Source of the DNA: a virus
Lineage: Duplodnaviria; Caudoviricetes
IMG/VR virus record: IMGVR_UViG_3300021255_002056
Span: 21,081 to 85,080 of that record
Length of the DNA stretch: 64,000 nt
Strand: one strand, 5' to 3'
Part shown: positions 1-64,000 of the stretch, piece by piece
Numbering within the stretch: position 1 is the stretch's first letter
How the letters are laid out: each line of letters starts with the position of its first letter
Program-made: the position numbers and the translations under genes
Notes under the pieces: model-generated
Told to the model about the DNA's origin: nothing
Seen by the model: the letters and a program-made list of their open reading frames with translations, nothing else
Database searches by the model: none

Positions 1-37
1 TATTATTTACGATATTAGGTGTAAGCAATTAATGTTC

Positions 38-541
38 CTATTCATCATCGGATGATTCACTAGGTGCAACAACAGCTGTACCTACAACAGCTGTACCTAC
101 TACTGCGCTGTCGCCGGAATCTGATTTGCTATCTCCAGGAACAAAGCCCATAAGATCCTGATATGCTTCACCTGAGAAATGATTACCTACTTCATAGAAT
201 CTCTTAGTCAAAGATGTATCATTATACTCTAAAAATTGAAGAGTTTCTGTTTTCAGATCTTCATATTTCGTCATCGATGTGCCGTTACCTAAAGTAACAG
301 GAACTACTTCATCTAAGTACATTGCTAAGAATTCGTTATCAGTAACCGGTTTCTTAAACTCAGCGTCTTTGAATAAGAATGTGTTTCCGTCTTCTTCATA
401 GAAGTAAACGATCTGCGCCATTGCATGGACGTCATCTGTAAATTCATAAATCAGGCCTTTGAATTTGTCACGCATATCTAATGAAGTAGCTTCATTAAGC
501 ATTTCGCTAAAACTCTTACCTGTAATCGTGCTGTTTGCCAT
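38..541 (-). CDS. Hypothetical, probably virion-associated protein with C-terminal AVVGT repeats
   Basis: 167-aa ORF, GGAGG RBS upstream, ends ...SAVVGTAVVGTAVVAP; lies at the distal end of the tail cluster. Confidence 0.6.
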   Translation of the reverse strand: MANSTITGKSFSEMLNEATSLDMRDKFKGLIYEFTDDVHAMAQIVYFYEEDGNTFLFKDAEFKKPVTDNEFLAMYLDEVVPVTLGNGTSMTKYEDLKTETLQFLEYNDTSLTKRFYEVGNHFSGEAYQDLMGFVPGDSKSDSGDSAVVGTAVVGTAVVAPSESSDDE

Positions 542-569
542 ATAAATCCTCCTCTATTTTGATTTTTCA

Positions 570-653
570 CTATCCGATTGTAACGGTAGTGCCATAAGTA
601 TTAGCTGTCTCAACGTAAGGAATCGCTTCGACAGTAATTTGAGATAAATGAGT
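570..653 (-). pseudogene. Possible remnant of a minor tail protein 3' end
   Basis: Frame without ATG reads THLSQITVEAIPYVETANTYGTTVTIG-stop, resembling C-termini of small Firmicutes-phage tail proteins; upstream part looks unrelated and has an in-frame stop. Confidence 0.35.
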
Positions 654-880
654 CGTAATTAGAATAAAAAATGAGGAATTCGCTGTGTGCACTATTTTCC
701 GGATATGTGGAATAACCAGATCAGCAAGGTTTTACAGTTTTATCAGGCAAATATAAGCATGCTATACGCATTATTGTCACTATAAAAAGTAGACCTAAAA
801 ATGCTTTGCCATGATCCCATCCGAGAAAAATCTCTTATATGTAGGCCCAACCTCATTACCTTATTTACTTAAAGTCTTTT

Positions 881-1228
881 CTAACCGAACGATTTCGCAG
901 GATAGCCAGTTGGTGAATTGGCCATATAATCTTGTTCTCCAACAGTGACAATATATTCGTTAGAATCGCTGTACATTCCTACTGAATTCACAATAGTAAG
1001 TCTTGTCACGAATATGCCGGTGTTTACCTCTATGTTGGCAGCCATACCAACTAGCTTTCCACTCATTAAAGCGTTTTGAATTTCTTCCCATGTATGATTT
1101 AAAGTTCCATTTTCATCTTCAGTAAGGACTAATGAACCTCCAGCATTTGCGATTCCGTCTTCAATATGATTGAGTTTCTCTTCTGTGATTACATCACCTG
1201 TTGCCCATGTTTGTTTTTCGTAAGCCAT
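881..1228 (-). CDS. Small minor tail/fibre-like protein
   Basis: N-terminal MAYEKQTWATGDVITEEKLNHIEDGI motif common in phage tail-associated proteins; AAGGAG RBS. Confidence 0.6.
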   Translation of the reverse strand: MAYEKQTWATGDVITEEKLNHIEDGIANAGGSLVLTEDENGTLNHTWEEIQNALMSGKLVGMAANIEVNTGIFVTRLTIVNSVGMYSDSNEYIVTVGEQDYMANSPTGYPAKSFG

Positions 1229-1231
1229 TTT

Positions 1232-2359
1232 CTACTCCTTATAAGGTCTTTTGGTGTATCCAGTCTTACATACACCACATTCTTCGTTATTCTTAATCAA
1301 CTGAGCAGAAACCGGATCATTCTCCATATCTTCCCAAATATCATAAATATGATCTTCATCGTATTCATCATCATGAATTTGGTCAAAGAATTCTTTAATG
1401 CCCATTGCAGGAATAATACCAAGCATAGAGCCAGATCCCCATTTATCAGTAGAGATCATCGAGAACATTTCTGAAAGTACTTGCTCAGAAATATCATTCT
1501 CTATGCGTTTATAACACTTGTGATAGAACTTTTTGACGTATTCCCAGTTTTGTTTAGCGAATACAGGCTGTCTAGCAAGTGTCTCAATATAGTAATAATA
1601 AAGCTGGAGCATACATGACACGGTCCATTGTGTGGCAGCACCAGAGAATGGTTTCTGCCGCCTGACGTTTTCAATAGCGTAAATCATGTTGTCTGTCCAG
1701 CCGCATAAGCATTGGTCGTAAGCATACTGACCGTCGTTGATTCTAGTAATACTGTTTTCTTTATTATGCCAGTAGTACACAACGTCGGTGATGTAGCGTA
1801 CTTGTTCTCCAGGATTATCGCAAAGAAGCTTTACCCATGTATTGAATCCGGTATCTTCGTTTGCACGAGTTTCATTGAAATGGATTTTATAACGGTCGAT
1901 AAACTCTCTGCGATAAATTTTTCCGAACATCCAAACCATATCATTTCCATGTGGAAGCATCTGCTGAAGATTTTCTCCAAGTTGCATAAACACTGCGGAG
2001 CAGCATTTAATGCTTGGATCAGCCTTAATGCCCTCTCGCAGCGTTTCTAGTGCCAAAGCTCCGGCAAACGTATCATCGGCATCAATACAAGTAAAGAACT
2101 CATCCTCTGTGTTATCAATACCGTACTGCCTAGCGACACCTGGACCTCCATTTTCTTCAAGCTTAATTTCTTTAATACTCATGTATGGTTTAAACATTTT
2201 TACCAATGCCTGATAATCCCCGTTCGGGCAGCAGTCGTTAACGATCGTAACATCAAGATCATCTAAAATCGACTGCGCCGCGATTGAGGATAAAGTACGT
2301 AATAAAGTTCCCTGCGCCTTATACGCAGGAATGATAATATCGATTCTATTTTTCTTCAT
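1232..2359 (-). CDS. Glycosyltransferase family 2 (GT-A fold)
   Basis: IIIPAYKA start, IVNDCC, NGGPGVARQYG, DADD (DxD) motif, ANED acceptor motif. Confidence 0.9.
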   Translation of the reverse strand: MKKNRIDIIIPAYKAQGTLLRTLSSIAAQSILDDLDVTIVNDCCPNGDYQALVKMFKPYMSIKEIKLEENGGPGVARQYGIDNTEDEFFTCIDADDTFAGALALETLREGIKADPSIKCCSAVFMQLGENLQQMLPHGNDMVWMFGKIYRREFIDRYKIHFNETRANEDTGFNTWVKLLCDNPGEQVRYITDVVYYWHNKENSITRINDGQYAYDQCLCGWTDNMIYAIENVRRQKPFSGAATQWTVSCMLQLYYYYIETLARQPVFAKQNWEYVKKFYHKCYKRIENDISEQVLSEMFSMISTDKWGSGSMLGIIPAMGIKEFFDQIHDDEYDEDHIYDIWEDMENDPVSAQLIKNNEECGVCKTGYTKRPYKE

Positions 2360-2376
2360 GCGGGCTTCCTTTCTTT

Positions 2377-5300
2377 TTACAATCTGTAAATACGATACAA
2401 ATATATATTGTATTTTGCATTAAACCATCTGATGTTAAGTAAATTTGGAGTTAAAGAATTATCGAATTTTTCTTCATAATATACTATTTCGCCCATTAAG
2501 CTATTGTTTGGATATGCAATAGCATTACTAGCGTTCTTAATAGCATCTAACATTTGCGAATTTTTCGAATAAATATTTAATATTTTATTTGGATCATGAG
2601 AAATAAAGTAATTATAAAAATTACTATTCACAGCAGATGATGAATTATTAGGCAATGTTATATCCGTCATGTTAGTGCATCCAAAAAACATGTGATCTCC
2701 AAAATTACCGCAATAGTCAGAAATAAAAATATTTTGGCATAAATTTGAACACCCAAAAAACATTTCTCTTGCATCATTAATACCTGACGGTAAATAAATA
2801 TTCTGATTTAAAGCTTTACAATTTTTAAATGTACCAGCAAACGAGTAGTTCTTAGCATTTGGGAATACTATATTTTGATTTAAATTTACACAGTTTTCGA
2901 ACATATAAGGAGCCCAAACGGTGCCATTAGTATTTGATACTGATTGATTAAAAAAGTTAAAGATTACTTGCGAATTAAAATTTGTACAGTCAGATAATGC
3001 ATGATCAAAATTAAAGGCACTATAAGTAGGTTTATGTACCTCAAATTTAATAGGTACATTTAATTTTGTGCATCCTTTGAAAACATACATATATTGTGAC
3101 GCGTGATATGCGTTTATATTGTTGGTCATAAAACTTATTGGTGAATTAAGATTAATGCAATTGGCAAATGTGCTAACATATATTGCCTGTGAAGATGCTG
3201 TACTTTTTGGAATATTTAAAAATGATATTGGTTTGTTTAAACTTGAACAATTCTGAAATAATCTAGTAAAGTCTGTACAATTACATTCAAACAGAATATC
3301 TTGATCTAAATTTGAGCACCCATCAAATGCTGCTGCTATATTTCTCACATTACTTGGAATACGTATATTCTGATTTAATGCTATGCAGTTTGCGAACATA
3401 CCATATATTGAATATTTTTGCCCAGTATCAGGAAGTTTAATATTCTGATTTAGATTATAACAATTCGAGAACATCCATTGCATATCATTTGCATAAACTG
3501 GGATTTGAATATTCTGATTCAGATTATAGCAATGCGAGAACATGGAACATAAATTTACAGCATTATTTGGAAGATGAATATTTTGATCTAAACTATGGCA
3601 TCCATAGAACATTCTATAACTATTACGACCGTAAGAGGTATTTACAAAATCTGGTAATTGAATGTTTTGGTTAAATGAGTAACAATTTTCAAATATATAA
3701 TTTAAAGTTAAGCAATAATCATTTGGAAAAACAAAATTTTGGTTAAACGACTGGCAATTTAAAAAAGTATTTTGAAAGCTTACATTTTGCAGATGTGTTT
3801 GTGGAAAAACTACAGGCTGGTTAAAAGATATACACGAATTAAATAAACCATGATACCCCCACGTCGCATTTACCACACTAGGAATATTGATAGGCTGATC
3901 AAATGACGTGCACCCTGAAAATACAAGCATAAAATCATCAACAACTTCTTTGTTAAATATTATTGAGCTATTTAAATTCGAACAACCACTAAACATACCG
4001 GTAACACTTGAAGCATTAACAACAAACGGCTGGTTTAGAACACTGCAATTTCTAAACATATAATCTGCATCAACTATTCCATTTGGTATACTAATTGGCT
4101 GGTTTAAACTAGAACACCCGTCAAACATCGAATGGGAGTCGCTAGTCGCACTAGGAATTTGAATATTATAATTTAAACTTATACAGTTTTCAAATAAATA
4201 CGCTGTACTTGCGGTTGAAGGAATAAAAACATTTTGATTAAAATTCTTACAACCAGAAAAAATACCGACAAGATTTCCATGATTAGGTAGCTCTATATTA
4301 ATATTAAAATTATCGCAATTAGCATACATAAAAGAATAATCATTAACAGAAGTGCTATTTAGTAAAACGCTTTTAAAATTACAGTATTTACAATTTTTAT
4401 ATACGCGAGCTGCATTTATAATTTTTTTAGCGTTTTCATAATATGGTTCTTCTGAAATGCTAGTACCGCAAAATGCAGCATAAACAGAATCAATATTATC
4501 ATGTATATACGTATTTTGATTAAAATTACTGCAATCTAAAAACATAGAACTTATCGAATTAACATTCTTAGGTATTTCAATATTTTGATTTAAATTAGTG
4601 CAGCTTGAAAATAACGAAAAAACATTCGTTACTGAATCAGGAATTTTTATATTTTGATTAAAATTCGTGCAATTCCTAAAAGCGCCCCATATCGAATATC
4701 CATCAACATTATCTATTTCTGGAAAGCGTATATTTTGATTTAAATTTGAGCATTCGCTAAAAATTAAGGACAAAGTCAATCTTGATGCATGCATATACTC
4801 TGGAAAAATTAAATTCTGATTAAAATTTGTGCAACTATCAAACATTGACTGAAATGTTATTGTATTATTAGCAGATAAATGCTTTGGAAAAATAACGCTA
4901 CGATTAAAATTCCTACATCCGCCAAACATACCCTCTAACTGAACACTAGCATTAGAAGAAATATACTCTGGAAAAATAAAATTTTGATTAAATTGCGTAC
5001 ATTGGTCAAGTATTCTCAAAAATGAAACGTTATTTTCAGTAGATATATTTGCTCTAAATAATATTTCATTATTAAAAGAACTGCAACGCCAAAATGCACG
5101 TTCTGCGTTTTCTATTGGACCTAAAAAGTTTATTTCACTATTTAATTTTCCGCAATTATAAAACGCATTTGAAATACTATATACATTTTGCGGTATTTTC
5201 ACTGGTTTATTAAACTGCTGGCAATTATATAATAAATGTGAACAGTTTGTTACACTTTCAGGAAGGGTTATTTCACGATTAAAAGAGGCGCAACTAAATA

Positions 5301-5484
5301 CTTGAGCTTTTTTAGTGCCATTCGGAAATGCGATTCGTCCATTCCAATATGTACTATTAGTGATAAATACTAAATATTCGTTATTAGCTGGTACGTTATA
5401 TCCATAATTTCCGTTTACATCAAATATAATAGAGCATCTTAATCCATTTCCGGAATTTGATCCGAAATTTATTGCAAAACTCAT
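2377..5484 (-). CDS. BspA/DUF285-like Cys-containing leucine-rich repeat protein, putative adhesin
   Basis: Several dozen ~22-aa repeats of type MFxNCxxLNQNIxIPxxV over 1035 aa. Confidence 0.75.
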   Translation of the reverse strand: MSFAINFGSNSGNGLRCSIIFDVNGNYGYNVPANNEYLVFITNSTYWNGRIAFPNGTKKAQVFSCASFNREITLPESVTNCSHLLYNCQQFNKPVKIPQNVYSISNAFYNCGKLNSEINFLGPIENAERAFWRCSSFNNEILFRANISTENNVSFLRILDQCTQFNQNFIFPEYISSNASVQLEGMFGGCRNFNRSVIFPKHLSANNTITFQSMFDSCTNFNQNLIFPEYMHASRLTLSLIFSECSNLNQNIRFPEIDNVDGYSIWGAFRNCTNFNQNIKIPDSVTNVFSLFSSCTNLNQNIEIPKNVNSISSMFLDCSNFNQNTYIHDNIDSVYAAFCGTSISEEPYYENAKKIINAARVYKNCKYCNFKSVLLNSTSVNDYSFMYANCDNFNINIELPNHGNLVGIFSGCKNFNQNVFIPSTASTAYLFENCISLNYNIQIPSATSDSHSMFDGCSSLNQPISIPNGIVDADYMFRNCSVLNQPFVVNASSVTGMFSGCSNLNSSIIFNKEVVDDFMLVFSGCTSFDQPINIPSVVNATWGYHGLFNSCISFNQPVVFPQTHLQNVSFQNTFLNCQSFNQNFVFPNDYCLTLNYIFENCYSFNQNIQLPDFVNTSYGRNSYRMFYGCHSLDQNIHLPNNAVNLCSMFSHCYNLNQNIQIPVYANDMQWMFSNCYNLNQNIKLPDTGQKYSIYGMFANCIALNQNIRIPSNVRNIAAAFDGCSNLDQDILFECNCTDFTRLFQNCSSLNKPISFLNIPKSTASSQAIYVSTFANCINLNSPISFMTNNINAYHASQYMYVFKGCTKLNVPIKFEVHKPTYSAFNFDHALSDCTNFNSQVIFNFFNQSVSNTNGTVWAPYMFENCVNLNQNIVFPNAKNYSFAGTFKNCKALNQNIYLPSGINDAREMFFGCSNLCQNIFISDYCGNFGDHMFFGCTNMTDITLPNNSSSAVNSNFYNYFISHDPNKILNIYSKNSQMLDAIKNASNAIAYPNNSLMGEIVYYEEKFDNSLTPNLLNIRWFNAKYNIYLYRIYRL

Positions 5485-5500
5485 TTATACACCTCCTCTT

Positions 5501-8500
5501 CTATCCAAGAACAACATGGTATCCCTGAATAGTATCAGGAATTGTGAGAACTGATAAATTATCAGCTCGTATATTTGCAATATTTAAACCTGTGATTATC
5601 ATATTTTCGCCGCTAATCGTGTAATTTAAATATTTTAAATCTGGTTCCACAATTATGATACTGAAGAACGCAGTATATGTTGTGGCCTCTGTAATTGGTT
5701 CAAGACTAGGCTCCCAGCCTTGGAAGACACCTCCATTTATAGATTCAGGGGTCTCTCCTGCGTAAACAGGAATATCACCATATGGAACATCTTTTTGAAC
5801 ATATAGTGTTCCTCCGCCGTCATCATCGTGTCTAATAAATGTTGCATTATATGTGCGAACGGTTCTTCTATAAGCCGCATAAACAGATCTGTCTGTAGTT
5901 ACAAATCTAGTAGCTTCTGGATCGTTCTCATATTGATCCGGTAGTAAACTCCAGCCTATAAAATTATAAATATATTGCGCAGTTTGCGATCTACCTGGTC
6001 TATCACCATATCTGCCATGCGTACCATTTAAAATTTCCTCTGTATATAATAGTTGTGATCCATCATAATTGTAATAATACAAATTTGAAACTAATTTATC
6101 AGCATTAATAACAAGACCTGGATATCTAGATTTAATTTCAGCAAGCCAAGCACCTGTAATGGATCCTAAACCATTAATAGTTCCGTATACTTGAGCTTTA
6201 TCAACGTTGTTTCCGCTCTCATCAACACCCTTCATGGCATCCAATAAGTCACAGAACTGCTCGACTTCAGTTGTAGTACTCATGCTGAACGTAAATCCAA
6301 CTAGTCTAATTCTTGAATTAGCAGGAATTGCATGTAATATAGTCCAAATATCGACAACAGAACTTACGTTTTCGAGTCTCAGCGTTGTAATATTCGCGTA
6401 AGATGGCATTACAAATTCAGTAATCGCCTGTTGGTTCCTTATAGTCAGGTTTGTTATAGTACTAGGTAAATGCAGAACCTTTAAGACACCACCATTTGGA
6501 AGTGTTACTCCTGTCACAGAAGTTCCATCGAAATAAACATACTCAATATTGGAACAACCAGAAATATCAACCGCCTGAGTCAAATTTGGGCAGTTTCTAA
6601 CATCCAAAGTTTGCAACAGAACATTATTACCAAGAGTTAAGGTCTTAAGGTTTCCGTTTGTATATGAAGAAGAACTATCCCCTATTTTGAGATTCTGCAA
6701 TTTAGTAGCCATAGAAAAATCTGCAAAGCCTACTTTTAAGCCAGACAAATCTCCAACAGAAGAAATTTGCGATGCTGAATAAATATAAATTTCAGTATCA
6801 TTCAATGTATCGATTGGACATTCAAGAGTTGTGGCAACACCTCTTTGTCCTCTCTTCTGAACTAAATAGCTACCGTATTTAATTGACGGATAAATATCTG
6901 CATATGGTGTGACAGTAATATTATCCTTAGCATATCCTCTTACCTGAATTAAGTCAGAAAGAGCATCACCGGCATTAAACTTACTGTCCATATATCTAAA
7001 TCTGTTGTACAGCCACCATTTACGCTGTTCAGATTTAGAACCCTGAAGCATGTCCAAATAAGCACCTGTTCCATCATCAAATAATGGTTTCAGATACTTG
7101 AAGTATGAGTCTTCATTAAAAATTGCTTCTGGCCATTTATCTTGGTGATCCTCAAATCTCTGTTCAACATTAGCATAGCTAAGAATCGTACCAGATCTTA
7201 ATGACTGATACATCTGCTGAATCTGAATTGGGAATGAATCACGTAAATTACACCAAAGAACAGAATCCTGGCCATTAAATACATTTGCACCACCGGAGAG
7301 ATGGTCTGTATCTTCTAATGAATATCCGAATGCTAAAGAACCTTCGTTGTTAATACCAATAGCAGTATCCATATCATAAGGCTCTGCAACAGCTTTTCTA
7401 TCAATTACAGTAACCTTAGTCGGATCTGTATCTGCTCCTGAGAAACCAATAAACAAGTTCTTAGCTCTCGAGTCAACCATCAAGAATAATTCAGTAAACA
7501 GATAATAGAAAATAAACGAATCTACATCTGCATAATTACCAAATTCGTTCTTAAATTTAGCCAAACGATAATCTGCAGTATCATTTGTATACTCTACACC
7601 ATCATAAGTTACAGATGCTGGTAATCTATCTCCAGTTGCATTTTCTCTATATGTCGAATAAACAAAAGATTCAAGCTCCTGAAGTTTAGAATAATCGGTC
7701 CAACTGTCATTCGGGAACCTTGCTTCGTAGTCATATCTCCACTGTTCTTTTGATTCACCTGTACTAGGATCAAGTACCATGGTCTCGTCGAAGTAATCTG
7801 TCTTAAACAGCATCAGATTAGACGTGTTATTTTGAAATTCCCATGATTCCATATCTCCAGAGTATCCATAAGGACCTGGAGCACGTTTTGGTAAGTTAAA
7901 ATTATACTTACCCATGAACGTTAATTCATTTGTGTTTGTATTATTCCAGAATAAAACGATTGGGAAACCATAAATACCCCATCTTACTTTTGGATTAGTA
8001 AGCATCTCTCTTCTCTTTACAGGAGTAATATCATTGAAAAGCTTAACTAATTCAACATTATTAGCACCTTCTGAAGAAGCGACGTCTGCTTTTAATACAA
8101 ATCTATTAAATGGAACGATATTTTCAGCGAGTTCATAATTATCTGCATGCTCACCGTTAATATCAAATCCACTCTTGAATTGCAAGTCATAGTTCTTTCT
8201 TGCGTAAACTGCTGATGAAGTACCCTGTACATTGATCTGGCATGCACTGAACGAGAAAGACTTAACTGAATTTGCAGGATCTGTATAAGTTCCCGAAACC
8301 GTCTTTTTGTCTCCCTTATACTGAGGCAATTCGGCAGCATTAATGATCATATATGGTAAATCATTTGGCAGTTTACTTATAACTACCTGACCATATTCAT
8401 CATAAATATCATTGTGATGATAACGATAAAGCAGATCCTCAATGTCCTGAGAATCGGCAATCCAGTTATCAAGAATCTGATGTCTGGTTAAGTTGTTATC

Positions 8501-10618
8501 ATAAATACGGATATTATAAATATCAGTAGTGCAGTAATTAGATCCGATTGTAATACCGACAGGATCCATTTGCGAGAAGTCATCATCTGCTGGATACTGA
8601 ACTACACCGGACATAATTCCGTTTGTGTAAATATAAATAAGACGATTTTCGTTTCTCTTTTCAACTACGAAAGTGACACGAATATGCTCATCCTCTTTAT
8701 ACTGAGTAAATATTTCAGACTGTTCTGATCTTAAGAAAGCTCTCTGTGCTGTTAATTCAAAACCACGATTTCCTGAAAGACAAGACAAAATAACCGAATC
8801 GTAATCAAGAATATTTCTAGTTGCGAATTCAAGCTCTATTGTTTTACCTGTAGTTCTGAAGTCTTGCGCAAAAGCTTTATAAGGGATTGTAACTCTAGCA
8901 TCACCAGCAACTCTTAAAGCTGTGTATCCGTTAGAGTCATTTTTCCATCCATCAGATACAAAGTTAAAGCCTGTGAGCTGAGCTGAAATATCATTGTATT
9001 TCCAAATTGAAGGATCTTCTTCATTGTTAGATCTTCCTTGAGCTGTTAAATACAGCGATAAGTCATTTGTTTCAGCATGAACATCTATACCTGAATCTTC
9101 GACAGTTAAAGAGAACTCTTTCTCAACTTTACCAACAACAATCTTCATATCGAGTGGACCGATTTCATCTGGTCTATATAACCAAGTATGCTCGTTTCTA
9201 TCGACTGTTAGTGTTGTTACTAGCTCATCATTTGCATAAAACTGAGCTTGTGAAGTTAAACTATTTGCTGTATAAACTCTATACGGAATAGAAATCGTCT
9301 CGTATTGTCTAGCTGTTGTATCTCTGAATGTTGAAGTGATAATCGGAACTACTGAAGATCCATCAGAAACGATCAAATCATAGAATAATTCATTTGATCT
9401 GACTTCAGTTCCGTCAATTACACCTGTAAAATATACAAGTAATATATGAGATCCATGTGCTAAAGTGCCTAAATTCTGAGATTGCTGTCTTCCAGAAGTA
9501 GTTACAATAGCTTGAGCTTCATCGATACCGTCAATAACAAAGTGAACAGTCTTCTCAACATTTCCAGTTGGTGTGTAAGTATAAACCAAATATTCGTTCG
9601 AATTATACACAATAGATGGGTCAAATGATGAAGCTATTTTTAAATCTACAACTGTAACTGTAAATATAATACTTGAAGTATTGCCGTATACATCTGTTAA
9701 TGTGATACGAACCTTGTTTGAACCCATTCCAAGGTAGTCAGAGACATCAATATTCAGTAAACCCTGCGCAGCATCAGATGTATGCTTCACGATGTTATTC
9801 ACTCTTACAGTTAAAGTTCCATTTCCTGTAGGGACTTCATCTTCTGTAGATGACCATGTTACAGCAATTGAAACTTTTGCACCAGTAGAGACTGTTTTGC
9901 TTAACCAGCCAGAGGAGTTAGTGACTTTAATGACAGCATTATTGCCGCCACCGCCGCCTCCACCTCCTCCACCGCCGCCAATGCCGGTGATCTGGAAGAG
10001 CTCTTCATCATCATGCATAAAATAAGCTATGCCATCTTCGACGTAGCCCCTATTTACATAGTTAAGTAATTCAGTATTTAAGCTCTCAATATTTTGAGTA
10101 TTAGTTGTAATGTCGCTTGTTAAAGCATCAACCTGAGCAGTAACTGCTTTATTTTGAATAGGATTGGTTGATGTATCACTAAGATCAGTATCAACCTTAA
10201 CCGCGCCCTTCTTTGAGTCTGTTGCATCCGGAAGATACTTATCAAGAATCTGTACATCACCGGAACTGTCGCCAATGTACGGAACATGAACTTCAGTGTC
10301 ATTAGCGAATGTAATTCCTACATATCTTAATCCAGGATCTGAAGCTTTAGCAACTTTTACAACACCATATTTATTATTAAGTGCTGTCGGAATATCTACA
10401 GCTCGATCTGAATCAGGTGTTAATGTTACACCATTTATCTTGATAGATTCAATAGTGTTTACTTCTGATCCAGCTTCAATATTTGCAAGTTTTGTATGGT
10501 CGTTAATAATTGGAGTAATATTATACTTTCTGGCTTTAACACCATCATCGATGACCAAGAAATACTCACCAGATAATTCAGTAAGTAATTCAAGATCAGT
10601 TATTCGTTTATCGCTCAT
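5501..10618 (-). CDS. Giant tail-associated host-recognition protein (LamG-like, CotH-kinase-like, LRR, InlB-B-like repeats)
   Basis: 1705 aa; poly-Gly linker; GTSSAVYARKNY, VDSRAKN and PYDMDTA kinase-like motifs; LRR segment LQTLDVRNCPNL; C-terminal YNFIGWS / FQGWEP repeats. Confidence 0.7.
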   Translation of the reverse strand: MSDKRITDLELLTELSGEYFLVIDDGVKARKYNITPIINDHTKLANIEAGSEVNTIESIKINGVTLTPDSDRAVDIPTALNNKYGVVKVAKASDPGLRYVGITFANDTEVHVPYIGDSSGDVQILDKYLPDATDSKKGAVKVDTDLSDTSTNPIQNKAVTAQVDALTSDITTNTQNIESLNTELLNYVNRGYVEDGIAYFMHDDEELFQITGIGGGGGGGGGGGGNNAVIKVTNSSGWLSKTVSTGAKVSIAVTWSSTEDEVPTGNGTLTVRVNNIVKHTSDAAQGLLNIDVSDYLGMGSNKVRITLTDVYGNTSSIIFTVTVVDLKIASSFDPSIVYNSNEYLVYTYTPTGNVEKTVHFVIDGIDEAQAIVTTSGRQQSQNLGTLAHGSHILLVYFTGVIDGTEVRSNELFYDLIVSDGSSVVPIITSTFRDTTARQYETISIPYRVYTANSLTSQAQFYANDELVTTLTVDRNEHTWLYRPDEIGPLDMKIVVGKVEKEFSLTVEDSGIDVHAETNDLSLYLTAQGRSNNEEDPSIWKYNDISAQLTGFNFVSDGWKNDSNGYTALRVAGDARVTIPYKAFAQDFRTTGKTIELEFATRNILDYDSVILSCLSGNRGFELTAQRAFLRSEQSEIFTQYKEDEHIRVTFVVEKRNENRLIYIYTNGIMSGVVQYPADDDFSQMDPVGITIGSNYCTTDIYNIRIYDNNLTRHQILDNWIADSQDIEDLLYRYHHNDIYDEYGQVVISKLPNDLPYMIINAAELPQYKGDKKTVSGTYTDPANSVKSFSFSACQINVQGTSSAVYARKNYDLQFKSGFDINGEHADNYELAENIVPFNRFVLKADVASSEGANNVELVKLFNDITPVKRREMLTNPKVRWGIYGFPIVLFWNNTNTNELTFMGKYNFNLPKRAPGPYGYSGDMESWEFQNNTSNLMLFKTDYFDETMVLDPSTGESKEQWRYDYEARFPNDSWTDYSKLQELESFVYSTYRENATGDRLPASVTYDGVEYTNDTADYRLAKFKNEFGNYADVDSFIFYYLFTELFLMVDSRAKNLFIGFSGADTDPTKVTVIDRKAVAEPYDMDTAIGINNEGSLAFGYSLEDTDHLSGGANVFNGQDSVLWCNLRDSFPIQIQQMYQSLRSGTILSYANVEQRFEDHQDKWPEAIFNEDSYFKYLKPLFDDGTGAYLDMLQGSKSEQRKWWLYNRFRYMDSKFNAGDALSDLIQVRGYAKDNITVTPYADIYPSIKYGSYLVQKRGQRGVATTLECPIDTLNDTEIYIYSASQISSVGDLSGLKVGFADFSMATKLQNLKIGDSSSSYTNGNLKTLTLGNNVLLQTLDVRNCPNLTQAVDISGCSNIEYVYFDGTSVTGVTLPNGGVLKVLHLPSTITNLTIRNQQAITEFVMPSYANITTLRLENVSSVVDIWTILHAIPANSRIRLVGFTFSMSTTTEVEQFCDLLDAMKGVDESGNNVDKAQVYGTINGLGSITGAWLAEIKSRYPGLVINADKLVSNLYYYNYDGSQLLYTEEILNGTHGRYGDRPGRSQTAQYIYNFIGWSLLPDQYENDPEATRFVTTDRSVYAAYRRTVRTYNATFIRHDDDGGGTLYVQKDVPYGDIPVYAGETPESINGGVFQGWEPSLEPITEATTYTAFFSIIIVEPDLKYLNYTISGENMIITGLNIANIRADNLSVLTIPDTIQGYHVVLG

Positions 10619-10621
10619 GAA

Positions 10622-11035
10622 TTATCCCTCCAATTCTTTAATCCTTTGTCTCCAAGTTTTACGTTTACGAATCGTATCTCGGTATTCCTTGGAATATTTA
10701 ATATTGATTGCAATTATATCTCTGATCCATGTTAAAGGATTATCTAAAGCAATGATTTCCTCTAACCATTTAGCAGCAATATAATCTGTTTCTAATAATC
10801 TTTCTTTTAGTGTTTGTATCTCTTTTTTATTGTTTTCTTCTTCAGAAACCTTATTAATTTGGCTCCATTTTGAATTATCGAAGATGAGCTCATTCTTGCC
10901 TAATTTATACGCAGCCATACGGCCATTTGTAAAATCATAGTCATCAAGATTTAGCTCAACATAGTCTCTTTTCGTCCCAGTATGACGAATATAAACGCAA
11001 TAACCATTGCTGTCCGTTACTACTTCGTATTTCAT
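10622..11035 (-). CDS. Tail fibre-associated / assembly chaperone-like protein
   Basis: LKERLLETDYIAAK...RKTWRQRIKELE pattern typical of genes beside fibre genes; position. Confidence 0.5.
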   Translation of the reverse strand: MKYEVVTDSNGYCVYIRHTGTKRDYVELNLDDYDFTNGRMAAYKLGKNELIFDNSKWSQINKVSEEENNKKEIQTLKERLLETDYIAAKWLEEIIALDNPLTWIRDIIAINIKYSKEYRDTIRKRKTWRQRIKELEG

Positions 11036-11748
11036 AGTGCTTTCTCTACCAAATACACATGCGTTTCAAAAGTGTTATCAAAACTATCAGATGCTACATT
11101 GGCGGTTGCCTTACTTCTGATTCTGCAAGTAAGTATTCCGGTTTCTTTATCGTATTTTTTCTCTAATTTATGAGTACAAGTAACTGACCAAGTACCTGCT
11201 TCGCCTCTAAAATGGTTAAATACATACGAATAAGGATTATCCGGAAGATCTGCACGACCTGTTTTATTTCTAGCTATGATAAAATTGTTTTCCGTATACT
11301 TGTCGTATTTTGTTGGAAATTTTTCCTTAATATTGAAAGTTTGATCACTTCCAAGATCGATAAGTTTACTTGGATCGACTACTAAAACCGGAGTTACTTT
11401 AACAACTTTTTTACTAGATCCCTCAAGAAAATGATTAGAAGTGAATGTTCCAGTATCAGAATCATATTTCTTAGCAAGCCATCCCCATATGGATAAATAA
11501 CTTTCATCTCCAGGAACAGTTATACTATTGCTAGCACTAACATCTTCCATACTTAAGTAATAGAAGTTGTCTACTGTAAGATCCTTATACTTGCTAGTGT
11601 ATTTCTTAATATCCCACTCTGTTCCGCTTCCAAGATTTACAATTTTGGAATTACCCCAAATCTCCTTTTCGCCCAAATAAATTTGCCGTATTTCTTTTTC
11701 GCCGATATAAACTTTATCGACCTCTTTTTCACCCAAGAATAATGGCAT
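11032..11748 (-). CDS. Minor tail protein with internal duplication
   Basis: N-terminal LFLGEKEVDKVYIGEKEIRQIYLG; two related LGSxxxxxIK..KY....NF segments. Confidence 0.55.
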   Translation of the reverse strand: MPLFLGEKEVDKVYIGEKEIRQIYLGEKEIWGNSKIVNLGSGTEWDIKKYTSKYKDLTVDNFYYLSMEDVSASNSITVPGDESYLSIWGWLAKKYDSDTGTFTSNHFLEGSSKKVVKVTPVLVVDPSKLIDLGSDQTFNIKEKFPTKYDKYTENNFIIARNKTGRADLPDNPYSYVFNHFRGEAGTWSVTCTHKLEKKYDKETGILTCRIRSKATANVASDSFDNTFETHVYLVEKAL

Positions 11749-11750
11749 AA

Positions 11751-12377
11751 TTAACTCTCCGGAATAAAGTAAAGAGTGTGCGCATTTTTGGTTTCTAAAG
11801 CTGTGTAATCCGCATCTGAAATGATTTTAAAATTTAAAGTTAACTCGGAATTTGTTGCATCTAATTCGGGAGCAGCTTCTGTTCCAGCCATTGCAAAGTG
11901 AATGCCACTTACAGAAGTACCATTAGGGCCCATAACAGTCATGATGTTTTCAGCAGTATTAACTCCACTAGATCCTGTAGTGATCTTATACAACGGAAGA
12001 TCCCTTAAGGTACCAGATCCGTTAAGATTATCCTTCTTTAAATTTCCTAAAGAAGTAAGATAAACAAATTCGCCTCTTTGGCCATTAGGCGCATTTAAAT
12101 TAATTCTTGCACAAAGATAGAATGTCGAATTAGATGGAAGCTGGTTATCGCCATCAAGTGTTTGTCTGCTCGTTATTTTGAAAAATGAGCCTCCAATAAC
12201 CGCTTCACTTCCTGAATCGAAGTACGCTGTTAAACTGTTTGAAGAATAATGAAGCGTGAACTGATCTCCAACACCTTCGCAAACACAGTCCTGGCCCATT
12301 GTAGCGTATACAGCGCCGTCATATTTAGAATCAATCTGATAATTCTCACCAACATCATATAGCGTTTGTATTGCCAT
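11751..12377 (-). CDS. Baseplate / tail fibre proximal protein
   Basis: C-terminal DADYTALETKNAHTLYFI motif common in phage fibre proteins; position after the Tal-like gene. Confidence 0.55.
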   Translation of the reverse strand: MAIQTLYDVGENYQIDSKYDGAVYATMGQDCVCEGVGDQFTLHYSSNSLTAYFDSGSEAVIGGSFFKITSRQTLDGDNQLPSNSTFYLCARINLNAPNGQRGEFVYLTSLGNLKKDNLNGSGTLRDLPLYKITTGSSGVNTAENIMTVMGPNGTSVSGIHFAMAGTEAAPELDATNSELTLNFKIISDADYTALETKNAHTLYFIPES

Positions 12378-12389
12378 AATAAAACCTCC

Positions 12390-12854
12390 TTACAGTTTCT
12401 GATAAATAAAATTTCTAGATGTTTCGAATTCATCTAGAAGTCGTTTAGGATCATAAATACGAATATTAAAATCCCTATGAAAATATACATTAGACTTGTC
12501 GATCGAATAAGCCTCGAGTAACTCATTGATCAGTCCTATAGTTCTATCTAACGATTCATCAAACTTACTATCACTAAGAGTTGAGCAAATAGCTATCGCG
12601 ATTGTATATTTGTCTCCAAAATCTTTATACATTCCTGTGTGATAGACCATAAAATCGTTAGGCATTAGCTGAATTGTTGTTTTATTATCTACAATGTAGT
12701 GAAAACATGTATTTTCTTTTGATTCTTTATTGTAGTAATTAAAATAATCATTAATGGATTTACTATAATCTTTAGTTTCGTAAATAGTAATTCCACGAAT
12801 ATCTTCAATAGATCTAGGAAGACCATATTGAAGCCATTTTGTTTCATCTAGCAT
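12390..12854 (-). CDS. Amidase_2 / PGRP-fold protein, probably catalytically inactive
   Basis: GITIYET, FHYIVD, YHTG, TIAIAIC, YFHRDF, YDP align with CwlA/XlyA-type amidases, but the first Zn-binding His and the catalytic Glu are replaced. Confidence 0.7.
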   Translation of the reverse strand: MLDETKWLQYGLPRSIEDIRGITIYETKDYSKSINDYFNYYNKESKENTCFHYIVDNKTTIQLMPNDFMVYHTGMYKDFGDKYTIAIAICSTLSDSKFDESLDRTIGLINELLEAYSIDKSNVYFHRDFNIRIYDPKRLLDEFETSRNFIYQKL

Positions 12855-12867
12855 AAATATAATCCTC

Positions 12868-15114
12868 CTAAATCTTTTTAAGTGTTAATAATTGAGTAAG
12901 TTTCGATCTAACTTTTCCACAAATAAGATCTACAGATTCAACATTATAGTTTTCAGCTTTACTAATTTCATATCCGGTTATAACAGAATCGTAGTAATCT
13001 TTCTGTGTATAAATATCAATTCCTGCTCCAAGCCTAAATTGATCAAATTGGTAAATGAAGTTCTTTAAAACCAAAGTAAAACTGATTTGATGATTGTACA
13101 TTTGATCAGGTAAACTATTCGCGACGATATCACTAATCGGGTCATCACTAAATACAATCTCAGTATTTACAGATCGCATTCTGGAAATATCATCTGCTTT
13201 TGCTTCATGCTTATCTGTCTCTGTAGCAACCCATGTCGCTCTATAAGTAACACTATCGCCTGCAAATATAATCAATCGGTTTGTTTCTTCGGCAGTTGTT
13301 ACAGGATTCATGTTTGTGATTGCATAAACATTATCACCAACACTGATCTTTTCATAACTAGGAACTTTTATAGTTACAAAATTGTCATGGTCTGTGTCTT
13401 TTTCAGCAAAAACGTTCATCTCAAACTCAAATATAATTCCATAATGCTCATACAGATAATAAATGAATTCTTCGAAATCCATTATTTCGCCAATAGCATA
13501 TGTCGGCAAATTTATTCCGATGTTTGAAGGTTCATATCTGACTGTAAAACCAGAAAGCCTCTGAGCAACTAACGGATCGACATAGTCACTTCCAACAATA
13601 TGACCAGAAGCATAATAATCGACAATATTTTTAATCGATTTTTCAAGAACAACGTCTGTCGCTTTTGTGGAATTTAATCCTAAAACATCCTCAAAGAATG
13701 GAAGCTTGTACTTTTCAGTAATCTTAGTCCATTTCCTTGCGTCCCATTTTTCAGGAGTAGTAATAGCTGTCCTACATTGGTATATTGCTTCGGAATAACT
13801 TACATAATCACCTACAGCATAAGTTTTTTTCTCTGAGTCGTATGGTTTAAACGATAGATAGTTAAGATATATGTTCCAACCATCATGGCCAGTATCTTTA
13901 TCCGTATAAAGAACGCATAGCTTATTCATTCCTTTAACAAGCTGAAGCTCCAGCATTGTCTCAGTAGCAGCATCAATATCTGCAAGAAGTGCATCGTTAA
14001 GATACACAGATCCATTATCTTCGGTTATCAATGTTGCATTAACAATCGTTGGTTTAGAGCACCAGACATAAGTTGTAGCTCTTGCTGTATAAGCATTGCC
14101 GATGTCTATTCGCCAAGTTCCTGGATCAGGATAAGTGGCTGTTGATTCTGGAGACAAAGCGTCAATGTCATCCATATGCGGATAAGTGCTTCCTACTTCG
14201 CTGTATTTTTCAAAGAACCAGCTATTGTCATATGAAGCAGGTGGTGTTTCGCCCTTTTCATAGATCCACTGACCCTTATAAAAAGACTGCATCTGAGAGC
14301 ACAGTATTCGCTTTTCGTTTGCTGCAGAATCAACATTCTCTATTGACTTGATAACACCGTTGTAAATTGTTTTGCCTTTCGGATCGTAAAGACCAAGAAC
14401 ATCTCCTGGCTCAACATTATCCGGAAGATCATAAACATTTATTGTGCTGTTTGCATTAGTCATCAAATCAACAGAAATATCAAAAGTTTTTACCCTTACA
14501 AATACTTTTGGTACATCCCTTAGTGCTAATTGGTCTTTAATATAACAGCTATACTGGTAAATTCCATCTGTAGAAGGAGTTCTCTTGTACGAAGCTACAA
14601 GAATCTTATTTGTATCTACATGGATGCTTCTTGGATTTTCAATAGATCCATCAGACCATTCATAAAATGTATAATTCGGAAATGGTCTTGCCCAAACAAC
14701 TGTATCAAAAGGTTCATATTGATCATTTTTAGAAACATAAACTGATGTATGCGGTGTATCAGTTATTGCTTCTAGATGCCATTTAGGATCTTCTTCAAAA
14801 TATGCAGTAACATAAATATCTTGATTCGCGTGAATCGAATATGTATTTTCGGTTATCGCTAATCTTTCTTCTTCAACTATGAACCTTACAGAATCTTCGG
14901 CAATAATTGGAGTATTATATGAATCCGCAACCAAGAAGGCATTTAGCGGATAGAACTCCATTTTGAATAAATGATAATGAGTATTCGGAGTAGCTGTAAA
15001 GTCTATCCAGTTCTGCATGTATTCATCAGATTCTGGACTAGATCCATCTGGTGAATGCCTAGTATAAGTTAATGTTCCATTTCCATTTACGGTAACATGT
15101 ACATTCCATATCAT
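12868..15114 (-). CDS. Tail tip/hub (Tal-like) protein with inserted InlB-B-like, beta-sandwich and CBM5/12-like domains
   Basis: Follows Dit; contains YTFYEWSDGSIENPR and TYAVGDYVSY..YQCRTAITTPEKWD modules. Confidence 0.65.
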   Translation of the reverse strand: MIWNVHVTVNGNGTLTYTRHSPDGSSPESDEYMQNWIDFTATPNTHYHLFKMEFYPLNAFLVADSYNTPIIAEDSVRFIVEEERLAITENTYSIHANQDIYVTAYFEEDPKWHLEAITDTPHTSVYVSKNDQYEPFDTVVWARPFPNYTFYEWSDGSIENPRSIHVDTNKILVASYKRTPSTDGIYQYSCYIKDQLALRDVPKVFVRVKTFDISVDLMTNANSTINVYDLPDNVEPGDVLGLYDPKGKTIYNGVIKSIENVDSAANEKRILCSQMQSFYKGQWIYEKGETPPASYDNSWFFEKYSEVGSTYPHMDDIDALSPESTATYPDPGTWRIDIGNAYTARATTYVWCSKPTIVNATLITEDNGSVYLNDALLADIDAATETMLELQLVKGMNKLCVLYTDKDTGHDGWNIYLNYLSFKPYDSEKKTYAVGDYVSYSEAIYQCRTAITTPEKWDARKWTKITEKYKLPFFEDVLGLNSTKATDVVLEKSIKNIVDYYASGHIVGSDYVDPLVAQRLSGFTVRYEPSNIGINLPTYAIGEIMDFEEFIYYLYEHYGIIFEFEMNVFAEKDTDHDNFVTIKVPSYEKISVGDNVYAITNMNPVTTAEETNRLIIFAGDSVTYRATWVATETDKHEAKADDISRMRSVNTEIVFSDDPISDIVANSLPDQMYNHQISFTLVLKNFIYQFDQFRLGAGIDIYTQKDYYDSVITGYEISKAENYNVESVDLICGKVRSKLTQLLTLKKI

Positions 15115-15129
15115 AAACAGTTCACCTCA

Positions 15130-16206
15130 CTATACAGAGAAATAACTGTTCTTGAATGCTACTTCTACAGTTCCATTGAATGTCTCAAGATTACCTGCTG
15201 TCAAATTAAATATTGACCTTCCAACTTTTAATTTGCACCATGTAAAATATGCAATCTCATCTCTAACAGAAAAATCTTGCTTTTGTTCTGGATTTGAGAC
15301 AACTAAGCCGTTTTCTTCTTCCAAATAAATAAAAGAATCACCATCAACGCTATTAATTATTACATGATCATATGTTCCTTTTAGAGCACATAAGCCATAT
15401 CTAGTGTTATTCTGGTATAAAGTAAAAGTCGGATTGCTAATAGTTCCATTGATCGTAACAGTGAAACCAACTTCATCTGTTCCAGTATTAATAATTTCCA
15501 AACCGGATGAGAAATCATCTCCAAGATAGTAGTATGGTCTCATTAAAGGATAGTTCTTACCTACTTGGACTCTTTTCCAATGACTTGAATTGAATGCTTC
15601 TGGAGTAGAAATAGCTGCTATACACTCGTACGTATGAACCATGTCATCATCTTCTTTGTAAACATAGCCATCAACTACTTTAACTCTATCACCAACAGCA
15701 TACGTAGAACTTGAGTCATACTCTGGTGCTATTGAATCATCTGAGCTGTTAGTTAAAACAAACATATGCTCTGACGAGTCAAGCCATTGAGATAATCTAT
15801 GGATCGTTATTTGAGCTCTTAACGTTCCATCCTGGGACATCTCGCCTTTATTAATATTGCTAATAATAACGTTTGAATAAAAACTATACCGCTCATCATC
15901 AACAAAGTTCGGTGTTAAATAATGAAATTCGATTGGCTTAAATCTAATAAAACTAATAAAATCCTGATAATCCTCATAGATAAGGTTTGGGGAGCTGTTG
16001 TAAAAGACAAGCTCCCCTGTAATATCAACCATATCTAATCCTTCAGAGATAAGAAGTTCTGAATTATTAATTTTTCTTGTTTTATATCTAGACTTAAAAC
16101 CAAAGCCAGAAGGAGTACTTAAGAAAGTTTTGCATTTAGTATCATCTGTTAAGTAGTATTTCTCACCTTGAGAATTTACTAACCAAAATTTTCTATAATC
16201 AGACAT
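15130..16206 (-). CDS. Distal tail protein (Dit) with CBM5/12-like insertion
   Basis: Immediately after the tape measure gene; insertion YDSSSTYAVGDRV...YECIAAISTPEAFNSSHW. Confidence 0.7.
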   Translation of the reverse strand: MSDYRKFWLVNSQGEKYYLTDDTKCKTFLSTPSGFGFKSRYKTRKINNSELLISEGLDMVDITGELVFYNSSPNLIYEDYQDFISFIRFKPIEFHYLTPNFVDDERYSFYSNVIISNINKGEMSQDGTLRAQITIHRLSQWLDSSEHMFVLTNSSDDSIAPEYDSSSTYAVGDRVKVVDGYVYKEDDDMVHTYECIAAISTPEAFNSSHWKRVQVGKNYPLMRPYYYLGDDFSSGLEIINTGTDEVGFTVTINGTISNPTFTLYQNNTRYGLCALKGTYDHVIINSVDGDSFIYLEEENGLVVSNPEQKQDFSVRDEIAYFTWCKLKVGRSIFNLTAGNLETFNGTVEVAFKNSYFSV

Positions 16207-16223
16207 TTAGTCTCCTCCTTTCT

Positions 16224-19200
16224 TTAGATTGCGCTTCCAAGAATACGATTAACTTCGTTAGCTATTTGCCTTGAGTACCGCATTACATCTGCTTCAGAAA
16301 GGTCTCTTCCTGCATTATTAACTGTAAAATTAACAGTAACACCACTAGAGTTCTTTCCTAATACGCCATTTTGAATTCCTAAACGCGCAGACGAAATATT
16401 TAAAGCTGCATCATATTGGTCTTCGCTAGAAAGAAGGCCATTAATGGATTTGGCTCCTTCCAAAATATTTGCAGTGTCTAAAACAGGACTAATAATAGGA
16501 TTGTATTCGCTATTTAAAATATCATCGGATGCATGAAGAGCCATTTGAACTGCGTTTGAGATTTTATTTGCTGCATCTCCAGCCGTTGCAATAGCGTCTT
16601 CGGATAAATCGCTTATACCATTAGTCAAACCCATCACAAAGAAACTACCTAATTCATAAGCAACTTTTGATGGTGAATTAACCATCCAATTATCACCAAC
16701 TATTTGTGAAGTTTTTTTAGCGATTTCTTCTGCTTTCGGATATAAAACAGAAATAGCCATTTCATCCATACCATCGGCCAATCCTTTAACCCAGTTCTTG
16801 CCCATCGTAGTAAATATACCAACTGTAGTCATTTTGTGACCTTCGTATTCGGATTCAGAAAAGTGTTTTATTAATTCTTGTACTGTCTTATCAACGTTTT
16901 TATGCAAAGATTTTACAGCGTCTGATTCGGTTAGCACTTTGCTTAAAGAACTTAAATATGTGGTTCCGGTTTCTGTGGCTCCAGTTTCTACTTGTTCGGT
17001 AAGTTGCTCATTATTAAACAATGAACCGAATATTCCTAAGAAGCTGCTTCCAAATCCTTCCGCAGCAGATTCCCCTTCGCTTTCTGTAGTACTATCTCCA
17101 GCAAGAACAGAATTCACAATTTCTTTCAAACCTGAAGCATACTGCTTAACTTTTTCGCCTGCTGCAGATAAAGTAGTTTCAATTCCAGACATATTATCAG
17201 ATTCAGCCATTTCGGCAATCATAGTGCTAATGTCAAGCATTTTCTGTACTTGCTCAGTATCTGGTATAGTTGGTGGGAAATCATTAACAAATGATTTGAA
17301 ACTTCCAGCAAAGCTTGCAATTCCTTTTCCAAGAGCCTTAATATTTGATCCACCACTGAAAGTTCCCTCAGTTGGGTTAAGACTATTTTCAAGCTCAACA
17401 AATTTACCAGAAAGTTCAATAACGCTATCAATAATGTTTCCAAGAATCTCAAATCTATCTGGGTTTAAAGATTTTCTTATAGAAACTTCTCCTGCTCCAG
17501 GAATTGTTTCCGTGATCGTCGAGAATTCTTTGCTAGTGGTAGTTTGAATATAAGTGAATGCATTTAAACCTTCTGTTAAGCCTTCTGCAAATTTCTTAAT
17601 TCTTGCACCAAAATCGCCAAGATTTCCTTCATCGCTTCCCTTTAAAAGACTCATTAAGCTTTTTGACGAAGCAACGCTATCCTCAAGATCTCTTAAAGCT
17701 TCGCCAGCTTTAACTACTCGTTCAAGTACTGCGTCATTAAATCCTTTAGACCCAGTTTCTTCGTCTCCATTTACAAATATATTGGACATTTCGACAAGGC
17801 CTCTGGCAAATGAAGTAATCCTATCTCCAAAATCTCCAAGATCACTTTCACCAATGATTTTTTGTAATAAACCGCCTTTGCTGCCTAAGGATGTTTCCAA
17901 TTCTCGCATAGTTTCACCAGCAGTAGCAGCTATTGTTAATGCATCGCTATTAAAACCACTGCCTTCAGTTCCGCCGACCAAAATATTTGACATGTTGACA
18001 AGAGCTCTGGCATAAGAATTCATTCCTCGACCAAAATCTTCGAGATTTGTCTTTTTGCCAACAATCAAATCTATCAAGCCACCAGAACGGCCTAACGAAC
18101 TTGACAAGTTTGTAAACATTTCTCCTATTTTTGCAGCAGAATCTAATTTTGCTGGACTAATAGTTTTTATTTCATCAGAAAAGCTTGTGATAACTGTAGC
18201 GTATGCTGAGAAGAATTCACCAACTTTTTCGAAATTAAGATTGTTATTCTGGCCTAAAGTTCTAATAGAATTAATAAATGTTTTAGCGCCAAAAACATCA
18301 ATTACAGAACTTACTGCAGTAATTTTAGCAGTAAAATCTGATGGTGTCTCCATTTCGAACAACGGTTTAACACTTTCAACAAATCCAGCAATACTTGCGC
18401 CAATTCGTTCAAGGCCATTAGCAATAGATGCGATTAATCCGCCACCAATATTTTCTATTAAACTGCCAGCAAATCCGCCAATAGCATCTCCAAAGCCTTT
18501 CATGAACATTGCAAAACGATCTATGTCTTCTTGAGAAATATCTGCATTTTGAGATAGAATTGCTGAAGCCACAGTGACAACAGTAAGCAATGCTGCAAAT
18601 ACAGAAAGCAATGGACCAACAGTTGATAAGCTAATAGATGCCAATGAACCTGCAATTGATAATGCCAAAATTGCTCCAGATAAAGCGGCAATTACTTCTG
18701 AAAGCCCATTTGCAATTTGCAATGCAACCTGTGGATCTTTTATATTGGTTGTAAGCACATATAATGCCGCTCCAACCTCAGCAAGTATTACTGCCATACT
18801 AGCCAAAGCTATTCCGACTTGCCCTAAATTTGTAGTGCCAAATTTAGAAATTGTAAAGAATAATAGGCCAAGTGTTCCCAATACAGAAACGATAGAACCA
18901 ACAGATACTATAAGTTTATTTGTATCCAAAAAACTTAATACAAAAATGGACCCGGCGACGAGAGCTATCATAGTGATTAATGTTGCTAAAGCCTTAACAC
19001 TATTAGGATTAAAATTGCCGACAGCTTTTCCCATCAAGCCTACCATTCCACCTATTCCCAAAAGAAGTGCCACAACAGAGCCAACGCCTTTTATAAGTTC
19101 GTCAACATCCATGTTTTTGAATATCAATACAGCTCCTGCCAAAGCATATAAGCTTATTGCTATACTTCCAATAAGAACACCCATGGCGATTATATTTTTC

Positions 19201-22200
19201 CAAGATGTTGCTTCTTTTGTTTTTGGATTAAATGAACTGATCCAAGCCGTAAACGATGCAATAATGCCCATTACAATCATTAGTACAGAAACTGTTGCAC
19301 CGCCTTTTATCAATAAGTTTTTATCGATTTCGCCAAGCTTTTCAATAGCTTTTCCAAATAAAAAGACTGATGCAATAAGCGAAATAGTGAACGCCGCCAT
19401 TCCAAGGAAATCTGTTGAAATACTATTCAAAAGCTTCATAGCAACAACCAAAGATACCAATAACGGAATAGCTGAAATCATACTTATAGTGAGATTCATT
19501 ATTCCCGATATGCTCTTTTCAAGATCCATGGATGATAACTTATCTAAAGCTTTAGAAAGGACAAACAATGTTCCGACAATTGACAAAATCGGTAAAGATG
19601 CGCCAGCATTTAATCCTTTTATTGCACGAGATGCAGCGAGCATAAGAATGACTGAGCCAATAAAGCCCGCAATAGCAGATCCAATATCTTCGAAATGAAT
19701 CTTTGACATTTTCTGTAATGCTACAGCAAGTATATATATGCTTCCTGCAAATCCAATAAGCATTCCGGCAGATACAATAGCATCCTTGTCGCCATATTTC
19801 TTCATTATTGCGATTAACGAACCTACGCCGACAACTAAAGCAATCATACTGCCTATAGCAAGTAATGCAGATTGTGTTATGTCATTAATTTGCTCAAAGT
19901 TTTTCAATGCAATACTTAATACAGTAACAGCTGCAGCCATACCAAGCATTAATGCTGTTAACTTATTAATTCCATTGTCAGATACATCGCCTAAACTTTT
20001 CGAAGATTTACCTACAAAATGATTAAAAACCGCGACGATAGTTAATAATGCAGCAATTGCACCTATAGCTTCAAGCAATGCAATAGGATCTATCTTGGCA
20101 AGTACATACATGGCTGCGGTCAATATTGTAATCGCAATAGCGACTTTTAAAATATTTTCAGTTTTAACATTCTTGGTCATTTGATTAAAATAACCAGAAA
20201 TTGATGTACCAACTTGCCCTATTGTCGTCGAAAGTTGCTTTCCTACTCCAGCAAAAGATTTAAGAACATCGTTAATTGTTTCTATTGGTGTCAACAACCC
20301 GTTTAAGAAAGTAGAAACACTGTTCATCGCTTTACCTATGCCGCTAACCAAAACATAACCTGTAAGGAATCCGGCAAGCTGTTCAAAGCGTTTTCTAATT
20401 TCTGTTGTTATAGAAGATAATTTATCCCAGTCAATATCAAGCTTACTAATAGTGTCTTCGATCGTGTTAATAATGTCATTAAAACCTTTGATCATATCAG
20501 CATTTACAGCTGAAAGCCCATTACTTAAGCTTAATGGCTTTAGAAAATCATTTATATTAAGTTTCTTATCTTTTAATTCGTTGAATTTAGTGTTAACAGT
20601 TCCAAAGAATCCTTCAGCAGATTCACGTATTGTATCAAAAGAAAGATTTTTCAGAGAAAAGTTTTTAATATTATTTAAAATACTGCTAATATTTTCTGAG
20701 ACACTTTCTATCTGAACAAACTGCTCCAACCATTTTTTAACTCTATCTATGGCGTTTCCAATTAATTCAGCACCATTTTGAATTGTTTCTAATATTACAT
20801 TATTGTTGGAAAGCCAATCAACAGCTCTCTTTGAAGCTTCTATAATTTTTTCTGATAGTTCAACTACTTTTTCTCTAAAACCTTCTAAATATGGCTCAAC
20901 AATCGGATAAATGGCTTTTATTCCATCTCTAACAGTATTGTATATACCTTTAACTAAATTACCTACAGCAATACCTATTCCTGCAAGAACCGATAATATA
21001 GGTGAGCCTTTTATGGTATTTATAAATTCTTCAGATTTAAAGAAATCGAAATTAAAATAATCAGAAAGATTTATCTTTTTTAAATTTGAAAAGACAGAAA
21101 CAATCGTGTTTGGAATGTCTTTAATTTTTTCGACTATTTTATTGACAAAGCCATGAATATCTAAACTTTTAAAAAATGAAGACAATTTAATTGTCTTTAG
21201 TCGCTTAAAAGCATTCGCAAAACTTAATGGAAGATTTCTTAGATTGTTAATAATATTTTCAAATGACAAATTCTTTACAGCATTCCATAATAAAACAGGA
21301 AGCTTTTTAAGATCATTAAACGCTGATTCAAAAGAAAGGTTTTTTAAATAAGCCAAAGCATCTTTTATAGACATTGATACTTTATTCAAATCAATAAATT
21401 TAGAAATCCATTTTGAAACTGAATCAGAAATTCCGTCAAATAAAGATTTTACATTTTCTAAATTTACAAATTGGCCAATAAAATTTCTTGTTGAATCAAT
21501 TGCGGAATTTACAATAGTTGTAAGTTTACTGAAATCTCCGGTAAATAAACCACTATTTTTTATCCATTCAGTCATACGGTCAACACCAGTTGTTAATCCG
21601 TCAACAAAATCAGATAAACTTATTTTTACTTTATCAAATGATGGAACCAATTTTACAACATTATCCTTAAAAGCTTTTAGAGAAGGCTGGATTAATCTTG
21701 TGATTGTTCCTACTAGACCTTCCTTTAAAGTTTTGAATAACGTGTTTATTGAATTACCAAGTTTGTCTATTGAACTAAATGCATTTTTAATAACTGGAGC
21801 AACGGTTTTAATCTTCTCAATAATTGCCGAATTTCCAGTTGCATTTTTAATTGCTTCTGTAAAATCATGGACCTTTAAAACTATGTCATAAATAATTTCT
21901 GAAAAATCCCAGCCAAATAAATTCTTCCAAAATTCGCCAAGAATATTTTTTAGATTCTTTATTGTGCCAGTAATATTCGTAATTGTTTCTGAAAGTAATA
22001 CTTGCCCAGATTTTTGATTTAATTTTTCTAATATCTTAGATAAAGGTGCATCTGCATCTTCTAAACTAGCAATAAATTCTTTTATTGCAGCAGCATCTTT
22101 TTTTGAAACACCTAAGTTCTCTAGTTGTGCTTCGGAAAGATGCTCTATATCTTTAGCTGTTAATTCATAACCAGCTTTATGGCCTAATTCAGCCATTTTA

Positions 22201-23780
22201 TTAACTAAATCATATTGAACTGTAGCATAATCAAGACCAGCTTCAGCTAGTTTATTAATACGTTCCTCTCCGTTTCCATATTTACCAGACCAAATATCAT
22301 TATAAATTTGCTGAATATGGGCAAGAGAATCAACTGCATCGGAAGCATCACCAACAGACTCTTTTAACTTTTCAACATAATCTTTGGTAAACTTACTTAA
22401 TAAATTAGCTATACCAGCTTTTCTATTAGGAGAAGCTTCGCTTTCAATTATTGCGTTTCCATGGCCAAGAGCATTCGCTAAAGAACCATATTGCTGAATT
22501 AATTTTTCAACATTCCAGCCATTGTCCTTTAAAAACGTTTTAAATGACTTGTCGTAGTCTTCGAAATCAAGACCACTTTCGGTCATAACATTTTTTATTT
22601 GGTCATAATTACTGCTAAAAGCTTTTGCCAATACATCATTACGAACATCACCGGCACTAGCAAAAATATCATACAAATCGTTTGCTAAATTTGTCCATGT
22701 TTCTTTTGCTTGAGTGTAATCGCCAAAGAATAATTCAAAACTTTTCAACCATTTTGAAGAAACAGCGTCTTTTGTCGCATCAATCGCCTCGTTGAATGTT
22801 TTGGCTTCCTGAGCAGCTTTTGCAGCACGTAGATAAATATCATCATAATCCTGCGCTAAATACTTATAAGCATCAGAATATGTGTCAAATTTACCAGCTT
22901 CTACGAGTTCATCAGCCATCTGGGTATATTTAGCGAATTTGCCGAATGTTTCTTCCATTACGGTTGTATCAGCCCAACCTTCTTTTAAAGTTTCGCTAAA
23001 ATTTCCTATATCGACAATGGTTTTCTTAACTGTTTGTCCGTTCTTATTGAGTCTTCCTAACTCGATTGCAGTCTCAATAAATGATTGCTTTAATTCTTTA
23101 GAAGCAACGCCTGCAAGCTCTAAAGACTTCCAATCCATATATTTCAGAGCTCCAGCTCCATAGGATTGATTTAAATTGTAAATAGCTCTACTAAATTCTG
23201 CAGGTCCTTTACCAGCAAATGCAACGGCATTCGCAATACCGGTTATCATCGGTACGAGTCGTTCAATATCACCGCCATTAGTTGTCAACTGAGCTAATGA
23301 CCCAGCCATCTCATTAAAACCGTAAGATGTCTCATCTGAAAATCTCATTAATTTATCAAGATAGCCATTAATATTATCAAGATCTCTTCCTGTTGAATTT
23401 AATAATGTCTGTACTGATTTTACCTTATCTTCATATTTACTATATCCTTGATAAAATGTTTCAATACCAGACATGGTTTTTATGAAATTTGGTGCAAATT
23501 CCATAGTTAAAAAATTGCCAATGGCACGTAAAGCACCAATACCAACTTCTTTTAAACCATTAAATTTATTCTTTGCTTCGTCTACACCGCTTACAAGTAC
23601 TTTTAAATCAAATTTCTTAGCTGCGTCTTCTAATTCTTCAATACCTTTTTTTGCACCGTCAAACTTAGATGCTTTCTCGAAACGGTTTAACGAGTCAATA
23701 GACTGTTGAACTTTCTTTTCAAATTGATCGTTTTCAAACTGTAACGATACAACTTTTTCGTCAATTGTTCTACTCATCAA
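16224..23780 (-). CDS. Tape measure protein
   Basis: 2518 aa, helical, N-terminal TMP domain (YSDETSYGFNEM-like), central hydrophobic repeats; follows the tail chaperones. Confidence 0.93.
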   Translation of the reverse strand: MMSRTIDEKVVSLQFENDQFEKKVQQSIDSLNRFEKASKFDGAKKGIEELEDAAKKFDLKVLVSGVDEAKNKFNGLKEVGIGALRAIGNFLTMEFAPNFIKTMSGIETFYQGYSKYEDKVKSVQTLLNSTGRDLDNINGYLDKLMRFSDETSYGFNEMAGSLAQLTTNGGDIERLVPMITGIANAVAFAGKGPAEFSRAIYNLNQSYGAGALKYMDWKSLELAGVASKELKQSFIETAIELGRLNKNGQTVKKTIVDIGNFSETLKEGWADTTVMEETFGKFAKYTQMADELVEAGKFDTYSDAYKYLAQDYDDIYLRAAKAAQEAKTFNEAIDATKDAVSSKWLKSFELFFGDYTQAKETWTNLANDLYDIFASAGDVRNDVLAKAFSSNYDQIKNVMTESGLDFEDYDKSFKTFLKDNGWNVEKLIQQYGSLANALGHGNAIIESEASPNRKAGIANLLSKFTKDYVEKLKESVGDASDAVDSLAHIQQIYNDIWSGKYGNGEERINKLAEAGLDYATVQYDLVNKMAELGHKAGYELTAKDIEHLSEAQLENLGVSKKDAAAIKEFIASLEDADAPLSKILEKLNQKSGQVLLSETITNITGTIKNLKNILGEFWKNLFGWDFSEIIYDIVLKVHDFTEAIKNATGNSAIIEKIKTVAPVIKNAFSSIDKLGNSINTLFKTLKEGLVGTITRLIQPSLKAFKDNVVKLVPSFDKVKISLSDFVDGLTTGVDRMTEWIKNSGLFTGDFSKLTTIVNSAIDSTRNFIGQFVNLENVKSLFDGISDSVSKWISKFIDLNKVSMSIKDALAYLKNLSFESAFNDLKKLPVLLWNAVKNLSFENIINNLRNLPLSFANAFKRLKTIKLSSFFKSLDIHGFVNKIVEKIKDIPNTIVSVFSNLKKINLSDYFNFDFFKSEEFINTIKGSPILSVLAGIGIAVGNLVKGIYNTVRDGIKAIYPIVEPYLEGFREKVVELSEKIIEASKRAVDWLSNNNVILETIQNGAELIGNAIDRVKKWLEQFVQIESVSENISSILNNIKNFSLKNLSFDTIRESAEGFFGTVNTKFNELKDKKLNINDFLKPLSLSNGLSAVNADMIKGFNDIINTIEDTISKLDIDWDKLSSITTEIRKRFEQLAGFLTGYVLVSGIGKAMNSVSTFLNGLLTPIETINDVLKSFAGVGKQLSTTIGQVGTSISGYFNQMTKNVKTENILKVAIAITILTAAMYVLAKIDPIALLEAIGAIAALLTIVAVFNHFVGKSSKSLGDVSDNGINKLTALMLGMAAAVTVLSIALKNFEQINDITQSALLAIGSMIALVVGVGSLIAIMKKYGDKDAIVSAGMLIGFAGSIYILAVALQKMSKIHFEDIGSAIAGFIGSVILMLAASRAIKGLNAGASLPILSIVGTLFVLSKALDKLSSMDLEKSISGIMNLTISMISAIPLLVSLVVAMKLLNSISTDFLGMAAFTISLIASVFLFGKAIEKLGEIDKNLLIKGGATVSVLMIVMGIIASFTAWISSFNPKTKEATSWKNIIAMGVLIGSIAISLYALAGAVLIFKNMDVDELIKGVGSVVALLLGIGGMVGLMGKAVGNFNPNSVKALATLITMIALVAGSIFVLSFLDTNKLIVSVGSIVSVLGTLGLLFFTISKFGTTNLGQVGIALASMAVILAEVGAALYVLTTNIKDPQVALQIANGLSEVIAALSGAILALSIAGSLASISLSTVGPLLSVFAALLTVVTVASAILSQNADISQEDIDRFAMFMKGFGDAIGGFAGSLIENIGGGLIASIANGLERIGASIAGFVESVKPLFEMETPSDFTAKITAVSSVIDVFGAKTFINSIRTLGQNNNLNFEKVGEFFSAYATVITSFSDEIKTISPAKLDSAAKIGEMFTNLSSSLGRSGGLIDLIVGKKTNLEDFGRGMNSYARALVNMSNILVGGTEGSGFNSDALTIAATAGETMRELETSLGSKGGLLQKIIGESDLGDFGDRITSFARGLVEMSNIFVNGDEETGSKGFNDAVLERVVKAGEALRDLEDSVASSKSLMSLLKGSDEGNLGDFGARIKKFAEGLTEGLNAFTYIQTTTSKEFSTITETIPGAGEVSIRKSLNPDRFEILGNIIDSVIELSGKFVELENSLNPTEGTFSGGSNIKALGKGIASFAGSFKSFVNDFPPTIPDTEQVQKMLDISTMIAEMAESDNMSGIETTLSAAGEKVKQYASGLKEIVNSVLAGDSTTESEGESAAEGFGSSFLGIFGSLFNNEQLTEQVETGATETGTTYLSSLSKVLTESDAVKSLHKNVDKTVQELIKHFSESEYEGHKMTTVGIFTTMGKNWVKGLADGMDEMAISVLYPKAEEIAKKTSQIVGDNWMVNSPSKVAYELGSFFVMGLTNGISDLSEDAIATAGDAANKISNAVQMALHASDDILNSEYNPIISPVLDTANILEGAKSINGLLSSEDQYDAALNISSARLGIQNGVLGKNSSGVTVNFTVNNAGRDLSEADVMRYSRQIANEVNRILGSAI

Positions 23781-24219
23781 CTATCTCCTTCCATGCATCT
23801 TTTGCTATCTTGTCAAAAATAGGCTGAATAGCAGGATTGATGTAATCAATGCCTTCTACCCAGCCTCCAGTTCCAGTACTATGTCCGTACTGTAATAAAA
23901 TAGCAACCTGGACAGTATATTGCCTTTTACCAGTACTACCGTTTTTGTTTTTTGCTGTATAATCAGCAGACACAACATTAGAATTACAAAATTCTATGCC
24001 AAGTACTTGCTTTTCTTCATTAACTTTAATTCTATAGAACCAAGAATCTCTAGTGTTCCCAGTATCAACTGGCGTAACAGATTTTAATGCTTCGACACCT
24101 TGTTCACCATATTTATCAAGAAGCCATGTTTTAAGCAAAAGCTTTTTTATTGGATTCTTTATATCCGCAAGATACTTAAAGGCTTTATCGTAATGCCCTT
24201 TTGATTTAATTCTAAGCAT
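23770..24219 (-). CDS. Tail completion protein (HK97 gp10-like)
   Basis: TPVDTGNTRDSW and YGHSTGTGGWVEG motifs; position. Confidence 0.7.
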   Translation of the reverse strand: MLRIKSKGHYDKAFKYLADIKNPIKKLLLKTWLLDKYGEQGVEALKSVTPVDTGNTRDSWFYRIKVNEEKQVLGIEFCNSNVVSADYTAKNKNGSTGKRQYTVQVAILLQYGHSTGTGGWVEGIDYINPAIQPIFDKIAKDAWKEIVDE

Positions 24220-24237
24220 TTTAAAACCTCCAAATCT

Positions 24238-24780
24238 CTAGCCTCGACTATGAAGTTTTGCCCTTCTAGCTTGATTCAAAGCCTTATTTCTACTGATTAT
24301 TTCTTTTTGGCTCATCTTCTTATCCGGACTATTTTTACTTGCGCAGACACGAATTAAAGTCATCAGTCTACTTAAATGCCATTTTTGGCATTCAAACGGA
24401 ATATTATAACTGATCATCCAATAATAGATTATCTCAGCTGTAATTATCTCCCTGCTTGTACTCTTTTTTTCGTCACTAAAAGTAGTGGCTGTCATTGGAT
24501 CGTTGATGTAATTATTTATCTTTATTAGATCTTTTTGCGAAATACAATAATATATAATTGGATCTACATTTTGGGTTAAAGTCATGCACCTAATGTAGTC
24601 AATTTCTTCCTCTTTCGTTTTATTGTTTAATGAAAGATAAGGTTTTTTCCATTTAGATTCCCATTTTGAAATAGAAACCAATGAATGCTCTAAAACAAGA
24701 GTTACATCATTTTTAATATTAATGAACTCTTGTTTTTTTTCGTCAAACCATTCGCCTTTATGGATGACAAGTTTGTACAT
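24238..24780 (-). CDS. Tail assembly chaperone, downstream
   Basis: LEHSLVSISKWESKW, WHLSRLMTLI; lies between the upstream chaperone and the TMP. Confidence 0.65.
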   Translation of the reverse strand: MYKLVIHKGEWFDEKKQEFINIKNDVTLVLEHSLVSISKWESKWKKPYLSLNNKTKEEEIDYIRCMTLTQNVDPIIYYCISQKDLIKINNYINDPMTATTFSDEKKSTSREIITAEIIYYWMISYNIPFECQKWHLSRLMTLIRVCASKNSPDKKMSQKEIISRNKALNQARRAKLHSRG

Positions 24781-25223
24781 TATTCAGCTTTTAAATTCTC
24801 TAATAGTTTCTTTGTGTCGTCATCAATTTCGCCATTAGCAATTGCTTCATTAGCCTTAGCTGCTAAATCTGCAGGTAAAATACCATTGATGAACGCTGAA
24901 GCTGAATCAGTATTTGTAGCAAGCTCCATGTAAATTTCGGAATAAGCTTCTGTTGAAGCAAAATCTTCGCGAATTTCGTCTGACTTCTTAAATCTCTTAC
25001 CATCTTCCGACTTAATACCGTAAGCAAGAAGAATAATTTTCTTAAACAACTTAATTAACGCTGGCGTGTCTTTAGCATTTACAATTTTCTTAATGATTTC
25101 TAACAAACCGCCATCGGTTGAAAGCTGCATGTCAATTAATTCAGCTTTCGTAAAATTGAAGTAAAAATCTTCTGTTCTTTCTACTCCATTAAAATCAGTG
25201 TAAGTAACAGTCTTTTTATACAT
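24780..25223 (-). CDS. Tail assembly chaperone, upstream
   Basis: MYKKTVTYTDFNG...FYFNFTKAEL; directly after the major tail protein. Confidence 0.65.
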   Translation of the reverse strand: MYKKTVTYTDFNGVERTEDFYFNFTKAELIDMQLSTDGGLLEIIKKIVNAKDTPALIKLFKKIILLAYGIKSEDGKRFKKSDEIREDFASTEAYSEIYMELATNTDSASAFINGILPADLAAKANEAIANGEIDDDTKKLLENLKAE

Positions 25224-25239
25224 AATTCTCTCCTTTCAT

Positions 25240-25275
25240 AAATAAAGGGCTGAATAGAAAACTAGACAGCCCTTC
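25240..25275 (-). terminator. Hairpin after the major tail gene
   Basis: AAGGGCTG...CAGCCCTT stem followed by TATTT on the minus strand. Confidence 0.55.
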
Positions 25276-25295
25276 CCCATTTTGATTATTTGCTA

Positions 25296-25976
25296 CTAAG
25301 CTAAAATAGTCTTGATTTCATCTGGTAAAGGAAGTCTTGCAGAAGTTCCTTCGCCACCAGAAGCACCATCAGTTCCGTAAAGAACATCTTCAAGGGCTTT
25401 TAACTTCGAAGCTTCGAGTTTCGTTGAATCAATTTCAAGAGTACAAGTAGGCTTGAAACCAGTTACTGGAACCGGAGTACAAGAAACTTCCCAAGACATT
25501 TCAACTGCAGACGGTGAATCGTTTACTGTGTCATGCGTCTTTGCAGAAGGAGATGCCTTACAGCCATAAACAATATGCAGTTTATAACCATAGTTATCAC
25601 CCTGAGTATCATTTCCGACGATTGTTCTGTAGCAGAAGCCAAAAGGCTGACGAGCCTGCTGACCAATAACTACGCCTTTAGCATCATTATCAAGTAAGGA
25701 TGCTGAGCCATCACACGCTTCAAATTCATCAGGATAAGTGTAAGCTCTAATTGTGCCGCCGTATTCTTCAGCTGAGAACATTGTGATATAGTTAATATCA
25801 TCTGCCCACAATTTGGTTGGTTCTGCACCTGAAGGATTTTCATCAAAGCCTAAAAGACCATTCCAAGCGACTCCTTTAGAATAGACATTGCTGCTGTCGA
25901 TCAGATAGAGAACTGCATTACGAGCACCAGTTTCATATACTTTTTCACCAATCTGATCCCAAACTAATTTGGCCAT
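25296..25976 (-). CDS. Major tail protein
   Basis: MAKLVWDQIGEKVYETG, YTYPDEF, FGFCYRT; typical siphovirus tail tube. Confidence 0.88.
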   Translation of the reverse strand: MAKLVWDQIGEKVYETGARNAVLYLIDSSNVYSKGVAWNGLLGFDENPSGAEPTKLWADDINYITMFSAEEYGGTIRAYTYPDEFEACDGSASLLDNDAKGVVIGQQARQPFGFCYRTIVGNDTQGDNYGYKLHIVYGCKASPSAKTHDTVNDSPSAVEMSWEVSCTPVPVTGFKPTCTLEIDSTKLEASKLKALEDVLYGTDGASGGEGTSARLPLPDEIKTILA

Positions 25977-25988
25977 TTTATTCCTCCA

Positions 25989-26300
25989 TTAAAAATATAA
26001 ATTAAACACATCATGATAAAGATTATCTGAAACAAAACGGCGATCATATGAACAGTATGGAAGTTCCAATAATTTGTCCACATAATCGTCGTTGTCCGGA
26101 TTTCTATCAATTAATGTTATAGTATACCGATTTAATCCTTTATAAGATGTATCATCGGCGTAATCAATATCTCGTGAAGCTCTTTCATAAACTATACACG
26201 GATACTTTATCAAGTGTTGCGCAGGAGATTGAAAATAAACGTTTTTATTACCTAAGATTTCTCTAAAAATCGGAGAAAGCTCAATTCGGTTCCTCGCCAT
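25989..26300 (-). CDS. Tail terminator protein
   Basis: VYFQSP...KYPCIVY motif, precedes the major tail gene. Confidence 0.7.
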   Translation of the reverse strand: MARNRIELSPIFREILGNKNVYFQSPAQHLIKYPCIVYERASRDIDYADDTSYKGLNRYTITLIDRNPDNDDYVDKLLELPYCSYDRRFVSDNLYHDVFNLYF

Positions 26301-26607
26301 TCCACAAACCTCCTAACGACATAATTAATCTGGGATACTGAACTTCGATATCATTAATCTTCCATTTAGTTCCCATAAATGTAACATATTTCATTCGATA
26401 GAAATTCTCTCTAGCATATGGATCGGCAATAAAACTTATTTGATTTGAAATGTTGAAACCGTCATTTATCTGACCAGCAGCGCCATTAATTTTGTTATTT
26501 CTTAAAATATCGCCATAATACGATCTTTCGATTATGTGTTCAACCCAAACATCAGGAGCTGTCTCTTCAGTAACTGCAAAGCCTATTTGCCCATACCATT
26601 TCGCCAT
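26281..26607 (-). CDS. Head closure / head-tail adaptor
   Basis: MAKWYGQIGF...ISFIADPY; follows the capsid gene. Confidence 0.7.
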   Translation of the reverse strand: MAKWYGQIGFAVTEETAPDVWVEHIIERSYYGDILRNNKINGAAGQINDGFNISNQISFIADPYARENFYRMKYVTFMGTKWKINDIEVQYPRLIMSLGGLWNGEEPN

Positions 26608-26645
26608 TTTGAATTATTCCTTTCTATCGAACGAACCTATTTGTA

Positions 26646-28478
26646 CTATTCTCCAGTAGTACCGTCAGCTGCTTTCAGAACGATAGCAGAGTGAGGAAGT
26701 ACTAAAGCACCAGAGCAACGAGTTTCAATCAAATACTTCATCTTGTTGTAGTCGATATCGAAATCGTCGAACAGAGATACTTCGCCACCCTTGTTCATAC
26801 CAACATTGTAGTCGTTCAGATCGAGAGCAACAGCGTAAACATCTTCTGGCATAACGCTAGTCGGAACCTTGACAACACGGTCAACAGACATTGCAGAAGC
26901 AACTTCATTCATGCCTTTGTAAAGTCTCTGACCAATCTTATCTTCCATTAACAGAATGTCAGAAACGATATCAGTCCTAACGAATGCAGTGATGTTACCA
27001 GAACCCTCATAGTCGTCAAGAGACTTAACCATCTGATTAGTAACAGCATGAGCTAATGTTTCATCATCCTTAGGCGTAACGGTATATGCCATTGCATAAA
27101 GATTTTCTTCTGTATCCTTAACAACTGGGATAATGTTTTGTTCATTGATCTTATCAGGATCAGTAGTAGATCTGCCATCACCGAAAATATAAGCACGTGC
27201 CCTTTCTTCATCAAGCTTCATGCGCATTTCTTTCTTGACCCAAGCGATCATATCAATATCAGTGATATCGATGACATCGTCACGGTCAAAGCTCTGAAGC
27301 TTGTAAATAGTTGTCGGATCAACTTTTCTCTTTAAGAGTTTGAAGACTTCTTCGACCTTCTTAGTACCCTTAACATAACCCTTAGCTCTAGCTGTAGCAG
27401 GAGTAATGTCAGCGTGCGTCATCTTGATCTTAGCGAACGGAGTCTTATGCACACCATTGTTGATTACAGAAATCCATCCATTAGGAATAGTGTTTACAAA
27501 CGGAATATCGTTCGAAACATTTCTATATTCCGGTGCCAAATAGTCAAGATGCTCAACACTATGAACAAGAACTTCTTCATTGTTCAGTCCATGAGCTAAT
27601 AAAGATTCCTTAACAGAACCGTATCTCTTTGCATCCTGCAAAGCGCTCATAATTTCAGCAGACATGCCATCGTTTTCGATGACTTCTTCATTGTCAAACG
27701 CGTTATGCTTCATTTCTTTTTCCTCTTCTTCATCATCATTTTCGCCAGCAGAAGCTAAAGCTTCGCCGACAAGGTATTCAGTAACTTTTCTCTGTTCAGG
27801 CGTCATAGAATCTAAAACGTCTTTTACAGTCATATCATCTTTTTTATCAGCCATTTCTTTTTCCTCTCCGTTTTTGTCTGATTCATCAGCAGAATGAGTA
27901 AGTTCTTCTTTTCTTTCAGTTTCTTCTACCGTTTCTTTATCTTTAACTTCCTCTTTTTCTGATTCTTCAGGATCATCTACAACTTCGATTTCATCAGATT
28001 CGTCACTATGCTCGACAATTAAATCTTCGCCAGTATAGATTTCAGCTCCAACAGCTACTGGATCGTCATCAATACTGTGTGCCATCACATATTCAATCGA
28101 TGCTCCAGGATTTGCTCCAGCAAGAACTAAGCTAACTTCTCTAATAACACCATGCAAAACATCACCATTAGGCGTTTGCTTCAATCCATTAGCAAAGATT
28201 GATAAGCTAGCAATGTCACCATGCTGCAAAATAGCTTTAATCCTTTGTGATTTAGGAAGCTCATTGAAATAGCCATACGCTTTTACACCCTCATCGGAGT
28301 TCTTCAATAGCGCATGGCCTAAAATGTTGTCTGGATCATTATGCTGATGATTCCAAACAAGCGGTACGGTAACACCATCACAATCTTTGAACGCATTATG
28401 ACGAATCGTTCTTCCGTCGGAGCATTTTAAATCGTTTCTAGTGGCCCAACCCCAAAAATCGTAATCTTTTTTAGCCAT
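26646..28478 (-). CDS. Prohead protease-scaffold-major capsid fusion (HK97 fold)
   Basis: N-terminal protease (LVWNHQH, ASLSI, EVSLV), acidic linker, C-terminal capsid domain (FDDFDIDYNKMKYLIETR). Confidence 0.88.
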   Translation of the reverse strand: MAKKDYDFWGWATRNDLKCSDGRTIRHNAFKDCDGVTVPLVWNHQHNDPDNILGHALLKNSDEGVKAYGYFNELPKSQRIKAILQHGDIASLSIFANGLKQTPNGDVLHGVIREVSLVLAGANPGASIEYVMAHSIDDDPVAVGAEIYTGEDLIVEHSDESDEIEVVDDPEESEKEEVKDKETVEETERKEELTHSADESDKNGEEKEMADKKDDMTVKDVLDSMTPEQRKVTEYLVGEALASAGENDDEEEEKEMKHNAFDNEEVIENDGMSAEIMSALQDAKRYGSVKESLLAHGLNNEEVLVHSVEHLDYLAPEYRNVSNDIPFVNTIPNGWISVINNGVHKTPFAKIKMTHADITPATARAKGYVKGTKKVEEVFKLLKRKVDPTTIYKLQSFDRDDVIDITDIDMIAWVKKEMRMKLDEERARAYIFGDGRSTTDPDKINEQNIIPVVKDTEENLYAMAYTVTPKDDETLAHAVTNQMVKSLDDYEGSGNITAFVRTDIVSDILLMEDKIGQRLYKGMNEVASAMSVDRVVKVPTSVMPEDVYAVALDLNDYNVGMNKGGEVSLFDDFDIDYNKMKYLIETRCSGALVLPHSAIVLKAADGTTGE

Positions 28479-28499
28479 TTTGAATTTTTACTCCTTTGT

Positions 28500-29798
28500 T
28501 TAAATCTCAGATATTTTTAATTCACCCAAGCTTTGATTTTCATTGCCATTGGATTGCCCTTCACTTTCCTCAGGAACAGTATCTGCGACATTCGGGAAAT
28601 TATCGCCAGTTGCCTGGTTAATGTTCTTATTTCTAAGTTCATTAGCTCTTGGATCGTCTGACGGAAGTAACCCAACTACCTGCCTGAATTCATTAGAAGA
28701 CATAATTTCATTTCTCGTAAACTTATCAGCTAACTCAGCAAGTTTAGATGTTGGCACAAGCTTGAATGGATCCCTAAAGAACGCTATTGACTGATGCTGT
28801 GTAATCGCGGTCTTTGTTAGAAACTTTCGTTTCATTTCATCTGCAATAGCTGAAACAATAGGCTCAATAGTTCGCGAGTAGTAATTGATCATAGTTTGCT
28901 CGTCAGCTGTTCCGTCAAGTATCGCCGTAGTGATTCCTAACTGCCCGTATAAGATGTTTGTCAAGTATTCAATACGTGATAAAAGATCGTTCTCCAACGG
29001 ACGATTCAACTGTGTGATCTTTTCTGTTGCGTCGACATATGCTATACCGTATTTACTTCCGGTAAGCTGCATCTCAATGTCTTTACGACGTTGCTCTGCT
29101 TGCTGCCTTTTTGTTTCAGTTTTAACTAAATAAGGCAACTGAATAATCATATCCAGTTTACCCGATCCGCTTTGTTCATCTACAATGTCCATTAACGTTA
29201 AAGTACGAATTAATCGCTGCAACGTTGAGTTTGGCTCATTCATTATTGAATATAGCGGATTTTCAATGATTGCAACGTTCTTTTTAGCAAACCATAATTC
29301 CTCATGACCGCCAGTTCGATCGTTGTAAACATTGACCTTTACATTGTCGGGAGACCAACCAACGATCTTCCCGACACGTAAAGAGAGTATATCAAAAGAC
29401 CCCTTATCGGGATCTATTGATGTATCGATTGGTACAATTGCTATTGTGCCTTCATCAAACATTGACATAACAATATCTTGAATAAAAGCTCGTCCGGTCT
29501 GATCTTTATTTGCCGAAATTGATAAGCAATCGTTTAATCTTGAATCCATCTTGCTTACAAAGTAGCCATTAGCATCAAGCTTTACATGCTCGAATCTAAT
29601 CTGCGCTACATCCAAAGCAATACGGTTATAGATAGATGTGACTATAGTCCTCTCGTTTCCTCGAGACAATCTATGCCGATATGGATTGTATGATGAATAG
29701 GAAACCTGACCATAATCATACATGTAAGGTTCAGGAGTCGGATCCCTATTCATGAAGGCGTTCCATGCGTGGATTAGCCTATCGCCGAATTTTGGCAT
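28500..29798 (-). CDS. Portal protein (HK97-like)
   Basis: 432 aa; IYNRIALDVAQI, FTRNEIMSSNEFR; directly upstream of the capsid gene. Confidence 0.9.
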   Translation of the reverse strand: MPKFGDRLIHAWNAFMNRDPTPEPYMYDYGQVSYSSYNPYRHRLSRGNERTIVTSIYNRIALDVAQIRFEHVKLDANGYFVSKMDSRLNDCLSISANKDQTGRAFIQDIVMSMFDEGTIAIVPIDTSIDPDKGSFDILSLRVGKIVGWSPDNVKVNVYNDRTGGHEELWFAKKNVAIIENPLYSIMNEPNSTLQRLIRTLTLMDIVDEQSGSGKLDMIIQLPYLVKTETKRQQAEQRRKDIEMQLTGSKYGIAYVDATEKITQLNRPLENDLLSRIEYLTNILYGQLGITTAILDGTADEQTMINYYSRTIEPIVSAIADEMKRKFLTKTAITQHQSIAFFRDPFKLVPTSKLAELADKFTRNEIMSSNEFRQVVGLLPSDDPRANELRNKNINQATGDNFPNVADTVPEESEGQSNGNENQSLGELKISEI

Positions 29799-29823
29799 TT
29801 AGGGCTTACCTCCTCTTAAAAAT

Positions 29824-30234
29824 TTAATTTGTAGAACCTAACTGACTAATTAGAGACTCAATTACTCGCCTCTCACTTTCACTCTTGGCTCCATCCATCA
29901 TAGTGCTCTCAAGTTGAGCAATCATTCTATCTTTTACACTATGACCGCTATAGCCTCTGTCTATTGAATAATCATAAGATCTATCTGGATAATAATCACG
30001 GTATGAATTTCCATTATTCATGTTATTATATCGTCCATAATACCTATTGGATCTCATACTATCCATAGAATATGAAGCATCTGAATCATGTTCTTCCACC
30101 ATTTTGATTTTTTCTAAAAGACAAACTGCTTTCGTTGCCATTTCTAATTCAGCAGGTGTAAGATCATTCTTTGCAGTAATTCTATCAAGCTCTTTTCCGA
30201 CAAGTTTGCTGAGCTTTTCTAATGATTCATCCAT
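29824..30234 (-). CDS. Hypothetical, gene 6 of the Cys-rich module
   Basis: Helical N- and C-termini flanking a Tyr/Ser/Arg-rich low-complexity core. Confidence 0.6.
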   Translation of the reverse strand: MDESLEKLSKLVGKELDRITAKNDLTPAELEMATKAVCLLEKIKMVEEHDSDASYSMDSMRSNRYYGRYNNMNNGNSYRDYYPDRSYDYSIDRGYSGHSVKDRMIAQLESTMMDGAKSESERRVIESLISQLGSTN

Positions 30235-30248
30235 TGTTCCACTCCTCC

Positions 30249-30713
30249 TTATCGGCTAATAACAAGATCTGGCCTCGTTAAAATAATATTAGCGTTTTCA
30301 ACCAATACTGCTTGTGAACTAGTGTTCACAACAGAAACGTTTTCACAGCAGCCATTCCATACTTCAACATTAATAGCTCTACTAACATTGAAATATGCAT
30401 TAGCTTCAGTTGGTGTAACTACCATTTCACTTGCAGGAATAATTGAACCATCAATAGACAACGCTAAAGAAATAGGTTCGACTGTTCCGCCTTCAGGAAT
30501 TGCAATATTTGCACCAAAATCAACTAAATACTGGGCCTCTTGTTTCTTGCAACAGCATCCGCATCTATTCGGTGTCCAGCCACTCAATAAGAAATTTCCA
30601 GAACCATCTCTATGTCGGACGAATCCTCTAGTGCATGGCACTGGTGCGTCTGTAAAAACTACGACTCCTCCTTGAGCGACGGTCTGCGTGGCATTTGCAC
30701 TGTATTCAGCCAT
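30249..30713 (-). CDS. BclA-C/C1q-like all-beta protein, gene 5 of the module
   Basis: Beta-rich 154 aa with CGCCCK and GCCE; pattern resembles the BclA C-terminal jelly-roll. Confidence 0.5.
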   Translation of the reverse strand: MAEYSANATQTVAQGGVVVFTDAPVPCTRGFVRHRDGSGNFLLSGWTPNRCGCCCKKQEAQYLVDFGANIAIPEGGTVEPISLALSIDGSIIPASEMVVTPTEANAYFNVSRAINVEVWNGCCENVSVVNTSSQAVLVENANIILTRPDLVISR

Positions 30714-30723
30714 ATGCCACCTC

Positions 30724-31401
30724 CTAGTTGCAGCCGCAGTTGCCCCAACCAGAATTACAGCAATTTGGATTTGGTACAGTGTAAGCAGGGATCGGTGTAG
30801 GATTCAAATACTGTTCTAACGCCTGAGTCTGAGCAGCATTATTAGCTAAAATCTGAGCTGTCTGAGCATTCTGAGATGCTGCAAGAGCCTGCATATTAAG
30901 CTGAGTCCTAAGCTGAGCAATAGTTTCATTCTTAGCTTCGATTTCCTGCTGGCACATCTTATCAAGAATAGCCTGAGTATTAGCTGTGTTAGACGCAATA
31001 ACATCTCTAAGAGCTTCGGTTAATGCGTTCCTATCCGCACAGTTCTCTGTAGCAACAGTGTATTTAATATCAGCAAGATTAGACGTAATGCCATTTAAAG
31101 CCTGAAGAGTATTCATATTGCCATTGCAACGTGAAACTTCGGCATTAGCAAATCCAGTAGATACAGCTGAAGTGAGACCATTAATACCGCTCATAACTGC
31201 CTGCTGATCAAAACCTTTTTGCATACCGCCATCTCCATATCCTCCGCGACCAAAAGTATTTCCGTTCATCATGAACAGGAATAATACTAAAAGCCACCAA
31301 GCTCCATCACCATTAAATCCAAAACCATTTCCATTGTTACCGCCAGTTACAGCTGCAACATCTGCTGCAGATAAACCAGAACCGTAATCAGTAAGCGCCA
31401 T
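30724..31401 (-). CDS. Gly/Asn-rich membrane-anchored coiled-coil protein, gene 4 of the module
   Basis: GGNNGNGFGFNGDG, hydrophobic AWWLLVLFLFMM, Q/A coiled coil, C-terminal NCCNSGWGNCGCN. Confidence 0.7.
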   Translation of the reverse strand: MALTDYGSGLSAADVAAVTGGNNGNGFGFNGDGAWWLLVLFLFMMNGNTFGRGGYGDGGMQKGFDQQAVMSGINGLTSAVSTGFANAEVSRCNGNMNTLQALNGITSNLADIKYTVATENCADRNALTEALRDVIASNTANTQAILDKMCQQEIEAKNETIAQLRTQLNMQALAASQNAQTAQILANNAAQTQALEQYLNPTPIPAYTVPNPNCCNSGWGNCGCN

Positions 31402-31433
31402 AGTGCGAATTTTACCTCCTTAATAATTATCTT

Positions 31434-31631
31434 CTAATAATTTCGCCCAGTAATAAGATTTGCGATTTCTCTAAGCTGATTAAACTCTTGCTGGGTCATC
31501 TGGCCAGAATTAAGAAGCTCCTGCACCTTTTGCTGCGGGGTCACATTCTGATTCTGACTTTGATATTGCTGAGCAAAATCATTAAAATTCTTCATTAACT
31601 GACCTAAATTATTTAACATCGGATTTATCAT
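31434..31631 (-). CDS. Small Gln-rich protein, gene 3 of the module
   Basis: PQQKVQELLNSGQMTQQEFNQL; coupled to neighbouring genes. Confidence 0.65.
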   Translation of the reverse strand: MINPMLNNLGQLMKNFNDFAQQYQSQNQNVTPQQKVQELLNSGQMTQQEFNQLREIANLITGRNY

Positions 31632-32031
31632 TTAAAGGTCCTTTCTTAGCTTTATAAAGCTGATTTCTGATTCCTTGAAATTGATTATCCAAGTATGTCT
31701 TTAAGTCATCAAGTTCCTTCTTAGTTACAAAGTAACTTTCTGAAGGATTAGCCTCTACTTTTGGGGTTGTTTCAGTAAATGAAAACGATCTCAAAAGCTG
31801 AGGAGTACCATTAGCAGCTGTTGATTTGATCCAAAATTGATTGGAATTCAAGTCCATTAAATACACGGTATTTCCTGCTGCAACCGGATAGTTGTTTGCT
31901 CCTGCTTCTCCGCTTACAAAAACTATAGTTGGTGGAACAGAATTATACGGTTGGAAACCACTAGTATTTAAGTTAGTACTGCCATAGGCATTAGGTGTTG
32001 GCTGAGTATAATTTGGATTATAATAAGCCAT
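31609..32031 (-). CDS. Hypothetical, gene 2 of the module
   Basis: Start reassigned to MAYYNP using the AAAGGAG RBS; FVSGEAGANNYPVAAGNTVYLMD...FWIKS. Confidence 0.65.
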   Translation of the reverse strand: MAYYNPNYTQPTPNAYGSTNLNTSGFQPYNSVPPTIVFVSGEAGANNYPVAAGNTVYLMDLNSNQFWIKSTAANGTPQLLRSFSFTETTPKVEANPSESYFVTKKELDDLKTYLDNQFQGIRNQLYKAKKGPLNDKSDVK

Positions 32032-32033
32032 TT

Positions 32034-32417
32034 TTATCTCTCCTTTCTCCAATAATAAATAGGAACTTCATCTCCGGAATCCCATGCATCATAGTAAAAA
32101 CCATCTTTTACAGCCACCACATGCTCTCCTGTGGCTAAAAGAAAAGTTCCGTTTGGATTATCCTCGCAGAACTGTTTTACTGTGTAACAATCTGGACAGG
32201 TATTTGAAATATTAAATCGCATATACCCTTTTGATTTAAGATATGATCCCCATACATTATTAGCTGATGGCATATCTTTCATCTCAAATCCTTTTAACAT
32301 AACTTCGGTATACGTCTTATCCCAAGATAAATCTAGTAATATAGATAGTCCTCGAATAACGCAATCACCAACTTTTATACCTTTTGGATTTGGATTATAG
32401 AATACAAATCTCTCCAT
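32034..32417 (-). CDS. Small papain/C39-like peptidase-fold protein, gene 1 of the module
   Basis: GDCVIR (Cys), EHVVAV (His), YDAWDSG (Asp) in papain-like order. Confidence 0.5.
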   Translation of the reverse strand: MERFVFYNPNPKGIKVGDCVIRGLSILLDLSWDKTYTEVMLKGFEMKDMPSANNVWGSYLKSKGYMRFNISNTCPDCYTVKQFCEDNPNGTFLLATGEHVVAVKDGFYYDAWDSGDEVPIYYWRKER

Positions 32418-32428
32418 TTTGATTTATA

Positions 32429-33436
32429 CTAATTAAAGTGCCCGAACAAATATTGTGCTATTAATTCTGTAGAAGTATGTGTGGAATTTGCGATATTCTT
32501 AATACTTGTTCCAGAATTAAATAACTCTCCTATTTTTTTAATTTGTTCTTTAGTTAATGTGTAACCGCTATATGTCATATCTCTTTCTTTATCTTTATTC
32601 TTATCTTTATTCTTATCTTTATTCTTATCTTTATCTTTATTTTGTTTATTAGTTTCGTATACGTTTATGTCATTTGTTTCTTTATACTTATCATTTAAAG
32701 CTTTCGTTCTGTTATAGTCAGCTTTTTTATTTTCTATATTTGCTAAATTATTCATATACTCCGACTCTTTTTTAGCAGCCGCATACTTATCTTCTGCAGT
32801 GTCTTTTTTAGTCATATTATTAATTGCTGCTTCGATAAGTTTCTTACCAGCATCTTGCATTGCCGGAACAACAACCTTATCCATCATTAACTTGGTAAAC
32901 TGTTCACCTCTTGAAACTGGTTTTGGATCAAGTTCTTTGATTTTATTTCTAACATCAGCAGCATCTTTTTCAAGTTTTAATCTAGCAATATATTTTTCAA
33001 GCTGTTTATCAGTTAATTCTGAAATATTTTTATTTCTTGGCGAACGATTTTTTTCCGTATTAATTTTTGTGTAATCATCAACTTTCTTATTTAGCTGCTT
33101 TTTAGTGTCATTAATATCGTCTACTGTCGCTTTTTCATCAGCAGCTTTAGCCAATTTTCGTGCAGTACTAGTAATTCCCTTCAATTTTGGGGACATGGCA
33201 TTATCGATCGCTTTTCTTTCAGCTCTGGTGGTTTTAATATATTTTCCATCAGCTGCTTTACGATACTTATAAACGCCACTAGATGTCATAATATACTCGC
33301 CAGATGAAAGTTTTCTATAGCGTGCTTTGCCCTCCTCGGTTAAAGAACCATCAGGATTTTGATAGCGTCGTACACCCCATTTTTGACCGAGGATTCCATG
33401 ATGATACAATTCATCTTTTGTCAAATAATACTCCAT
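32429..33436 (-). CDS. Basic protein with HHGILGQKWG N-terminal domain, putative internal virion protein
   Basis: ELYHHGILGQKWGVRRYQNPDGSLT; Lys-rich; KDKN repeats; C-terminal HTH-like GTSIKNIA...STELIAQY. Confidence 0.75.
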   Translation of the reverse strand: MEYYLTKDELYHHGILGQKWGVRRYQNPDGSLTEEGKARYRKLSSGEYIMTSSGVYKYRKAADGKYIKTTRAERKAIDNAMSPKLKGITSTARKLAKAADEKATVDDINDTKKQLNKKVDDYTKINTEKNRSPRNKNISELTDKQLEKYIARLKLEKDAADVRNKIKELDPKPVSRGEQFTKLMMDKVVVPAMQDAGKKLIEAAINNMTKKDTAEDKYAAAKKESEYMNNLANIENKKADYNRTKALNDKYKETNDINVYETNKQNKDKDKNKDKNKDKNKDKERDMTYSGYTLTKEQIKKIGELFNSGTSIKNIANSTHTSTELIAQYLFGHFN

Positions 33437-33451
33437 TTTGAATCCTCCAGA

Positions 33452-34030
33452 TTACTGATTGCGTTGATGAGAATATTTATCTTCCAAATAATCTGCAAAG
33501 CTGTCCCAACCGGTTTCCCCTCCGTAAAGAACTATAGTATTAACTGCATAGTTGCTATATTCTCTTAATAATGATTGAAGCGAAGAACTATCTTTTGGCG
33601 TAATGGAATCTAATTCCATATCATATTTACGCAAAATAGCATTTATCTTGTCTAGTTTTGCTTGAAGTTTTCTTGTCTTTGAACTTAAACTATTTGCTTT
33701 GATCTCAGCTCTTCTAGCTTTTTCTTCAAGCTTTGCTGCTTTTTCTTTGGATGTAAACAGTCCAGTTTCTTTTTTTCTAAGTTTCGCAGCTTTATTCTCA
33801 AGCTTAGCTATCTTAGTTCCATGCTTTTGTGTTTCTTTATCTATCTCGGATTGTATGTCTTTGGCTTTTTTTACATAATTATCATATTCGCCTCTTAACT
33901 CGGCGTAACGAATTTTGCCTTCTGGAGTTAATGAGCCATCCGGATTCTGATAACGACGAATTCCCCATTTTTGTCCGAGAATTCCATGATGCTCTAAATA
34001 ATCTTGCTTAGTTAAATAATATTCGCTCAT
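33452..34030 (-). CDS. Second HHGILGQKWG-domain protein
   Basis: Start reassigned to MSEYY (GGAGG RBS); YLEHHGILGQKWGIRRYQNPDGSLT followed by a coiled coil. Confidence 0.75.
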   Translation of the reverse strand: MSEYYLTKQDYLEHHGILGQKWGIRRYQNPDGSLTPEGKIRYAELRGEYDNYVKKAKDIQSEIDKETQKHGTKIAKLENKAAKLRKKETGLFTSKEKAAKLEEKARRAEIKANSLSSKTRKLQAKLDKINAILRKYDMELDSITPKDSSSLQSLLREYSNYAVNTIVLYGGETGWDSFADYLEDKYSHQRNQ

Positions 34031-34034
34031 AATA

Positions 34035-34286
34035 TTAGTCCTCCAATAAACTAATAGATAGTTCTTTTCCACCTATAAATTCTTCATATGAAATCATAGT
34101 TGGAGAAAAAACACTTACCCTACCAGTTTTCTTTTCAACTCCAACCAAACTATCCAATTCATTTTCGTTAGGATCGAGACGGTAATCAAACACAAAATAT
34201 GATTCGTATTCAATTAAATTGCACAATGTCAGTCCTTCAGAAAAATCTGATTCTTTCACAATTTTATATGCTTCTTTTAATGTCAT
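34035..34286 (-). CDS. Putative immunity protein (Imm35/YrhB-like)
   Basis: 83 aa, acidic, EYESYFVF...VGVEKKTGRV; directly after a papain-fold gene. Confidence 0.55.
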   Translation of the reverse strand: MTLKEAYKIVKESDFSEGLTLCNLIEYESYFVFDYRLDPNENELDSLVGVEKKTGRVSVFSPTMISYEEFIGGKELSISLLED

Positions 34287-34302
34287 ATTTTTCTCCTAAC
34301 GC

Positions 34303-36129
34303 TTAATGACGCAATTTTTTAGCATACTCAAGATCATCAACCCAATCCATGTAATCATCAATTTCAGATTGTGCTCCATATGCATCAAGAGTATCTATAA
34401 TTTCTTCGCAAATATCTTCAAGCTCGCTATATGTCATAGACATTTTATTCTTTCCAGCAGGATGCAAAAGTTCATTTTTACTGATTTTGTTTTCTTCCAA
34501 AGCTTTGGTGTAATAGTTATACATATTTAAATAAACCCAAGCAATTTGCTCATTTTTATCAGCTGTATAATTACCATGATCAGCAATATCCGTAGGACAT
34601 GTAACAAATGAAATTCTTTCAGTGTCTACTTCAAGATTATCCGTTCTTAGTAAATAAACTCCTGAAAGACCCGTTTTTTCTTTATTAGTTTTGTCCATGG
34701 CAGTTGTTTTAACCAAATATTCAGTAATGTCTATTTCATGATCAGGGTTGCCAATTCTTTTTTCATCCGGTTGAGTATCAATAAATGTAACTACGCCATT
34801 ATGAACTTCGTAATTAAATATGTGAGCACTAGACGGATACCAGTCAACACTTATAAAACCGGTTGAATCTTTTCCATTAGATTTTTTAAGTATTTTGGAA
34901 ATTAAAGAATCTTTAAGTTTTCCAGCAACTTCGTAATCTTGTTCTTTATTCTTATATGGCTTATAAGTATCATCTAAAGTCTTATAAACATCTGAAAAAT
35001 CTAAATGATCAAATTTTGGAGATGTAAGACCGTTCTTTGTTTTATAAAAACTAGCTATTTCCGAAAGAGGCAATCCTTTAAAAATATTAGGTATAGCTTT
35101 TACGTCAACACCTTTTAAACGCAGATCATAAGCTATTGAACAAGAATAGCAGTTTTTCTGAAAAAGTTCTTTATCTGATCTAAAATAAGGATTTACTGCA
35201 TCTCTACTTTTTTGTATTGAAGTCTTTTCGCTTATAGGCTTAAATACTTTAGATAGATCCTTATTTTTCTCAATAAAGTCATTAAATGAGCTGTTAACGT
35301 TTTTAGCTGCATCATTTGCTTTTTTTATAAAACTATTAATAAAAGAAATACCATTTTTCGTGAATTCTTTTCTTTTATTATTAATTGAGGTTTTGGCATC
35401 GCCTATTTTATTATTAACCGTGTTTTCAATAGCATTCTTAGCATCAGAAATTGCATTCCTAGCATAGTCAGCCATATTTAATACTCTATTTTTTTCTTTA
35501 TTTATTTTTGACGTGACTTTAGATTTTGTATTATCTATTGTGTCATTAACAATTGTGTTGATAGATTTAATTTTTCTATTAACTATATCTTTAGATTTTT
35601 CTACAAAATTTTTACCTTTTTCACTTTTCTTTTTATCAAGTTTTTCAATTTTTTCGCTTTTCTTTTTATCAAGTTTTTTAACTTTTTCTGAATATTTTGT
35701 AAAAGGAACTTTCTTTGAAACTACTTCACTAGACTCATTTTGAGTCTCTTTTTTTCTAGCATTAGTCTTTGGACCAAATGCTTTTCGTTTCTCTGAATTA
35801 TTTGAATCATTTTTATCTTCAGAATTTGTGTCTTTCTGACTAGATGTTTTATATGGTTTGAACAAATTAGCAAATATATTTGTAATACTATTTTTTGCTA
35901 GAACAAATGAACGTTTATTTGTAAAACCAGTTTTTCCTCTGCTATAAGCATCGTATTCAGCTTTCGTATAAAAATACTTGTATTTTGGTTTTGAATCTGA
36001 ACCAAGATTTATTCTCTCATAATATTTATGATGTTCTTTTTTACCGCCTAATTTAATTCCCCAGTGATATAATTCATTTTCCTTATGGATAGCATACTCT
36101 TGATTATGTTTTTCCATAGTGCAGTTCAT
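34303..36129 (-). CDS. Leader-bearing protein with C-terminal papain-fold (Tox-PL-like) domain
   Basis: ELYHWGIK leader; NCYSCSIAYDLRLKGVDVKA, SAHIFNYEV, FIDTQ triad. Confidence 0.72.
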   Translation of the reverse strand: MNCTMEKHNQEYAIHKENELYHWGIKLGGKKEHHKYYERINLGSDSKPKYKYFYTKAEYDAYSRGKTGFTNKRSFVLAKNSITNIFANLFKPYKTSSQKDTNSEDKNDSNNSEKRKAFGPKTNARKKETQNESSEVVSKKVPFTKYSEKVKKLDKKKSEKIEKLDKKKSEKGKNFVEKSKDIVNRKIKSINTIVNDTIDNTKSKVTSKINKEKNRVLNMADYARNAISDAKNAIENTVNNKIGDAKTSINNKRKEFTKNGISFINSFIKKANDAAKNVNSSFNDFIEKNKDLSKVFKPISEKTSIQKSRDAVNPYFRSDKELFQKNCYSCSIAYDLRLKGVDVKAIPNIFKGLPLSEIASFYKTKNGLTSPKFDHLDFSDVYKTLDDTYKPYKNKEQDYEVAGKLKDSLISKILKKSNGKDSTGFISVDWYPSSAHIFNYEVHNGVVTFIDTQPDEKRIGNPDHEIDITEYLVKTTAMDKTNKEKTGLSGVYLLRTDNLEVDTERISFVTCPTDIADHGNYTADKNEQIAWVYLNMYNYYTKALEENKISKNELLHPAGKNKMSMTYSELEDICEEIIDTLDAYGAQSEIDDYMDWVDDLEYAKKLRH

Positions 36130-36132
36130 TAT

Positions 36133-36441
36133 TTAACGTTTTTTGTTTAATAAGTCCCTTAATATATCACTGGTAGGCTTATTATACTTTTTAATTTTTA
36201 TGCTAGTAGTTCTAATTCCATTTAGCAATCTTGCTATGAATCTTTTTCCTTTATATGCAAGTCTATCTGCTCTTTTTTGAATGTCGTCTAACCCATTTTC
36301 TTTATTTGAAGAATCATCGTCTGATAATTTATCTCCATATAAATAATAGGTTTTTCCGTTTTTTACATATTTTGAAATATACTTATGCTTCTTCCATCCA
36401 GATCCTTTTGCCGAATGATATAACTCATATCCCATAAACAC
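36133..36441 (-). CDS. Short leader-bearing protein
   Basis: ELYHSAKGSGWKKHKY resembles the N-terminus of the 608-aa protein. Confidence 0.6.
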   Translation of the reverse strand: MFMGYELYHSAKGSGWKKHKYISKYVKNGKTYYLYGDKLSDDDSSNKENGLDDIQKRADRLAYKGKRFIARLLNGIRTTSIKIKKYNKPTSDILRDLLNKKR

Positions 36442-36447
36442 ATCTCC

Positions 36448-36687
36448 TCAAATAATCTTCTTTCCAGATCTGTATTGGTCTAAAGGAATATCAAATGGAA
36501 AGAACGCTTTGATTTCCTTTGTTGTTTTATTAATAGAAAAACTTCTATTTAAAGGACCTTCATCTTGATGTTTAATTACATAATCATTCGGTATTAAATT
36601 AAACACCAAAATATCGCCATAGTCATAAACCGAATCAATTATGTATGACGGAAAGGCATTATTAATTATTTCCTTGTATTCTTCCAT
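36448..36687 (-). CDS. Putative immunity protein (Imm35/YrhB-like)
   Basis: 79 aa, YDYGDILVF...FSINKTTKEI; overlaps the stop of a papain-fold gene. Confidence 0.55.
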   Translation of the reverse strand: MEEYKEIINNAFPSYIIDSVYDYGDILVFNLIPNDYVIKHQDEGPLNRSFSINKTTKEIKAFFPFDIPLDQYRSGKKII

Positions 36688-37658
36688 GAACTCTTCCTTT
36701 CGTGTTCAATGGCGTTTATGTATTTAATAGATCCATTTTGATAAATCAACAGATAGCATAAACTATTCTGCTTGAGATGAACCTTTATAAAAGTTTTGTA
36801 CCTTGTAACTGCAAAATTGTTTAGTCTAAACTGACTAGCTAAACAGTCTAACGATAGTAACGCATAGTCATTATCCTTTGGGCAAGTTGTGTCGAATAGT
36901 TTATTCTTCACACATTTTAAAATACGTTCGGTAGGCTCTTCGTTATCTGTACGAAAGTAATATAGTCTATTTAAGTAATCATAGTATTCACTTAAATATC
37001 GAATTTTACTATGCTGGCAATCTCTTAAAATTACTCTGCCATTCAATACCTCATAAATTAATGAATGAGCACCACCAAAAGTCCACATTAAACTAATCTG
37101 TCCTCTTGCGTTGTTACCCTGACTAATCAATTCTTCTTCTATATCAGAACAAGAATAATTAGAGGTGCTCATATACCGGTATCCAGGATACTCTTCATCA
37201 AAACGCTTCTGTTTCAACTCTTTGCCATCGTAAAACGGAGCAGAGTTTTTATGTGTCCACCAAGAATAAATCTCAAATATACTATTAATACTAGAATCAA
37301 TATCAGAATTGTTATGATAATCGTCTGCTTCTACGTCAAAACCTCTTCTTCGGAGATCGTACGCTGCAGAACAATAAGCGCAATTAATAGTAAATGCTTG
37401 ATCATCTTTAAGATAAGGATTAACTCGCTGCATATCATCATTCATACTCATTGGAAATTGTTTTCGCTTAAGATCGGATAATTTATCAGGATTATCCTCT
37501 GAAACTTGATTAAGCATTAATTGAATAGAGTTTTTCCAATTGATTAAAATATTTAACTCTTTTAATCCTTTGCCGTTTGCAGTTAATTTCAATCCTCTAT
37601 TAATATTCGCTAAAAGTTTTGACTTACTGCTTTTCGGAGACCTGATAAACTCATTCAT
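36666..37658 (-). CDS. Papain-fold (Tox-PL-like) protein
   Basis: VNP..., NCAYCSAAYDLRRRGFDVEA, GAHSLIYEV, LRDCQ. Confidence 0.72.
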   Translation of the reverse strand: MNEFIRSPKSSKSKLLANINRGLKLTANGKGLKELNILINWKNSIQLMLNQVSEDNPDKLSDLKRKQFPMSMNDDMQRVNPYLKDDQAFTINCAYCSAAYDLRRRGFDVEADDYHNNSDIDSSINSIFEIYSWWTHKNSAPFYDGKELKQKRFDEEYPGYRYMSTSNYSCSDIEEELISQGNNARGQISLMWTFGGAHSLIYEVLNGRVILRDCQHSKIRYLSEYYDYLNRLYYFRTDNEEPTERILKCVKNKLFDTTCPKDNDYALLSLDCLASQFRLNNFAVTRYKTFIKVHLKQNSLCYLLIYQNGSIKYINAIEHERKSSWKNTRK

Positions 37659-37668
37659 AACTTATCTC

Positions 37669-39432
37669 CTAAAAACTATCTTTGTTATGTTTAAACGCAA
37701 CAAAAGCGTCAAGCATTGCTGCTACGCAGTCTATTTTCTGATCGGAACGTTTCTTATATAACTTCCGGTTTCCATTAGTATCTTCCAAAGTAATACAGTT
37801 GCCCATTGCAAAGTTCATGATTAATTCATCAAATAAAAGAAGCCTCTGTTCAGAAAGCTTCTTTAATTCTCCTAATGGAACAGATTCTGTTCTAGCACCC
37901 TGAATAACTTTTTCAACTCCAAATGGTCCATGCTCTGTTTCCCATCGCTCTACAAATTCTTTTGCATTATACGGGTCAAATCCAAAGCAGTTAACATCAT
38001 AGCCATGAACATCTATAAATCTATCTAGGTCATCATAGACTTCCATCATGTCTAAAATTGTTCCATCCATGATCATCAGGCTGCCTTCTTTGACAAAATC
38101 ATCGTATTTACTCTTAAGCGCTGACGGTAATTTGTCATAAGTAAATGAGCTTATATAGTTTCTAGTCTTTACACCAAAGGCGTCACCTCTAAGTGGGAAC
38201 AAAAATGTAAACGCACAAAAGTCATCACCCTGAGACATATCTGCTCCAAGAGAACACTGCATTTTATCAAATGATCTAAAATGGTGAGGAAGAGTTTCTT
38301 CGTACGGAAAATAATATGTATAACCTTCCAAAGGAATTCCAAATCTCTTAGCCAGAATATCGTTTCTATTTGATGGAGATTTCTCAGCTCGCTCCTTATC
38401 CAACTGGTAGGTTTCATAGCTTACTGTAATACCTAGATTTGGATTCGCTTTAACCCACATAGCAGGATCGTCAACCTCTTCAACAGAATCCAATCTGTAA
38501 TACCAGATCGATACTCTTGGGTTGATGTAATCTCCTTTAAGTATGTCGATTAGCTCCATTTTGATAGTATCACCTGGGCCATTTCGAACTGTACCTTCTG
38601 AAGAAGTAGCAACAATCAAATAGTCGTTTACTTCTTCAATACCACCTTGCTCCTTAGTACAAGACTGCTCAATAGCGCCAATGACGTCTTCCCTTGTATC
38701 TCCAGACAACCATTCATCGACTGTTGCGATCTTAACACGATAACCCTGAAGCTTATCACGGCTCATAGGTTTTACTTCGATCGTAGATCCGGTAATAAAA
38801 TTCTGAATACCTTTCTTAGTAGAGGCAAGCTTTACTCTATCAGCTCTATTACCGGTTGTGTTTTGTAAAGATCCGTAGGTCATGAACTTGAACATAGGTC
38901 CTCTAGATCGATTAATAGCCGTTCGGATCGGAGATAGCACTTCATCAGCTTGAGCCATTGTTGGAGCTGTAACTGTTTGGCCATTAGCACTACGATCACA
39001 GATCAGAAAATATGCCTGAAGAAAAGCTGCATACATAGACTTTGCAGCACCTCTGGCAATAATTAAATATTGTTTTGTAATTAGGCGTTTCTTAAAATAT
39101 TTGCTAACATAGTGGCCTCCTCGTCCGTTAGGATCTGGAACCCATACACTACGTTCAACAAAGTAATACCATCCAAAAATCTGTTCTGACCAAAGCTTAA
39201 ACGACTCAAGCATTTTAACATCGCCACCGTTTGTAAGAGTTAATTCATTCTCACAAAAAGCAACAAAGCCATTCATTGCATCAGGATCATAGTAGACTCC
39301 TGGATTACTAATAAGATCATCGATACGGTTCATCTCCATAGCGATGTACTTATTAATTTTTGTCTCTCCTCTCATTACGGAATCTCTAAATCTACCGTAA
39401 TATATCGGTACGGCAGTATTAGACAACGGCAT
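37669..39432 (-). CDS. terL: Terminase large subunit
   Basis: Walker A IARGAAKS, Walker B ATVDEW, nuclease LGADMSQGDD and KIDCVAAMLDA. Confidence 0.95.
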   Translation of the reverse strand: MPLSNTAVPIYYGRFRDSVMRGETKINKYIAMEMNRIDDLISNPGVYYDPDAMNGFVAFCENELTLTNGGDVKMLESFKLWSEQIFGWYYFVERSVWVPDPNGRGGHYVSKYFKKRLITKQYLIIARGAAKSMYAAFLQAYFLICDRSANGQTVTAPTMAQADEVLSPIRTAINRSRGPMFKFMTYGSLQNTTGNRADRVKLASTKKGIQNFITGSTIEVKPMSRDKLQGYRVKIATVDEWLSGDTREDVIGAIEQSCTKEQGGIEEVNDYLIVATSSEGTVRNGPGDTIKMELIDILKGDYINPRVSIWYYRLDSVEEVDDPAMWVKANPNLGITVSYETYQLDKERAEKSPSNRNDILAKRFGIPLEGYTYYFPYEETLPHHFRSFDKMQCSLGADMSQGDDFCAFTFLFPLRGDAFGVKTRNYISSFTYDKLPSALKSKYDDFVKEGSLMIMDGTILDMMEVYDDLDRFIDVHGYDVNCFGFDPYNAKEFVERWETEHGPFGVEKVIQGARTESVPLGELKKLSEQRLLLFDELIMNFAMGNCITLEDTNGNRKLYKKRSDQKIDCVAAMLDAFVAFKHNKDSF

Positions 39433-39435
39433 TGG

Positions 39436-39795
39436 TTAGATCTCTCCTATCTCTCCAACATAATTTTGTGTAATAAAACCTCTCCACTCCAATTCGTCAA
39501 TAGTTTCTTTTAAAGCTGTTGCTAAAGTGGATGAAGTCGGCGGATCAAAAATAGATTTAGTTTTTAATCCTGCCCAAGTAATGAGAGTTCTTAAATTTAT
39601 CGGCTGACCTTTAATTAAAATATCGGACCACTTAGATGTATTGTCTTTGATTGTGTGAGCTTCATCAGATAAGCCTTCCTGGTAGACAATAAATAGTACT
39701 GCATTAATAGCAATTATTAAATCTCTATCAAAGTCCGTATTTCTTCGATCAATTCCGATTACATCTTTAATCGAATCTAAAATACTTTGATCCAT
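39436..39795 (-). CDS. Head-tail connector (gp6/gp15-like)
   Basis: SILDSIKDVIGI...FDPPTSS...ELEWR; size and position. Confidence 0.6.
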   Translation of the reverse strand: MDQSILDSIKDVIGIDRRNTDFDRDLIIAINAVLFIVYQEGLSDEAHTIKDNTSKWSDILIKGQPINLRTLITWAGLKTKSIFDPPTSSTLATALKETIDELEWRGFITQNYVGEIGEI

Positions 39796-39798
39796 AAT

Positions 39799-40239
39799 CT
39801 ACCTCCTCCAAAGACAGGTATCATTAGGAGAACGGTCCACAAAAGACTTAGTGAAAATATCGTTCTCACTTCCATAGTGTATTAAATTATGTGTATCTAA
39901 TTTTGTGGTGATCAAGTTTTCAGGATCAAATACCATTTGACTTCTTTGTAAAATATCCTCAACAGTGATCGGATTAATGTGATGAATAATTGCATTTTTA
40001 TAGATCTCATATCCTTCACATCCCAAATCACAGCCATTGTCTCTAAGAATAATCTTTCTCTTAACACTTTTCCATTCAAGACAATGGTAAAGTAACTGGT
40101 TCAAATATCTCTCATACCCAAACGTTTCTTTGGCAACACTCCCATGAAGAAGTAAGTATTCTAACCTTTCCTGAAAACTTTTTAGTTTAATTAATTCTGA
40201 ATAACATCTAGAATAGTTCAACATCTTCGTTGTCCTCAT
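39799..40239 (-). CDS. HNH endonuclease, packaging-associated
   Basis: RDNGCDLG, IIHHINP, HNLIHYG; the first ~34 codons of the tracked ORF overlap the upstream gene and are probably spurious. Confidence 0.8.
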   Translation of the reverse strand: MRTTKMLNYSRCYSELIKLKSFQERLEYLLLHGSVAKETFGYERYLNQLLYHCLEWKSVKRKIILRDNGCDLGCEGYEIYKNAIIHHINPITVEDILQRSQMVFDPENLITTKLDTHNLIHYGSENDIFTKSFVDRSPNDTCLWRR

Positions 40240-40564
40240 CACTAGATGAATTTCCAGTATAAATTCCGAATGCTTGCATAGCTGCAGCGAAGAGTTCTTC
40301 GGAATGTTTTGCAGATTGCAATGCTTGAGTTTTAGCAACAAGCAATTCGTTTTCTTTTCTAAGCTTCTCCAGCTCTAATTTGCTTTTTGTTGATCCCAAT
40401 CTGAGAAAGTGGACCAATTCTTGTGATGATGCTGTATGATTACGGATCCTATACTCCACTTCATCTGCTGCAAGAGCTATAAGCTGGTTCTCACGACCCT
40501 CTTCTGTCTCAGCTGGACGTAGTTTTGGTATAGTTTCTTCTACGACTACACGCTTTTTAGCCAT
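40208..40564 (-). CDS. Probable terminase small subunit
   Basis: 118-aa helical protein, first gene of the HNH-connector-terL block. Confidence 0.45.
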   Translation of the reverse strand: MAKKRVVVEETIPKLRPAETEEGRENQLIALAADEVEYRIRNHTASSQELVHFLRLGSTKSKLELEKLRKENELLVAKTQALQSAKHSEELFAAAMQAFGIYTGNSSSDEDNEDVELF

Positions 40565-40619
40565 GATCTCACTTCCTTTCCTATCAGTTCTGTAATAGTT
40601 TTAATATACTTTAGTGTCA

Positions 40620-40726
40620 TTTATGAGGCATTAAATACTTGGAGAGTAGATGCCAAGTCACAAAAACGAAGACACCTCGTGCGAAAGGAGAGTAGAGCCC
40701 TAACACGGTACTTAATACCTCGTAAA
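40620..40726 (-). ncRNA. Candidate structured RNA (three-way junction)
   Basis: 19-bp outer stem (40708-40726 with 40620-40638) plus two inner stems; G-U pairs favour the minus strand. Confidence 0.45.
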
Positions 40727-40783
40727 TAACGCTAAAGAGTACCATGGAAAAGCGATTGGGTTTCCGAAAATATCAGCAAAAAA

Positions 40784-40862
40784 TCCCGCCGGAGAATTTT
40801 TTGAGACCGCCGCGATGCAATAGGGGGTGGGCTTTATAAGAGCCCCCCTCCAGTGCACTGCG
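40784..40862. other. Candidate cos / genome-end region
   Basis: GC-rich island with CGCCGCGAT (40808-40816), GGGCT/AGCCC hairpin and CAGTGCACTG palindrome, upstream of the packaging genes. Confidence 0.4.
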
Positions 40863-40901
40863 AGGCAATAACTAGGTTAAAGATAAAAATGCAATTAAAA
40901 C

Positions 40902-41207
40902 TTAATCATTAAACGATTTGTAATCTTTGTTGATTACTTTTTTGTAAATTCCAAGAAAATCGTTTTCAATTATTTCGTCAATTGCACGTTCAATCTCATC
41001 ATTGTTTAGTTCGTCGCTCAATTGTTCGGATGTTTTCGCGATTCTTGCTAAATAATTGCTTGAACAATAACCTTTTAAATTGTCAAACATAAGCCAATCA
41101 CTGAATTGAGTGAATGGATCATAAGGATTGTCAATTGTTGTTAATGCGAACTTTGCATTGTTTTCAATTGAACTGTTTGCTTTTGCGATTTCTTTTGCAT
41201 TAGCCAT
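40902..41207 (-). CDS. Conserved-looking hypothetical protein
   Basis: ALTTIDNPYDPFTQFSDW...YLARIA; AAAGGAG RBS. Confidence 0.65.
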   Translation of the reverse strand: MANAKEIAKANSSIENNAKFALTTIDNPYDPFTQFSDWLMFDNLKGYCSSNYLARIAKTSEQLSDELNNDEIERAIDEIIENDFLGIYKKVINKDYKSFND

Positions 41208-41232
41208 TTTTCTACAACAATTCTCCTTTCAC

Positions 41233-44229
41233 TCAAGCTTTCAAAGCCTTGGCAATAGTACTTGCTGAAACACCAAGGGCTGCGGCTATTTCGGCATTAG
41301 TCTTTCCACTTTGTGACATTGCTTTTGCTCGGCTCTTCATTGCGTCTGTCATGACTTTTCTTGAACTCGGTGTAGCTCTCTCCCTTAGCTTATCCGTGTC
41401 TGTATGGTCAAGTACTTTTCTTAAAGTATTAGCATGAACTGCACCAGCTTGAATGGCTTCCCAAATGCTATCTGTAATTGTGATTTCATTCCTTTGAGCT
41501 CCTACTCTAGCCCTAGCCTTGGTGAGTTCTACCTGCCTCAGTTTCTTCTTATCTTCCTTCTTAATGTCTGGATTACTCTGTACTTTAGCTTTGAAGTTTA
41601 CTGTAGCTATTACTTGAGCTTGTCTTTCTCTAGGCTTATTCTTAGTTGATAGGTCTAACTGGTTCTCAAGCTCTTGTACCTCATTAGCGTATTTCTTAGC
41701 TGCAGCACTGCTGTATTCAGAACCTTTAGTATCATAACTAAGCTTCCTAGCCTGGTTGGCTAGGCTCTTCATAGTATTAGCATAAGAAGCATAAAGCTGT
41801 TCCATAGGGGAATTACTATCAGATATTAAAGTTCTAGCATCATCTGTTTCAGCCATCTTTGTGCTTGGCTGTGTACGAGTTTTCTCTATTATCTTTACTT
41901 CCCCAGTCTTTTTATTAACCTTCTCTATTGTATACCTAGCTTTAGGATCTTCTTTGTATAGCAATGCTCCTTCAGGTTTAGATGGATCATAATCTGGGCG
42001 ACCCTTAATATTTATTCTTGGCTGGCCTTTTCTTCTTACTACATCTTTCTGAGACTTAGCCATTGAAATAAGAGTTGACGCACCATATACTTCTTTTCCT
42101 TCTTCATCCAGATGAGCTTGATACTTCTTTTTAAGGCGTTCAATCTCATTCTGAGCGTAACTCGATTGGTAATCAAGTTTATGCTTTTCCGCATCAATAA
42201 CAACCATTGAATGACGAACTGCTTTTGCTAATTCATCTTCTGTAGCACCTTTAATGGTCATATCATTGATAAGATTTGAAATACGCCCCATTTCATTTTG
42301 AGTATTCTTCATTACTTTAAATTCGTATCCTGCTTTATTAAAGTAATGCTTATTACCATTCTTATCTTCGTAAGTCTTACTAGGATCGCAGCCATATACT
42401 TCTTTTGGCTCAAATCCTTCTAAGCCTTTCAAAGACTTTCCATTGTTATTCTTGATTCTGATAGTACTGTTTGTCGGAATTACCATAACAGTATCACCAT
42501 CAAAATCAGCTCCAGAAAGCTTTTCTGCAACAGAAGCATTAATACCGACAGCATCTCTTGAGTTCTTGCCGATCATTGCAACACCATCTTTCTGTTTATT
42601 ATTAACAGTTAGAATTGGTATCTCAAATGGTCCACCATGCGGATAACGAATTAACGCGACCTGTTCACCATCTTTATAGTTAGGTGCATAGATTTCATTA
42701 CTTTTCATAGACGGAATAGGTAAAATAACCTGGAACTTCTGTCTTGGTAAAGCCGCTGCCGTTAGGTGAACTGCTGACGAATCACAATCACTTGCAAATG
42801 AGTCTAAGTAATACTTTTTAAGCGTATTATTTTCAAGACTCATAATGTCTTTTAACTCTTCTTGCTTTTCAAGAACAGCTAAATTCAACTGTCTCTTTGC
42901 TAACTGAACTGTTTGTTTAGATAAGAACTGTGCTGAAAGTGTATCCTTCCAGTTGTCCCAGTCACCTTCATCTGCTCTTTTATTAATCAGACTAAGATGC
43001 TGTTTACCATCTTTACCGGTATAATAACTTTGGCCACCCTGTTCTTTATCTTTAATCAAAGAACCGAATGGATTATCTCTATCAATTTCACCAGTAATTT
43101 TGTCTCTCTTGACATCTTTTAAAACATCAAGTTTAGCAACATCCTTATGTTTATTAGTGTTAAATATCACATCAACACCAGGTGGAAATGAATCTTGATC
43201 AATAGCATAAGCTGCCATACCTTTAATATATTTAGTTCCATCGACAAGGATTCGTACCTGAGCATAATTCTTTTCGCCAAGAGAAAGATCATCTACGTTT
43301 CTTCTAAGTTCAACAAGACCATCTTTTTCTTTACCACCATCTTCAGCATATCTAATCATCAATCTACTGGAATCCATGGACTCAGGGAATTCAAATTTCT
43401 TTTTAAATCCATCAATTCCATTGTTAATAGCTTCATAATCTTTAATACCTTTGATGTGACTATACTCATAAAAATCTTTCCAATTCGCATCTGGTGTAGC
43501 AATGACGTTCATTGTTGTTTGTCTTGCACCAGATGGATCGGTAATGTTAGGAACTCTTCCACCAAATGTCTTATAACCTTCGCCTTCCAAAATATAAACT
43601 GCATCATCGAGCTTAGTTCTAGTGACATTGAGTTCGTTCTCGACACCAGGGCCAATATCAATCATGGCTTTTGGATCAGACTTAGCAAGTTCATTAAGAC
43701 GCTCTTTTAAGAAGTCTGCAGTCTTCAAAGATATCTCAATATTTGCTTTTCTAGAAGGTTCTAAAAGTGATCTAACAGATGATTCATTAGGTAAACCCAT
43801 TTTACGAGCAATCTCAGAATATCCATACTTATGTTTTCCATTTTCATCGTATGTATTCCATAAAGCTTCAGCACGATTAATCTTATCCATCTTGTCAAGA
43901 TTAGATGCAAGAGTAATAGCGTGCCTGTATTCTGTAGTGCTCATCTTTAATATCTTTGCTACAGCGGTTTCACCTTTGAATGTTTTGCCATAATCAGGAT
44001 TCTTAATCTTTTCACCATTCTTGATAATGTATTCTTCATTATCTGTATATGTTCGCTTTTCTTTCCTCAGCTGAGTTACGAACGAAAGAAAATCTCCAGA
44101 ATGCTGGAATGGTGTATCTCCAGAGCCCCAAGGATATCTACCAGATCCAGGAGTTCCTTTAATATGGTCAATACCGTAATGCATTAAAAAATCGTCTAAC
44201 GACGGTTTCTCATAAATCATAAATATCAA
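41233..44229 (-). CDS. Single-subunit two-barrel RNA polymerase-like protein (YonO/RdRP-like) with HTH domains
   Basis: KDG...QVR...IKG, IRYPH, LSGADFDGD, MGRISN, VIDAEKH in the expected order; HTH motifs near both termini. Confidence 0.78.
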   Translation of the reverse strand: MIFMIYEKPSLDDFLMHYGIDHIKGTPGSGRYPWGSGDTPFQHSGDFLSFVTQLRKEKRTYTDNEEYIIKNGEKIKNPDYGKTFKGETAVAKILKMSTTEYRHAITLASNLDKMDKINRAEALWNTYDENGKHKYGYSEIARKMGLPNESSVRSLLEPSRKANIEISLKTADFLKERLNELAKSDPKAMIDIGPGVENELNVTRTKLDDAVYILEGEGYKTFGGRVPNITDPSGARQTTMNVIATPDANWKDFYEYSHIKGIKDYEAINNGIDGFKKKFEFPESMDSSRLMIRYAEDGGKEKDGLVELRRNVDDLSLGEKNYAQVRILVDGTKYIKGMAAYAIDQDSFPPGVDVIFNTNKHKDVAKLDVLKDVKRDKITGEIDRDNPFGSLIKDKEQGGQSYYTGKDGKQHLSLINKRADEGDWDNWKDTLSAQFLSKQTVQLAKRQLNLAVLEKQEELKDIMSLENNTLKKYYLDSFASDCDSSAVHLTAAALPRQKFQVILPIPSMKSNEIYAPNYKDGEQVALIRYPHGGPFEIPILTVNNKQKDGVAMIGKNSRDAVGINASVAEKLSGADFDGDTVMVIPTNSTIRIKNNNGKSLKGLEGFEPKEVYGCDPSKTYEDKNGNKHYFNKAGYEFKVMKNTQNEMGRISNLINDMTIKGATEDELAKAVRHSMVVIDAEKHKLDYQSSYAQNEIERLKKKYQAHLDEEGKEVYGASTLISMAKSQKDVVRRKGQPRINIKGRPDYDPSKPEGALLYKEDPKARYTIEKVNKKTGEVKIIEKTRTQPSTKMAETDDARTLISDSNSPMEQLYASYANTMKSLANQARKLSYDTKGSEYSSAAAKKYANEVQELENQLDLSTKNKPRERQAQVIATVNFKAKVQSNPDIKKEDKKKLRQVELTKARARVGAQRNEITITDSIWEAIQAGAVHANTLRKVLDHTDTDKLRERATPSSRKVMTDAMKSRAKAMSQSGKTNAEIAAALGVSASTIAKALKA

Positions 44230-44807
44230 TTCACTCCTTCCCTAGCTTTGATGTCGTCAAGGATCTTACTGAAGCGAATAATTAAATCCATAATCGGTAA
44301 GATTTCTTCAGGCTTCGGATTATAGAAGAGAACTTCATTCCCTTGATAAATCCTTAATTCCATGTCAATCTCACCAGGCTTAAATCCATACTCCAAACAG
44401 AACAAAGACGCATAGACCAATAACTGGTCGATCTTCGCTGGTATGTCACCAGTCTTCAAATCATGGATTCTTAATATCATTCTTTCTGAACCGCGCTGCT
44501 TGCCAAAGTAAATAGCGTCTGCAGTTCCATAGCAGTTCGCCGAATAATATAAAGGAATCTCAGAATCCATACCATATCCGATAGCATCATTCACAAAAGC
44601 ATTTAAAGCCTTATTAGACTTCGGAAGCCTTTGACGAAGCTTAATACATCTAGATGCAAAATCATGAAGCTCAGTGCCTTTTTGTGCCGCTAGCTTTGCC
44701 TTAAATACAGATATCAATTTGTCATCTGTATAGTTCAGCCAGTGATAACTTGAAGCACTCAAAAAAGCATGAGTTCCCTCAATCGCGGAATGCGGATTCC
44801 ATTTCAT
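44226..44807 (-). CDS. PD-(D/E)xK nuclease (DUF2800/Cas4-like)
   Basis: HAFLSASS, GTELH, GTADAI, IHDLKTG, QLLVY. Confidence 0.75.
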   Translation of the reverse strand: MKWNPHSAIEGTHAFLSASSYHWLNYTDDKLISVFKAKLAAQKGTELHDFASRCIKLRQRLPKSNKALNAFVNDAIGYGMDSEIPLYYSANCYGTADAIYFGKQRGSERMILRIHDLKTGDIPAKIDQLLVYASLFCLEYGFKPGEIDMELRIYQGNEVLFYNPKPEEILPIMDLIIRFSKILDDIKAREGVN

Positions 44808-45099
44808 TCAAAACACTCTCCTTATTCTCTGGATAAACGAATCTCGCAAAAGACATATCGTTCATCAGCTTGACTCTGTAATCCTGGTTTGGACGATGAG
44901 TAGCATGAGCTGAACGTTTTACTTCTAATGCTGCCCAATGCTTTCCAAACAGAACCAACAAGTCCGGTACACCTTGAATCAGTCTTGGATCTAACTTGAT
45001 TACGAAACTGCCTTTGAAACGTTGTTTGATTTCTTTGATCAAATCACGTTGAAAGTTTCGCTCAAGAATATCCATACGGATTCTATTCTTCTTTGCCAT
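44779..45099 (-). CDS. VRR-NUC domain nuclease
   Basis: ERNFQ, GVPDLLVL, LEVKRS, RPNQ. Confidence 0.8.
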   Translation of the reverse strand: MAKKNRIRMDILERNFQRDLIKEIKQRFKGSFVIKLDPRLIQGVPDLLVLFGKHWAALEVKRSAHATHRPNQDYRVKLMNDMSFARFVYPENKESVLNEMESAFRD

Positions 45100-45196
45100 A
45101 TAGTTCACTCTCCTTTAAACCTGACAAAAACAAAAAGAAAAGGGAAACGACGCAAACCGACACAAACTTATAAAAAGTCGGCATTTTATCATTTCT

Positions 45197-45227
45197 CCTT
45201 CATAACAGGGCATGGAATTTCCGCGAA
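45197..45227 (-). promoter_or_regulatory. Phage promoter-like motif, copy 1
   Basis: TTCGCGGAAATTCCATGCCCTGTTATGAAGG. Confidence 0.65.
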
Positions 45228-45329
45228 CTAAAAATTCGGTGTGAAAATATCCATTACCAGTGGATTGATCTGTGCAGAGAATAAACTAAAAAGGCCCTCA
45301 AAATCGAGGACCAAAATCAGTCGAAAAAT

Positions 45330-45612
45330 GTCTCTGCACAAAAACACAAAAATTTTCTTTAACTTATATAATAATTTATTATTTTTTTTCGCATTAATTA
45401 ATAAATATTTTTGTGTTTTTGTGAAAAATGCTCTAAAAGCCTTATTTTAAAGGCTTTTTCGTTACACAAAAATTTTTTATTTTTGTGTAAAATCACAAAA
45501 ATTTTGTGAAATTGACCATTTTGACGCAAAATATTTTGCATCGATTTTTGCCACTTTTTTCAATTTTTTCGATTTTTCCAAAAATTTTTGTGTTTTGCAC
45601 AATTTTTGTGTA
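45330..45612. repeat. AT-rich iteron/palindrome region, candidate replication origin
   Basis: Many CACAAAAA/TTTTTGTG copies in both orientations; 12-bp inverted repeat 45462-45490; TCACAAAAATTTTGTGA; GCAAAATATTTTGC. Confidence 0.55.
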
Positions 45613-45622
45613 AGGATTTGTG

Positions 45623-45877
45623 TTATAAATTTTCCAATTTTTGCAGAACTTTTGAGCCATAATTAGACTCTCTAAACTCTGTATCTTCGTAATATTTACT
45701 AGTATAAACCTTCTGAAAATAGCTGATTAATGCATACCAAACAACCTTACTTGTCTTATGATTTCCATTAATGATGTTTCTTAGTGTTTGCATAGTTATA
45801 CCAGTTTCGTTCTGCACGTCAATCGATCTAATATCCAGTACTCTCATTATTTCTAAAATTTCCGTTCCACTTAGCAC
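45623..45877 (-). CDS. XRE-like HTH protein
   Basis: GTG start after AAAGGAG; SIDVQNETGITMQTLRNIING. Confidence 0.65.
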   Translation of the reverse strand: MLSGTEILEIMRVLDIRSIDVQNETGITMQTLRNIINGNHKTSKVVWYALISYFQKVYTSKYYEDTEFRESNYGSKVLQKLENL

Positions 45878-45894
45878 ATAAATCTCCTTTCTTG

Positions 45895-45925
45895 GCAAAA
45901 AGAAGAGGCCCGTTAAGACCTCCCA
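45895..45925 (-). terminator. Intrinsic terminator-like hairpin
   Basis: GAGGTC-TTAACG-GGCCTC followed by TTCTTTTT. Confidence 0.5.
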
Positions 45926-45934
45926 AAATATCAT

Positions 45935-46126
45935 TTACTTATCGATTTCCATTTCATTAATCTTCCTATCCAAAGCTCGTACAGTCGATTCAGCGATGTT
46001 CATTTTCTGCGCGATAGTTGCATAAGAATATCCAACATCTCTATACGCCTTAATCTGTCCCATCTTGAATGCTATACCAGTTTCTCTAGTAATAAACTTC
46101 GTAATTCTTTCAGCGATTTTGCTCAT
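45935..46126 (-). CDS. Small HTH protein
   Basis: GYSYATIAQKMNIAESTVRAL; start MSKI after the GGAGG RBS. Confidence 0.7.
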   Translation of the reverse strand: MSKIAERITKFITRETGIAFKMGQIKAYRDVGYSYATIAQKMNIAESTVRALDRKINEMEIDK

Positions 46127-46134
46127 GATTTTTA

Positions 46135-46165
46135 CCTCCATAAAAGGCCACGAATTTTACGCGTA
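46135..46165 (-). promoter_or_regulatory. Phage promoter-like motif, copy 2
   Basis: TACGCGTAAAATTCGTGGCCTTTTATGGAGG. Confidence 0.65.
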
Positions 46166-46169
46166 CAGA

Positions 46170-46204
46170 CAAAAAAGAAAAGCCCCAGAAATATCCAGGG
46201 CTTG
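46170..46204 (-). terminator. Intrinsic terminator
   Basis: AAGCCCTGG-ATATTT-CTGGGGCTT followed by TTCTTTTTT. Confidence 0.75.
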
Positions 46205-46208
46205 CTCA

Positions 46209-46394
46209 TTACTCAACAGTTGAAAGCTTGCCTTCAGACTTGAATTTTTTCATCCAAGCACGAACAGTACTTACAGAAAGTCCTACTCTTCCTGCGATCT
46301 CCGAAGGTTTCTTTCCTTCTTCCAAAAGTGCCTTAACATAGCCTTTCTTGAAATTTCTTTCCATGTCTTCAGCTGTTGCAGTTAATACTTTCAT
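46209..46394 (-). CDS. Small HTH protein
   Basis: GKKPSEIAGRVGLSVSTVRAW. Confidence 0.7.
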   Translation of the reverse strand: MKVLTATAEDMERNFKKGYVKALLEEGKKPSEIAGRVGLSVSTVRAWMKKFKSEGKLSTVE

Positions 46395-46614
46395 TTTCTT
46401 TCCTCCTTATTAAATGCATTTCCTCCTTATTAAATGCATATGTGATTACAAACTCATCAGTAAGCCTACTAGGCTCATCGATTGTTACCAAATATCCAGA
46501 CATTATTAAGATCTTGACAAATTCAGTTGCTAACTCATAGTCAGTAGTTCTAAATGTTCCATGATCGTCACATCTAGAATCTTTCAAGCAGTCACTATTC
46601 TTTACATTTTCCAT
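46369..46614 (-). CDS. Hypothetical protein
   Basis: Coupled ORF in the operon; C-terminus runs through a 20-bp duplication. Confidence 0.5.
   Translation of the reverse strand: MENVKNSDCLKDSRCDDHGTFRTTDYELATEFVKILIMSGYLVTIDEPSRLTDEFVITYAFNKEEMHLIRRKENESINCNS
46400..46439. repeat. 20-bp perfect tandem duplication
   Basis: TTCCTCCTTATTAAATGCAT x2. Confidence 0.9.
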
Positions 46615-46637
46615 CTCAGACAGTCTCCAAAATATAA

Positions 46638-46829
46638 TTAGGCTTCAGCATCGTCTTCATCTAGGAAGATCCAATTATCGTCTGTTTTAGTTATTATTCC
46701 TAGCTTATACAATTTACGACAAGCAAGTTCTGAAAATGCCCCTTGACCGCCTTCTTCAAATTGCGGATCAAATATCCAGCGGGCAACCCACTTAGCAAAG
46801 TCCATCAGATCTTCATAATCTGGTCCCAT
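46638..46829 (-). CDS. Hypothetical protein
   Basis: 63 aa, translationally coupled, RBS present. Confidence 0.55.
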   Translation of the reverse strand: MGPDYEDLMDFAKWVARWIFDPQFEEGGQGAFSELACRKLYKLGIITKTDDNWIFLDEDDAEA

Positions 46830-47056
46830 TAGATGTACTCTCCTTTCTTGTTCTTCTCAGAGTAAATATCAAGGTCACCTTGTGACTGATGACAGACAAA
46901 CTCAAAGTTCTTTCGATCGAACTTGTTCTTGGCGTACTGAATATCTTTTGTGCGCTCACAGTTACCATCGTTTAAATACTTGCAGCTCTCACCTGTACAA
47001 GCACCATCTTTTATCTTTCTCTTGGCATCGCAGATGTAATAATACTGATCACTCAT
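46829..47056 (-). CDS. Small Cys-containing hypothetical protein
   Basis: YICD..ACTGESCKY..NC. Confidence 0.55.
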   Translation of the reverse strand: MSDQYYYICDAKRKIKDGACTGESCKYLNDGNCERTKDIQYAKNKFDRKNFEFVCHQSQGDLDIYSEKNKKGEYI

Positions 47057-47385
47057 TTACTATTACCTTCGATTTGCTGAACAAGATCGTGAATTTCCTT
47101 ATCGTAATCCGGATCAATTACATAATGAACATTGTCTGCCCAAATATCTTTATTAGAAGGAGTGTCTACCTTCTTACCGATTTGTAATAGTTTCAATCTG
47201 ACACGCTTCAGAAAGTGACGAGGCCCTAGCCATTTGACTAGAGCCCCTTTAATATCTGAGTCAAGCGCGTAGTCTAACACTGCTAAACCTACGACAGTAA
47301 CACAGAGAAACATCACAATCACAGTAAGCGACATAAAGAGCCAAACTATGTTACCAATCAAGTTCATCATCATCTTCCAAATCAT
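47053..47385 (-). CDS. Hypothetical membrane protein
   Basis: N-terminal hydrophobic stretch IVWLFMSLTVIVMFLCVTVVGLAVL. Confidence 0.55.
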   Translation of the reverse strand: MIWKMMMNLIGNIVWLFMSLTVIVMFLCVTVVGLAVLDYALDSDIKGALVKWLGPRHFLKRVRLKLLQIGKKVDTPSNKDIWADNVHYVIDPDYDKEIHDLVQQIEGNSK

Positions 47386-48091
47386 CTCTAGTCTTTGCTA
47401 ATGCTTTTCCGCGTTTGATCGGGCATTCTTTAAGCTTCTTCTCATAAGATTTTTTACATTTACGGCGTTTAGTAGATGTCTTTTCTGAGCAGGTAGCATT
47501 TTTAACCAGTTCATCGATCTCTTTTTTCGTATAACGGAATCGATCGTATGCAAGAATATAAAGGAAACCAACTTCTGGATCTTCTTCTGCTTCAACTAGT
47601 TCGTGTAGCTTCATGACATCTTCGTGTGTGTACTTGTTTCGATAGCCAAACTCAAGGAGATATTCCATTAAACCAATGTAGGTCCAAGGTGTTTTAAACA
47701 AAAATCTTTCTATCTCAGAACCGTAAACACCACGATATTTAAGAAGAAGGTATAGAACAGCTTTGTAGAGGTTATTGTATTCCTTCTTTTCACGGGTCAC
47801 CATCTCAAGACGATCGCCGGTTTTGTTATCGATCAGAATTGTACGATCACCGCCATAAACGACACGATATAGCTCAGATAATGGCTTTGGAGTAAATATC
47901 TTTTTCACAATCGCGCGTAAATCGTTTACGACTTTACAATGGTAATCATCTAAAGCTTTTGCAGTCATAGAAAAATCACGATTACTATCTGGAAAAGGAT
48001 GATACTCACCATTCTTATCGTAATATCCATCTGTATCGACGTACAAAAACTCAGGTGAGCTATTCCTAATGTCCTTCTTCGCTTTCGCCAT
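47351..48091 (-). CDS. Hypothetical protein
   Basis: 246-aa ORF in the operon. Confidence 0.6.
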   Translation of the reverse strand: MAKAKKDIRNSSPEFLYVDTDGYYDKNGEYHPFPDSNRDFSMTAKALDDYHCKVVNDLRAIVKKIFTPKPLSELYRVVYGGDRTILIDNKTGDRLEMVTREKKEYNNLYKAVLYLLLKYRGVYGSEIERFLFKTPWTYIGLMEYLLEFGYRNKYTHEDVMKLHELVEAEEDPEVGFLYILAYDRFRYTKKEIDELVKNATCSEKTSTKRRKCKKSYEKKLKECPIKRGKALAKTRDDLEDDDELDW

Positions 48092-48428
48092 TAGATAAAT
48101 TCTCCTTTACTTCTTTTACTGTTTTTCTTTTTATATTTTTTCTTGGTTTCATTGTGTTTAACAGAGTACCTTGCTCGATGTATGACAGCTGTTCTTTAAT
48201 ACCATTTAAACTAGTACCAATATCTGTTAATGCCTGTAATAATGCTGCATGGAGAGCTGGTTCTTGTTTAAGAATATTTAGTAGTCTGTCGAATGAATCA
48301 GCAACACTTTTAAAATTGCTATCTAAAGCTTTAGCGATCTGATCAACTTTTAAAATGACTGTACCAATAGCAGCCCAAGTGAACAAGAAACCCAACAGTA
48401 AAAATATACTTAATAAAATATTAAACAT
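48066..48428 (-). CDS. Membrane-anchored coiled-coil protein
   Basis: N-terminal TM segment followed by heptads. Confidence 0.55.
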   Translation of the reverse strand: MFNILLSIFLLLGFLFTWAAIGTVILKVDQIAKALDSNFKSVADSFDRLLNILKQEPALHAALLQALTDIGTSLNGIKEQLSYIEQGTLLNTMKPRKNIKRKTVKEVKENLSNGESEEGH

Positions 48429-48669
48429 TCTTATCGTCCTCTGACTTTGCTCTTCTGCTCTTCTTTTTCTCAGATAACTGAGTTACTTTACTTTTCATAT
48501 CAACAACCATGTCGTAGATTCTATCTTCAAACTGGAGGATTCTGTTTAATTTAGAATCTGCTTTCTCGTTTGATTCTGTGTTATCCGGAATATCAATAGG
48601 CTGATACAGCAAGTAAACAAGAGCACCGACTTCAATAGCAATAATCGCAAGTAAAACATTAGTAATCAT
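48421..48669 (-). CDS. Membrane-anchored small protein
   Basis: MITNVLLAIIAIEVGALVYLL. Confidence 0.55.
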   Translation of the reverse strand: MITNVLLAIIAIEVGALVYLLYQPIDIPDNTESNEKADSKLNRILQFEDRIYDMVVDMKSKVTQLSEKKKSRRAKSEDDKNV

Positions 48670-49153
48670 TATTAATTCTCTCCCTTCGCACTAATTCCAA
48701 AATCCAGCATTCGTTATAGACTTCCACGTTGCCATTACCTGAACTAAGAGCCTTATGCTTAATTCTTCGTTCTGGCTCGTATTTAACCTTGATAGAATAT
48801 CCATCTTTCTCTAAACGCTGCTGAATTTTGTCTAAATCTTTGTAAATAATTGTGTTTCCGTAAATATTAAGCATCTTCTCAACAGTATCTACGGTTTCTT
48901 CAAACTTACTACGTTTCTTCGGATAGTTGAGTCCGGCATAGTTCTTACGTTTTCCTTGCCTTGACTCGTTTAGATCCACTCTTTCAATGAAGTGAATATC
49001 ATTCAGAAGACAATTACCGCTTCGTACTTTACCATCAAGCTGATTCGATGTAACTCCATAACGTTTTGCTACATCTCCGCATTTGCCGTGAAATATCACT
49101 TCAGACTCAGGATCTTCCGTTTTATGTATGTAGTAATAGAAATGTCTGGCCAT
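48659..49153 (-). CDS. Hypothetical protein
   Basis: 164-aa ORF downstream of the helicase. Confidence 0.55.
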   Translation of the reverse strand: MARHFYYYIHKTEDPESEVIFHGKCGDVAKRYGVTSNQLDGKVRSGNCLLNDIHFIERVDLNESRQGKRKNYAGLNYPKKRSKFEETVDTVEKMLNIYGNTIIYKDLDKIQQRLEKDGYSIKVKYEPERRIKHKALSSGNGNVEVYNECWILELVRRERINNDY

Positions 49154-49170
49154 ATATTTATTGGTTCCCC

Positions 49171-50550
49171 TTAAAATAGTTTTAACTGTTCATATTTCTG
49201 CTTTAAGTATTCTTCTGATGACTGTGGTTTTGAAATATCTTTTTGGCTGTCTTCGTTTGGCTCGGGTTCATTGACGTTCGAGAAGTACTTTTGGTTGTAC
49301 TTTCTGACTAAGTCTCTTGAATTGAAGTTCTTTTTATTTTTCAGCGCAATGTTCATTCTGGTGTCGATCGGACTATTTGACTTAAGTCTGTAATAATATA
49401 AGTCATTAAATGGTGTATTTAGTCTGTCGATACGTCCAGACGCTTGTTCAAGAACTCTGTAACTTGGATTCTGCGAATAGAACACAATTGTGTCTGTTAC
49501 AATGCAATTCCAGGCCTCGTTTCCAGACGTATATTGGACCAAATAAGCCCACTTTTTCGTAGAAGGAATATCTTCGTGTTTGTGTCCGTTCCATTCGGTA
49601 TACGGCACGCCAGAGGCCTTAAAAACGCTTCTGAGAATATCCAACTCGTAGTCAAAGTTGTAGAAGATAATTACTCGCGGATGAGTCTCCATTATTTCGA
49701 GTAATTTAGCCTGTCTGTCATCGGAAATGTTGCTTACTTTACGCTGCAAATAGTACAATTTAGAACCGTTTTCAATTGGGCATTTGTCATATGGATCCCA
49801 ACGATCTTTTAGTAATGACTTGTATAAAAGCCTGTCGTAATCACACTCTATGATTTCGTAATGACGGGTTGTATGTCTGTGGAAATCCATATCGACGAGA
49901 ATCTCGTTTCTTAAGCGGTTTAACTTTAACGTCCCAACATATCTGTCAACCTTTGGGAAGTTTGTAAATCTGCTCCAGACAACATGCTCATTATTAAATT
50001 CTGTGAAATTACGATAGAAGCCATTTGCTATAAACACTGGAATATAATCTGACCAAGTGTCACCAGGTGTGGCGCTTAGTAATATCCAGTCGTTGTTTTT
50101 AGCCATTTTAAGAAAAGACTTAACCCATACCCCTTTTCCCACAACTCTTTGCTCATCGAAGATAAAGAACGCGTCTCTAACGTCCTTATACTTCTGAATG
50201 TTGTTCCAGCTGTCTATGACAACTATATGGTTGTAAACATCATTCTTGCTGTAATGTACATTTCCGTATTTATCTACAGTCTGTGTACTCGGAACCAAAA
50301 GAAAAGGAGCCATATCTGACTCCCAGTCTTTTGAATCTCGTTTTCGAGCAGTGGTAATTATGTACAGGTCTTTCATGGTGATATTACAATTCGACGTATG
50401 ATCGTTACCTACTATATCACCACCGTTCTCTTTAAAGTAATAACCAAGAGCTGTTCTAGATTTACCTGATCCAACTCCTCCACAGAGTATGCAGCCATTT
50501 TTCATATGACCAATGGCATCTAATTGGTAATCATATAAACCTAATCCCAT
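49171..50550 (-). CDS. SF2 (SNF2/DEAD-like) helicase
   Basis: GGVGSGKS, FDEQ, SATP, QASGRIDR. Confidence 0.88.
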   Translation of the reverse strand: MGLGLYDYQLDAIGHMKNGCILCGGVGSGKSRTALGYYFKENGGDIVGNDHTSNCNITMKDLYIITTARKRDSKDWESDMAPFLLVPSTQTVDKYGNVHYSKNDVYNHIVVIDSWNNIQKYKDVRDAFFIFDEQRVVGKGVWVKSFLKMAKNNDWILLSATPGDTWSDYIPVFIANGFYRNFTEFNNEHVVWSRFTNFPKVDRYVGTLKLNRLRNEILVDMDFHRHTTRHYEIIECDYDRLLYKSLLKDRWDPYDKCPIENGSKLYYLQRKVSNISDDRQAKLLEIMETHPRVIIFYNFDYELDILRSVFKASGVPYTEWNGHKHEDIPSTKKWAYLVQYTSGNEAWNCIVTDTIVFYSQNPSYRVLEQASGRIDRLNTPFNDLYYYRLKSNSPIDTRMNIALKNKKNFNSRDLVRKYNQKYFSNVNEPEPNEDSQKDISKPQSSEEYLKQKYEQLKLF

Positions 50551-50559
50551 AGTCTCTCC

Positions 50560-50838
50560 TTATGCAGAATATAAAAGTTCTTTAGCGTAGTTTGCCGATA
50601 GTTCTTTTACTCTCTTTTGGAAGTTTTCGAAGTGCTGATCATAAATATCTTTATTGATCGTACCGAGAGCATAATCGATCTTAACTTGTTCGATCTGGCG
50701 TTCAATGCTTTCGATCACTGCGATGTACATTCCGTTGCAGGCTAAATATAAAGGAATTTCTTCTTTCTTCTCTTCAACCGGTTCAGTATTCTTTGCTCTA
50801 CTGAATTTGCTCTTGATCCAATTCCAAATTTTAGTCAC
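50560..50838 (-). CDS. Hypothetical protein
   Basis: 92 aa, coupled. Confidence 0.5.
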   Translation of the reverse strand: MTKIWNWIKSKFSRAKNTEPVEEKKEEIPLYLACNGMYIAVIESIERQIEQVKIDYALGTINKDIYDQHFENFQKRVKELSANYAKELLYSA

Positions 50839-51124
50839 ACTTTAAATCCTCCTTCGCATATGAAGAATATTCATCACTTTCCGAAAATATCACTCCGTCA
50901 TCGTCGCTTGCGACTAGCTCGACCTTATTTCCTTCTGCCTTCGCGAAGAAAATATCAGGGTCTTCAGGATCATCTTTCGAGAAAGTGAGGCATTTTTTCC
51001 TATATGTATCCCAAGCTCTTGAGAACCATCCCTCTTTACCGTAAAGAAGAATTTTCATATCGAGCTTGTTCTGCATCCATATCGGAATGAAAGCATAAAA
51101 ATCCTTATTAAACGAACTTAACAT
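50831..51124 (-). CDS. Hypothetical protein
   Basis: 97 aa, coupled. Confidence 0.5.
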   Translation of the reverse strand: MLSSFNKDFYAFIPIWMQNKLDMKILLYGKEGWFSRAWDTYRKKCLTFSKDDPEDPDIFFAKAEGNKVELVASDDDGVIFSESDEYSSYAKEDLKCD

Positions 51125-51386
51125 ACTCTAAATCCTCACGTTTGAAGGCTTTACCGCAACCTTTACAGAACCAGCGATTGGCCATATTGTCTCCGCTTTT
51201 GGTATAGATGCGCTTATAAAAACGCATATTTGTTTTGCCACAGTTAGGGCAAATGCCTCTAAGGTGGATCGTGTTCTGGCGTTCAAGTTTTCTTTTACTT
51301 GATCCTGACAACTGAGGGAAGAAATATCTTTCAAGAGCATTAAAAGCTCTTGTGTGAATATCTTTTGATTCTTTGTAATCGTCCAT
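51108..51386 (-). CDS. Zn-ribbon protein
   Basis: CPNCGK...CKGCGK. Confidence 0.6.
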   Translation of the reverse strand: MDDYKESKDIHTRAFNALERYFFPQLSGSSKRKLERQNTIHLRGICPNCGKTNMRFYKRIYTKSGDNMANRWFCKGCGKAFKREDLEYVKFV

Positions 51387-51388
51387 TA

Positions 51389-51592
51389 TTATTCTCCTTT
51401 TGACTTCTTTTTTAAATAGGCAGCCAAAGACCCATTGTCTTTGAACTTAATGGGTCTATGACTATCTTTATTTACAGGATTCTCTAAACAATAATCACAA
51501 GGTTCTTCATTTTCTGCTTTATTCTTATGCTCACAGAACTTGCAGTACTGAAAGAACACGAATTTGTCTCTACTTCCGGTAAAATCAAGCAT
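51389..51592 (-). CDS. Small Cys-rich protein
   Basis: YCKFCEH...PCDYCL. Confidence 0.6.
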   Translation of the reverse strand: MLDFTGSRDKFVFFQYCKFCEHKNKAENEEPCDYCLENPVNKDSHRPIKFKDNGSLAAYLKKKSKGE

Positions 51593-51881
51593 CTTGGTTC
51601 AACCTCCTTCTGATACTATCAGCTAGACCAGAATATAATTCGTCTAGTGTCGGTCTGATGACATCACCAAGACATTTTTCTAGATCGAAGTTATACTCAT
51701 CGTAGAATTTCATAGAGAATATCCTGCCTCGCGGGCCATTTTCCTTATCGTTGAGGTGAAGCTCTACTAGAATTCCTTTGTTTCCCTTTTTCCAAATATA
51801 AATAGGAAGTTTAGGCGTTCCTGATTCCATATACAAATAGTTGTTGAACTCTGAAAAAGGATGATCTAAAGGAAGCGTCAT
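51585..51881 (-). CDS. Hypothetical protein
   Basis: 98 aa, GGAGG RBS. Confidence 0.5.
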   Translation of the reverse strand: MTLPLDHPFSEFNNYLYMESGTPKLPIYIWKKGNKGILVELHLNDKENGPRGRIFSMKFYDEYNFDLEKCLGDVIRPTLDELYSGLADSIRRRLNQDA

Positions 51882-51886
51882 AGATC

Positions 51887-52384
51887 TTAACCCTCCATTT
51901 TATTGGCGTTTGGGTATAAGTTGGCGTATTTATTGAAGAACGGATCTTCTCTAAGAACGACATGAAGAGTATCCAGATATGCTGAAATACCAGAAGAACC
52001 ATTTTTATTCCAATGGAACGGACTGATGAGCATATCAGAGCTTAAAATATCAGCCTGATCAAGCTGACCAGCAGTCATTTCTGTTAACTCAACAACACCA
52101 GCCTGTGTGTGCTGGTAGATTTTCGGAGGCCTTGCGCTTGAGAACTTGACATTAACCTTAATATGGTAGATACCAGGATCCTGAGGATCTCTAGGAGCTC
52201 TGAACTTAACGTTCCAGCCATCGTTCTGCATTCTATGTGCTACTTCAGGATCGTCAATGATGACATTGAAGTTACGATCGCCTTCACGGTTGTAATCAGT
52301 TTCTCTACCTCCAAAATTACGGTACAGAATACGTGCATCTTCAATTAACAGTTTTCCATTAGTGTCAATACTTACTTTACTCAT
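51887..52384 (-). CDS. Probable single-stranded DNA-binding protein
   Basis: Start MSKV; YRNFGGRE...GDRNFNV, KVNVKF, SAYL; adjacent to the polymerase. Confidence 0.55.
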   Translation of the reverse strand: MSKVSIDTNGKLLIEDARILYRNFGGRETDYNREGDRNFNVIIDDPEVAHRMQNDGWNVKFRAPRDPQDPGIYHIKVNVKFSSARPPKIYQHTQAGVVELTEMTAGQLDQADILSSDMLISPFHWNKNGSSGISAYLDTLHVVLREDPFFNKYANLYPNANKMEG

Positions 52385-52429
52385 TTTTAATTTTCTTCCT
52401 TTCTTTGTAAATAAGTTTTGAATAAATAT

Positions 52430-52460
52430 AAAAACGCCTTCTAAGTAAGAAGACGTCTTT
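52430..52460 (-). terminator. Hairpin / terminator after the polymerase 3' region
   Basis: AAAGACGTCTTCT-TACTT-AGAAGGCGTTTTT with two G-U pairs. Confidence 0.55.
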
Positions 52461-52471
52461 ACCAAAATATC

Positions 52472-52580
52472 AAGGAGTTTGGAGAGTCACGGGGGATAGG
52501 AATAGTAATCTATATTACTCTTTTAGTATCATAGGAGGATCAAAAGCAGTTAATATGTTAAGTTCAGCTCCAAACTCCTT
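52472..52580 (-). other. Intergenic stem-loop closed by a 13-bp perfect inverted repeat
   Basis: AAGGAGTTTGGAG (52472-52484) / CTCCAAACTCCTT (52568-52580). Confidence 0.55.
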
Positions 52581-52595
52581 TATTTCAAATGGCTG

Positions 52596-55500
52596 CTAAG
52601 AAGCAAACCATTCAAAATCACCGTATTGTGATATTGTTTCAATCGCAGTATCAATTTGAGCATCATAAAAGGAACGATCAATATGACTTTCTAATTTGAG
52701 AGTCTTTACCGTTTCTGATTGGAGCCATCTATAGCCTTTAGCTCCTGATGCTGAATCATATTTAAGTTGTCCTTTAAGATTTGATTCTCTTACGAGAGAT
52801 CCACCTCCGAATCCTTTCTGGATAGGAGTGAACAAACCGATTTTTCCGATATATTTGTAGTTATGCCCTTCTGCAATCTTTTTAATTAGTTCTTCTTTTT
52901 CATCAGAAAGTTTACTGAACAGAGGACCATCATACTTCTTAATATCTTTATCGATCTTCTTGAGCCTCTCTTCGAGTTGCGATACATCCGGTAGTTCTTC
53001 GTTCATATCCAAATATAAGGATGTCGTAACTGCAAATGTTTCACACATATCGTCAAATACGATCGGCTCCTTAGAGAACAACTTTTTAAACACATATGGA
53101 ACAGCAAATTGTTTACCTGTTGCAGTCCACCAAGTTTCTTTACCAGTATTCTTGTCAATTAAAGGCTCTTTAAATTTCGCGATGTAAACTGCATCATTTA
53201 CAAGGCAGAACTTAGAGAACTCTGCTTCTGTTTCGAATGAATATCCATATTCCTTTCCGAAACGGATGACAAAATCCTGAATTTCCTTAGTTGCATTTGG
53301 AATCTTAATGGAGTCTGTTTTAATATGTGCAACAGTATAACCCCATTTCTCAACTTGCTGTTTCAACAATGTCATAAACAAAGCTCCACGTTTTGCGACG
53401 ATGTTGTCTACGTTTCGCGGATCCTTGAATGTGTTTGCAAATTTTGCGCTTGTTAAACCGTAAATAGAGTTAATAACGATCTTTAAAGCCTGTGCAAGAG
53501 ATTTTGCATATTCATCTTTAAGATACGGCGTCATAACTCCATTCAGCATCTTTTCTGCTGCTGCAAAGTCTTTATGCTTAATAGCAACTCTGGCATCAAC
53601 AATATCCTGGAATACTTTCGTATATTCAGGACCAAACAAGCACTCATAAATTACACTATGCGGATGCATACTTGAGACATCCCCATCCCAAATATCATTC
53701 CACATACCTGGATTAGAAAATACACGACCGCCTTCACCAATTTCTTCTCCGAGATACGTTGAATGCGGTGAAAACTTTAACACACCTTTATCATCCTCAA
53801 TATCCAATCCGTCAGAATCTTTCCTCTTTACAAGCTGCTTAATAAACTCAAACTTGTATCCAGGAAAGAACGGAAGTATTGAATATCCATCTGGTAATTC
53901 AGATTTGCCATCATAAGTCTTATAGCAAGGTAATCCATCTGCATCAAAGACCCTGAATACATAATCTTCACCGAACTTTTCTCTATACTCAGAATATCTT
54001 TTATATGAAACCGGTTTTGATAAGTCTCTATAATTGAACACTGCCTGAGGTGAACGGTTGTTACCAAATATAATTTTTGCAGATAAGGTGTTAGTCGTGT
54101 CGTTAACTGTTACATTTGTAATACCATGGAGGTTTTTAGCCAATTCAACCTGAATCTGTCTAGCCATCCAATCTCCCTGGTTTTCATTAAAGACTGCTTC
54201 GGTTGCTATAACATCGTTATCGCAATACTCTGCTACTCTATCCCAGAGATCTTCTGGAACAGGTTTATCCCATGGCAGACCAAGTTCATCATGAATAATA
54301 TTTAATTCAGGATGTTCTTTTTGTAATTCGATCTCCCATTTTTTAAGAGATTGTTTCTTCGTACAGAAATCGTAGACATCGGTATAAGACAGATTGTACG
54401 CCTCACTAAAATATCCACGTCCTTCGTTGATTAAACTCTTAGACAATTCGAATATCGCTTCGTTGTTATAGCCCATCATTCTTGCATAAAGAATATGGTT
54501 ATCATACCTACGGCAGTTAAATCCGATTAATTTATGTGAACAAAGTTCCTCAATTTCTTTCATTCCAGGATTTATTAATCTAATAACTGGTTTGTCATCG
54601 CCTTCCCATTTCCAGTTGACTAAAAACAGATTAGGGAATACTTCAACATCATAAAATATCACTCTGTCTTCTAAGCTTTCGACATTATCGGAAGGATCCT
54701 CTGAACAGAAATGCATTTTATTTACCAGTTTTAAACAATAATCTGAATTGTGAGTACTATTTGTCGCAAATACACGAATATCGTTTGCTAAATCTGTCAC
54801 ATCATATTTCAGATCTGAGTTATAAGCATCTTCTAAGATCTTATAAATAAAGTCGATATTCTGCTTCGTGCTAGGCATCTTATCGTATTCTTTATTTAAG
54901 CATCTCTTTATGATGGTCTTAAGCGATTTAGCGTTAGCAATTCCCTCAAAATTGACCACTTTGTTATCTCCTTTCAATGGCAAACCAGAATTAAGTTCAG
55001 CAATTGGTAAATCATTACACTCGGTAAGTTTTCGTCTTAACGATGAATTACCTGTGAATACCTTGACTTCTATTCGATCATCAAATATCCGGCTAAGTAA
55101 ATTCGGATCTCCACCTGTCCAAATATAATGGAGGTGAATTCCTTTTCCTGACTTACTTAATTCTGCATAAGTCTTTGGCCATTTACTTGCCTCTATTAGA
55201 TTCGCTTTGAAATCTTTTTCACCATTTTTATCTGGAATATCAAAATCGATAACTATGTGATTTTCAGGAACTTTTACATAATGAAGCTCTGAAGTATTTA
55301 TGTCTTTTAACGACGTCTTTACCTTTACCCACGAATATGTAGGTGTTTCATTGGTATTTGCATATTGAGCAGGACACTCTTTACAAAGATTATCAAAGTA
55401 AGAAGGCTGCTTTTTAAACTCTATGAGTTCGTGATCAGTCTTCTTTTTTGGTTTCTTTGTATCAGATGCTGATTCAAATTTAGACGTCTTGAAACCGTAA

Positions 55501-56768
55501 TAATAGTTTCTAGAACGTTTTCCATCTGTACTCAAATGTGTATCGTCAAATGACTCAAAATAATCTCTAAGTTCTTCCTTAAATATCCTTTTTGGTAATG
55601 GATAAGACACTTTTGCTTCATCACAATATGTTTTATACATCTCCCAGGCTGTTTTAAGGCTTACTCCGTCTTCTTCCTTAAATATAAAGAAAGAATCCAA
55701 TACGAAGTTGTAGAAATCGTTTGATGCAACCATCATACGTCTTGGAATATAATCTTCGTATTTTTCAGGATCTTCGAGATATACTTCCTTACAATGAGAT
55801 GCAATTCCACCAAGTTCAAAGTCGATGCCTTTTGTAAGTTTTCTATACTCACTTAAACTTAACTTATTACCTGATGGAACTACATCAATAAGCCTTCGGA
55901 TAATACCTGATTTAGCATCGGTAATTTTTACCGGTTTATTTGTTCCCATAAATAAAAACGACTTAAACCTGTTTGTATAAGTCGCTTTAAACTTTTCGTT
56001 TACTGTCATGTACTCATGAGAAACTAAACTATTTAATCTTGTATTATCTTCAATTTTAGATAAGTCACCATCATGCTGAATTGCAACCAAAGGATTTGTT
56101 CTAAATGCCTCAAGTGCGAACGAGTTATTTGATGAACCGAGAGCCTTTGCATCAAATACCGAATAATATCCATCAAATAGTTTCTGAATAATATTCAATA
56201 CGGTTGACTTACCAGATCCTGGAGCACCATAAAGTACAATAAATTTTTGTACTTCTTTTGAATCTCCGGATATGATCGATCCAATAGCCCATTCAAGTTT
56301 CTCTCGTTCTTCTGGATCATATAATGTTGACATTATCTTTTCATAATTTGGAATAGGGCCTGGTTGAAGCGGATAGTTCAACCTTTTTGAAGCGTAATCC
56401 TTTTTATTTACCGGATCATTGGAGAATATCAATTTCTCGTCAAGCATATGATAGTTGTCTCTCATCTGCTTTTGACAATACTTATGAAAATTATCAATCA
56501 TTCCGGTCGATGCATCCCACATATACATAATCTTGACATTACCATCAAACTGATTCTTATTTTTCTGATAATAATTTGTTAATTCTTTGTCTATGAGTCT
56601 TACAGCATCTTGTTCGTCTTCCGACCAGACCCCAGCTTCTTCATCCCAAATTGCATAGAAGTCTCGACCACGAATCATTAGATCAGAGCTTTTCTGTATT
56701 TTAAATTTTGGATAGATCTCTATGGTCCCTTTTGTAACCTTTGTAGATATCACTAAGAAATCTATCAT
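52596..56768 (-). CDS. Helicase-primase-exonuclease-DNA polymerase (family B) fusion
   Basis: SF3 Walker A GAPGSGKS; AEP VIDFDI and SKSGKGIHLHY; exonuclease YDVEV, GFN..YD, YCDND; PolB DVSSMHP, K...NSIYG, KTDS. Confidence 0.88.
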   Translation of the reverse strand: MIDFLVISTKVTKGTIEIYPKFKIQKSSDLMIRGRDFYAIWDEEAGVWSEDEQDAVRLIDKELTNYYQKNKNQFDGNVKIMYMWDASTGMIDNFHKYCQKQMRDNYHMLDEKLIFSNDPVNKKDYASKRLNYPLQPGPIPNYEKIMSTLYDPEEREKLEWAIGSIISGDSKEVQKFIVLYGAPGSGKSTVLNIIQKLFDGYYSVFDAKALGSSNNSFALEAFRTNPLVAIQHDGDLSKIEDNTRLNSLVSHEYMTVNEKFKATYTNRFKSFLFMGTNKPVKITDAKSGIIRRLIDVVPSGNKLSLSEYRKLTKGIDFELGGIASHCKEVYLEDPEKYEDYIPRRMMVASNDFYNFVLDSFFIFKEEDGVSLKTAWEMYKTYCDEAKVSYPLPKRIFKEELRDYFESFDDTHLSTDGKRSRNYYYGFKTSKFESASDTKKPKKKTDHELIEFKKQPSYFDNLCKECPAQYANTNETPTYSWVKVKTSLKDINTSELHYVKVPENHIVIDFDIPDKNGEKDFKANLIEASKWPKTYAELSKSGKGIHLHYIWTGGDPNLLSRIFDDRIEVKVFTGNSSLRRKLTECNDLPIAELNSGLPLKGDNKVVNFEGIANAKSLKTIIKRCLNKEYDKMPSTKQNIDFIYKILEDAYNSDLKYDVTDLANDIRVFATNSTHNSDYCLKLVNKMHFCSEDPSDNVESLEDRVIFYDVEVFPNLFLVNWKWEGDDKPVIRLINPGMKEIEELCSHKLIGFNCRRYDNHILYARMMGYNNEAIFELSKSLINEGRGYFSEAYNLSYTDVYDFCTKKQSLKKWEIELQKEHPELNIIHDELGLPWDKPVPEDLWDRVAEYCDNDVIATEAVFNENQGDWMARQIQVELAKNLHGITNVTVNDTTNTLSAKIIFGNNRSPQAVFNYRDLSKPVSYKRYSEYREKFGEDYVFRVFDADGLPCYKTYDGKSELPDGYSILPFFPGYKFEFIKQLVKRKDSDGLDIEDDKGVLKFSPHSTYLGEEIGEGGRVFSNPGMWNDIWDGDVSSMHPHSVIYECLFGPEYTKVFQDIVDARVAIKHKDFAAAEKMLNGVMTPYLKDEYAKSLAQALKIVINSIYGLTSAKFANTFKDPRNVDNIVAKRGALFMTLLKQQVEKWGYTVAHIKTDSIKIPNATKEIQDFVIRFGKEYGYSFETEAEFSKFCLVNDAVYIAKFKEPLIDKNTGKETWWTATGKQFAVPYVFKKLFSKEPIVFDDMCETFAVTTSLYLDMNEELPDVSQLEERLKKIDKDIKKYDGPLFSKLSDEKEELIKKIAEGHNYKYIGKIGLFTPIQKGFGGGSLVRESNLKGQLKYDSASGAKGYRWLQSETVKTLKLESHIDRSFYDAQIDTAIETISQYGDFEWFAS

Positions 56769-56785
56769 TCGATTCCTCTCCTTTC

Positions 56786-57058
56786 TTAATGATTCTTAAG
56801 TTCGTTTACTTCTGATTTAAGTTCTTCTACATCCTTATTAATTTCATAAATTAAATAAACAGTTACACCAAGGCAGCATGTCAAAATAAAATTACTACGA
56901 TTTAAACTATTAACACTCTTCACGAATCCATGATTAATGCTTGCCTGAATATCAAACATATTTGAAATCATGCTTAATGCTTGCAATGTAAACTCGTGTG
57001 TATTTACATCAGCAACTGGCATTTTAATTTCGGGCATAGTTACTTTTTTCAATTCCAT
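56786..57058 (-). CDS. Small membrane protein
   Basis: C-terminal FILTCCLGVTVYLIY then coiled coil. Confidence 0.5.
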   Translation of the reverse strand: MELKKVTMPEIKMPVADVNTHEFTLQALSMISNMFDIQASINHGFVKSVNSLNRSNFILTCCLGVTVYLIYEINKDVEELKSEVNELKNH

Positions 57059-57624
57059 TCCTCCTTAAGATTTTCATCTAAAAACCACATAAATTGACAC
57101 CAAATATCAACTTCTCTCATGTCTCTATGTGGATGCTCTAACGTAAAAAGACCGCCCTTTCCGTTGTAATCGTACCGATGAGCTAAGAAATTAGTAATTA
57201 CATTTGCACAATACTCTCTATCAAATGATTTGTCTTCCATTCCATTTAATCCGAGTGATACTATCATCGACCAGAACCATTGTCCTGTACGATTACCAAA
57301 TCTGTAATTAGCTGTTATTTCTTCTTCAACTTTATAAGATAGAGCGATCATCATTTCCAAAATACTGCAGTCTCTTGTGTTTAAACATTCTTCTATGACA
57401 GCATCAGGATATCCATATTCGTATCCAAATCTGTATCTGAAATCTATTCCATCAATTCTACGGTTGTCATCCATGTCTATTGTCGGAACAAATGTTGAAG
57501 AATGCAGAAAATATAATAGTTTTCTATATGAGATTTTGTTTTTACGTTCGGTACTGCAAACTAGATGATACATCCATTCAAAATATTCATTATTTACTTT
57601 ATCTATTTCCTTACTATGTATCAT
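57049..57624 (-). CDS. Conserved-looking hypothetical protein
   Basis: DDNRRIDGIDFR, SILEMMIALS, GGLF, IWCQ. Confidence 0.65.
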   Translation of the reverse strand: MIHSKEIDKVNNEYFEWMYHLVCSTERKNKISYRKLLYFLHSSTFVPTIDMDDNRRIDGIDFRYRFGYEYGYPDAVIEECLNTRDCSILEMMIALSYKVEEEITANYRFGNRTGQWFWSMIVSLGLNGMEDKSFDREYCANVITNFLAHRYDYNGKGGLFTLEHPHRDMREVDIWCQFMWFLDENLKEEWN

Positions 57625-57642
57625 CTGACCCCCTTTCGACTA

Positions 57643-58296
57643 TTAGTCGTTGAAGTCGTAATCCGCTAGTTGAATTTCAAAATCTGACGAAATATCATCG
57701 TTTCTAATCCACGCAATATCTACTCGATCTTCTAATAACTTAGATAACTGTTTGTAATTTTCCTCGCCTAAAATATCTTCAGGATTGATTACAGGATTAA
57801 AGTCCTTATCTATAACAATTCCATTTGCATGGTAAACAAGTGGAATCTTTGAATAGTCTTCATGATCCTCGTAATCGTCGCCAGATATGAAGTATGTGCT
57901 ATTACTATTAGCCACTGTATTTACAACAGTTCCTCGAAAATCATTAATAAGATTCTTAGCTGTTAAAACAGAAGAGTCTACCTTTTCTTCGATAGACTCT
58001 TTAATTTCTGTAGCTTTTTCAACGGCTTGATCGGTTACATAACCAAGATTCTCATTTAAATCTTGATAAGTATCAAGCATCTTTTCTTTGAGAATTCTGT
58101 TTTTATCAGTTAACTCTTTTTTAAGATCATCAAGCTCTTTTGATTTATTTCTGTATTCGTCTCTAGCGGGTTTTACTTCAGCCTCATAAAACTCGTCTTT
58201 TTTCTTTTCAAAAATATCATTTTCAATGAAATGTACCGCAACTGCTCCAATTGCTGCTCCAGCAACGAATGAAACAAGTACTGCAAGTTTCTTCAT
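57643..58296 (-). CDS. Membrane-anchored coiled-coil protein
   Basis: LVSFVAGAAIGAVAV N-terminus. Confidence 0.6.
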   Translation of the reverse strand: MKKLAVLVSFVAGAAIGAVAVHFIENDIFEKKKDEFYEAEVKPARDEYRNKSKELDDLKKELTDKNRILKEKMLDTYQDLNENLGYVTDQAVEKATEIKESIEEKVDSSVLTAKNLINDFRGTVVNTVANSNSTYFISGDDYEDHEDYSKIPLVYHANGIVIDKDFNPVINPEDILGEENYKQLSKLLEDRVDIAWIRNDDISSDFEIQLADYDFND

Positions 58297-58321
58297 TTTC
58301 TACTCTCCTTTCAAATATCTT

Positions 58322-59281
58322 TTAATAAACTAATGGCTCAAGTCCTACAAAATCTAACAGCATAACTGGATTGAGTGTGTCGCCATCCATAATTGCTGTA
58401 TCAACTGGTTTCTTAACTCTTTCTCCATTTGGAGTTAATACATATACCAAAATATCAAAGTCTGCAGGATCACCGAATTCATCCAGATTTGCTTTCTCTC
58501 CTGGTCTGAAAATAGCACCGATGACATCGCCCTTTTCGAGATCAGGTCTTAAGTCAAGTTCTGCACAAATTTCATTAAATGAAACCCTGTGAGACCTTCT
58601 TCTCTTAAGTTTTCGACGAATATTCCTCTTAGCAGTATTGATCTGCATAAGATTCATATTGACACTCTTATCCCAGAAACAGCTATCCATATCAAAGAAC
58701 CTTGTGAAGTCTCTATCTGAAATATCAGTCTTATCTGTCATCTTGTATTCGACAGAATCTTCTTCACCGTCTTTTCCTTTGACTTTCTTAGCTTTAATGT
58801 TATACCTTGCCTCGAGATCCGCATTTTCACCGTATTTTTCTACAATATTATTACGGTAACTCTTGAACGTTTCAGACAATCCAACATATGCTGCACCGAG
58901 ACTTGCATTACGTTTAACCATAATACTATGCGATCCGAGAATACACCAAATAGAACCGCCGATTAATAATCCTGCAGGTAAATATAACTTAACAAGCCTA
59001 AATCCGGTTCTAAAATATGTTACAGTTACATCTTTTCTTCTGTCTTTTTCCGTATATTCGATTTTTGCATCCATTTCAGGATCATAAATATAACCCTGAT
59101 CAGATTTTTCTTTGATTGTATCGATCTGTTCTTTATGTTCTTCTAAGATTGGATCGATCTGTTTTGTTTCTTTGCACGCCACAACTGTTCCTGCAACAAC
59201 GCCAGAGACCCCTAAAGTAACAAGGATCTCTGGTAAATGTTTTTTAACTACAGAAACAACACTATCAACAATTTGGTTCAT
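58322..59281 (-). CDS. DUF6353-like protein
   Basis: KKHLPEILVTLGVSGVVAGTVVACK; family assignment from memory. Confidence 0.6.
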   Translation of the reverse strand: MNQIVDSVVSVVKKHLPEILVTLGVSGVVAGTVVACKETKQIDPILEEHKEQIDTIKEKSDQGYIYDPEMDAKIEYTEKDRRKDVTVTYFRTGFRLVKLYLPAGLLIGGSIWCILGSHSIMVKRNASLGAAYVGLSETFKSYRNNIVEKYGENADLEARYNIKAKKVKGKDGEEDSVEYKMTDKTDISDRDFTRFFDMDSCFWDKSVNMNLMQINTAKRNIRRKLKRRRSHRVSFNEICAELDLRPDLEKGDVIGAIFRPGEKANLDEFGDPADFDILVYVLTPNGERVKKPVDTAIMDGDTLNPVMLLDFVGLEPLVY

Positions 59282-59294
59282 TTGCCGTTCCTTT

Positions 59295-59930
59295 CTAATC
59301 TATAGGCATTGGTCTTTGCAAGTCTAAGAAATATCCACCATCACGAGCTCTTCGGATCTGAACACCTTCCAAACTTGGCCAACCGTAGTTATTGTCTGTA
59401 TAATTACTTTCTCTTCCTGAGATTTCTAAGTAATCTGCAACTCTTACAACACCATATGCATTAATAATTTCCATCATTCGATAGAATACTGCTTCAGCAT
59501 CTGCTCTGGATTCGAAGACAATCTCGTTGTACTCGTATCCATAATTGGTTCTAGGCTTCGAATAGTAGCTGTTGTTATTGTTACTATTTCTCTGATCATA
59601 ATATGGCTTATAGGAAACATTATTCGACCTATATCCGGATAAATTATTCCTATAATTTGGATTACCTCCGCCACCATAAAGCATCATATCAACAGCCGTA
59701 TTTACAACAGACTGAATCATTCCTTTTACTAAAGGAACTACAACATCTTTTGCGATGTATTCAGTGACAGTCTTCCCATCTTCAGCAATGAACTGTTCTT
59801 TAATTTCCTGCCAAAGACTCTTCTTTTTTGGTTTTGCCGGTGTTGCGACTACCGAAGCCTGCTTTTCGCGTTCAGGCTTTTCTGATTTAATATTCTGATC
59901 TAATGATGTTCTCGTAATGTTGTCTGGCAT
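59295..59930 (-). CDS. Hypothetical protein
   Basis: Start MPDN; C-terminal DNNYGW..L...RARDGGY..DL..P. Confidence 0.6.
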   Translation of the reverse strand: MPDNITRTSLDQNIKSEKPEREKQASVVATPAKPKKKSLWQEIKEQFIAEDGKTVTEYIAKDVVVPLVKGMIQSVVNTAVDMMLYGGGGNPNYRNNLSGYRSNNVSYKPYYDQRNSNNNNSYYSKPRTNYGYEYNEIVFESRADAEAVFYRMMEIINAYGVVRVADYLEISGRESNYTDNNYGWPSLEGVQIRRARDGGYFLDLQRPMPID

Positions 59931-59963
59931 AATACCGTTCCTTTCTACTCTCCTTTCGCGCAA

Positions 59964-59996
59964 AGAAAAAAGAAGACATCATGTGATGTCCTCTTT
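59964..59996 (-). terminator. Intrinsic terminator
   Basis: AAGAGGACATC-ACAT-GATGTCTTCTT followed by TTTTC. Confidence 0.7.
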
Positions 59997-60012
59997 TCGA
60001 CATAGATAAACC

Positions 60013-60318
60013 TTATTCGGTTTTCTGTTCAACAGAATCTTCCGATTTCTGTGCAGCCTTCTCAGCTTTCTTAGCCTCGCGAGAAGCCTTCATGTTCTTC
60101 AATCCATTTGTAGCCTTATTCCAGACAGGAACAATTGCCTTAGTAACTACAAACTTGCCTACATGGAATGCTCCATCTAATGCAAGTGCTGCAATACCTA
60201 ATGCAAGTCCGTCCTTCAGATAATCCCTCTTGGATTCTTCACAAGTAACTTCTTCTTCTTCGCTGCCAATAACAGCTGGTGTAACTTCCATAGATTCGTT
60301 TTTGATTTGTTCTGACAT
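60013..60318 (-). CDS. Small amphipathic/membrane protein
   Basis: LALGIAALALDGAF; AAGGAGG RBS. Confidence 0.6.
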   Translation of the reverse strand: MSEQIKNESMEVTPAVIGSEEEEVTCEESKRDYLKDGLALGIAALALDGAFHVGKFVVTKAIVPVWNKATNGLKNMKASREAKKAEKAAQKSEDSVEQKTE

Positions 60319-60343
60319 AGTATGCCTCCTTATATTTATATAT

Positions 60344-60374
60344 ATGTCATAATAGGTGATGAAAAATACGCGAG
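60344..60374 (-). promoter_or_regulatory. Phage promoter-like motif, copy 3
   Basis: CTCGCGTATTTTTCATCACCTATTATGACAT. Confidence 0.65.
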
Positions 60375-60430
60375 CTAAATATCATTCACCACCAGTAATG
60401 TTTTTCAAACCACCGATCCAATTCTTGGAG

Positions 60431-61282
60431 TCAGTAGGTTCTCCAATAATCCTGGTACTTTGGATAACTTCCATAAGTTATTGAATAACATGGATACCCT
60501 TTCCATTTGCCAGTGGTTATTGTCTTCAGACTGTTTTCATCAATTTCACAGCTAAATCCTTCATATGGAGTTGCTGAACTCCAATAAGAATTTTGAGCTC
60601 TATGAATCTGTGTTTCAGTTAAAATATCAGTAATACGAGGTTCTAGAATGCAATACCACTCGTATTCGCTCATACTTTCATCGAATGATTTTTCTTGCTT
60701 ATCATAGCCTCTTCCTATTGCATATCTGACTTCGTCTAAATTGTTAACAAGCTTATAGAATCCACTTAATTCATCTTGAACTAAGATTTTAAGTGTTTTA
60801 CTATCTTCAGGATTAATGACATTAATATCATCATCCATAGGTGGATTTTTTTCGATGTGATCCTGTGCAATCGCAGTTCTGATCTTTTGCTCTTTCTTCT
60901 CTCCGACAATATCAATTGTCTTTGCTCGATACTCTTCCATCATTGTTCTAGACATTTCGTATGCAGTTGCAAGTGCTGCATTTCTCTTAAGACTTGTGTT
61001 GACAGAACCAACAATGCATAAAGTAGATGTTATACCAGTTGCTACTGCCGGAATATAATCTTTCCATACAGTTTTAACTGTCTGAACTGGAGTAAGTTCC
61101 TCAACCTGAAGCTCTTCTTTTGCTTCTTCGATCTTCTCTGCTGCTTTCGGAGCAGCCTTTGCAGCTAAAACGCTTGTTGTGATAAAACCTCCAATTCCGA
61201 GACCTGCCAGAATTTCTGGAGTATGCTTTCTAGTAATATTTACTAATCTTCCTGCTAAATCCCAAATAATACCTGTATTCAT
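60431..61282 (-). CDS. DUF6353-like protein (paralogue)
   Basis: Start MNTG; KHTPEILAGLGIGGFITTSVLAAKAAPKA. Confidence 0.6.
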   Translation of the reverse strand: MNTGIIWDLAGRLVNITRKHTPEILAGLGIGGFITTSVLAAKAAPKAAEKIEEAKEELQVEELTPVQTVKTVWKDYIPAVATGITSTLCIVGSVNTSLKRNAALATAYEMSRTMMEEYRAKTIDIVGEKKEQKIRTAIAQDHIEKNPPMDDDINVINPEDSKTLKILVQDELSGFYKLVNNLDEVRYAIGRGYDKQEKSFDESMSEYEWYCILEPRITDILTETQIHRAQNSYWSSATPYEGFSCEIDENSLKTITTGKWKGYPCYSITYGSYPKYQDYWRTY

Positions 61283-61295
61283 TTTTTCTCCTTTG

Positions 61296-61327
61296 CAAAG
61301 CAAAAAGAGTCTTATTCAGACTCTTTC
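61296..61327 (-). terminator. Intrinsic terminator
   Basis: AAAGAGTCT-GAATA-AGACTCTTT followed by TTGCTTT. Confidence 0.6.
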
Positions 61328-61536
61328 TTTTGATTCTTATACTGGCTTAAAACGTTTACGAATGATTTAAAATAACGTAGAAACTGATAGCCTAACCATG
61401 AAACTGAAGCTGCTGTGAAACTGCCAATAAGAACATCTTTTCCAATTCTTTTAGCCTCTTTCAATTGCATATCAACTTCTTGATCGTGCTTCTCAGTTAA
61501 TGTTAATTCATTCTTTTCCTTATTTTTAATTTCCAT
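61312..61536 (-). CDS. Small membrane-associated protein
   Basis: AAAGGAG RBS; hydrophobic VLIGSFTAASVSWLGY. Confidence 0.55.
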   Translation of the reverse strand: MEIKNKEKNELTLTEKHDQEVDMQLKEAKRIGKDVLIGSFTAASVSWLGYQFLRYFKSFVNVLSQYKNQKKESE

Positions 61537-61547
61537 ATATAAATCTC

Positions 61548-61578
61548 CTTTCGTAATAGGTCATGAAAAAACAAAGAG
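61548..61578 (-). promoter_or_regulatory. Partial promoter-like motif
   Basis: TTTTTCATGACCTATTACGA matches the 3' half only; the CGC box is absent. Confidence 0.4.
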
Positions 61579-61598
61579 CATCCTCATTGATGCTCTCT
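61566..61598 (-). terminator. Intrinsic terminator
   Basis: AGAGCATC-AATGAG-GATGCTCT followed by TTGTTTTTT. Confidence 0.7.
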
Positions 61599-61758
61599 AT
61601 CTTCCAAATAAAAGTTTCAATAAAAAACCACATATAAAGAAAAATATTATCAAATCTCCAGCGACTAATAATCCAGTAACTCCTCCAGATATTAAAAATA
61701 TTGTTACTATAAAAATTAGAAACGCCAGAAATGCAATAATTCCAAATAATGTGATCAT
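61597..61758 (-). CDS. 53-aa two-helix membrane protein (not in the ORF track)
   Basis: MITLFGIIAFLAFLIFIVTIFLISGGVTGLLVAGDLIIFFFICGFLLKLLFGR; AAAGGAGG RBS, own promoter motif and terminator. Confidence 0.7.
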   Translation of the reverse strand: MITLFGIIAFLAFLIFIVTIFLISGGVTGLLVAGDLIIFFFICGFLLKLLFGR

Positions 61759-61777
61759 AAATTATTAAACACCTCCT

Positions 61778-61808
61778 TTGTCATTAAAGAGGATGCGATT
61801 TCAGCGAA
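61778..61808 (-). promoter_or_regulatory. Phage promoter-like motif, copy 4
   Basis: TTCGCTGAAATCGCATCCTCTTTAATGACAA. Confidence 0.65.
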
Positions 61809-61840
61809 AAAACAAAAGAGGACTTTTTATCGTCCTCTTC
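61807..61840 (-). terminator. Intrinsic terminator
   Basis: AAGAGGAC-GATAAAAA-GTCCTCTT followed by TTGTTTTTT. Confidence 0.7.
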
Positions 61841-62228
61841 TGCCATTGAAGTTGAAAATATCACGTAACGAACTTGTGATCCAACGTCCTCCAGAAGTTG
61901 TATACGTATTGTGTAGTTCAAAGTCCGTAATTCTTTTCATCTGACTCGTAAATATCGTATTTCGTAAACCTAAATCCAATAACAACGTTAAGATTGGCGC
62001 TCCAGCTAAGAACACATCCTTCTTAGTGATTTCTCCGCTCTGCTCAACTTTTTTGAGCTCAACTTCTTTTTCACTTTGAATTTTCTGTTCTTCGTTAAGA
62101 ACGTTCGCAATCGATGTTGCTTTTGAAATGTATTTTACATAATCCTCCGAATCAGCTTCACAAGCATACGCTCTGTCTAAACAATCATTCATTGTATCTT
62201 CCAGATTTTTTCTCGTTTTTTCGTTCAT
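61827..62228 (-). CDS. Hypothetical protein
   Basis: 133 aa between a promoter motif and a terminator. Confidence 0.65.
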   Translation of the reverse strand: MNEKTRKNLEDTMNDCLDRAYACEADSEDYVKYISKATSIANVLNEEQKIQSEKEVELKKVEQSGEITKKDVFLAGAPILTLLLDLGLRNTIFTSQMKRITDFELHNTYTTSGGRWITSSLRDIFNFNGRRGR

Positions 62229-62238
62229 GTATAGTCTC

Positions 62239-62269
62239 CTTTCATTATAGGAACTGAAATATCAGCGAT
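62239..62269 (-). promoter_or_regulatory. Phage promoter-like motif, copy 5
   Basis: ATCGCTGATATTTCAGTTCCTATAATGAAAG. Confidence 0.65.
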
Positions 62270-62444
62270 TAGCAGCAAGTAAAGCTCGATCCATTGCTCC
62301 AGTAGTTACTGATCCCAAAATATAACCAACAGTAAGACTACAAAGAATCATAATTCCGATAGATAAAACTTTACCACTATTGACTATTTCTGAAACTTCT
62401 TCCTTAATTGTCGTTTTTATCTCGTCTTTCTGTTTGTTGAACAT
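62262..62444 (-). CDS. Small membrane protein
   Basis: Hydrophobic VLSIGIMILCSLTVGYILG. Confidence 0.55.
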   Translation of the reverse strand: MFNKQKDEIKTTIKEEVSEIVNSGKVLSIGIMILCSLTVGYILGSVTTGAMDRALLAANR

Positions 62445-62733
62445 TCTTGGAATCTCCTTTCTTTACGACTGGCTTAGTTACTTCTTTCTTCTTTGCTCTT
62501 GGCCATTTAATTCTTTGTCCGCAATGTGCACAGTATTTATCTTTTATTCCACTAAACACATCAATATTATGGAATTCATTACATGACGGACAAAACCATA
62601 CGAGATTTATACCTTCCATCATTTTTGGAGGCTTTGCTGTATCTTTTTCATAAAGCTTCTCAATTTTCTTTATTGAGTATTCTTTTCCACGAATGTGAAC
62701 AATATCATATGGATCTTTTCTAGTCATTTGCAA
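62404..62733 (-). CDS. Zn-ribbon protein
   Basis: CPSCNE...CAHCGQ. Confidence 0.6.
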   Translation of the reverse strand: MQMTRKDPYDIVHIRGKEYSIKKIEKLYEKDTAKPPKMMEGINLVWFCPSCNEFHNIDVFSGIKDKYCAHCGQRIKWPRAKKKEVTKPVVKKGDSKNVQQTERRDKNDN

Positions 62734-63370
62734 TGCTCCTTATTTCTCTTACATATGGAAGGTCGTAGAGAATATCAACGAGCTCGTTCCATTCGTCTAA
62801 CTTGTGGCCAGTCCTCTGTTTAATTATTGTCATTACATTTTCATAGTTCATTGTGATCGTTCTTCTCTGGTTATATGATGATGGAAGTGTTTGGATCATT
62901 TGCCACCACCATATTTTATCTTTTGTTTCTATGAAATTCTGTCTTGCTGTATTCAAACAGTTCAGATTGCTTTTAAAGCCTTCAAGATTTCCTTCAGTTA
63001 AGTGTTCTACACTAAAGTCGTCCAAAGTAAACTCTTTAGCATGAATCTTATGCATTGTACTGCAGCTATTTGAAACTGTCCCGACCTTGTATGTGTCGAA
63101 CTCTTTCCACCAATAAAGTGGCGCAGTAATATCCATTGAGACAAATATCTGCCTAAGATACTTTCTATGCTCCGGACCAGCAGCATAAAGTTTTCTCATA
63201 AGCTCCAGATCATTTGGGCCAATCATTTCAGCTATAATTTTATCGTCCGCATATACAGTTGCAGTTCCGAACATAAGCGAATCACTCTTTGCCCAGCTAT
63301 TAAGAGGATTTCTCATACCTCTGATAGCATGTTCAAAACCCCAAACGTCTATATTTTCAACTTTAATCAT
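62720..63370 (-). CDS. ThyX-like (flavin-dependent thymidylate synthase fold) protein, divergent
   Basis: Start MIKV; EHRKYLR, ITAPLYWWKEFDTY, LPSSYNQRR; lacks the canonical RHRx7S motif. Confidence 0.55.
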   Translation of the reverse strand: MIKVENIDVWGFEHAIRGMRNPLNSWAKSDSLMFGTATVYADDKIIAEMIGPNDLELMRKLYAAGPEHRKYLRQIFVSMDITAPLYWWKEFDTYKVGTVSNSCSTMHKIHAKEFTLDDFSVEHLTEGNLEGFKSNLNCLNTARQNFIETKDKIWWWQMIQTLPSSYNQRRTITMNYENVMTIIKQRTGHKLDEWNELVDILYDLPYVREIRSIAND

Positions 63371-63381
63371 TCTGTTTCTCC

Positions 63382-63681
63382 TTAAACTACATAAATCAGA
63401 ATCACCATCAACAAATGAAAATATTGGTCTTCCCATATCGACATCATGTTGTACCTTGCCTTTAATGCATCAGCCACAATATGAGATACAAGCAATACCA
63501 ATATTTTTATATCGCATCCATATACAACCGCAAACGGAACGCAATAACAAACGCAATGAGCAAACAGGACATACCAATCTTTACCCTTTTCCCTTGCCAT
63601 GTATTCTGTCTGCATGAAGTAATCGCCAACAAAGTGGCACATGATTACTTTAATAATGTTTGCTATCATTCTGCTTTTCAT
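63382..63681 (-). CDS. DUF3307-like membrane protein
   Basis: HFVGDYFMQ, AHCVCY, H..AD, DQ.FH. Confidence 0.6.
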   Translation of the reverse strand: MKSRMIANIIKVIMCHFVGDYFMQTEYMAREKGKDWYVLFAHCVCYCVPFAVVYGCDIKILVLLVSHIVADALKARYNMMSIWEDQYFHLLMVILIYVV

Positions 63682-64000
63682 GTTTCAGTAACATCCTGCA
63701 CTTTTTGTGAAAACGTTCTAATCCAAAGTCTTTTATTACATTAAGAAGATCGAGAATAAGCTTTTCCGTTTCAGGATGAAAATATCTTCCGCCACGAACT
63801 TTAATGTAATAATTTAATGGTTCGTCTTCAGTCCACTTTTCCTTGCTATATGTTTTTCCGGCTCCAATCCAGTCGCATACCATCTCAATTACGTACTTAA
63901 GCGGTATTTTGTTGGCGATTATTTTGCCATCATCTGAAAAATCAGTCCACCATTCCCAATGATGCTTGTTGTGGCCTTTATGATGTAACCATGCGACCGA
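63650..64000 (-). CDS. DUF5662-like HD-type hydrolase, 5' truncated by the window edge
   Basis: Frame is open to the window end: AWLHHKGHNKHHWEWW...EMVCDWIGAG. Confidence 0.65.
   Translation of the reverse strand, partial: SVAWLHHKGHNKHHWEWWTDFSDDGKIIANKIPLKYVIEMVCDWIGAGKTYSKEKWTEDEPLNYYIKVRGGRYFHPETEKLILDLLNVIKDFGLERFHKKCRMLLKHEKQNDSKHY

Follow-up and report, generated by a model that had tools for sequence, protein, structure and literature searches.

A Leu-x-His motif shared by a protease-capsid fusion protein and by the N-terminal tags of putative cargo proteins in a lineage of tailed phages

The herpesvirus assemblin cuts at (V/L)-x-A↓S, a site in which P3 is hydrophobic, P1 is the defining residue and a small residue follows the cut; the site of gp21 of phage T4 is (L/I)-x-E. 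A protease with His at the cutting position would be unusual. In MuF-fused toxins of temperate phages and in encapsulin peptides, a portable module sends variable enzymes or toxins inside an HK97-fold shell, the cargo-loading peptides of encapsulins being C-terminal and uncut. In T4, the internal proteins IPI-III and Alt carry a capsid-targeting sequence that is processed by the prohead protease gp21 (PMC9958956). Head maturation by gp175 of phiKZ and gp245 of SPN3US takes place at S/A/G-x-E or A-x-E sites, and gp245, which cuts A-x-E, trims short N-terminal propeptides and processes the portal as well (PMC10052503). In the c2-like Lactococcus phage Nocturne116, the mature capsid protein derived from ORF18 (PDB 9sz9) begins at the scaffold-capsid junction (PMC13595954).

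Here we analyzed a window of 64,000 nucleotides from a tailed gut phage (Caudoviricetes), in which one ORF encodes a protease at the N-terminus, a spacer or scaffold in the middle and an HK97-fold capsid domain at the C-terminus, and in which five proteins open with a short leader ending in L-x-H (Table 1). As described in the original prediction, all five leaders are found on the minus strand and all five sites of the protease-capsid fusion are present. On balance we consider it probable that L-x-H with a small residue is the site of the assemblin-fold head protease and that the same motif opens a cargo tag for loading, trimming and injection.

Table 1. Features of the protease-capsid fusion, the portal and the tagged genes in the window (the arrow marks the presumed cutting position)
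Feature	Position (strand)	Protein	Match	Leader or site
HK97-type major capsid domain	26646-27560 (-)	fusion residues 307-610 + stop	Pfam Phage_capsid, E 2.5e-8, residues 380-602
Spacer/scaffold-like region	27561-28076 (-)	fusion residues 135-306		H157, H195, H258, H296, H306
Protease domain	28077-28478 (-)	fusion residues 1-134	phrog_3270 (E 1.6e-179), phrog_3244	end VMAH134↓S
Portal protein	28500-29798 (-)		Pfam Phage_portal, E 4e-19	N-terminus MPKFGDRLIH10↓AWNAF
Tagged basic protein A	32429-33436 (-)	335 aa, pI 9.5	phrog_32444	residues 1-12, DNA 33401-33436, MEYYLTKDELYH↓HGILGQKWGVRRYQNPDG; reads KDELYH↓HG
Tagged basic coiled-coil protein B	33452-34030 (-)	192 aa, pI 9.3	phrog_32444, E 6.9e-14	residues 1-14, DNA 33989-34030, end YLEH↓HGILGQKWGIRR; reads QDYLEH↓HG
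Tagged toxin-like protein	34303-36129 (-)	608 aa, pI 9.1	papain-fold glutamine deamidase domain, residues 326-454; Pfam Gln_amidase PF15644, E 5.6e-7, 31.1 bits (cut-off 24.1)	end ENELYH22↓WGIKLGGKKEHHKYY; reads ENELYH↓WG
Small tagged basic protein	36133-36435/36441 (-)	100 aa from ATG 36435, pI 10.0		start MGYELYH7↓SAKGSGWKKHKYISKYVKNGKTYY; reads GYELYH↓SA; 'HKYI' tag variant
Two-barrel (YonO/RdRP-like) RNA polymerase, C-terminal HTH	41233-44229 (-)		phrog_4291, 1083 bits; Pfam RdRP/HTH weakly	DNA 44179-44229, end DDFLMH↓YGIDHIKGTPGSGRYPWGSGD; reads DDFLMH↓YG

Both protein families matched by the protease domain are annotated as head maturation protease. The AF2 model of this domain (pLDDT 95.2) matched the proteases of PRV, KSHV, HCMV and EBV in a Foldseek search (probability 1.00, E 2.6e-4 to 1e-3, TMq 0.58-0.66), and on the evidence of this model the domain is of the herpesvirus assemblin fold. 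The residues H44, S93 and H109, which follow each other in the order His-Ser-His, are invariant or nearly so and are the predicted catalytic residues. In the full-length model the ordered protease fold stops at residue 131, and the spacer consists of an acidic disordered stretch (residues 135-216) and of helices at 218-244 and 272-306; since the spacer is disordered and none of its sites is docked on the protease, this model is uninformative on binding. When the PDB was searched with the sequence of the fusion, no match was obtained, and a profile search gave a marginal one to ORF18 of Nocturne116 (E 0.18). Homologs of the fusion are found in 244 phage records, many of them annotated as 'major capsid and protease fusion protein', and in the literature searched, phrases for a capsid-protease fusion were encountered in genome announcements only.

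The hydrophobic-x-His sites of the fusion comprise VMAH↓S (H134), IVEH↓S (H157), ELTH↓S (H195), LLAH↓G (H296) and VLVH↓S (H306), together with EMKH↓N (H258) and, at the start of the capsid domain, SVEH↓L (H310). L, I, V, M or F stands at position -2 for 14 of the 17 His of the protein. The same residues precede 379 of the 405 spacer His (94%) in 66 related sequences, against a background of 22%, and S, A, G or N follows in 86%; His of the capsid domain is rare (0.9%) and has a hydrophobic residue at -2 in only 35% of the cases. L-x-H was observed 182 times in spacers versus 17.7 expected from composition, and 5 times in capsid domains versus 13.6 expected (20388 residues). H134 is His in all 76 aligned relatives, with I, M, L or F at -2 and G or S after it, and the spacer columns of H157, H258 and H296 hold His in 96%, 89% and 96%, respectively, while one more column is His in 97% of the relatives and Ser in the window. 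All five conserved columns are His in 61/76 sequences, the exceptions being single sites. In 53/73 sequences, the final hydrophobic-x-His precedes the conserved LFP[DE] anchor of the capsid N-arm, by 7 residues (32 sequences) or by 11 (21 sequences). Among the 76 sequences we found no sub-lineage in which the residue at the cutting position was changed in both spacer and cargo.

The folded protease domain itself contains three conserved motifs of the hydrophobic-x-His-small type; since such motifs occur there and also in a tail-chaperone-like protein, the motif alone is no proof of a cut. The L-x-L-E-H↓S sequence of the latter was set aside as a site because it lies in the interior of a tail protein, within a conserved domain. 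Judging from its N-terminus, the portal protein is a possible further substrate: R-L-x-H↓[AGS]-W-N-A-F was found in 42 portal N-termini of related contigs, is missing in Mudcat and Tanis, and has Arg in place of His in FP_oengus.

The five tagged proteins had been regarded as otherwise unrelated, which applies to their C-terminal parts but not to their first ~30 residues, where they have a common module, the Pfam family DUF7211 (PF23847; a model of 25 positions with a gathering score of 27 bits) and its variants. Protein A scored 30.1 bits by six-frame search, over the cut-off of 27, and 26.4 bits by hmmscan, under it, and its membership (residues 7-26) is thus borderline; protein B reached 22-25 bits, under the cut-off, and the RNA polymerase leader 18.2 bits over model positions 3-13 only. 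In general the RNA-polymerase, 'HKYI' and toxin variants of the tag match DUF7211 partly or not at all, and the tags of the relatives score 33-71 bits. Genes A and B have a 92-nt DNA repeat in common that spans the tag. The ATG starts at 33436, 34030 and 36435 are backed by Shine-Dalgarno sites (a GGAGG box 7 nt ahead of the ATG of protein A, a GGAGG box ahead of that of protein B, and GAGGAG 8 nt ahead of ATG 36435). The predicted cargo of the window is basic throughout, with pI values of 9-10.

In the relatives L063 and L016, the Gln_amidase domain likewise stands behind a DUF7211 tag. The 'HKYI' variant of the tag was also detected in L012, L013, L040, L046, L085 and L086. The RNA polymerases of FP_oengus, MT835495, 1706, Mudcat, Tanis and ReqiPoco6 retain L-x-H↓YG together with the SGRYPWGSG that comes after it. 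Within the window, the first 40 residues of the 79 minus-strand ORFs contain 11 L-x-H, compared with 3.6 expected.

N-terminal enrichment of the motif across related phages, which had been suggested as a check of the original prediction, was indeed observed. In 1139 ORFs of 80 related contigs, L-x-H has a density of 7.2 per 1000 residues in the first 35 residues versus 2.05 elsewhere, a 3.5-fold enrichment with a binomial p of about 1e-69, a value that overstates independence because the compared sequences are related and the counts are not independent events. The tag has the consensus [DN]-E-L-Y-H↓[HY]-G-[IV]-x-G-[MQ]-K-W-G-V-R-R, with His at the median position 14. With a DNA pattern that requires only His and GxKWGVR, the residue at -2 of His is L in 83 of the 92 hits, I in 6, V in 2 and F in 1. 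L-x-H also heads the RNA-polymerase-type, the 'HKYI'-type and the YxxQYYDPxKAHEYY-type modules, and by comparison of these sequences it is separable from the remainder of the tag. The 156 tagged proteins fall into 93 C-terminal clusters, and as far as can be judged from sequence similarity the motif opens DUF7211 and its variants ahead of no fewer than 93 unrelated C-terminal regions. Recognizable cargo domains among them include Gln_amidase and, in L056, an ADP-ribosyltransferase; some ORFs are polyprotein-like and contain internal tags, each with an acidic L-x-H of its own.

Conservation of the tag is strongest in GxxGxKWGxRRYQNxDG, which is located downstream of the presumed cut, a position that a pure 'leader' model does not predict. 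Since maturation would leave this part in place, the HHGILGQKWG motif, for which the original prediction offered an explanation, is only half accounted for, namely in its L-x-H but not in the GxxGxKWGxRR that follows. The cargo has a bulky residue after His (H, Y, W or F, then Gly), the spacer sites a small one (S, A, G or N); given this difference, the two kinds of sites may be handled differently.

The motif is kept from phages of Lactococcus and gut Clostridia to those of Arthrobacter, Gordonia and Rhodococcus, and is thus present in Firmicutes and Actinobacteria phages alike. The tagged genes are placed between those for terminase, portal and capsid. The fusion protease is present in 69 of the 76 tag-bearing bacterial genomes (31 + 38) and in none of 150 control genomes sampled from the same order, at most one of which has a weak tag match. 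In Lactococcus phage 1706, the tagged orf7 is a 'structural protein' in the depositors' record, and so is orf75, the homolog of the RNA polymerase (EU081845), an annotation that is echoed in a note to ReqiPoco6. The literature searched contained no mention of 'DUF7211' or of the motif strings and no proteomics of Arthrobacter phages.

According to the mechanism that we favor, Leu and His would represent P3 and P1 of the protease site, and the sites of the fusion would be the points where the polyprotein comes apart, that is, at the end of the protease, in the spacer or scaffold, and ahead of the capsid N-arm. The portable tag consists of an acidic leader, L-x-H, and GxxGxKWGxRR or a variant thereof (DUF7211), and sits on a changing set of basic proteins encoded near the terminase and portal genes, in this phage the two-barrel RNA polymerase, the glutamine-deamidase-like toxin and three small basic proteins. 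The tag would draw this cargo into the procapsid, where the numerous capsid-tethered proteases might trim off the short leader, and the mature basic cargo would remain with the DNA and then be injected; in 1706, for instance, cuts after His would leave the N-terminus AITNIDVLFPN on the capsid protein (a C-terminal fragment of about 40.0 kDa), RGVIGMRWG on orf7 and YGTKRHSGRYPWG on orf75. Since the motif is common to the fusion spacer and the cargo tags, the cargo is probably loaded, trimmed and injected, and we infer cleavage after His, tag-driven loading and injection from the sequences. The proposal of a T4-like, His-specific cargo system agrees in this respect with the shared conserved motif, the co-occurrence with the protease and the structural annotation in 1706, but not in the role given to the leader: since leaders of only 4-7 residues occur (MDELYH, MGYELYH), the stretch ahead of His is unlikely to be a T4-like targeting sequence alone, or to suffice for targeting by itself.

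A different function of the same motif would be that of an uncut docking site, in which hydrophobic-x-His and the DUF7211 stretch bind the inner capsid face, the scaffold helices or inactive protease. The cargo would then imitate a contact motif of the scaffold, much like the encapsulin cargo-loading peptides, and would stay uncut in the virion. Such docking would agree with the conservation being strongest past His, with the shortness of the pre-His leaders (4-7 residues) and with the unlike post-His residues of cargo and spacer, and the co-occurrence with the fusion and the virion location in 1706 suit it equally well. We nevertheless regard it as unlikely, because the invariant sites coincide exactly with the end of the protease fold and closely precede the capsid N-arm, boundaries at which the polyprotein must be severed, as in the c2-like Nocturne116 (PMC13595954). 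Moreover, several sites in a disordered acidic spacer correspond to the pattern of scaffold digestion in T4 and SPN3US, and the internal tags of the polyprotein-like ORFs are best understood if these ORFs are cut.

Less probable still is that DUF7211 is a functional domain acting after injection or in the cytoplasm, for example by binding nucleic acid or the envelope, that its N-terminal place is a plain matter of architecture, and that the likeness of its L-x-H to the spacer sites reflects a sequence habit of the lineage. L-x-H also stands atop modules without KWG, the tag goes together with the fusion protease (69/76 genomes against 0/150 controls), the tagged genes lie amid those for terminase, portal and capsid, and tagged homologs in 1706 are virion proteins according to the depositors' annotation, all of which speaks against such a function. 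In its favor, the tag has a basic character with many W, G and R residues, a conserved YQNxDGSLT comes after it, Pfam lists it as of unknown function, and it goes unmentioned in the literature searched. A mere effect of chance or composition is rejected by the counts and hardly deserves credence. L-x-H is admittedly short, and the 11 N-terminal matches of the window include obvious non-members; the 3.5-fold N-terminal enrichment across the 1139 ORFs, the ten-fold enrichment in spacers with depletion in capsid domains, and the retention of the motif from the Lactococcus and gut Clostridia phages to those of Arthrobacter, Gordonia and Rhodococcus are incompatible with it.

Taking cleavage and loading together, we suggest more tentatively that a large lineage might possess a His-cutting protease of the assemblin fold and a portable tag of ~25 residues that would serve as address label and release site for an exchangeable injected arsenal. 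The tag could be both because the protease is tethered to every capsid subunit. The arsenal would include the phage's own RNA polymerase, glutamine-deamidase and ADP-ribosyltransferase toxins, and basic DNA-associated proteins. Members of the lineage are Lactococcus phage 1706, Faecalibacterium phage FP_oengus, many prophages of gut Clostridia, and clusters of Arthrobacter, Gordonia, Streptomyces and Rhodococcus phages.

If this proves true, the widespread DUF7211 would receive a role, and a head-protease specificity for cutting after His, of which the literature searched gave no example in a phage, would be added to those known. It would also account for the host entry of the two-barrel RNA polymerase that marks a Firmicutes-Actinobacteria phage supercluster, and would bear on the start of transcription in these phages. 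The injected proteome, toxins included, would become predictable from sequence in hundreds of isolates and many gut prophages. Finally, it would constitute a natural transferable cargo-loading system for HK97-fold capsids, with a short tag for loading foreign proteins into the siphovirus heads of the cultivable phages 1706, Mudcat and Tanis.

Among the described systems, the MuF toxins differ in their MuF domain, of which a Pfam scan of both Gln_amidase proteins gave no sign. ORF18 of Nocturne116 has the same order of protease, scaffold and HK97-fold capsid domain; the cut observed there is Arg242↓Ser243, and tagged cargo is not described. Assemblin (UL26) resembles the present protease in the modeled fold and in being the N-terminal domain of a scaffold polyprotein from which assemblin excises itself, but it has Ala at the cutting position, the capsid protein lies outside its polyprotein, and cargo tags are not known. 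With phiKZ and SPN3US the system proposed here would have in common a single protease motif that recurs in the capsid protein, in the portal and in numerous internal ejection proteins, internal head proteins that include a virion RNA polymerase, and propeptides of which some are short (20-24 residues) and which are cut at several sites; these phages, however, are giant myoviruses whose protease is a separate protein specific for Glu and whose propeptides are for the most part long, without a tag like DUF7211.

The closest parallel in the cargo is T4, in which short N-terminal leaders are carried by basic, non-essential, injected head proteins, corresponding to the predicted cargo of this phage. 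In both, the leader ends in a hydrophobic-x-residue site that also occurs in the capsid protein and the scaffold, where the T4 head protease cuts it as well, a likeness that holds here at the level of sequence, and an ADP-ribosyltransferase is found among the cargo (in the relative L056, and as Alt in T4). The two systems differ in that the present one would include an RNA polymerase in its cargo and has no sequence similarity to gp21 or to the T4 leaders. His would take the place of the Glu at the cutting position, the protease forms one polypeptide with the capsid protein and is not a core component of its own as in T4, and the conserved part of the tag follows the site, whereas in T4 it precedes it.

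The spacer sites of the protease-capsid fusion protein are conserved where little else is. The sites VMAH/S, IVEH/S, ELTH/S, LLAH/G and VLVH/S (slash, presumed cut), which the original prediction had placed before the capsid domain, were all found in the fusion protein together with EMKH/N and SVEH/L, and 14 of its 17 histidines have a hydrophobic residue two positions upstream. When 76 fusion proteins from a set of 80 related IMG/VR contigs were aligned, five His columns were kept in 89-100% of them, the second residue upstream being L, I, M or V and the next one downstream G, S, A or N. Of the 405 His between the protease end and the capsid N-arm, 379 (94%) are preceded by hydrophobic-x, against a hydrophobic background of 22%; His is four times rarer in the capsid domain than in the spacer, and only 35% of it has this context there. 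The motif L-x-H was observed 182 times in spacers (17.7 expected) and 5 times in capsid domains (13.6 expected), although counts over these contigs are not independent, since the sequences share ancestry. H134 is invariant and marks the end of the confidently folded protease domain, and in 32 sequences the final site precedes the N-arm's conserved LFP[DE] by 7 residues, in another 21 by 11. In the full-length model, residues 135-216 are acidic and disordered, helices follow at 218-244 and 272-306, and the capsid fold comes last. Together with the site positions this implies that the protease is followed by a spacer, by scaffold-like helices and by the capsid, every joint carrying the motif, which is also dispersed through the disordered part.

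The model built for the protease domain (pLDDT 95) matches assemblins of herpesviruses, and H44, S93 and H109, conserved and in assemblin order, are the putative catalytic residues. Enzymes of the assemblin fold family recognize their sites by a hydrophobic P3 and a defining P1 residue; assemblin itself cuts at (V/L)-x-A/S and T4 gp21 at (L/I)-x-E. The site L-x-H followed by a small residue would fit this logic, with a new P1 residue. For SPN3US gp245, cleavage at A-x-E with Ser preferred after the cut has been described (PMC10052503).

The five window N-termini in which the original prediction recognized leaders ending in L-x-H (proteins A and B, the 608-aa toxin-like protein, a 100-aa protein and the RNA polymerase) were confirmed as read, and Shine-Dalgarno boxes back the ATG starts of three tagged proteins, giving leaders of 12, 14 and 7 residues. 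Among 1139 ORFs of the related contigs, likewise of shared ancestry, the first 35 residues contain L-x-H at 3.5 times the density of the remainder. The consensus tag, [DN]-E-L-Y-H/[HY]-G-[IV]-x-G-[MQ]-K-W-G-V-R-R with a median His position of 14, corresponds to Pfam DUF7211, a family of unknown function. The N-terminal L-x-H motif is general and separable from the rest of the tag: the same acidic L-x-H opens a polymerase-type module (H/YGxxRxSGRYPWGSG, also on small proteins in the related contigs L014 and L085), an 'HKYI' type that includes the window's 100-aa protein and is similar to the toxin's tag (…HHKYY), and a YxxQYYDPxKAHEYY type, which Mudcat and Tanis encode between portal and capsid genes and which is present in L056 too. 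Moreover, the motif crosses phyla, being present on the polymerase (where examined) and on 1-7 terminase/portal-area genes of FP_oengus, MT835495, 1706, Mudcat, Tanis, ReqiPoco6 and ReqiPepy6.

The window comes from an IMG/VR virus record of 85 kb and has all of its genes on the minus strand. Homologues of the fusion and of the polymerase each occur in about 250 phage records, including Lactococcus phage 1706 and its kin, Faecalibacterium phage FP_oengus and phages infecting Arthrobacter, Gordonia, Streptomyces, Microbacterium, Curtobacterium and Rhodococcus; this group is the described Firmicutes-Actinobacteria supercluster (bioRxiv 10.1101/842583). A tail-fibre-region gene contains many diverged repeats of 44-50 nt at a spacing of about 69-84 nt, which points to a protein composed of 23-28-residue repeats. 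A 180-aa tail-region protein has L-x-L-E-H/S-L-V-S-I-S-K-W-E at about residue 30; this motif, kept in 54 ORFs of related contigs, resembles the head motif, yet is internal and in a tail-assembly gene.

Coordinates of the features discussed (window positions unless a contig or record is named)
Feature	Location	Strand	Remarks
Tail-fibre-region gene	2377-5484		1035 aa
44-50-nt repeats	2700-5050		
Tail-region protein	24238-24780	-	180 aa; between major tail protein and tape measure
Protease-capsid fusion	26646-28478	-	phrog_3270, Pfam Phage_capsid
Portal	28500-29798	-	
12-nt-period repeat	32574-32655		inside tagged gene A
Acidic ORF	34035-34286	-	83 aa, pI 4.3
Acidic ORF	36448-36687	-	79 aa, pI 4.9
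Second Gln_amidase gene	36666-37658	-	330 aa
Large terminase	37669-39432	-	
Two-barrel RNA polymerase	41233-44229	-	998 aa; phrog_4291; weak Pfam RdRP and HTH matches
Tagged ADP-ribosyltransferase	L056:1248-2144	+	Pfam ADPrib_exo_Tox, E 1.3e-6
Polyprotein-like ORF	L053:1325-4252		
Polyprotein-like ORF	L039:1338-2234		
Polyprotein-like ORF	L071:7518-8543		
Polyprotein-like ORF	L037:1536-3326		
1706 orf7	EU081845:2501-3889		
1706 orf62	L214 (EU081845):45052-45330		
1706 orf71	L215:159-512		

Grouped by what follows the tag, the 156 tagged proteins form 93 C-terminal clusters, and the domains recognized there include glutamine-deamidase toxins and one ADP-ribosyltransferase, which carries a DUF7211 tag. 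The window's tagged proteins are all basic (pI 9-10). A few ORFs are polyprotein-like: they contain two or three DUF7211 modules internally, and a separate acidic L-x-H stands before each module; in that of L037 a module follows a portal-like N-terminal part within a single ORF. Two genes of the window encode papain-fold glutamine deamidases (Gln_amidase), and a small acidic ORF comes after each of them, a pairing that resembles a toxin-immunity arrangement; the L-x-H tag is found on the 608-aa toxin and is lacking on the 330-aa protein. Within tagged gene A, five overlapping copies of a 12-nt-period repeat encode a low-complexity (KDKN)n stretch.

In the phage 1706 record, the tagged orf7 and the polymerase homologue orf75 are labelled 'structural protein' by the depositors, and the ReqiPoco6 and ReqiPepy6 records repeat this label. 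The 1706 label is reported to rest on mass spectrometry of virions by Garneau and colleagues in 2008. Orf7 has three more internal L-x-H after acidic residues (DNILLH183/KG, DKSLAH310/SF, ELHH342/GF) and may be cut into several pieces. The two small 'structural proteins' orf62 and orf71, from the early/replication region, have no L-x-H leader; if they are head-internal, the tag is not used by all 1706 cargo.

The tag travels with this protease. A DNA pattern requiring only H-x-G-[IV]-x-G-M-K-W-G-V-R, applied to one genome per species, gave at least 120 matching stretches, most of them from gut Clostridia. Of 92 matches, 83 have L at the position two before His, which the pattern left free; the others have I (6), V (2) or F (1). 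The fusion protease was present inside the 8-kb locus at 31 of 80 tag-bearing loci and elsewhere in 38 of the 45 remaining tag-bearing genomes (E ≤ 1e-24), that is, in 69 of all 76, against none of 150 sampled control genomes from the same order, of which at most one had a weak tag match. The exact pattern was also seen in metagenome bins labelled Burkholderiaceae, Kiritimatiellae, Bryobacteraceae, Bacteroidales and Succinivibrionaceae (L095, L101, L103, L123, L131), reflecting either binning contamination by phage contigs or hosts beyond Firmicutes and Actinobacteria.

The most likely mechanism, in which we have moderate confidence, is that the capsid-tethered protease uses L-x-H as its site. 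Cutting in the fusion would release the protease, digest spacer and scaffold and free the capsid N-arm; cargo would enter the procapsid by means of the tag, and cutting would then strip its short acidic leader. Because the piece before His is often too short, the better candidate for addressing would be either the conserved GxxGxKWGxRR or binding of the site by the still-inactive protease. The residue after His is bulky in cargo and small in the spacer, and the same motif is present inside folded domains too, which are weak points of cutting; a docking of cargo by L-x-H without cleavage is conceivable, if rather improbable. That the tag is a domain acting after injection, unrelated to head assembly, we regard as quite unlikely, its distribution following that of the fusion protease. 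We give practically no credence to a sharing of the motif by chance.

A literature search with partial journal coverage turned up no publication on this tag, and none on a head protease specific for His. Cleavage at L-x-H would work like the T4 capsid-targeting and gp21 system (PMC9958956) and the head maturation of phiKZ and SPN3US (PMC10052503), and the tagged ADP-ribosyltransferase is reminiscent of Alt in T4, an enzyme of the same activity that is packaged and that the head protease trims. The proposed system is, however, not a member of the T4 system, because protease family, P1 residue (His), tag sequence and the side of the conserved tag part all differ, the latter lying on the other side of the site. 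The polyprotein layout is shared with herpesvirus UL26 and with the c2-like phage Nocturne116, whose capsid protein begins after Arg242 (PMC13595954).

Follow-up and report, generated by a model that had tools for sequence, protein, structure and literature searches.

Two papain-fold enzyme genes with small partner genes between the terminase and portal genes of a gut phage are candidate exchangeable effector-inhibitor cassettes

The interval between the large terminase (TerL) and portal genes of an 85-kb gut phage contains two cassettes, each consisting of a Tox-PL1 enzyme gene and a small partner gene, with all genes on the minus strand. Coordinates refer to the window, the 64,000-nt stretch of this genome that was analyzed, and every feature located below is on its minus strand. 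We consider a head-loaded effector with a cognate inhibitor to be the most likely system here. Our best explanation, to which we assign a probability of about one-half, is that the head module of this phage, a member of the Lactococcus-1706/Faecalibacterium-FP_oengus lineage, contains two exchangeable effector-plus-inhibitor cassettes. The system is a variation on the known phage theme of a MuF toxin plus an immunity gene and not a new kind of system.

Both large genes were shown by sequence comparison and structural modeling to encode predicted Tox-PL1 papain-fold Cys-His-Asp hydrolases of the SpvD/OspI type. The 330-aa protein, pap330 (36666 to 37658), has its domain at approximately residues 70 to 270 (36849 to 37451), followed by a C-terminal extension, and its gene has a GGAG ribosome-binding site; it matched neither of the two leader HMMs described below. 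The 608-aa protein, pap608 (34303 to 36129), is composed of a type-C leader (residues 14 to 63; 35941 to 36090), a basic, K/N/S-rich linker with a pI of 10, a Tox-PL1 domain (PF15644; residues 300 to 520; 34570 to 35232), and an acidic C-terminal extension. The two proteins have a domain in common (BLASTP E value of 7e-19, 30% identity over ~286 columns). Against the PF15644 (Tox-PL1/Gln_amidase) gathering cutoff of 24.1 bits, pap608 scored 31.1 bits as a protein and 33.1 bits in a six-frame search, both above the cutoff, and pap330 scored 22.7 bits as a protein and 24.1 bits in six frames, exactly the cutoff. In an alignment of nine homologues that included both window proteins, N27, C28, H137, D152, and Q154 (pap608-domain numbering) were invariant, as was an RTDN motif; NC...H...DxQ is the signature of the Tox-PL1 family (Zhang et al. 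2012, PMC3482391).

The AlphaFold2 model of pap608 (pLDDT of 80.5, pTM of 0.83) places C28 at the opening of a helix (28 to 39), H137 in a strand (136 to 144), and D152 after the neighboring strand (147 to 151). VIA-align of this model returned SpvD from Salmonella as the best fold match (PDB 5lq7; Z of 11.4, rmsd of 2.9 over 147 residues) and OspI from Shigella at a Z of 8.9 (PDB 3w30), and the next ~30 rows were all papain-like. Both proteins also appeared in an Atlas feature search, in which PF15644 was carried by 20 of the 30 clusters nearest to pap330, with SpvD or OspI among the others. Matches of pap608 in BFVD were MuF-fusion and "Papain fold toxin 1" phage proteins, with E values down to 2.8e-10, and its neighbors there included minor-capsid and capsid-maturation proteins. 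For the enzyme, Foldseek gave weak matches in the PDB (SpvD best, with an E value of 0.029), and a sequence search of solved structures with the enzyme profile gave nothing meaningful. A word-based search of viral contigs for pap608 relatives and an NC..C motif scan of bacterial genomes found none, and the NCBIfam and PADLOC searches returned coiled-coil noise only. The phage enzymes have the Cys-His-Asp papain-like hydrolase core in common with SpvD and OspI; unlike the phage enzymes, however, these two effectors have no dedicated partner gene, their identity to the phage proteins is only 16 to 17%, and they act on eukaryotic targets, in contrast to the bacterial host of this phage.

The first-pass annotation of this DNA had described two homologous but divergent papain-fold domains with Cys-His-Asp motifs. 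The motifs it quoted are real and lie in columns that are invariant in the nine-sequence alignment, and the BLASTP result, PF15644, the NC-H-DxQ signature, and the fold match to SpvD and OspI all agreed with it. It had also suggested that the 330-aa copy may be an orphan or a swappable cassette. This copy is not an orphan fragment: pap330-like proteins form a conserved subfamily of ~315 to 350 aa, and the gene is equipped with a ribosome-binding site and a partner of its own. The cassette exchanged between close relatives is that of pap608.

The partner of pap330, sm79 (79 aa; 36448 to 36687), overlaps the end of the enzyme gene by 22 nt, has a pI of 4.9, and matches the small-partner family HMM with an E value of 1.4e-24. 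The partner of pap608, sm83 (83 aa; 34035 to 34286), matches at 1.1e-20 and is acidic (pI of 4.35), and a strong ribosome-binding site (AGGAG) precedes its ATG by 7 nt. No signal peptide was found on the partners. The direct match between sm79 and sm83 is weak (E value of 7e-4), and one protein (L037) is ~35% identical to each of them. The relationship proposed at first from a shared residue pattern was supported at the family level: a profile search at E<=1e-3 collected at least 295 clusters, 67 of which reached E<=1e-10, and almost all were 75 to 90 aa long; in an alignment of 88 sequences F60 and P62 were invariant or near-invariant, followed by A6, F33, and K52, with no conserved W. The two small proteins are clearly homologues, as judged from these alignments, within one unnamed family of ~80 aa. 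The shared enzyme domain, the small-gene homology, and the sm83 ribosome-binding site are far beyond chance.

The first-pass annotation had assigned each enzyme a dedicated downstream partner, and this arrangement extends well beyond the window. A gene of ~80 to 110 aa lies directly downstream of 20/20 Tox-PL1 genes inspected in the lineage; 17 of these small genes match the family HMM at E<1e-3, and 3 were recognized by motif only. When distant members of the small family were looked up blind, 4/4 directly followed a Tox-PL1 gene. The identity matrices of enzymes and partners are correlated (Mantel r of 0.85, reached by 0 of 5,000 permutations), a correlation that shared descent alone can yield. 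The same arrangement occurs in two actinophages, as gp2/gp3 of Mycobacterium phage Jeeves and gp7/gp8 of Gordonia phage Orla, and hhalign of Orla gp8 against the small family gave a probability of 72% (E value of 3.4e-5). These comparisons established that the predicted enzyme and its small partner are inherited as a unit.

The terminase-portal interval was also shown to be a hotspot of genes that start with modular N-terminal leaders. TerL (37669 to 39432; Pfam TerL_nuclease, 113 bits; phrog_9, E value of 1.5e-105), which has >578 relatives at 64 to 100% identity, forms its upstream edge, and the portal gene (28500 to 29798; Pfam Phage_portal, 69 bits; phrog_12) forms its downstream edge. The leaders read as modular tags of two types, DUF7211 and type-C, whose HMMs have zero matches in common. 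They head 146 ORFs adjoining TerL and portal, whose C-terminal parts fall into 51 unrelated clusters, GNAT, LigT, and HTH domains among them, and the leader-cargo proteins are very basic. Consistent with the modular leader first annotated on the 608-aa protein, pap608 has a type-C leader; DUF7211 (PF23847) was matched on neither pap608 nor pap330. In the relatives L060, L064, L099, L105, and L122, DUF7211 is fused straight to Tox-PL1. The basic protein p102 (102 aa; 36133 to 36441), missing from the summary of the first-pass annotation, is a type-C leader (HMM E value of 5.5e-21; pattern ELYHS...HKYI...NGKxxYxY) with a short tail. Three nucleotides separate its stop codon from the start of pap608, and its homologues sit before a pap608-type gene in L083 and L084. 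Two neighboring genes have DUF7211 leaders: p206 (33452 to 34072), with a basic coiled-coil body (PF23847, 21.9 to 25 bits; leader HMM E value of 3.6e-19), probably starts at M15 (34030), which is preceded by a GGAGGA ribosome-binding site; p335 (32429 to 33436), with a basic body and an HTH-like C-terminal end, scored 26.4 bits as a protein and 30.1 bits in six frames against the PF23847 cutoff of 27 (leader HMM E value of 2.4e-20). In Lactococcus phage 1706, a relative that has been cultured, the orf7 product combines two DUF7211 motifs with a single type-C motif and is a "structural protein" according to its database annotation. A literature search on DUF7211 and the leader peptide found nothing.

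The locus varies among relatives, as a swapping cassette array would. The TerL-to-portal gap of 62 relatives is between 9 bp and 6.9 kb long, versus 7.9 kb in this phage, and a whole cassette is present or absent at ~95% flanking identity. In the relative L003, a block of ~3.9 kb with the pap608 cassette is replaced, and the cassette is absent; one breakpoint lies in leader-coding DNA, inside p102 at about 36371.

We considered that the pair could instead be a toxin-antitoxin, abortive-infection, or superinfection-exclusion moron that is expressed in the lysogen or infected cell without ever entering the virion, at a hotspot that merely collects accessory genes, which we regard as unlikely. 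A tyrosine integrase is encoded 5 kb upstream of the window, so the earlier statement that the phage has no visible lysogeny genes is correct for the window and incorrect for the genome. Such a moron would also fit the leaderless pap330, the hypervariable, moron-island-like locus, and the occurrence of some relatives on contigs of 109 to 160 kb, which exceed the 85-kb genome and may reflect integration in bacterial chromosomes. However, the genes lie within a late head operon in which promoter-like and terminator-like sites at the cassettes showed no excess over shuffled sequence, most Tox-PL1 copies share their leaders with other head-module genes, actinophage Tox-PL1 domains are fused to MuF-type head proteins, and PADLOC gave no matches.

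Somewhat less likely still is a role of the small protein as a chaperone or as a loading adaptor, serving enzyme solubility or hand-over to the procapsid, rather than as an active-site inhibitor. Strict synteny and coinheritance would suit any obligate partner, and the partner family matches no known immunity family: sm79, sm83, and their family had no match in Pfam, NCBIfam, or the PDB, and sm79 had none in PADLOC. The first-pass annotation had called the small genes Imm35-type. Imm35 (PF15567, YrhB-like) is the immunity family tied specifically to Tox-PL1 (Zhang et al. 2012, PMC3482391), and like the phage partners it comprises small alpha+beta proteins beside a Tox-PL1 toxin that are proposed peptidase inhibitors. 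The assignment did not hold, as the Imm35 HMM was silent on sm79 and sm83 (E<=1), on eight family members (E<=10), and on the six-frame genome (E<=10), and F, P, and K are conserved here versus W and S/T in Imm35; the single link to Imm35 was a language-model score, which at 0.75 does not count as evidence. The AlphaFold2 model of sm83 (pLDDT of 95.1) has an alpha1-beta4 fold whose matches to solved structures are weak (best Z of 5.1; the PepSY proteins YpmB and YpeB at 4.8 to 4.9), and a PepSY-bearing Atlas cluster reached a TM of 0.62 to the partner; these PepSY values are too low to distinguish kinship from a common small fold. Pfam found no PepSY domain in the family, Foldseek against the PDB was uninformative, and a sequence search of solved structures with the partner profile gave nothing meaningful. 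The modeled fold suggests a weak PepSY/BLIP-like resemblance; these weak neighbors are inhibitor-type folds, which argues against an adaptor, as do the observations that adaptors are usually encoded upstream and that the downstream small gene in polymorphic toxin systems is usually an immunity gene (Jamet et al. 2017, PMC5576092).

A head-assembly processing peptidase that trims leaders or releases cargo, with the small protein regulating its timing, is improbable, and its leader-trimming form was dropped as a main reading because most relatives with leader-bearing genes have no Tox-PL1 (only ~20 copies among ~125 loci); the capsid protein of the lineage already comes fused to a prohead protease, and duplication, divergence to 30% identity, and swapping at ~95% flanking identity are unlike a housekeeping protease, even though this role was proposed for MuF fusions (Zhang et al. 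2012, PMC3482391), actinophage homologues are annotated as "capsid maturation protease," and an xLxH motif occurs in both leaders and the capsid polyprotein alike.

In the MuF systems, a variable C-terminal toxin, a downstream ORF of <150 aa, a position in the packaging module, and a temperate phage have been taken as defining (Jamet et al. 2017, PMC5576092). Apart from the MuF domain, the phage studied here has these features, with the gene order TerL-cassettes-portal, partners of 79 and 83 aa, and an integrase in the genome. The non-MuF N-terminus first annotated was confirmed, in that Pfam found PF15644 only and no MuF domain in pap608 or pap330. The catalytic domain is the same PF15644 as in the MuF-Tox-PL1 toxins of temperate phages (PMC3482391, PMC5576092), such as those of Gordonia phage Orla (gp7; VG15 plus PF15644 at 40.8 bits) and Microbacterium phage GardenState, and both kinds of gene lie in the head/packaging module beside terminase and portal, with polymorphic C-terminal domains and a small ORF directly downstream. 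Unlike the MuF toxins, the enzymes described here have no MuF/VG15; they start with a type-C leader of ~45 residues, in relatives with a DUF7211 leader, or with no leader. Their genes occupy the terminase-portal interval rather than a position past the portal, and one phage has two cassettes.

The protease-capsid polyprotein itself has conserved xxH[S/N] sites, with His133, His257, and His306 present in at least 90% of 49 sequences. Capsid-targeting sequences of phage T4 occur on internal proteins and Alt and are cut by the prohead protease. As in T4, a short N-terminal tag occurs here on unrelated, mostly basic proteins encoded with head genes, and a hydrophobic-x-His motif, a putative cut site, recurs in the leaders and the capsid polyprotein. 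In contrast, the tag sequences are unrelated to those of T4, and the most conserved part of the leader lies past the putative cut site.

Under the head-loaded effector with a cognate inhibitor, the head operon would make the enzyme and a cytoplasmic partner late in infection, and the partner would bind the enzyme and hold it inactive in the producing cell. The leader, with its xLxH motif and basic linker, would load the enzyme into the procapsid and leave the partner behind, and the capsid-fused prohead protease could possibly trim the leader after the His. At the next infection, the enzyme would enter with the DNA and cleave or deamidate a cytoplasmic host protein in the service of host takeover, counter-defense, or competition, and recombination in the conserved leader-coding DNA would exchange cassettes among phages. 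Several observations count against this explanation: no known inhibitor or immunity family significantly matches the partner family (best solved-structure Z of 5.1), the leaderless pap330 leaves its route into the capsid unexplained, the pI of the family is not uniformly acidic (median of 7.9, with both window members acidic), and no enzyme-partner fusion proteins were found, although this last point is weak evidence. We tentatively extend the explanation, at lower confidence than the explanation itself, to one capsid-loading code of a large Firmicutes and Actinobacteria phage lineage. The xLxH leaders (DUF7211, type-C, and an HYG...GRYPWGSGD form on a YonO-like RNA polymerase) might all belong to it and serve to inject a recombining repertoire of Tox-PL1, GNAT acetyltransferase, 2H phosphoesterase, and the phage's own RNA polymerase. 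The ~80-aa family might then be a new papain-fold inhibitor class that silences Tox-PL1 cargo until packaging, and delivery of polymorphic effectors would be independent of MuF.

Phage particles that deliver enzymes together with DNA are known from few models, namely T4, N4, P1, and, by inference, MuF toxins. Our findings suggest that a common gut and soil phage lineage holds an exchangeable set of particle-delivered enzymes at one hotspot, where each Tox-PL1 gene comes with a small partner whose family has neither a name nor a structure. The result corrects the "capsid maturation protease" label on many actinophage homologues. If the partner is an inhibitor, it would represent a new natural inhibitor class for cysteine hydrolases of the SpvD/OspI type and would provide a handle for finding the bacterial targets of these widespread phage enzymes.

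The two divergent domains that the first-pass annotation had called papain-fold are homologous Tox-PL1 domains. They lie on the minus strand in pap330 (36666-37658, 330 aa) and pap608 (34303-36129, 608 aa), share 30% identity (E 7e-19), and keep the N-C, H and D-x-Q residues, together with a downstream RTDN motif, invariant in an alignment of nine homologues; this NC-H-DxQ pattern is the signature published for Tox-PL1 (PMC3482391). Against the Pfam cut-off of 24.1 for PF15644, pap608 scored 31.1-33.1 bits and pap330 22.7-24.1 bits, and a language-model Atlas placed pap330 among PF15644, SpvD and OspI clusters. In the AlphaFold2 model built for residues 300-520 of pap608 (pLDDT 80.5, pTM 0.83), the Cys lies at the N-terminal end of a helix, with the His and Asp on strands next to each other. 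Exhaustive structural comparison of this model returned SpvD (Z 11.4, rmsd 2.9 over 147 residues), OspI (Z 8.9) and YopQ (Z 7.8), followed by C39 peptidases, AvrPphB, staphopains and other papain-like enzymes, and significant matches among predicted viral structures were named "Capsid maturation protease and MuF-like fusion protein", "VIP2-like toxin", "Minor capsid protein" and "Papain fold toxin 1". Given the shared domain, the signature, the PF15644 scores, the Atlas placement and the model with its structural matches, we consider the papain-fold assignment solid, and sequence alone does not separate peptide-bond cleavage from glutamine deamidation as the activity of these predicted hydrolases. 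Two Tox-PL1 proteins in related loci (L033 1579-2709 and L064 11712-12647), unlike the window's copies, are predicted to contain a transmembrane-like, hydrophobic helix between leader and enzyme domain.

Each enzyme gene is directly followed by a small gene, sm79 (36448-36687, 79 aa) after pap330 and sm83 (34035-34286, 83 aa) after pap608, and this pairing, reported by the first-pass annotation for the window, proved obligate across the lineage. When our own HMMs of the enzyme and partner families were run on every ORF of 125 related loci, all 20 Tox-PL1 genes had a gene of about 80-110 aa directly downstream; 17 of these matched the partner HMM at E<1e-3, and the remaining three formed a divergent subtype that kept the same hairpin and V-N-K-x-T motif. 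Four distant partner-family members, chosen blind to context, were each immediately preceded by a Tox-PL1 gene. The pairwise identities among enzymes correlated with those among partners (Mantel r 0.85, reached in 0 of 5000 permutations), which shows that the two are inherited as a unit and is compatible with plain shared descent. Two cassettes each were also present in L099 and L122, other phages of the lineage. The arrangement reaches actinophages: in Jeeves, a 104-aa protein with an ITVNKTTGEY motif comes after gp2 (PF15644, 40.9 bits), and Orla gp7, a VG15/MuF-type head domain joined to PF15644 (40.8 bits), is followed by a 78-aa protein that aligned with the partner-family profile over 62 columns (72% probability, E 3.4e-5).

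The similarity noted earlier between the two small proteins is weak as a pairwise match (E 7e-4), but they joined one family once relatives were added, including a member in L037 that is about 35% identical to both. Members share a helix, then a YxxVF hairpin, then V-(N/D)-K-x-T-x-x-V-x-x-F-x-P. Searching 1.8 billion representative proteins with the family profile yielded 295 clusters at E<=1e-3, 67 of which passed E<=1e-10, with lengths nearly always of 75-90 aa; the few longer matches were the small domain read through into the next gene with a DUF7211 (PF23847) leader, as at the junction of sm83 with the cargo gene p206. The proposed Imm35-type identity did not hold, given that family members had no match by sequence in Pfam (Imm35 included), NCBIfam, PADLOC or any solved chain. 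The sm83 model (pLDDT 95) has one helix and a four-stranded sheet; its best solved neighbors reached Z 5.1 at most, PepSY proteins (YpmB, YpeB) and a BLIP-like protein recurred at Z 4.7-4.9, and an Atlas cluster with PepSY in 12% of its members gave TM 0.62. We regard this predicted PepSY/BLIP-like resemblance as a lead only.

The cassettes sit in the head module of an 85,080-bp IMG/VR virus rated complete by CheckV; the window covers its bases 21081-85080, and every long gene of the window is on the minus strand. In transcription order, a 998-aa YonO/RdRP-like single-subunit RNA polymerase (41233-44229; phrog_4291, E 0; DxDGD motif) is followed by an HNH endonuclease, a connector-like protein, the large terminase TerL (37669-39432), 13 further genes, the portal (28500-29798) and a protease-capsid fusion (26646-28478). 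[quoted passage not shown] The same polymerase ties the lineage to an actinophage supercluster (preprint 10.1101/842583). Among 62 relatives showing both genes, the TerL-portal distance ranged from 9 bp to 6.9 kb, and 19 had no gene in between, while the window's insert of 7.9 kb was larger than any of these. Cassettes in this hotspot are swapped, so the check that the first-pass annotation had set, a comparison of the locus across related genomes, came out positive. In L003, with flanks about 91-95% identical, pap330 and sm79 were kept (92% DNA identity) behind an additional 458-bp leader gene, and a 3.9-kb window block (36371-32424) comprising the rest of p102 (a type-C leader with a short tail), pap608, sm83 and the cargo genes p206 and p335 gave way to 2.5 kb of different genes that also bear leaders. 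On its upstream side the breakpoint falls in leader-coding DNA, and the replacement is similar to toxin-module displacement in polymorphic toxin loci. The hotspot region also encodes a 127-aa protein (32034-32417, minus strand; phrog_3754, E 5e-31), present in L003, L036 and L081, whose Cys...His...Asp pattern looks like that of a small papain/C39-like enzyme. Two further minus-strand genes (30249-31401) encode a 225-aa protein (phrog_16490) with a Cys-rich C-terminal tail (CCNSGWGNCGCN) and a 154-aa protein (phrog_20016) with internal Cys-rich runs (CGCCC, GCC).

Two leader types, with zero overlap between their matches, open proteins of this region. The DUF7211 type (ELYHHGI-G-KWG-RRY...) opens p206 and p335, and among the 88 loci of a first set it marks 146 ORFs, at the N-terminus in nearly every case, with 55 in the TerL-portal gap and 74 upstream of TerL. 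Behind it lie 51 unrelated clusters of bodies, of which Pfam recognized GNAT acetyltransferases, LigT-type 2H phosphoesterases, HTH domains and Tox-PL1. An alignment of DUF7211-leader relatives (A5) contains the acetyltransferase and phosphoesterase fusions, and some of the phage enzymes that break down cyclic-nucleotide defense signals have the LigT-type fold. The type-C leader (xLxH, then HKYI, then NGK-x-x-Y-x-Y) opens p102, pap608 and about 20 other ORFs. Tox-PL1 follows type C in pap608, L037, L083-L085 and L088, DUF7211 in L060, L064, L099, L105 and L122, in L033 the HYG...GRYPWGSGD variant that also opens the window's RNA polymerase, and a MuF-type domain in Orla; pap330, L003 and L005 carry it without a leader. 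The window's polymerase has a leader-like N-terminus (DUF7211, 18 bits, model positions 3-13). Phage 1706 orf7 (L092 2501-3889), annotated "structural protein", has three leader-headed modules in a row (DUF7211 at residues 29-58 and 178-202, type C at 324-365) and resembles a polyprotein built from cargo units. The pI of the cargo proteins is strongly basic, at 9-10, whereas both partners in the window are acidic. The protease-capsid polyprotein has several hydrophobic-x-His-Ser/Asn sites; in 49 sequences (the window's and those of 48 relatives), conservation is at least 90% for each of His133, His257 and His306, which lie in this context and resemble the xLxH leader start. These are possible prohead-protease cut sites, and the likeness is compatible with, but does not prove, a cleavage motif common to leaders and polyprotein.

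The evidence best fits a head-module effector that would be restrained by a cognate inhibitor in the cytoplasm and loaded by a modular leader, with cassettes exchanged by recombination. Enzyme identity, obligate pairing and swapping are shown by the data above, and we infer inhibition by the partner, loading, ejection and the target. The chief alternative has the pair act inside the cell, as a toxin-antitoxin or exclusion moron of a temperate phage. It gains support from some relatives on 109-160 kb contigs and from a tyrosine integrase (G000:C1:15826-16257, plus strand; PF00589, 52 bits, 402-aa frame) about 5 kb ahead of the window start, because of which the phage may be temperate and the earlier statement of "no visible lysogeny genes" does not extend to the genome. 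A role for Tox-PL1 as a head-processing protease is unlikely, given that most relatives have leaders but lack Tox-PL1 and that its copies diverge and get swapped. Tox-PL1-MuF fusions beside terminase, portal and capsid genes have been known since 2012 (PMC3482391), and small immunity-like ORFs downstream of MuF toxins since 2017 (PMC5576092). In contrast to the MuF toxins, in which Tox-PL1 is fused to MuF, the window phage uses MuF-independent leaders, and these are new here, as are the location in a hotspot between terminase and portal, the recurrence of double cassettes and the association of an unnamed partner family with Tox-PL1 in phages of two bacterial phyla.
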